NCBI GenBank assembly: GCA_913043225.1
Contig: CAJWLU010000037.1
Coordinates: 1-21,854 of the forward strand
Length of the DNA stretch: 21,854 bases
Direction: 5' to 3'
Origin: an uncultured Acidobacteriota bacterium
GTDB taxonomy: Bacteria; Acidobacteriota; Vicinamibacteria; Vicinamibacterales; UBA8438
The position numbers and the translations under genes are program-made. Of the stretch, positions 1 through 21,854 are shown one piece after another. Within the stretch, counting starts at the first letter, position 1. Each line of letters begins with the position of its first letter. The notes under the pieces were generated by a model. The model did not search any database. It had not been told where the DNA came from and saw only the letters and a program-made list of their open reading frames with translations.

Positions 1-88
1 TTTCCCGTCTCCCCTATCTCTCCCCCGCGGGATCCGGGATTCCTCGTTCGAGGAGGCCAATCGCCCCCTCCAACGCCGCAGGACTCAC
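1..88 (-). pseudogene. C-terminal remnant of a tyrosine integrase related to the intact integrase at 16682-17791
   Basis: The minus strand from 88 reads VSPAALEGAIGLLERGIPDPAGER*, versus LSPAEMERAIRLLDAPPPGQSHGDILET in the intact integrase (8/13 identical over SPA..LLE/D). DNA aatcgccccctccaacgccgcaggactca vs aatcgcccgctccatctctgccggactca. The distance from the arm motif to ggactca is 74 vs 75 bp. Confidence 0.75.
6..24. repeat. Putative integrase arm-type site, variant C (CGTCTCCCCTATCTCTCCC)
   Basis: Exact 19-bp match to 16475-16493. Same position relative to the integrase C-terminus as the 16695 motif. Confidence 0.7.
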
Positions 89-105
89 GATGTCAAAGGC
101 GTGCG

Positions 106-2607
106 TCACCGGCTTCTGAACAGATCGGTGCCGACCACCCGGTGGATCATCGTCCGGAGGGGGTACCCGTCGCTCCGCCCCTGGTCGACGATCTGCTCAA
201 TGCTGTCGCGGTCCGCGAACTCGGCCTCCGCACCGGTCGCAAAGACGACCAGGCTCGTGGCCAGGTGACGCGCCACCTGGTCGAGCTCCTGTGCGAGCAA
301 CAGCTGCTTGTACTCTTCCAGCCCGGCGAACGGGTCGCCCGCAGGCGTGACGCCGGCCGAGTCCACGGCGGGCCCCTGGCTGTACCGGACCTCCCAACGC
401 TCCTTCTCGGCGTCGACCACGCGATAACGGGAGCGAAAGCCGCCGATCGGGTCAAACGACTCCATGGCGAACCCCGGCGGGTCGATGCTGCGGTGACAAC
501 TCGCGCACACCGGGCTGTTCCGATGGGCGTCGAGCTGCTCTCGGATCGTCGTGGTGCCACGTGTGTCCGGTTCGGGGATGTCGACCGCAGCCGGGGGTGG
601 CGGCGCCGGTGTTCCCAAGAGGTTGGCCAGGACGAAGTTGCCACGCGGAATCGGCGACGTCGTGGTGCCGTTGGCCGTGATCTTGTGCACGCTCGCCTGG
701 GTCAGCAGCCCACCCCGAGGGCTCTCGGCGGGCAGCCGCACCTTCCGCATCTGCTGCCCCCTGATGCCCTCCATGCCGTAGTGCTCCGCCAGACGCCGGT
801 TCACGAACGTGAAGTCGGCGTCGATGAGCGCATCCACACCAAGGTCGCTGGCGATCAGCTCCGAGAAGAAGAGTTCGGTCTCCGCCGCCATCGCCTGACC
901 GAGCAGGTCGTCATACTCGGGATACAGCCCAGGGTCGGGAGTGGTGGCCCGCAGCTCGTAGAGCCGGAACGCCTGGCCCACGAAGTCCTTCACGAACCGC
1001 GCGGCCTTCGGGTCGTCCAGCATCCGATCGACCTGCTCGACCAGCACCGCTGGATCGGAGAGCCGGCCCGCCCGGGCCACCTCGGCCAGTTCCGCATCGG
1101 GCTGACTGCGCCACAAGAAGTACGACAGCCGCGTGGCCAGGCCGTGGTCGCTCAGCTGACGAGTCGTTCCCGCGTCATCGGCGTGGTAGATGAATGGAGG
1201 GGCGCTCAGGATGGCACGCAGCGGCACCCGAAGGGCCTCGATGAAGGGGCGCCCGCCGGCCAGCAGCGGCGCGGCCAAGCTGGCGTAGGCCTCCACCTCG
1301 TCGTCGGCCACCGGCCGGCGGAAGGCGCGGGGCGCGAACCGCGCCACGATGTCGACGATGTGCTCGTAGGGCTCCTTCGTGAGCTGGACCCCTCCATCAA
1401 CGTCGAACGCCACGCCGGTCAGGAGCTGTTGTGTGGTCGGTGGCGGCCAGGCGTCGAGCAGAGGCCCCTCGATGGTCATCGTTCTGAGCGCGACACCCTC
1501 GCCCTCGTAGTCCCTGAAGTTCCCCCGCGGCCCGTAGTAGTCCGTCCTCACCACGCCCGGGGGCACGGCGGCATCGGCCGCAGCCGGGCTGATCACATCG
1601 CCCGGGCGAAGGAATGCCGTGAGCTCGACCGTCCGCGGCTGGTCAGCGACCAGGTCGAACGAGCCGATGAGATTGTCGAGCGCGACCGCTCCGAGGCCGC
1701 GCGCCTTGTAGACGGTCAGCGTGACCGGCGTCTCGGCCTGGTAGGCGTAGGCGTCGATCGTGACGCGATACCGCCCCGGATAGGGGACCGCGAAGCCCTC
1801 GGACCGGCTGTGGAGCAGATAGGTTGAGCTGGTCACGTGGAAGGTCGCGAAACCGTCGTCCACCCGCTTGGTGGCGCCACACCCAAGACAGTCGCCGTCC
1901 GCGTTCCGAGCGAGCAGGCCCGACTTCACGTACTCGATCGTGAACGGCTCGACCGGCGGCGGCGGTCCGGTCTCGATGGCGGCATCGAGCGCCCGATCCG
2001 CAGCGGCCAGATAGGCGTTGACATGGAGCGGCGACAGGCTCTGGTTCGCCGCCACGGTGTCGAATCCGCCCGAGTCGGCTTCGGCCGGCAGCGTGCGGCT
2101 CAGATCGCTGGCAATGGCTTCGTCGATTCCCAGCAGATCCTGCAGGGTATAGGCGTACTCCAGCCGGGTGAGCCGTCGCAGCGAAGCACGCTGCTCGCCG
2201 CGCGCGACCCGGTTCGCCTCGACCAGCGCACGCTTCAGTGACCCGAGCGCCGTCTCGACCACCGTGTCGTCGGGTTGCGGAGCGGTCGTCGGCGGCATCT
2301 CACCCGCCTCGACCCGCTCGTACACCTTTTCCCACGCCGTGAACGTCTCGAGATCGGTGAGGTCGGACCCCAGGCGCGCGAGGTTAAGCGGAGTCACCGT
2401 CCGCTCGCCGTGGCACCGAAGACAGGACGTTTCGATGAGGGGAGCCACAGCGGTGTCCAGCGTCTGAGCCGCTGCCCCGGAAGGTGCGGCCATCGCCACG
2501 AACGCGAGAGCCACGGCGGTGCAACGGGCGTGCGAAAAGGCAACCATGGCCGGAATCGTAGGGCTCGCCCGCGCGGGTGTCAATGTAGCGCCCGATGTGA
2601 CCCCCAT
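106..2607 (-). CDS. DUF1592/DUF1588/DUF1587/DUF1595/DUF1585 domain protein with c-type heme motifs (planctomycete/acidobacterial type); true start probably near 2547
   Basis: CLRCH and CASCH heme motifs, GEMPP, LRRLTRLEY, LATRLSYFLW, GLLTQAS, TSPIPRG, IDPPGFAMESFDPIG; signal peptide. Confidence 0.9.
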   Translation of the reverse strand: MGVTSGATLTPARASPTIPAMVAFSHARCTAVALAFVAMAAPSGAAAQTLDTAVAPLIETSCLRCHGERTVTPLNLARLGSDLTDLETFTAWEKVYERVEAGEMPPTTAPQPDDTVVETALGSLKRALVEANRVARGEQRASLRRLTRLEYAYTLQDLLGIDEAIASDLSRTLPAEADSGGFDTVAANQSLSPLHVNAYLAAADRALDAAIETGPPPPVEPFTIEYVKSGLLARNADGDCLGCGATKRVDDGFATFHVTSSTYLLHSRSEGFAVPYPGRYRVTIDAYAYQAETPVTLTVYKARGLGAVALDNLIGSFDLVADQPRTVELTAFLRPGDVISPAAADAAVPPGVVRTDYYGPRGNFRDYEGEGVALRTMTIEGPLLDAWPPPTTQQLLTGVAFDVDGGVQLTKEPYEHIVDIVARFAPRAFRRPVADDEVEAYASLAAPLLAGGRPFIEALRVPLRAILSAPPFIYHADDAGTTRQLSDHGLATRLSYFLWRSQPDAELAEVARAGRLSDPAVLVEQVDRMLDDPKAARFVKDFVGQAFRLYELRATTPDPGLYPEYDDLLGQAMAAETELFFSELIASDLGVDALIDADFTFVNRRLAEHYGMEGIRGQQMRKVRLPAESPRGGLLTQASVHKITANGTTTSPIPRGNFVLANLLGTPAPPPPAAVDIPEPDTRGTTTIREQLDAHRNSPVCASCHRSIDPPGFAMESFDPIGGFRSRYRVVDAEKERWEVRYSQGPAVDSAGVTPAGDPFAGLEEYKQLLLAQELDQVARHLATSLVVFATGAEAEFADRDSIEQIVDQGRSDGYPLRTMIHRVVGTDLFRSR

Positions 2608-2864
2608 ACCGCCGTAGCCGATCTCACCGGCGAGGGATGGCAGGGTGGATAACCTTGTGCGATCCCTTCATATATGTCCACTGGCTCAAGGCAGTTTCCC
2701 GGCCCGCGCATCGGCGTAGAATGAAGCTCCTCCGCCGGGGAGGACCGACGCAACGGAGCAAGTACTCAGACGGAGCAGATCCTGGCGATCGTCAAGGCAG
2801 GCGAAGCCGGCCCGATTGCCCGTCGTATCCACTGGCCCGAGCTACGGGCAGAAGGGAAAGACCA

Positions 2865-3227
2865 ATGCGAAAGTTGTTCGTCGTGCTGGCAGCATGCGGC
2901 GTGCTCGCGGGCGCCGCCTCGTTGATGGCGCAGGATCCGCCGGCCTACTTCGTGGTCACCGTGACGGTCACCGATGAGGACGCCTACGGGGAGTACCGAG
3001 CCGGCTTCGGCGCGGTCTTCGAGCAGTTCGGTGGCCAGGTGGTGGCGGCCAGCTCGGACCCGACGATCCTCGAGGGCGCGTGGGACGCGGGGACCACGGT
3101 GCTCATCCGCTTCGACTCGCGAGCCGAGGCGCTGGCCTGGTACAACTCGGATGGCTATCAGGCCCTCATCGCCATACGGGAACGGGCCTCCACCGCGAAC
3201 TTCATCCTGATCGACGGGCGGCCCTGA
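2865..3227 (+). CDS. DUF1330 family protein with N-terminal signal peptide
   Basis: ATG at 2865 (MRKLFVVLAACGVLAG...). PAYFVV, FGG, LEGAW, LIRFDSRAEALAWYNSDGYQ..IAIR match the DUF1330 pattern. Confidence 0.85.
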   Translation: MRKLFVVLAACGVLAGAASLMAQDPPAYFVVTVTVTDEDAYGEYRAGFGAVFEQFGGQVVAASSDPTILEGAWDAGTTVLIRFDSRAEALAWYNSDGYQALIAIRERASTANFILIDGRP

Positions 3228-3275
3228 ACGCGCGGCGGTTCCCACCCTGGCGTCGAGACGTGAGCGACGCCGCTG

Positions 3276-3445
3276 TCACTGGGTGCCGCCTCCCCCTTTG
3301 AAGTGGTCGTCGGCGTCGGCGAACAGGACGTTGAAGCTCGTCAGCGAGCCGTCGCAGCCGGTGATGTAGCTCTGGAGCTTCAGCTTCACGTCGTCGGGCA
3401 GGTCCGAGGCGTTCACCTGCTGTTCGAGCGTCCGGAGCCAGACCT
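3276..3445 (-). pseudogene. C-terminal fragment of a conserved hypothetical protein
   Basis: LRTLEQQVNASDLPDDVKLKLQSYITGCDGSLTSFNVLF resembles the C-terminus of a conserved hypothetical family as recalled (LEQxIN...LQxYIT..YGSLTTFNVLF). No convincing N-terminal part. Confidence 0.5.
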
Positions 3446-3553
3446 TTAGACCGCCACGGGGCCCCGACGAGAGTCCGTCAGTTGCCGCCGTCGTCACCGG
3501 ATCCTATGATCCGGGACGATAACGAACTATCCGGATGTCGAAGGAGTTGACCC

Positions 3554-5149
<1,596 letters not shown>

Positions 5150-5170
5150 GCACGGTTCCTGGAGGCGCCC

Positions 5171-6265
5171 ATGATGTCTCGCACCGTCGCGGCGGCGAGT
5201 CTGCTTCTGGCCGTTGGTTGCACGAGCCCCCCGGCCGAGGAGCCGGCCGCCGAAGCACCGCCCACCGAGACGATGGAGCCTGCCGGAGACACCAGCCCGG
5301 TGCCCGGCGTCACCCTTCGTCACGTCGAGGCCAACGGCATCCGGATGCGGATTGCCGAGGCCGGCAGCGACGGCCCGTTGGTGCTCCTGGCGCACGACTG
5401 GCCCGAGTCCTGGTACTCGTGGCGGCATCAGCTGACGGCGCTGGCTGCGGCGGGCTACCGGGCGGTGGCCCCCGACATGCGCGGCTACGGCGACACCGAC
5501 GCGCCCCCCAACGTCGAGGACTACGACATCGAGCACCTGGCGGCCGACATGGTCGGGCTGCTCGACACGCTCGGGGAAGAGCGGGCGGTCATCGTGGGCC
5601 ACGACTGGGGCGCGCTGGTGGCCTGGAACAGCGTACTGCTGCACCCGGACCGGTTCTCCGGGCTGGTCGCGATGAGCGTGCCCTACGGCGGACGGGCGCC
5701 GCGGTCGCCACTCGAGAGCTGGCAGGAGCGGTTCGGCGAGAACTTCTACTACATCCTCTACCACCAAGAGCCTGGCGTCGCCGACGCGGAATACGACGCC
5801 GACCCGCGCGGGCTGCTGAGCCGTCTGTATCTCTCCCCAGACTCGCCGCGCGACCCACCGGAGGTGACCGATCCGCTTCGGTCCGCCGGCGGCTGGATCC
5901 CGCGCCTCGGCGCGCCGCAGGGGCTGCCCGACTGGCTCACCCAGGCCGACCTCGACTACTACGTGGCCGAGTTCGAACGGGCCGGGTTCCGGGGCGGAGT
6001 GAACTACTACCGGAACTTCCACCGCAACTGGGAGATCACCCCCCAGCTGGACGGGGTGCGGGTCGAGATGCCGACCCGGTTCATTGCCGGCTCTCGTGAC
6101 GTGGTCATCGGCGGCGCCGACCAGGCCGCGCTCACCGCGATGATGTCGCCCGTGGTGGAGGACCTGCGCGGGGTCGTGCTGGTAGAGGGGACCGGGCACT
6201 GGGTGCAGCAGGAGCGCCCGGAAGAAACCAACGAGGCACTCCTCGCGTTCCTGGACGAGCTCTAG
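5171..6265 (+). CDS. Alpha/beta hydrolase, epoxide hydrolase family, lipoprotein
   Basis: RBS ggagg; LLLAVGC lipobox; APDMRGYG, GHDWG nucleophile, FYYILY and NYYRN tyrosines, GHWVQQE histidine. Confidence 0.9.
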   Translation: MMSRTVAAASLLLAVGCTSPPAEEPAAEAPPTETMEPAGDTSPVPGVTLRHVEANGIRMRIAEAGSDGPLVLLAHDWPESWYSWRHQLTALAAAGYRAVAPDMRGYGDTDAPPNVEDYDIEHLAADMVGLLDTLGEERAVIVGHDWGALVAWNSVLLHPDRFSGLVAMSVPYGGRAPRSPLESWQERFGENFYYILYHQEPGVADAEYDADPRGLLSRLYLSPDSPRDPPEVTDPLRSAGGWIPRLGAPQGLPDWLTQADLDYYVAEFERAGFRGGVNYYRNFHRNWEITPQLDGVRVEMPTRFIAGSRDVVIGGADQAALTAMMSPVVEDLRGVVLVEGTGHWVQQERPEETNEALLAFLDEL

Positions 6266-6339
6266 TCGGTCCCCTCGCCTGTTCCGCCCCTCCGGGCAAC
6301 CCCCCTTGCCGTCGCGTCGTCCATAACTAACGACCGACG

Positions 6340-6582
6340 ATGCAAACTCTCTGGCAGGACATCCGCTGCGCGCTGCGGGGCCTGGGACGCGCGCCCGGGT
6401 TTGCCGCCGTCGCCATCCTGACCCTGGCGCTCGGCATCGGCGCCAACACGGCGATCTTCAGCGCGGTCAATCCGCTGCTGTTCCAGCCACTGGCGTTCGA
6501 GACACCCGACCGCCTGGTCTGGATCGCCAACAGCGGCGAGGGCGGGCTGTCGGCGGTCGACGGCCGCTTCGACCCGATGTAG
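6340..6582 (+). pseudogene. Truncated N-terminus of an ABC transporter permease (ADOP/MacB-FtsX type)
   Basis: MQTLWQDIRCALRGLGRAPGFAAVAILTLALGIGANTAIFSAVN..LLFQPL..PDRLV is the typical start of about 800-aa permeases; it stops after 80 aa. Confidence 0.85.
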
Positions 6583-6592
6583 GTCGTATCGC

Positions 6593-8569
6593 TCAGGGCA
6601 GCGCCAGCGCCATCAGCTGCGGCACCTGCCCCCCGACCGTCAGCGCGATGTATTGCCGACCCTCGTGCAGATAGGTCATCGGGGTGCCGATGGCGCCGGA
6701 CGGAAGATCGACCGAGCCCACGATCTCCCCAGTAGCCTTGTTCCGGGCAATCAGACGGGGCCCACCGTCAGATCCGCCGGCGGTCAGGGCGCTCACCAGG
6801 AGCGTACCGGTCACGACCGGGCCTCCACGCCCGTCGCCGCCGAGCGGCGGCAGGTCCAGGTCGCGCAGCATCGGGTGGTTCCGCAGCCGGTCGCCATCGC
6901 CGTTGGGCTGCATCCAGGCATGCTCGCCCCGGTTGAGATCGATCGCGGTCATGCGGGAGTAGGGCGGCTTGAAGAGCGGGAGCCCCTGCGGCAACGCGGG
7001 CTGGGTGCCACTGCCGAACTCGCTCTGGGTGAACCGTAGGTTGCCGCCCTCGGACGGGTCGGGGGTGTAGTACTTCAACACCGAGAAGCTGTTGGACGAC
7101 GGGACATACAGCATGCCCGTCTCCGGGTCGACCGCCGAGCCGCCCCAGGTCGCGGCGCCGCCGATCTGCGGCCGCTGAATCGTGCCCTGCAGCCCGCCAT
7201 CGATGCTGAGCATGGGCGGCGTGAAGAGCGGCCCGAGCCGGAAGTTCTCCACCGCCTCCACCGCCATGGCCCGGATCTCGGGGGTGAAGTCGATCAGATC
7301 GTCGATGCTCACGCCCTGGTAGTCGAACGGCGGCGGCTTGGTCGGAAACGGCTGCGTGGGTGACAGCACCTCGCCTTCGAGGTCGGTGTCGGTCTCGACC
7401 GCGCGTTCCTCGATCGGCCAGACGGGGTCCCCGGTCACCCGGTCGAAGACATACGTGAACGCCTGCTTGCTGACCTGGGCGATGGCGGGAATCTGACGGC
7501 CGTCCACCCGGATGTCGACCAGGCTCGGCGCGGCCGGAAAGTCATAGTCCCACACCCCGTGGTGCACCGCCTGGAAGTGCCACATCCGCTGGCCGGTGAG
7601 CCCGTCGACGGCGACCAGGCTCTCGGCGAACAGGTTGTCCCCCAGCCGGTGGCCGCCGTAGTAGTCGCTGGTCGGCGTGCCAGTGGGAAGGAACACGTAG
7701 CCGGTCTCGTCGTCGGCCGCCATCGGGGGCCAGACGTTGACGTTTCCCGAGTACCGCCACGACTCGTTCTCCCAGGTGTCGGCCCCGTAGTCGTCACCGC
7801 TCGGCACGGTGCGGAAGGTCCAGCGGGTGTCGCCAGTGCGCGCGTCGACCCCCTTGATCCAGCCGGGCGGCGCCTCCTTCTTGATGACGAAGTCCGAGAT
7901 GATGGTCGGGGTGACGACGATGTCGCCGACCACGACCGGCGGCGACTTCACGCCGAGCAGCACCCGGCCCTGGTAGTTGGTGTCGTCCCGCGAGGCGCGG
8001 GGGATCCCTTCGGTCAGGTCGACCCGTCCGCCGTCGCCGAACCCTGCCACCGGCTCCCCGGTCGCGGCATCGACCGCGTGCAGGTAGCCTTCGCTGGTGC
8101 CCCAGAAGATCCGCGCCTCGTCGTCGTCCGACCAGTATGCGAGACCCCGCGAGCCATACCCGTGCGTGGGATTGCCGCCACGGTAGACCTCGGGGTCATA
8201 CACCCAGAGGGTCTCCCCGGTCCCAGCATCGATCGCCGCCACCTGATACATGGCGGTGGAGATGTAGAGCACGCCGTCCATCATGAGCGGCGTCGCCTGG
8301 AACCCTCGGATCGAGACGCCCTGCCGCTCGGCCCGGAGCGGCTCCAGGTCCAGGGCTCCGTCCGTCGATTCCCAGCGCCAGGCGACCTGCAAGTCGTCGA
8401 AGTTTCCGGCGTCGATCTGATCGAGCGGCGAGTACTTCGTCCCACCGTTGTCGCCACCGTAGTGACGCCACTCGCCGTCGACGGCGCCCTGCTGCGCCAC
8501 GGCCGGAGCGGACGTCAGCGCGGCCCAGCACACCGCGCTGATGATGCCGGGAATCGGGTAGCGTCGCAT
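6593..8569 (-). CDS. PQQ-dependent dehydrogenase, quinoprotein glucose dehydrogenase-like
   Basis: Start MRRYPIPG after RBS ggagg; EWRHYGGD..TKYSPLDQI, FQATPLM, WHFQAVHHGVWDYDFP, SPTQPFPTKP, GTPMTY. Confidence 0.9.
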   Translation of the reverse strand: MRRYPIPGIISAVCWAALTSAPAVAQQGAVDGEWRHYGGDNGGTKYSPLDQIDAGNFDDLQVAWRWESTDGALDLEPLRAERQGVSIRGFQATPLMMDGVLYISTAMYQVAAIDAGTGETLWVYDPEVYRGGNPTHGYGSRGLAYWSDDDEARIFWGTSEGYLHAVDAATGEPVAGFGDGGRVDLTEGIPRASRDDTNYQGRVLLGVKSPPVVVGDIVVTPTIISDFVIKKEAPPGWIKGVDARTGDTRWTFRTVPSGDDYGADTWENESWRYSGNVNVWPPMAADDETGYVFLPTGTPTSDYYGGHRLGDNLFAESLVAVDGLTGQRMWHFQAVHHGVWDYDFPAAPSLVDIRVDGRQIPAIAQVSKQAFTYVFDRVTGDPVWPIEERAVETDTDLEGEVLSPTQPFPTKPPPFDYQGVSIDDLIDFTPEIRAMAVEAVENFRLGPLFTPPMLSIDGGLQGTIQRPQIGGAATWGGSAVDPETGMLYVPSSNSFSVLKYYTPDPSEGGNLRFTQSEFGSGTQPALPQGLPLFKPPYSRMTAIDLNRGEHAWMQPNGDGDRLRNHPMLRDLDLPPLGGDGRGGPVVTGTLLVSALTAGGSDGGPRLIARNKATGEIVGSVDLPSGAIGTPMTYLHEGRQYIALTVGGQVPQLMALALP

Positions 8570-8618
8570 CGCGTCCTCCGTCGAGCTACGTGCCTGTCCG
8601 ATGGTCGAGAGTGCCCCG

Positions 8619-8624
8619 ATTATA
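8619..8624 (-). promoter_or_regulatory. Possible sigma70 -10 box (TATAAT) for the PQQ dehydrogenase
   Basis: Perfect TATAAT on the minus strand about 50 nt upstream of ATG 8569; no canonical -35. Confidence 0.4.
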
Positions 8625-8646
8625 CGCTCCGCCCGGCGGGGCACCT

Positions 8647-9357
8647 TTATGGCTCTGTGATGATGTAGCTTCTGGTCAGGGCGGCATCTTGGCAATGTCC
8701 GGCTGGCGCGTTAACAGGTGTCCCTATACCCACATTGCCCTCATTGGACAAATCAAGGGAACGTGCTAATCCGGCCTCTGAATCGCCAATCCTCCTGATA
8801 ATTATCCTGGTCCGCATATCCGTTCCCGTTGATGGACCCAAGAACAAGTGTGACACCATAGACATGGTCGTATCCCCTCTCGCCTCTCTAGCGAGAGCGC
8901 CATCATTCAGAGTCTCGTATACATCAGAGATGGTGTGTCCACGCTCGATAAAGCACAGCCTGGTAGTCACCAAGGAAACGTCGGTACCGACGTACGCATC
9001 TCGGTTTGTACCGAGCACCCGATTAGTCCAGAAACTCCTGTTGGCGTTATCGCAAGTGTAGGTCTCAGCTGGCGTTATCAATACGTTTGTAGCCCAGTGC
9101 TCCATGTTGTCCCACACCACAATGCGTCTAAATTGGTTGGGAGCAGCGTTGTTGCCTGCTACGGGCTGTCTGAAAAATACCCTGTTGGGACCTGAGATAC
9201 TTTCGGAGCGCGCTTCCTCCACAACTTCCGCAAAAGTGGCACCATCACTGACAGAGCATTGAGTGGCAACGTAGAGTGAGTTAGGCCCCGGCACATCCTG
9301 GGCATAAGCATTAATCGAAAAAGCGAGCAAAAATAGAACCCCTCGTGCTTCTTTCAT
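8647..9357 (-). CDS. Secreted hypothetical protein, low GC, possibly two duplicated alpha/beta domains
   Basis: 236-aa ORF with RBS ggggag and signal peptide (MKEARGVLFLLAFSINAYA); visibly AT-richer than its flanks. Confidence 0.75.
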   Translation of the reverse strand: MKEARGVLFLLAFSINAYAQDVPGPNSLYVATQCSVSDGATFAEVVEEARSESISGPNRVFFRQPVAGNNAAPNQFRRIVVWDNMEHWATNVLITPAETYTCDNANRSFWTNRVLGTNRDAYVGTDVSLVTTRLCFIERGHTISDVYETLNDGALAREARGDTTMSMVSHLFLGPSTGTDMRTRIIIRRIGDSEAGLARSLDLSNEGNVGIGTPVNAPAGHCQDAALTRSYIITEP

Positions 9358-9547
9358 GTGTTACTCCCCCATTGGTATCAAAAAACGGTGCGTTAAGCGG
9401 TCGTGACCGCGCCTGCACCGACACACCAGCCGCCAGCGCGACCAGGACGGCGACGGCTGCAACGAACCGGACGGCGGGCGTCATCGAGCTACCTCGGTTC
9501 CGACAATGCTATTGAGACGTCGATCCTACCGCTGGCCGGGAGGTGGT

Positions 9548-9868
9548 TCAATGGGAACGGGATTCCGGTGAGTCAGTCATATGCTGGAGCTTGGCCCGTA
9601 AAGTGTGGCGGGCCTCTTCAATCTCCGACATCGAGATCATCGGCTCGGTGCTGGTCGTCTCACGGGGTTTGCCGTAGGCGTACGCCAGCAGCACCGTCAT
9701 GACCGACGGATGCAATTTCCCGGCCCGCGCATCGGCGAGGAAGCGCGCTTGAACCTGTGGGTCTTCGACAAGTTCCGTAGCCCACTCACGGACCCCGGCA
9801 CTGGCCTTATTGCGTGCACCTTTGGGTCGACCGCGTGGGTTCCCTGATTCGCCCGGTCTAAATGGCAC
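9548..9868 (-). CDS. DUF5681 family protein (phage-type, often terminase-small-subunit-like); GTG start at 9868 inferred
   Basis: (V/M)PFRPGESGNPRGRPKGARNK N-terminal signature and AYGKP motif. Confidence 0.75.
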   Translation of the reverse strand: MPFRPGESGNPRGRPKGARNKASAGVREWATELVEDPQVQARFLADARAGKLHPSVMTVLLAYAYGKPRETTSTEPMISMSEIEEARHTLRAKLQHMTDSPESRSH

Positions 9869-9977
9869 TGTTGCGTAGCTGTTCTTTACAGGAAAGACCA
9901 AAACTCTTGCGGCTGTCGTACGTTGCGATCGTGCGTGGTCGTTCCCAGAGACGGGTGCCGCTCGCGTGCGGGCCCAG

Positions 9978-10001
9978 CAATTTGAACATGTGTTCAAATT
10001 G
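9978..10001. promoter_or_regulatory. Palindromic operator-like site CAATTTGAACA-TG-TGTTCAAATTG
   Basis: 11-bp perfect inverted arms; a second copy (20/21 identical) lies at 18128-18148. Confidence 0.6.
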
Positions 10002-10084
10002 GGTCGAAAACCCAACAGATACAGGCTTAGGGCATTCTGTGAATTCGTGTTTCCCTACACTCCGGTTGGTTCATAGCACGACGA

Positions 10085-10167
10085 CCGTCTCCCCTCTTTC
10101 TCCCCGAGTGGTGACGGCACGCCAGGCGACTTCAGGAATCGACAACCGTCTCCAGAATGTCTCCATG
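10085..10167. repeat. Two putative arm-type sites (variant C-like at 10087, variant A at 10148), 61 bp apart
   Basis: GTCTCCCCTCTTTCTCCC and GTCTCCAGAATGTCTCCATG; the latter is identical to the copies at 13240 and 16695. Confidence 0.65.
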
Positions 10168-10200
10168 GGGGCACGTTGTCTTACGCACGAGCAAGGCGGC

Positions 10201-12939
10201 TCAAGGGGTGGGAATACGTTGTTCAAGTTCTTCAAACCATTCAAGAACGACAGTGACCTGAGGGCCAGAACCACTTTCGTCCATCAACCGATCTGGCTTC
10301 AACATGACAAAGCGCATCCCATCAGGCGAGACATCGTAGTTGGGAACCCCCCCGATCCCACCGGCACTATTGTCAAGATCGTACCTTCCCGAAAACAATA
10401 CTTCCGGAGCAGTTGCACGGAGCACTTCGGACGAAGGTTCGACGGAAACGACCATCAACTGGTCTTCATCTCGATAGAACAGTTCTTGCCCGTCCTTAGA
10501 CCAAACGGGCTCTTTTCCCCCCTCGACAGATATGGCGTACTCTTGGGGTCCCGTAGTTGGATAAGGTCGTACGTAAACCTCGTCTTCCCCAGATTTATCT
10601 GAGACGTAGGCAAACCAGCGTCCGTTTGGAGAAAATGCCGGAGCACGATCTTGAAACGGCGTAGCGACCAGTGGTTCAGGTGCAGATACTCCCTCTAAAG
10701 GTAGAACCCAGATATCTCGAAATGATTCCGGGTGGTTTTCATAGAAGCCCAACGCTCGCCCATCAGATGTCCAGGTTGTTGGATACTGAATACCTGGTCT
10801 GTCGAGCAGTAACTCAGACTGACCTCCGCCATCGGCTCTAGTCACTCTTAAAGTATTCTGGAGTGTAATCCCGTCGGCGAAAGCTACCTGTTCGCCACCC
10901 GGTCCCCAGACCGGAAAAAAACGATTATTACCTCCAAAAGTCACTCGATAGCGAGAACCACGCTCTAGATCTAACATCCAGATATCCGCGTCACTACCAA
11001 GATCGTCTACGTTCTCAGATATGACTACAGCCAAAAACTCGCCGCTAGGTGAAAGACGAGGATACACATACTGTCCTGACCGCACATTCGCACCAATGGG
11101 CTCTTCACTTCCCTGCCTGTCGACCCAGACCAGCGAGCGTGACAATCCACTAACGTCGCCACTCTGGTAGACCAACCGACCCGCATCAGAAATCGTGAAA
11201 TTCGCCGCTCCTACAGCTTTCACCGACACTCCCTCCAGCAACGGGACCGGATTTCCTTCGATCTTCCGTTCAGTCTGATCGAAACGGACTCCGAAGATCG
11301 CGCCACCTTCCACTGCGTAGATCAAATGCCCTGTTGCAACGTAGCGTGGATTCAACCCTGCAAGATTGAGCCGCGTCACTTCGCGCGTGCTTAGATCAAG
11401 TACTGCAAGTTGTCCATTCGCCTCTACTGGTGTTCCGGTCGCAATGACGAACACCACAGCTCTACCGTCTGGCAAAATAGACGGCCAATAGTGGCCCACT
11501 TCGCCATTGTCGGTATCTACTACTGTCAATGCTTCCGGTTCGCCACCGCCGGCTGGCACTTGAAACAAACCACCTCCAGCGGTACCCACAATGATCTCGT
11601 CATTAGGGCCCCAGCTACCACCGCGCACCGGAGACGGCAAACTAGCAATCGTCGCAGGAGGCCCCCCAGAGATCGATACCCTCTGCAGCGGATTGCCTCC
11701 ACTTGCACTTACGAAAGCAACCCATTCACCATCAGGTGAAATAAATGCACCAGCGGCACCATCTGTACCACGTAACAGTAGGCTTTCTAGCTCATTGACC
11801 TCACGAATATAAAGCCCCATATCCCCTGTATACACGACCCGCGCGCCGTCTGGAGAAATGGCGAGATCCGGTTGCTGTGCTGTCACAGGAACAAATTCAG
11901 GCGCTTCGATAGTGAATCGCATTATTTCTGGAGTCTGCTCTGAACTAGGTCGAAACATCGAAGTTGAAAAGCCAGCGGCGATTCCGACGAATAACATCGC
12001 CAACGCCAGCGGGAGCGGCCGCTGCCAAAAGGGCCGCGTCGTCCCGGACTCAACTTCTAGCGCCCCCTCAACCTCCGTCTCGAACGCCCCCCTCATGGCG
12101 AGTCGCACATCACCGATGTCGCGCATCCGCTCGCGCGGCTCTTTCGCCAAACAACGGCGCAATAAGCTGCCGAGGTTTCGCGGCAAGTCGTTCGGTAGTT
12201 TTTCCCACGTCGGCTCCTGCATCATCACGGCAGCCAACGTCTCCGACCCCGTCTCGCCACTAAATAGACGCTGTCCCGTCAAGACCTCGAACAAGACAAC
12301 CCCGAACGCCCAAATGTCCGCCCGTTTATCGACAGGCTTACCCTTAGCTTGCTCTGGGGCCATGTACGCTGCGGTTCCGATCACCATCCCCTGCTGCGTC
12401 GCCGATGTCGTCAACGACGTCCTGGCCGACGTCGTCGCACCCTCGCCGCTGCTATCAGACGCAACCGCCTTCGCCAGACCGAAATCCAGCACCTTCACCG
12501 TACCGTCGGTCTTCACCTTCACGTTGGCCGGCTTCAGGTCGCGGTGAATAATGCCCTGCTCGTGGGCGGCCTCCAGCGCCTCGGCAATCTGCCCAGCAAT
12601 CTCTAGAGCCTCGTCAACCGGGATGGGGCCTTCCGCAATCCGATCCGCCAACGTCGGCCCATCGATCAACTCCAGCACCAACGCCTGCACGTCGTCGGCA
12701 CGCTCGAACCCGTAAATGCCACCGATGTTGGGATGGTTCAACGAGGCGAGGACTTTGGCTTCTCGTTGAAACCGAGCCAAAAGGTCCGGATCAGCAGTGA
12801 ACCCGGCGGGCAACACCTTGAGGGCCACATCGCGGTCCAGGGTGGTATCACGGGCCTGATACACCTCTCCCATCCCGCCTTCCCCAATCTTGGCGGTGAC
12901 CTCATAGATCCCGACACGTGTGCCACTCGTCAGTGCCAT
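10201..12939 (-). CDS. Ser/Thr protein kinase with C-terminal PD40/TolB-like beta-propellers
   Basis: IGEGGMGEVY, VALK, HRDLKPAN, DFG, GTAAYMAPE, DIWAFG; hydrophobic segment; repeated SPDG/SPNG propeller motifs. Confidence 0.95.
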   Translation of the reverse strand: MALTSGTRVGIYEVTAKIGEGGMGEVYQARDTTLDRDVALKVLPAGFTADPDLLARFQREAKVLASLNHPNIGGIYGFERADDVQALVLELIDGPTLADRIAEGPIPVDEALEIAGQIAEALEAAHEQGIIHRDLKPANVKVKTDGTVKVLDFGLAKAVASDSSGEGATTSARTSLTTSATQQGMVIGTAAYMAPEQAKGKPVDKRADIWAFGVVLFEVLTGQRLFSGETGSETLAAVMMQEPTWEKLPNDLPRNLGSLLRRCLAKEPRERMRDIGDVRLAMRGAFETEVEGALEVESGTTRPFWQRPLPLALAMLFVGIAAGFSTSMFRPSSEQTPEIMRFTIEAPEFVPVTAQQPDLAISPDGARVVYTGDMGLYIREVNELESLLLRGTDGAAGAFISPDGEWVAFVSASGGNPLQRVSISGGPPATIASLPSPVRGGSWGPNDEIIVGTAGGGLFQVPAGGGEPEALTVVDTDNGEVGHYWPSILPDGRAVVFVIATGTPVEANGQLAVLDLSTREVTRLNLAGLNPRYVATGHLIYAVEGGAIFGVRFDQTERKIEGNPVPLLEGVSVKAVGAANFTISDAGRLVYQSGDVSGLSRSLVWVDRQGSEEPIGANVRSGQYVYPRLSPSGEFLAVVISENVDDLGSDADIWMLDLERGSRYRVTFGGNNRFFPVWGPGGEQVAFADGITLQNTLRVTRADGGGQSELLLDRPGIQYPTTWTSDGRALGFYENHPESFRDIWVLPLEGVSAPEPLVATPFQDRAPAFSPNGRWFAYVSDKSGEDEVYVRPYPTTGPQEYAISVEGGKEPVWSKDGQELFYRDEDQLMVVSVEPSSEVLRATAPEVLFSGRYDLDNSAGGIGGVPNYDVSPDGMRFVMLKPDRLMDESGSGPQVTVVLEWFEELEQRIPTP

Positions 12940-13071
12940 CCACGCCTCCGAATTCTCAATCTAGGAACGAAAAAACGAGTATAGCGCCGTCGTCTCGGAA
13001 AACGGCGGCGATTACCAAAGGCGGAGCATGTGGATCGCTTCGATCACGCGGTATCGTGTCTAAGCCTCGGC

Positions 13072-13158
13072 CTACTCGCGAACCCCGGTGCTGGCCTTGT
13101 TACGTGCGCCCTTAGGCCAACCAAATTGATTCCCTGATTCGCCCGGTCTAAATGGCAC
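13072..13158 (-). pseudogene. Decayed second copy of the DUF5681 gene
   Basis: Aligns with 9782-9868 at offset 3290, including a 33-bp exact match (9840-9872 = 13130-13162). Reads VPFRPGESGNQFGWPKGARNKASTGVRE*, with TGG changed to TAG. Confidence 0.85.
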
Positions 13159-13238
13159 TGTTTCGAAGCTGTTCTTTACAGGCAAGGCTACGACTTTCGC
13201 CGCTGGCGTACATTTTGACCCTAACCTGAATCGACACA

Positions 13239-13260
13239 CGTCTCCAGAATGTCTCCATGA
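13239..13260. repeat. Putative arm-type site, variant A (CGTCTCCAGAATGTCTCCATGA)
   Basis: Identical to 16694-16715; internal GTCTCCA direct repeat with 11-bp period; lies 147 bp before the att core. Confidence 0.7.
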
Positions 13261-13386
13261 CGGAGGTCGATACAGAAAGACTCACGGTGACTGGCGTGGA
13301 GAGTTCGGCGAGGCTAAGTGCCGTGGATCGAACCCGTTAGAATCAGAAGTCACGCGCTATCACCAAGTTAGAGAAACGCATTAACA

Positions 13387-13412
13387 GGGTTCGACTCCCG
13401 CCGCCTCCACCA
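13387..13412 (+). repeat. att core: duplicated 3' end of tmRNA (GGGTTCGACTCCCGCCGCCTCCACCA)
   Basis: T-loop TTCGA, acceptor strand CGCCTCC-A-CCA with the Ala-type U70. The upstream half of the T-stem is incomplete, so this is a fragment. Identical to 16625-16650. Confidence 0.85.
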
Positions 13413-13513
13413 ACACGACGTCCAGCCAGAACGGTCTCGCCGTTCAACCCCGGCGTGCATTCGTCCGGAAGACCGCATTGCGCGGTCGTGCCGGAGGGCA
13501 CCCGCGCCAGGGA

Positions 13514-15373
13514 CTAGTTCCCGGGAGCCAGCGCGAACACGTAGAGGGTGCTGCCCGCCCGACGGAACCGAGCCGCCGCGTCAGCCTCGGTCTCGTCCGT
13601 GATCTGGCCGGGAGCGTTACGCTGGCTGCCGATGATGGCGACATATTGCCGGCCGTTCGGACCAAGGTAGGTGATGGGCGAGTTGCGGAAGCCGCTTCCC
13701 GTCCGGAACGTCCAGAGGACGTCCCCGTCTCGGGCGTCGAACGCGCGGACCATCCCCTGGTCGGGGCCACCCTGAAAGACCAGGTCCCCCCCGGTCGCCA
13801 TGACGGGGGCCATGTTGCGTTCGTTCCAGTCGATCCGCCAGACGGTTTCGCCCGCTACCGGATCGTTGGCCTGCAGGGCCGCGACGTGGTCCTCCCCGGG
13901 AGGACGCGGGATCTGTCCGCCACGCTCACGCAACGTGTAATCGTTACCCGGCACATACTCACCTTCGACCATCCGGAGGTAGTCGCATTCATTGGATGTC
14001 GGGGTGTAGACAAGCCCGGTGCGCGGCGAATACGCGTCGTTCTGCCAGTTCCTCGCGGCGATGCCGGGACACCAGCCCACGGCCACGTTCTCGGCATCGG
14101 GCACGTATCGTTGCCGATCCTCGAGGTCGGTGAACATGATCTTGCTGAGGTCGTACCGTGGTCGACCGGTCTCCATGTTCACACCCTGGATCAGATCGTT
14201 GTAGACGAAGCTCCAGGGCTCGAGGAGCATCTCCCCGGTCGCGCGATCGAACACGTAGAAGAAGCCGTTGCGCCCCGGGTGGACCAACGTCTCTCGGAGA
14301 CGGCCGTCAATCTCGAGGTCGACGAGAATGTTCGTACCGGGCTCGTCGATGTCCCACTGGTCCTGAGGCGTGACGTTGTAGGCCCAGATCAGCTCGCCGC
14401 TATCGGCATCGCGGGCCAGGATCGACGCACAGTAGTTGTTCCGGTAGCTGGTGAGCCCCCCGTCCTCGTCCAGTTCCACCACACCCCAGGGCCGGCGATA
14501 GTCCGGGTTCCAGGGGCCGCAGTTGGCGGTGCCGTAGTAGAACAGGTTCAACGCCGGGTCGAAGGTGAACCAGCCCCAGACCGTGCCTCCGCCGCGTCGC
14601 CAGGAGTCACCAAACCAGGTATCGAGGGCCGGGTTCTCGATACGATCGTCGGGGTAGAAGGGCGCAAAGCGGGGTCCGATGCCAACCTCGTTGTTCGGCC
14701 CCATGCTGTAGTAACGCCACCGAAGGTTGCCGCTCTCGATGTCGTAGGCGGTGACGTGGCCGCGCACGCCGCGTTCCCCACCCGCTACGCCGACGATGAC
14801 CTTGTTGTTGACGACCAGCGGCATCGCGGTCACCGTCTCGCCTGTGCTGATGTCGGCGTTCTCCGCCCGCCAGTTGACCTCGCCGGTCTCGGCGTCGAGC
14901 GAGAACACCTGTCCGTCGAGGGTGGCGAAGAAGACGCGGCCGTCGTCGTAGGCCAGACCCCGGGTCTGCGCTCCGCAGCACGCGCTCCGCAGGGTCATCT
15001 CGAAGTCGGCGAACTCCGGTCGAAACTCCCACTTGATGGCGCCCTGCCGGGTCAGATCGAGCGCGTAGACGTGATTCGGTTTCGGGGTCACGAGATACAT
15101 CGTGTCGCCAATTACGAGCGGCGAAGCCTCGAACGAATCCTGGATGCCGAGCTGCATGGTCCACGTCATCGCCAGGTTCTCGACATTGTCGACGTTGATC
15201 TGGTCCAGCGGGCTGTAGTTCCAGCCTGCATAGTTGCCATTGGGCATGACCCATTGCGAGCCGTCACTTTCCGACGCCGGCTGACCGAACGCCGGGTCGG
15301 GGGCCGGGGCGATCCACAGTAGCGAGAAGAGCGGAATCCAGCTCCAGCGAAGTCGGGTGGTCGGAAGGTTCAT
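13514..15373 (-). CDS. PQQ-dependent dehydrogenase, methanol/ethanol family (XoxF/ExaF-like motifs)
   Basis: RBS gaaggag before ATG 15373; YSPLDQIN, vicinal CC (SACCGAQTRG), GGERGVRGHVTAYD, YGTANCGPWNP, TPQDQWDIDE, GRNGFFYVFDR. Confidence 0.9.
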   Translation of the reverse strand: MNLPTTRLRWSWIPLFSLLWIAPAPDPAFGQPASESDGSQWVMPNGNYAGWNYSPLDQINVDNVENLAMTWTMQLGIQDSFEASPLVIGDTMYLVTPKPNHVYALDLTRQGAIKWEFRPEFADFEMTLRSACCGAQTRGLAYDDGRVFFATLDGQVFSLDAETGEVNWRAENADISTGETVTAMPLVVNNKVIVGVAGGERGVRGHVTAYDIESGNLRWRYYSMGPNNEVGIGPRFAPFYPDDRIENPALDTWFGDSWRRGGGTVWGWFTFDPALNLFYYGTANCGPWNPDYRRPWGVVELDEDGGLTSYRNNYCASILARDADSGELIWAYNVTPQDQWDIDEPGTNILVDLEIDGRLRETLVHPGRNGFFYVFDRATGEMLLEPWSFVYNDLIQGVNMETGRPRYDLSKIMFTDLEDRQRYVPDAENVAVGWCPGIAARNWQNDAYSPRTGLVYTPTSNECDYLRMVEGEYVPGNDYTLRERGGQIPRPPGEDHVAALQANDPVAGETVWRIDWNERNMAPVMATGGDLVFQGGPDQGMVRAFDARDGDVLWTFRTGSGFRNSPITYLGPNGRQYVAIIGSQRNAPGQITDETEADAAARFRRAGSTLYVFALAPGN

Positions 15374-15404
15374 CGCACGCTCCTTCGATTCAGTCATGCG
15401 TCGC

Positions 15405-15872
15405 TCAGTCGTCTTCGGCCTCGTGTAGCCGGTAGAACCCGACCACACGCAGGTCGACCACGATGTCCTGCTCGCCTTCGTTGTTGAAGTACCAGCCGTG
15501 AATGCCGTCGAAGGGCGCCGCCAGCGAGCCCTGTTCCCGGTCCGCCTGGTGGGAGTCATAGATCATGACCGTGCCCGGTTCCTCGCCCTGGCGGATCGTA
15601 TGGCCGTGGAACTCGGCGGTGAACTGCCCCGGCTCGACCTGGGTGGTCCACCGGTAGGTGATGGTCTCGCCGGCGTCCATCTCGAGCATGAACTCCAGAG
15701 CCTCCCCGGCGGGCACCAGAATCTGATAGTCGCCTTCGTGCAACTCGCCGGTCGTCGCGAAGAACGTCCCCTCGTCCAGGGGCGCCTCGATCCAGGGTCC
15801 TGAAGCGGTGCGGCAGCCGGCGGCAACCGCCACCATCGTCACGAACAGCGGGATGGTAAACGCAAGTCTCAC
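15405..15872 (-). CDS. Hypothetical lipoprotein, possibly metal-binding
   Basis: GTG at 15872 after aagga; lipobox AAGC; conserved-looking EFHGH and APFDGIHGWYF motifs; co-oriented 31 bp upstream of the PQQ gene. Confidence 0.75.
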   Translation of the reverse strand: MRLAFTIPLFVTMVAVAAGCRTASGPWIEAPLDEGTFFATTGELHEGDYQILVPAGEALEFMLEMDAGETITYRWTTQVEPGQFTAEFHGHTIRQGEEPGTVMIYDSHQADREQGSLAAPFDGIHGWYFNNEGEQDIVVDLRVVGFYRLHEAEDD

Positions 15873-16030
15873 GAGAGTCCTTTCGTATGGCACGGCCCCT
15901 TGTACCACAGCCTGGCGAGAGTGAGCGGCTCGAAGCACTGGTGGACCATCTGACACCCCAGTAGCGTGCGATGTCATGGCCAGTGCCGGGGCGCCTCCAA
16001 GTAGAATGCCGCGGTCAAGGAAGATCGCAG

Positions 16031-16280
16031 ATGAGCACACTTCTCCAGAGCTCGGCTAGATGCTTCGGCGTGATCGTGGCCGTCCTGGGTGTCGCCCTGT
16101 GTTGGCCACACCCAACCAGCGGGCAGTCACCTTCCGGGGTTGCGGCCGTGCATGCGCTGGCGAGTTGACCGTGCTGTTCGCTGCCCAACACCTCCACTCG
16201 CGTAGACCCTGGTCGTCGTTGCATCGACTGTAGCTCTGCCCCAGGCCAGCCGCCGCTAAGGTGCATCGGCAGTAAGTCAC
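16031..16280 (+). pseudogene. Probable decayed gene for a secreted protein
   Basis: Signal-peptide-like MSTLLQSSARCFGVIVAVLGVALCW; stop at 16168 with a protein-like continuation in another frame (ELTVLF..); TAGAAT upstream. Confidence 0.3.
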
Positions 16281-16474
16281 CGCACCCATCACTCTGTCAG
16301 TACCAGCCCGTCTCCGCTTCGTGGATGGGGTGACTTCACCTCAGCTTGATAAGCGACTCCCCCTCCCCCCACAGCTACCGCGGGCCCACTGTTGGCGTCA
16401 TCGACAACAATGCACGGGCGATGGTGCCTCGTGTGCGTCAGCGTATAAGTACAACGGGGATGCGGTCGGGGGGG

Positions 16475-16493
16475 CGTCTCCCCTATCTCTCCC
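16475..16493. repeat. Putative arm-type site, variant C
   Basis: Exact match to 6-24; lies 149 bp before the att core at 16625. Confidence 0.7.
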
Positions 16494-16624
16494 TGACTGG
16501 GGTTCACTCAGGCGTATTGCGGTGGACACCAGTGCACAGGCGACCAGCGACACGGGCACAGTGAATACGGCGAGAATCTGCGAAAGTCGTTCGCCATAAA
16601 CAAGTTATGGCTATTGTCTCGTTT

Positions 16625-16650
16625 GGGTTCGACTCCCGCCGCCTCCACCA
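16625..16650 (+). repeat. att core: duplicated 3' end of tmRNA at the junction with the integrase-bearing element
   Basis: Identical to 13387-13412; 31 bp from the integrase stop codon; AT-rich IHF-like sequences on both sides. Confidence 0.88.
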
Positions 16651-16681
16651 CTTAAGTCATTTATTTACAGCATCTTATTTC

Positions 16682-17791
16682 TCAGCTTTGCGCCGTCTCC
16701 AGAATGTCTCCATGACTTTGTCCCGGAGGCGGTGCATCCAGCAGCCGAATCGCCCGCTCCATCTCTGCCGGACTCAGGTGCATGTAGCGTTGAGTCGTGG
16801 ACAGGTCCTGGTGGCCAGCCAACTCCTGGATGGCTCGTGCCGGAGCCCCACGCATCGCCAGGTGTGAACAGAACGTGTGCCGCAGGATATGCACACCGGG
16901 GCGAACGCGCGCCCGTCGTGCAACCTGCTTCATCGTCCCCTGCACCACCTTCTGCGTGAGCGGAGCGCCGCAGCGTGTCGTCAGCACCCGCGCCCGTCGT
17001 AGATTCCGATGACGCCGCAATGCCTCGTGGAGTCGCTCAGTCAGAGGCACATGTCTTGGGCGACCACCTTTGGTCGCCGTGATGTGCCCCTTCCAGTCTG
17101 AGCGGGCCACGCTGAGCTGTCCCCGCTCCAAGTCCACGTCGCGCCACTCAAGCGCCATCATCTCGCCGCATCGCAGGCCGGCGTGGCCACCCAACAACAC
17201 GATAAGTTCAGGGACCGGGCCTAACGCGACACCGGCCGTCACCAAGCGCTCGAACTCCTCGAAGTCATGGAACGGAGCCACCGTCTTCGGCGTACGGAGT
17301 AGCCGGATCCGGCACGGCACCTGGTCGATGACATCCCACTCCACGGCAGTCTTGAGGAGCGTGTTCAGCACGGCAAGGACGTTGTTCACCGTCTTGGCGG
17401 ACTTCTTCGAGAGTCGTCCTTTGATCCGCTGGACGTCCTCGTTGGTGATGGCATCGAGCCGTTTTCGGCCAAGTGGCGGCAGTAAGTGGACGCGGAGGAT
17501 ACTCTCCGTCGCCGCGATCCCACTCGGCTTGCCCCGGTTGGCCTTGGCGTGCCCCTCGATGAACCGCCGGACAAAGTTTTGTAGCGTCGGCACCTCCTTC
17601 CGTGGGTGTGTTTGACAGGTTGGTGGATGGATGAGCCGTGCGCGCTCGCGGGCCTGTCCCCACCGGCGTGCGGCCGTTCTCGACGACATCGGCGCTCGTC
17701 GCCGTTCTCGCCACTGTGTCCCATCCGGTAGGACCATCATGATGTCCACTTCCCAACCGCCGCGTCGATACGGTCTAACGGTCACGCTCAT
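16682..17791 (-). CDS. int: Tyrosine recombinase / phage integrase
   Basis: All catalytic residues present: GLRCGE (R), TKGG (K), HILRH, LAGH, TQRY (Y); SAM-like central domain. Confidence 0.95.
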   Translation of the reverse strand: MSVTVRPYRRGGWEVDIMMVLPDGTQWRERRRAPMSSRTAARRWGQARERARLIHPPTCQTHPRKEVPTLQNFVRRFIEGHAKANRGKPSGIAATESILRVHLLPPLGRKRLDAITNEDVQRIKGRLSKKSAKTVNNVLAVLNTLLKTAVEWDVIDQVPCRIRLLRTPKTVAPFHDFEEFERLVTAGVALGPVPELIVLLGGHAGLRCGEMMALEWRDVDLERGQLSVARSDWKGHITATKGGRPRHVPLTERLHEALRRHRNLRRARVLTTRCGAPLTQKVVQGTMKQVARRARVRPGVHILRHTFCSHLAMRGAPARAIQELAGHQDLSTTQRYMHLSPAEMERAIRLLDAPPPGQSHGDILETAQS

Positions 17792-17797
17792 TGCTAC

Positions 17798-18001
17798 TTA
17801 CTCCTTCGGCAACGGCGCGGACTTCTGATCGAGCCAGTGTACTAGTGCATCCTGACGCAATAGCAGTCGTCGCCCAATCCTGGTCACGCCTGGCAATTGC
17901 CCCCGTTCCACCATCGCGTAAATCGCTGACCGGGACGTGCGCAAGATATCGGCGACCTCCGCCGTCGTGAAATACCGAGGGGTCTCATGTACACCGGTCA
18001 T
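17798..18001 (-). CDS. Excisionase-like helix-turn-helix (HTH_17/AlpA-type) protein
   Basis: YFTTAEVADILRTSRSAIYAMVERGQLPGVTRIGRRLL; directly upstream of int. Confidence 0.88.
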   Translation of the reverse strand: MTGVHETPRYFTTAEVADILRTSRSAIYAMVERGQLPGVTRIGRRLLLRQDALVHWLDQKSAPLPKE

Positions 18002-18127
18002 GTCGTGGTGGCTCCCGTCTCTGGCAAGAGTGGCACCATGGCCGCCCCACCGGCTTGAAGCCGATACCGCGGCAGCTGCAATATCGTTCGGTCGGTCGAC
18101 ATACCTCTCCTTCAGCAAGCAGATGAT

Positions 18128-18145
18128 TTTGAACACGTGTTCAAA
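18128..18145. promoter_or_regulatory. Perfect 18-bp palindrome TTTGAACACGTGTTCAAA upstream of xis-int
   Basis: Seen directly; second copy at 9981-9998. Confidence 0.6.
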
Positions 18146-18214
18146 TTGCCCACCGCACGGCGTTAGCCCATGACCACTTGTCTTCATTCGTTTCCCGCTT
18201 TGTGCCTGATGTGT

Positions 18215-19420
18215 TCAGAAACGCGCCAGATCATCTGACTCTTGTCTTGGACGGGTACTGGACGGATCGGGTGACACAGCTGTGTCACCCCTAACCGCCT
18301 GAGATGTCACCTCAGGGGTGACAATTTGACACCCCTGAAGCCGTTCACGGCGCTCGGAAACTACCGGAACCACGGAATCACCGGAACCACCTTCTTGTGT
18401 GTCGTTGAGGTTCGTTTCCGTGCCTGGAGTGTGGTTGTTAGGTGGTTCCCGTCTTTGACGGGGAACCACGGCACCAGAAGTAACACCGTACGTGTAGGGG
18501 TCGTTGCGCTTGCCGGTTCCCAACCGGCGCAACCGTCCGGAATCCATCAGCGTCTTGATCGCTTCGAGTGCAATTCCACGTCTGGTGCTGGCGAGCGCGA
18601 CCAGTTCTCGGCTCGTGTACTGCGTGCCTGGTGCCATCGCACCCACCAGGTCGTCCGCGACCGCATTTCTGTTTGCGACACGCTTCGAGGGCCCGGCGGT
18701 AACGTCCCCGGTCTCGGCATCGTGCACGACAGTGATCTCGTCGAGGCCATGGCCGATGCGCTGCTCGGACCCGAAGGTCCGATAGCGGTCGGTCCGGTGC
18801 ATGTAGAGAACATTCGCCACCGAGCCGCTGAGAGCGGTACTGCCCAAGACCGACGCGACGCCCTTACGGAGGCCCTTGTTCGAATGGTGCACGCACAGGA
18901 CGGCGGCGTTGTTTGCCAGGTCCAGCAGCGGCGTCATCAGCCGGGTAACTTCGGCATAGTTGTTGAGGTCCTCCGCGTCGATGTAACGCTGCAGCGTGTC
19001 GATGATGATCAGCCGTGGGCACAGGACCTTGGCTAGATCCGGTACCAGTCCGCAGATCTCCTCCTTCGCACGCTCCGGAAATATGAAGCGAATGTCGTCA
19101 TCGCCGGTCGCTCCCAACAACCGGAAATGGTCCTTGACGTCAGTGGCACGGTCTTCCAGCGCCACGTAGATCACCAACCCCCGCGTGCATTGGCAACCCA
19201 GGAAGTCACCGCCAGTGGCCACGCGATAGGCGAGGCAGCGGCTCATCGTTGACTTGCCGACCTTCGGGGCGGCGACGAAGAGATTCAGTGACCGCTCGGC
19301 GATCAATCCATCGACCACCCAACGCTCTTCCTGCTCAGGTTGGTCGTACAGCTGACGCAAGGAGGTCGTGTGCGCCAACAGGTACTCCTTGAGTTCCTCA
19401 ATTCGATTAATGCTCGGCAT
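18215..19420 (-). CDS. AAA_25 / RepA-like RecA-family helicase/ATPase
   Basis: WVVDGLI, Walker A AAPKVGKS, YVALED, Walker B LIIIDT, VHHSNK, GSTAL; C-terminal winged-helix-like region. Confidence 0.88.
   Translation of the reverse strand: MPSINRIEELKEYLLAHTTSLRQLYDQPEQEERWVVDGLIAERSLNLFVAAPKVGKSTMSRCLAYRVATGGDFLGCQCTRGLVIYVALEDRATDVKDHFRLLGATGDDDIRFIFPERAKEEICGLVPDLAKVLCPRLIIIDTLQRYIDAEDLNNYAEVTRLMTPLLDLANNAAVLCVHHSNKGLRKGVASVLGSTALSGSVANVLYMHRTDRYRTFGSEQRIGHGLDEITVVHDAETGDVTAGPSKRVANRNAVADDLVGAMAPGTQYTSRELVALASTRRGIALEAIKTLMDSGRLRRLGTGKRNDPYTYGVTSGAVVPRQRREPPNNHTPGTETNLNDTQEGGSGDSVVPVVSERRERLQGCQIVTPEVTSQAVRGDTAVSPDPSSTRPRQESDDLARF
18269..18470. repeat. Cluster of palindromes and short repeats, putative replication origin
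   Basis: GGGTGACACAGCTGTGTCACCC (perfect 22-bp palindrome), TGTCACC..GGTGACA, CCGGAACCAC twice, and a GTGGTTCCCGTC-TTT-GACGGGGAACCAC hairpin. Confidence 0.55.
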
Positions 19421-19502
19421 TGTTCACCCGCGTTGGCACGGCCCACACCCAGAGGTCGACGTCATCGCTACGTCGGCGGTAGTCATAGCTATCTCTTTGT
19501 GG

Positions 19503-19691
19503 TCAGCAAGAATCCCAAGGCAGCTCTTGGGCGACTGGTTCAGACCTTTTCGACCGTCCTAGCCTGGCTGGGATGACGACCGTGGAATTGCACCGGTCGC
19601 AGCAGCGTCCGTTAACGACCGGCACCGCGTTATTGCCTGATTTCCACGGCCCAACCGCCGCAATCTCACAGCCGCATATGTCACACTTCAT
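19503..19691 (-). CDS. Small Cys-rich phage-type hypothetical protein (possible Zn finger)
   Basis: CDIC...GNNAVPV.NGRCCDRCN..VVIPARL; overlaps the upstream gene by 4 bp (ATGA). Confidence 0.7.
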   Translation of the reverse strand: MKCDICGCEIAAVGPWKSGNNAVPVVNGRCCDRCNSTVVIPARLGRSKRSEPVAQELPWDSC

Positions 19692-19891
19692 CGTTGGCCT
19701 CCTGTTTGAGTGGCGGCTTTCTCGCGCCGTTCACGAGCGAGTTGCTCGACATCGCAATCCTTGAAGAGACGCTGCCCGCCGTACGTCCGCATGGTGGGTA
19801 GCTTCCCGCTATTCGCTAACTGGCGGACGGTGGCGGAAGCGACGCCGAGGCGCCGGGCTACATCCTGGGTCGTCAAATACATGTCACTCAT
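19688..19891 (-). CDS. MerR/excisionase-family HTH DNA-binding protein
   Basis: YLTTQDVARRLGVASATVRQLANSGKLPTMRTYGGQRLF; RBS ggagg. Confidence 0.85.
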   Translation of the reverse strand: MSDMYLTTQDVARRLGVASATVRQLANSGKLPTMRTYGGQRLFKDCDVEQLARERREKAATQTGGQR

Positions 19892-20011
19892 GCCTCCTGT
19901 CTCATTACCGACGCGGTAAGCATGACAACCGAACTGCTCGGTACAAACCTCACCAAATGCAACGAGCAGCGCGCGCGAATATCTAGTTGGGCGACCGACG
20001 GTGGGGACCGA

Positions 20012-20581
20012 CTAAAGGCCGTGGTATTTGCGGCGCTCCCTGATCCATCTCCGTAGGGTGGACTTCCTCACTCCTGGATCGGTGCTTAGTAGCTGGTCGG
20101 CAATTTGACTGTCTGGCATCCCTGGGTCAGAAAAAAGCCGTCTCTTGATTTCCGGGGTCAGGGCTAGCCGTCTTTCTTCATACTTCTTTTTTCGTGCTGT
20201 ACCGCCAGGGCTTGCCGCTGCCGACCGGAAGCGGCGGTAAGCAATCCGTTCTCGCGTCGTCGGCACTTCAAAGACAAATGACGCGGCCAAAGCGACATGC
20301 GCTATAGCAGCTGCAAGATCGGGTTCTGAATTCAGCGGATCGAGCTGGTCTCTCGCCAGCTCCAGGTAGATCGTCGCGTAGTACGCATCCTCGGTCAGTG
20401 GTACGAGATCTGAACCGTCATCGAGCTCCTGAAGCGCAGTAATGAGACCCACGTCGTCCGTTGGGAGGCCTAGTCCTTCAAGGTACGTATGGAGAAGCTG
20501 TTGCAGACCGGTTACCGCTCTCCGCGACTGCTCTAGCGAGCCAGGCCGCCTCGGCAAAGCCTTGCCTTTACGACCACCCAT
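20012..20581 (-). CDS. Hypothetical protein with basic C-terminal HTH-like region
   Basis: 189-aa ORF co-oriented with the backbone; SQIADQL...STLRRWIRE. Confidence 0.6.
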   Translation of the reverse strand: MGGRKGKALPRRPGSLEQSRRAVTGLQQLLHTYLEGLGLPTDDVGLITALQELDDGSDLVPLTEDAYYATIYLELARDQLDPLNSEPDLAAAIAHVALAASFVFEVPTTRERIAYRRFRSAAASPGGTARKKKYEERRLALTPEIKRRLFSDPGMPDSQIADQLLSTDPGVRKSTLRRWIRERRKYHGL

Positions 20582-20708
20582 CTAGACCATCCTACCGTTG
20601 CCGGATCAGCCGACAACCCCTGACTTTTCCTCTGTCCCACCGAGTCCTAATTGACACGCGAAACGAATCCAGCCAGGCTACCAAGACGTTCATACCACCA
20701 ATCAGCGC

Positions 20709-21854
20709 ATGCGGGGCCAGCCAACCACGTTCTGGGCGAAACTCGAGCGGGACGACCAAGGCATCGTCTCAACTTGGCATCCCCTGCGAGACCACTGCGC
20801 CGATGTTGCGGTCGTCGTAGAGACGCTCCTTCGCCTGCCGCTCTGGCGCAACCGACTCTCCCGTTTAGCTGGCCTGGTCGACCTTGATGAGATTACCCGA
20901 GCACGACTGTGCGTACTGGCGGCACTGCACGACGTCGGCAAGTTCAACTTGGGATTCCAAGCCAAGGGTCTTCCCGCCCTCGGTCAACCCGCAGGACATG
21001 TCACGCCAGCTCTGGCGGCTGTAACAGAAGGCTACCTCAATAAGCGCTTGGCTAGTCTGGCACCTTGGGGACCTGGCACACTGGGACTGCTCGTTACCTC
21101 GATCTGCCACCACGGCCGACCCTTTGGTGCGCGGTTCGACGCCGGCAGCTGTCGGGAACCGTTTCGCCGGTCGTTCTGGTCACCACGTCTCGGATTCAAC
21201 CCAGCCAACGGCATCGATGCCTTACTAACGACGTGCCAGGACTGGTTTCCCCAAGCGTTCACCGACGACGGCCCTGCCCTCCCGACCGCTCCGGCCTTCG
21301 AACACGCCTTCGCCGGCCTCGTGATGCTGGCGGACTGGCTCGGGTCAAACGTCGACTACTTTCCGTTCACTGAACAGGGTGATCCCGATCGTATCGCTGC
21401 CTCTCGAGAAAGGGCCGAGCGAATCGCGCACAAGATGTGGCTATCCGTCGGTCTCGGGATGCGGTCACCAGACGGCCCAGAGGTTGACCCCTTCGACCGG
21501 ATCAGCGCCTTCACGCCCACAGACGCCCAGCGGGCGGTCTGCAGTCTCCACAACTCCGGCGGCGGCAGCATCGCGGTGTTCGAATCCGAAACCGGGAGCG
21601 GCAAGACCGAAGCAGCCCTCGCCCACTTCGTCAGGCTGTTCACACAGACTCAGGTGGATGGTCTGTACTTCGCCCTCCCTACCCGTACATCAGCGACCCA
21701 AATGTTCGAGCGCGTCCGCCATGCGGTCCGGCGCGCGTTCACCCAGCCACCTCCAGTGGCTCTGGCAGTACCCGGCTATCTGAAAATCGATGAGGTGTCT
21801 GGGAGCCGACTTCCGGACTTCCGTGTGCAATGGCCGGACGTCGATAGGTTTCGC
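20709..21854 (+). CDS. cas3: CRISPR-associated HD nuclease/helicase Cas3 (type I-E-like), 5' part, runs off the window
   Basis: Manual translation from ATG 20709: FWAK, WHPLRDHCADV, LHDVGK, GH, CHHGRP, LADWLGS, ETGSGKTEAA, YFALPTRTSATQMFER. Open to the window end, so it is absent from the ORF track. Confidence 0.93.
   Translation, partial: MRGQPTTFWAKLERDDQGIVSTWHPLRDHCADVAVVVETLLRLPLWRNRLSRLAGLVDLDEITRARLCVLAALHDVGKFNLGFQAKGLPALGQPAGHVTPALAAVTEGYLNKRLASLAPWGPGTLGLLVTSICHHGRPFGARFDAGSCREPFRRSFWSPRLGFNPANGIDALLTTCQDWFPQAFTDDGPALPTAPAFEHAFAGLVMLADWLGSNVDYFPFTEQGDPDRIAASRERAERIAHKMWLSVGLGMRSPDGPEVDPFDRISAFTPTDAQRAVCSLHNSGGGSIAVFESETGSGKTEAALAHFVRLFTQTQVDGLYFALPTRTSATQMFERVRHAVRRAFTQPPPVALAVPGYLKIDEVSGSRLPDFRVQWPDVDRFR

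Follow-up and report, generated by a model that had tools for sequence, protein, structure and literature searches.

Every integration of a tDNA island at ssrA regenerates the gene from element DNA, and the older 26-nt 3′ fragment, with the DNA behind it, is pushed further downstream. The described systems closest to the locus studied here are the ssrA islands of Dehalococcoides, which use a serine recombinase of ∼540 residues, DsiB, and a 20-bp repeat (McMurdie et al. 2011, PMC3146451), the Prochlorococcus tycheposons (Hackl et al., bioRxiv 10.1101/2020.12.28.424599), the lambda-type heterobivalent integrases, among them that of KplE1, whose int promoter is overlapped by attL (PMC2951348), and the Islander tDNA islands (PMC4383910).

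Our window is a stretch of 21,854 nt, the entire contig C37 of a metagenome bin (55 contigs, mean GC 64.3%) from a marine acidobacterium, and its DNA lies directly downstream of ssrA. As in the Dehalococcoides account (PMC3146451), multiple tandem islands directly past a single ssrA are bounded by ssrA or by a short direct repeat of its 3′ end, the integration module adjoins attL, some islands have no integration module (read there as cis-mobilisable or fixed, ‘accretion’), and CRISPR modules occur in the cargo. Unlike the DsiB system, the present locus has a tyrosine integrase, a 26-nt repeat and putative arm sites, and it differs in phylum and cargo. The preliminary description likened the locus to tycheposons, and this is apt: both share a marine host, integration at tRNA or tmRNA genes, successive integrations that push older elements inward, degenerate integrases and partial tRNAs scattered in the islands, and a small integration module with a replication module and cargo, so the locus is of a known kind. 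Tycheposon membership, however, is defined by a shared hallmark-gene network, whereas the array is likened here on other grounds; its host is an acidobacterium, and the preprint text compared does not mention arm sites. With lambda-type systems (PMC2951348) the locus shares an N-terminal domain apart from the core-binding and catalytic domains, repeated arm motifs (putative here) on both sides of the core and an excisionase-like gene adjoining int, but its putative P′ sites lie in the 3′ coding end of int and not in non-coding DNA. From Islander islands, as characterized in PMC4383910, it does not differ in kind; in both, the integrase is of the tyrosine type, the target gene is regenerated and the island end is marked by a displaced fragment.

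We consider it very likely that the window is a tandem array, built up as related small elements integrated site-specifically, one after another, into the ssrA 3′ end. The order would be ssrA, unit A, core 1, unit B, core 2 and island C. Extension beyond the contig leads to C12, which carries ssrA with an exact core 3′ end directly before the window: the gene, at C12:73–425(−), scores 185 bits against the Rfam tmRNA model, the window starts 38 nt downstream of it, and window positions 1–34 are the last 34 nt of reverse-complemented C12, a sequence unique in the genome. In a contig from metagenome run X1, likewise, the core and CTTAA are followed by 33 nt similar to the C12 spacer and then by window position 1. 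The two identical tmRNA-3′ cores reported earlier were recovered as perfect copies of the last 26 nt of ssrA (26/26 each), core 1 at 13387–13412(+) and core 2, which is the attL core for island C, at 16625–16650(+); GGGTTCGACTCCCGCCGCCTCCACCA gave these 2 matches at ≤3 mismatches and 0 in 100/100 shuffles. These data support the cores as displaced att fragments from serial integrations. Counting against the tandem array, the right end of island C lies outside the window, and no overlap was found that links the window to C20, where a candidate for the terminal att site lies 41 nt from the contig end (2 mismatches to the core), or to the remnants on C47.

The arm-like motif, CGTCTCC-N6-TCTCC, had been described in six copies of two variants, and six copies on the same strand were found, three each of the D3 and D5 families: CGTCTCCNNNNNNTCTCC has 6 matches, all on the plus strand, at 6, 10086, 10147, 13239, 16475 and 16694, where 0.01 are expected and where 6 were reached by 0/100 shuffles. 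Elsewhere in the genome the pattern recurs only in the C12 overlap and, in two copies, on contig C47. The D5 motif of the P′ arm (GTCTCC-N5-CTCTCC; 5–25, +) starts 43 nt after the ssrA 3′ end, the same spacing as that of the motif after core 2. The P arm of unit A (13228–13386, +) has its D3 motif starting 148 nt before core 1 and is homologous to the P arms of five other genomes, and that of unit B (16456–16624, +) has its D5 motif starting 150 nt before core 2, with relatives on C47, C20 (two) and C31. Two truncated P-arm beginnings lie at 10085–10167(+), D5 at 10085–10105 and D3 at 10136–10167, the latter with a left flank, GAATCGACA, common with the P arm before core 1; no core follows them. 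A pattern search found no motif after core 1 where the P′ arm of unit B would lie. In unit A a D5-type P′ stands with a D3-type P, and this lack of pairing counts against the tandem array; either a single integrase uses both variants or the units are mosaic.

The case for the motif as a genuine arm-type site, which it very probably is, comes from the integrase family, for which 80 loci were fetched via integrase relatives (36 of the 43 full-length ones at 58–67% identity). As the loci are related to one another, tallies over them do not represent independent events; in 64 of 80 the integrase ends between −30 and +200 nt from an RNA gene in the opposite orientation (44 tmRNA, 9 tRNA-Asp and 11 other tRNAs). 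The family thus targets RNA genes. An exact direct repeat of ≥6 nt with an 11-nt period starts 43–52 nt from the RNA gene in 53 of these 64 loci, and at 45–47 nt in 46 of the 53, and such a repeat is present in 0.97% of 3200 random 40-nt windows from the same loci. The repeat sits within the last codons of the integrase itself, and the distance between stop codon and RNA gene varies between 1 and 56 nt (two exceptions, at 106 and 117 nt). In the 51 loci that encode the peptide G-x-x-x-E/A-T, glycine is GGA in 40 and GGC in 11, against a GGA background of 143/1018 (14%) in the same genes. Moreover, the second half is GCA-ACG in 11/11 GGC-AAY loci, so that the two half-sites change together. It is at the DNA level that codon choice at the int 3′ end is determined. 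The GGCAAC class, which may amount to one or two clades, has Q or M at residue 14 (N-terminal domain, predicted strand 2) in 5/5 integrases, whereas the others have E there in 38/38.

A motif copy also recurs ∼150 nt before distal cores, and over ∼170 nt the P arms of six genomes can be aligned such that their motifs coincide. Within one element, the P and P′ motifs match each other in L022 (20/21 nt, a 6977-bp element), in L053 (17/18) and in G007 element 1; in L075, additional copies lie on both sides of the distal core. Counting against the tandem array, no such match was found in L064, L082 and G003, and the motifs of L072 are related but unequal. The array of G007 consists of ssrA, P′ and P of one variant, a core, a P′-less unit and a second core; G003 also has one unit without P′. 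Standard spacing, codon constraint and copies before distal cores support the arm-like nature proposed earlier.

The integrase described as intact is encoded at 16682–17791(−) (Phage_integrase, 1.5e-27), and its last codons (HGDILET) contain the D3 motif of the P′ arm at 16693–16714. In the AlphaFold model, residues 1–54 form three strands and a helix (pLDDT 82–89), and the tail that carries the peptide, residues 353–369, has pLDDT <50. Full-length lambda Int aligns over model residues 3–350 (Z 19.1, 320 residues), whereas the alignment of arm-less recombinases begins only near residue 65, so the N-terminal domain is predicted to be lambda-Int-like. Beyond int lie an excisionase-like HTH_17 protein (17798–18187, −; TIGR01764, 2e-9), an AAA_25 protein resembling the helicase part of primase/helicases (18215–19420, −), which is a candidate replication module, a small HTH_17/MerR-like DNA-binding protein (19688–19891, −) and, as cargo, a Cas3 with an HD domain and the start of the helicase (20709–21854, +). 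Cas3 is cut by the contig end, and its remainder was not found in the genome bin. An 18-nt palindrome is common only to the DUF5681 gene of unit A (9981–9998, in its 5′ region) and the excisionase region of island C (18128–18145, in or upstream of the 5′ end), which suggests common control. The copy at 9981–9998 is operator-like.

Cargo of unit A comprises a protein with DUF1592, DUF1588, DUF1587, DUF1585 and DUF1595 domains (106–2607, −), of which G001, from the same genus, has a 91% identical copy in a different context, a DUF1330 protein (2637–3227, +; domain in ORF residues 102–194), a TPR protein (3554–5149, +), an alpha/beta hydrolase (5171–6265, +) with a population breakpoint at 5174, a PQQ-dependent dehydrogenase (6593–8695, −), an ORF without family match (8647–9357, −), with which a block of lower GC (52–61%) starts, and a Ser/Thr protein kinase fused to PD40 beta-propeller repeats (10201–12939, −). 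Unit B carries a PQQ-dependent dehydrogenase of the methanol/ethanol family (13514–15559, −) and an ORF without family match (15405–16040, −). A tRNA-Leu called by ARAGORN at 13721–13808 was rejected; it lies inside the PQQ-dehydrogenase ORF, and an Rfam scan gave no tRNA there. Because cargo 106–8695 has a GC content of 68–70% against the genome mean of 64.3%, many paralogues in the genome and ∼80% identical genes elsewhere in related genera, it looks native to the lineage and not foreign, a point against the tandem array.

In line with the imprecise excision that had been proposed, deletions left stubs of an integrase, a DUF5681 gene and a permease and the P-arm fragments at 10085–10167. The integrase remnant (38–106, −; ∼23–35 codons), of the same family as the intact int, is weak but real: its match to positions 331–353 of a profile from 43 family integrases has an i-Evalue of only 0.27, which counts against the tandem array, but the DNA from the ssrA 3′ end through window position 87 aligns with 16625–16776, the 3′ end of the intact int (67% over 153 nt, E 4.6e-15). 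The duplicated end module reported earlier is a pair of 80% identical segments, 9780–9924 within an end-module DUF5681 gene (9548–10015, −) and 13070–13214(−), the remnant of a second DUF5681 gene. A truncated ADOP-family duplicated permease (6340–6582, +; TIGR03434, 2.8e-24; the first 66 of 803 profile positions) is a deletion scar.

Blocks of the array vary in the population, as seen in contigs of four marine metagenome runs from four studies, of which X1 may be the sample behind the genome assembly. Gene order is not fixed in relatives, and the metagenome contigs vary by blocks whose breakpoints lie at or near core 1 and core 2. In X2 and X5, depth is 20–69 over 1–5336 and 13341–16675 and 0–1.2 over 16676–20000, within island C, and a 14,345-nt X5 contig runs from 2692–5174 through 4116 other letters to 13279–13412 and then into DNA that does not match 13413 onwards.

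Could the array have arisen as described and now be a fossil, with everything left of core 2 immobile, units A and B fixed as chromosomal DNA and only island C mobile, now or formerly? We regard this as a serious possibility, a little short of an even chance. Unit B has no motif after core 1, unit A keeps only an integrase stub, the cargo is native-looking by GC with many paralogues, 1–5174 and 13341–16675 are in all four runs while island C is not, and the same fate was proposed for old Dehalococcoides ssrA islands (PMC3146451). Against it stand cores still 26/26 identical to ssrA when the C20 copy has 2 mismatches, a P′ motif and P arm of unit A at family-standard spacings, the X5 contig with other DNA after core 1 and replaced cargo inside unit A, and the palindrome shared by unit A and island C.

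It is highly improbable that the integrase recruits single genes at arm or core sites in the manner of an integron, a system of which the preliminary description found the locus functionally reminiscent. Homology of G001 to the DUF1592 gene does stop ∼20 nt past its stop and ∼10 nt from its start, that to the hydrolase gene stops ∼13 nt before its stop, and in one X5 contig a joint leads from 2667 back to 82, bracketing the DUF1592 gene; but core and arm motifs were absent from these gene borders in pattern searches, G001 is a 710-contig bin that is 77% complete, and the many genomic paralogues of the DUF1592 gene could yield false joints at 90% likeness. The genes also lie in both orientations with their own intergenic regions, attC-like inverted repeats were not found at gene borders, and the integron-integrase model scored 67 bits against a cut-off of 265. 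A chimeric contig or assembler-made repeats can be all but dismissed. The genome is a 55-contig bin, the C12/C37 overlap is 34 nt against the assembler's usual 55 and the depth of island C is low even in X1; however, the repeats (21–26 nt) are below the assembler word size, most of 1–16675 is covered by contigs from four runs of four studies, and complete genomes of other genera contain homologous arrays whose arms and cores share this geometry.

The data show the anatomy of the sequence, where the motif lies across the family, its constraint as DNA and the variation of blocks between populations, whereas motif binding by the N-terminal domain, the order of events and present activity are what we infer. 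The enzyme would most likely be a tyrosine integrase of the lambda type that has two DNA-binding specificities. It would act through its catalytic and core-binding domains on the 26-nt core, and its N-terminal three-strand-plus-helix domain would bind direct-repeat pairs of 11-nt period, a P′ pair starting 43–47 nt past the core, written in the integrase's own last codons, and a P pair ∼150 nt before the distal core. Older elements would have been fused and truncated by internal deletions. Unit A consists of P′, the integrase stub, ∼9 kb of metabolic cargo, the DUF5681 gene, the two truncated P arms, the kinase, the DUF5681 stub and a P arm; it looks like two elements joined at 10085–10167. 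Unit B holds the PQQ dehydrogenase and a P arm with no P′, and island C runs from P′ inside the intact int through the excisionase-like and helicase-like genes to Cas3 and the contig end. Island C is probably the only unit able to integrate and excise by itself. A P′ arm, a P arm and perfect cores remain in unit A alone and in A plus B, so that either might be excised in trans, which we hold possible but on balance doubtful.

At least three or four related integrative elements that target ssrA, the majority now decayed, make up this accretion array. Of the gene-capture locus proposed earlier as a stack of tmRNA-att islands, the serial integrations and displaced cores stand and the integron-like capture does not. 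Stacked ssrA islands are a well-known route to accessory genes and not a new capture system, and for the decayed units of this array mobilisation in trans is plausible.

The genome bin comprises 55 contigs, 3.85 Mb and 64.3% GC, and the window is the entire 21,854 bases of its contig C37. The tmRNA gene ssrA lies on another contig, C12, at 73-425 of the minus strand (Rfam, 185 bits), and encodes the tag peptide ADSQLALAA (ARAGORN). Window 1-34 equals the final 34 nt of reverse-complemented C12 and is unique in the genome, thus window position 1 sits 39 nt past the CCA end of ssrA. This overlap of 34 nt is below the assembler's usual 55. The same junction is present in a contig of the marine metagenome run X1, in which the core and CTTAA are followed by 33 letters resembling the C12 spacer and then by window position 1; due to the fact that X1 is possibly the source sample, this support is not fully independent.

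The last 26 nt of ssrA form the core. Two more copies of this 26-mer, GGGTTCGACTCCCGCCGCCTCCACCA, stand at 13387-13412 (core1) and 16625-16650 (core2), where zero are expected by chance, and each is identical to the ssrA 3′ end at 26 of 26 positions. An intact target RNA gene whose 3′ part is continuous with the island thus stands at one end, with distal direct repeats of it beyond, as in a genomic island. The motif CGTCTCC-N6-TCTCC has six copies (6, 10086, 10147, 13239, 16475 and 16694; 0.01 expected), all of them on the plus strand and of two variants, D3 (CCGTCTCCAGAATGTCTCCATG) and D5 (CCGTCTCCCCTATCTCTCCCC); elsewhere in the whole genome it is found only in the C12 overlap and twice on contig C47. 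Both motifs on the integrase side (P′) start 43 nt past their core (ssrA to 5, 16650 to 16693), and both motifs before a distal core (P) start ∼150 nt ahead of it (13239 to 13387, 16475 to 16625). Moreover, 9780-9924 and 13070-13214 are 80% identical, the former belonging to a DUF5681 gene and the latter to a stub of another. The preliminary description had named these cores, motif copies and duplicated element-end modules, together with one intact integrase and one integrase remnant, as the parts of a stack of islands at a tmRNA gene; all of them were recovered, and so was the ssrA with this 3′ end.

These landmarks divide the locus into three blocks, best explained as a tandem accretion array of ssrA-targeting elements. 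Unit A extends ∼13.45 kb from ssrA to core1 and starts with a D5 P′ motif and an integrase stub. Its cargo then runs through a DUF1592-type protein, DUF1330, a TPR protein, a hydrolase, an ADOP permease stub, a PQQ dehydrogenase, an ORF without assigned family, the DUF5681 gene and two truncated P-arm beginnings (10085-10167), and ends with a kinase-PD40 protein, the DUF5681 stub and a full P arm of the D3 variant. Unit B, the 3.2 kb from core1 to core2, is without a P′ motif and carries a PQQ alcohol-dehydrogenase-type gene, an ORF without assigned family and a full P arm with D5. Island C extends from core2 to the contig end and encodes the intact integrase, an excisionase-family protein (TIGR01764), an AAA_25 primase/helicase-like protein, a small HTH protein, an ORF without assigned family and a Cas3 cut by the contig end. 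The doubled arrangement of DUF5681 and P arm, with the truncated arms, suggests that unit A consists of two elements joined by deletion.

Several smaller features were observed in these blocks. The permease stub is an 80-codon ORF at 6340-6582 of the plus strand, between the hydrolase and the PQQ dehydrogenase, and its match to an ADOP-family duplicated permease is confined to the first 66 of 803 positions. The inverted repeat TTTGAACA-NN-TGTTCAAA has just two copies in the 3.85-Mb genome, one at 9981-9998 in the 5′ region of the unit A DUF5681 gene and one at 18128-18145 in or upstream of the excisionase-like gene of island C; it was not found in 80 related loci or in the ssrA regions of 10 relatives, and it may be a shared operator. 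About 150 nt at 9409-9560, a signal-peptide start with its upstream region, recur at 82-89% identity on two other contigs of the bin (C9, 1735-1886 and 3124-3245; C6, 133678-133803), where they precede Sel1-like repeat proteins. It stands in tandem in one contig of run X5 (9551 joined back to 9409), and one X1 contig joins 9552 to core-like sequence. The segment 16282-16466, just left of the unit B P arm, is 84% identical to C9 1485-1669 near that contig's start. A tRNA-Leu(cag) called by ARAGORN at 13721-13808 of the minus strand is probably false, as it lies inside the PQQ dehydrogenase ORF, where Rfam does not find a tRNA; C12 has another call of a tRNA-Leu(cag) gene, at 90799-90886.

The intact tyrosine integrase occupies 16682-17791 of the minus strand (Phage_integrase, 1.5e-27), and its stop codon lies 32 nt past core2, so the integrase gene adjoins its att site. 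Its neighbour is core2 rather than ssrA, so it must have been shifted downstream by later arrivals. A remnant remains at ssrA itself: the DNA between the ssrA 3′ end and window 87 gives a 67% alignment to core2 and the integrase 3′ end (E 4.6e-15). In a six-frame search of seven selected contig stretches with a profile of 43 family integrases, 38-106 on the minus strand was the top match after the intact gene (positions 331-353, i-Evalue 0.27). Together, these matches place an integrase stub directly behind ssrA. Across 25 sequences, R207 never varies, and conservation reaches at least 90% at H301, R304 and Y336; by our own reading of the alignment, these four would be the catalytic Arg, His-x-x-Arg and Tyr of a lambda-type catalytic domain.

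No Pfam arm-binding family was detected at the integrase N-terminus up to E 10, and sequence matches in the PDB begin at residue 106 or beyond. In the AlphaFold model (mean pLDDT 79.8), the N-terminal domain shows strands at 3-7, 13-20 and 26-33 and a helix at 38-54, with pLDDT of 82-89. The alignment of full-length lambda Int begins at model residue 3 (Z 19.1 over 320 residues); lambda Int 75-356 aligned from residue 68 and recombinases without an arm domain from ∼residue 65. The model thus predicts a separate N-terminal arm-binding domain, as in lambda-type integrases.

A homology search of public genomes matched 153 stretches, 94 of which encode a relative of this integrase, and the best 80 loci were kept. 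In 64 of these best 80, the integrase ends between -30 and +200 nt from an oppositely oriented RNA gene, namely tmRNA in 44, tRNA-Asp in 9, tRNA-Met in 3, tRNA-Ser(gct) in 2 and six other tRNAs once each, which shows that the family inserts into tmRNA and tRNA 3′ ends with the integrase converging on its target. Whatever the target, 53 of these 64 loci carry an exact direct repeat (6-11 nt, 11-nt period) that begins 43-52 nt past the RNA gene, and in 46 of the 53 it begins at 45-47 nt. Just 0.97% of 3200 random 40-nt windows from these loci contain such a repeat; because the loci are kin, such counts are not independent events. The 11 exceptional loci have repeats of 1-5 nt. The distance from the RNA gene to the integrase stop codon, in contrast, varies between 1 and 56 nt, with two loci beyond this range (106 and 117 nt).

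The P′ repeat lies in the integrase gene and encodes the peptide G-D-I-L/V-E-T, which follows the last helix after a linker of variable length in a tail with pLDDT below 50. This peptide is present in 51 of the 74 loci whose match extends to integrase residue 340 or later. Its Gly codon is GGA in 40 of these 51 loci and GGC in 11; elsewhere in these genes, GGA makes up 143 of 1018 Gly codons. Where the first half reads GGC-AAY, the second reads GCA-ACG in 11 of 11 cases, indicating that the half-sites change together, as GGAGAC/GGAGAC, GGCAAC/GGCAAC or GGAGG/GGAGG. At residue 14, in the second strand of the N-terminal domain, all 38 integrases outside the GGCAAC class have E and all 5 of that class have Q or M, a covariation that would be an indirect sign of N-terminal-domain binding to the arm sites.

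A second motif copy lies ∼150 nt before the distal cores of related loci. The P motif matches P′ at 20 of 21 nt in a clean 6977-bp element (L022) and at 17 of 18 nt in L053; the first element in G007, a complete genome from another genus of the family, carries a D5-like variant on both arms, and L075 has motif copies before and after its distal core. A P/P′ motif match was not found in L064, L082 or the relative G003, and the P and P′ motifs of L072 are unequal. Across ∼170 nt, nine P arms of six genomes can be aligned with their motifs in register, and they share two more conserved blocks, GACyGGGGTCGA and CCAGAAGTC...GCCATCA.CAAGTTA. Arm repeats distinct from the core are thus found on both P and P′. 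From these six lines of evidence, the motif is very probably an arm-type site, to which the N-terminal domain would bind, and the lambda-type core-plus-arm organisation proposed from the window alone is borne out by the repeats on both arms and by the lambda-Int-like N-terminal domain of the model.

On contig C31 (22357-22610, L132), a tRNA-Ser(gct) is followed 44 nt on, at the P′ spacing, by a D5-like motif and by 130 nt of homology to the P-arm module, with no integrase; this locus may represent an element in which the DNA between the two arm motifs has collapsed. In G003 (L118), ∼70 nt after ssrA (∼3353-3420) are near-identical to ∼70 nt after the distal core (5640-5710), so that the flank was duplicated together with the core.

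Some details of the array admit other readings. The 170-nt P-arm module of unit B might be an integrase pseudogene, but the family profile did not detect it, and its boundaries, conserved among five copies, and its homology to the P arms of other genomes oppose this reading. The variants are unpaired within units, unit A having D5 and then D3. We took both as one specificity class, since they have the GTCTCC half-site in common; a mosaic origin is an alternative. The array of G007 has the same layout as that of the window: ssrA, P′ and P with D5-like motifs and a core are followed by a unit without P′, with a D3-like P arm, and then by a second core. Contigs C20 and C47 were also considered as candidates for the distal end of the array. 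C20 has a fourth core, with 2 mismatches, 41 nt from its end, and the P arm preceding this core is 97% identical to that of unit B; C47 terminates in a further P-arm module, a degenerate core and part of a P arm. No overlap connects either contig to the window, and in tblastx neither the first 10-15 kb of C20 (reverse-complemented) nor those of C47 matched the 4-37 kb of sequence behind ssrA in ten relatives; both contigs are thus no more than candidates. The cas3_core model matched just the window's piece and two unrelated helicases in the bin, thus the rest of island C lies outside the bin.

Part of the window is present in 19 public runs of 12 studies, labelled marine, seawater, plankton or plain metagenome. 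Contigs of four runs from four studies were aligned to the window at 90% likeness. Mean depth in X2 and X5 was 20-28 over 1-5336, 22-69 over 13341-16675 and 0-1.2 over 16676-20000, hence island C is missing or rare there; in X1, depth over island C went down to 0.65-4.5. A 14,345-nt contig of X5 contains 2692-5174, 4116 other letters, then 13279-13412 (P arm and core1) and, past core1, DNA not aligned to the window; a 6388-nt contig of X2 departs from the window at the same place, 5174. Block content thus varies among populations, the breaks lying at or close to core1 (13412) and core2 (∼16675) and at one cargo junction (5174). Among the contig joints listed for the four runs, none had the form of a circle or an empty site; contigs are blind to rare excision products. 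The joints 13412 to 16770 and 13271 to 13387 were rejected as deletions because their short sides of 25-26 nt equal the core length, and are read as contigs of diverged copies. Depth holes at ∼5337-12000 in X2, X4 and X5 are taken as mere absence from contigs.

The preliminary description proposed comparing the locus in related genomes. Relatives share a syntenic flank upstream of ssrA, with 79-80% identity in G003 and G011 and ∼70% in others, whereas the missing tblastx matches downstream show that the downstream flank is not conserved between genera. The same genus is represented by G001 alone (77% complete, 710 contigs), in which window 92-546, 2115-2594 and 5519-6250 have counterparts of 91% identity; this homology ends within ∼10-20 nt of gene ends, with different genes beyond. 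Cargo genes have many paralogues in the genome, counterparts ∼80% identical and far from ssrA in other genera, and a GC content of 68-70%; the cargo thus looks lineage-native, not foreign. Three findings fit the label of a marine acidobacterium: the ADOP-family fragment (‘acidobacterial duplicated orphan permease’), the integrase relatives, most of which are in bins of Vicinamibacterales and other Acidobacteriota, and the labels of the 19 public runs. In one X5 contig, a joint from 2667 back to 82 brackets the DUF1592 gene, whose 91% identical copy in G001 has different neighbours on both sides. This joint, like that from 9551 to 9409, could come from paralogues or tandem copies; for 2667 to 82, a relocated gene or a false joint could also be the source.

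Of the two comparisons drawn earlier, the likeness to an integron failed. The integrase scores 67 bits against a cut-off of 265 for TIGR02249 and 23 against 435 for NF011946, so it is not of IntI type; an inverted-repeat search of the window found no attC-like hairpins at gene borders, and the cargo genes lie on both strands rather than as cassettes of one orientation with a common promoter. The likeness to tycheposons was borne out in target, modules and stacking, with an RNA-gene target, integrase, excisionase-like and AAA_25 primase/helicase-like modules followed by Cas3 cargo, and an array with tandem and remnant copies. Passages of bioRxiv 10.1101/2020.12.28.424599 describe Prochlorococcus tycheposons as integrating at tRNA and tmRNA genes and stacking, leaving fragmented integrases and partial tRNAs. 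In Dehalococcoides, according to passages of PMC3146451, tandem islands behind ssrA are bounded by ssrA 3′-end repeats, and some without an integration module are read as cis-mobilisable or fixed; their integrase is the serine recombinase DsiB, whereas that of the window is a tyrosine recombinase. The arm and core logic of the array is that of lambda-type integrases (PMC2951348); the overlap treated in that paper is with the promoter. What is added here, with no claim of priority, is an att-site map of the family and the placement of P′ sites within the last integrase codons.

A joint reading, which we offer tentatively and hold to be possible rather than probable, would be that tmRNA/tRNA-targeting integrases, mainly of Acidobacteriota bins, encode P′ in their own last codons, the peptide G-D-I-L/V-E-T being a by-product of two 11-nt-spaced half-sites co-evolving with residue 14, and that the arrays act as tycheposons, in which decayed units with P, P′ and a perfect core could be excised in trans by one resident integrase, shuffling lineage-native genes such as PQQ dehydrogenases between strains. 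For this integrase family, met in 94 public-genome stretches, the analysis gives a testable att-site map (26-nt core, P′ pair at ∼+45, P pair at ∼-150), which could aid att prediction in integrase-based genome engineering. Where arm sites overlap the last integrase codons, a DNA-level constraint mimics a conserved peptide and could mislead protein-motif analyses. For the organism, the array means that the stacked-island platform for flexible genes known from Dehalococcoides and Prochlorococcus also operates in marine Acidobacteriota.
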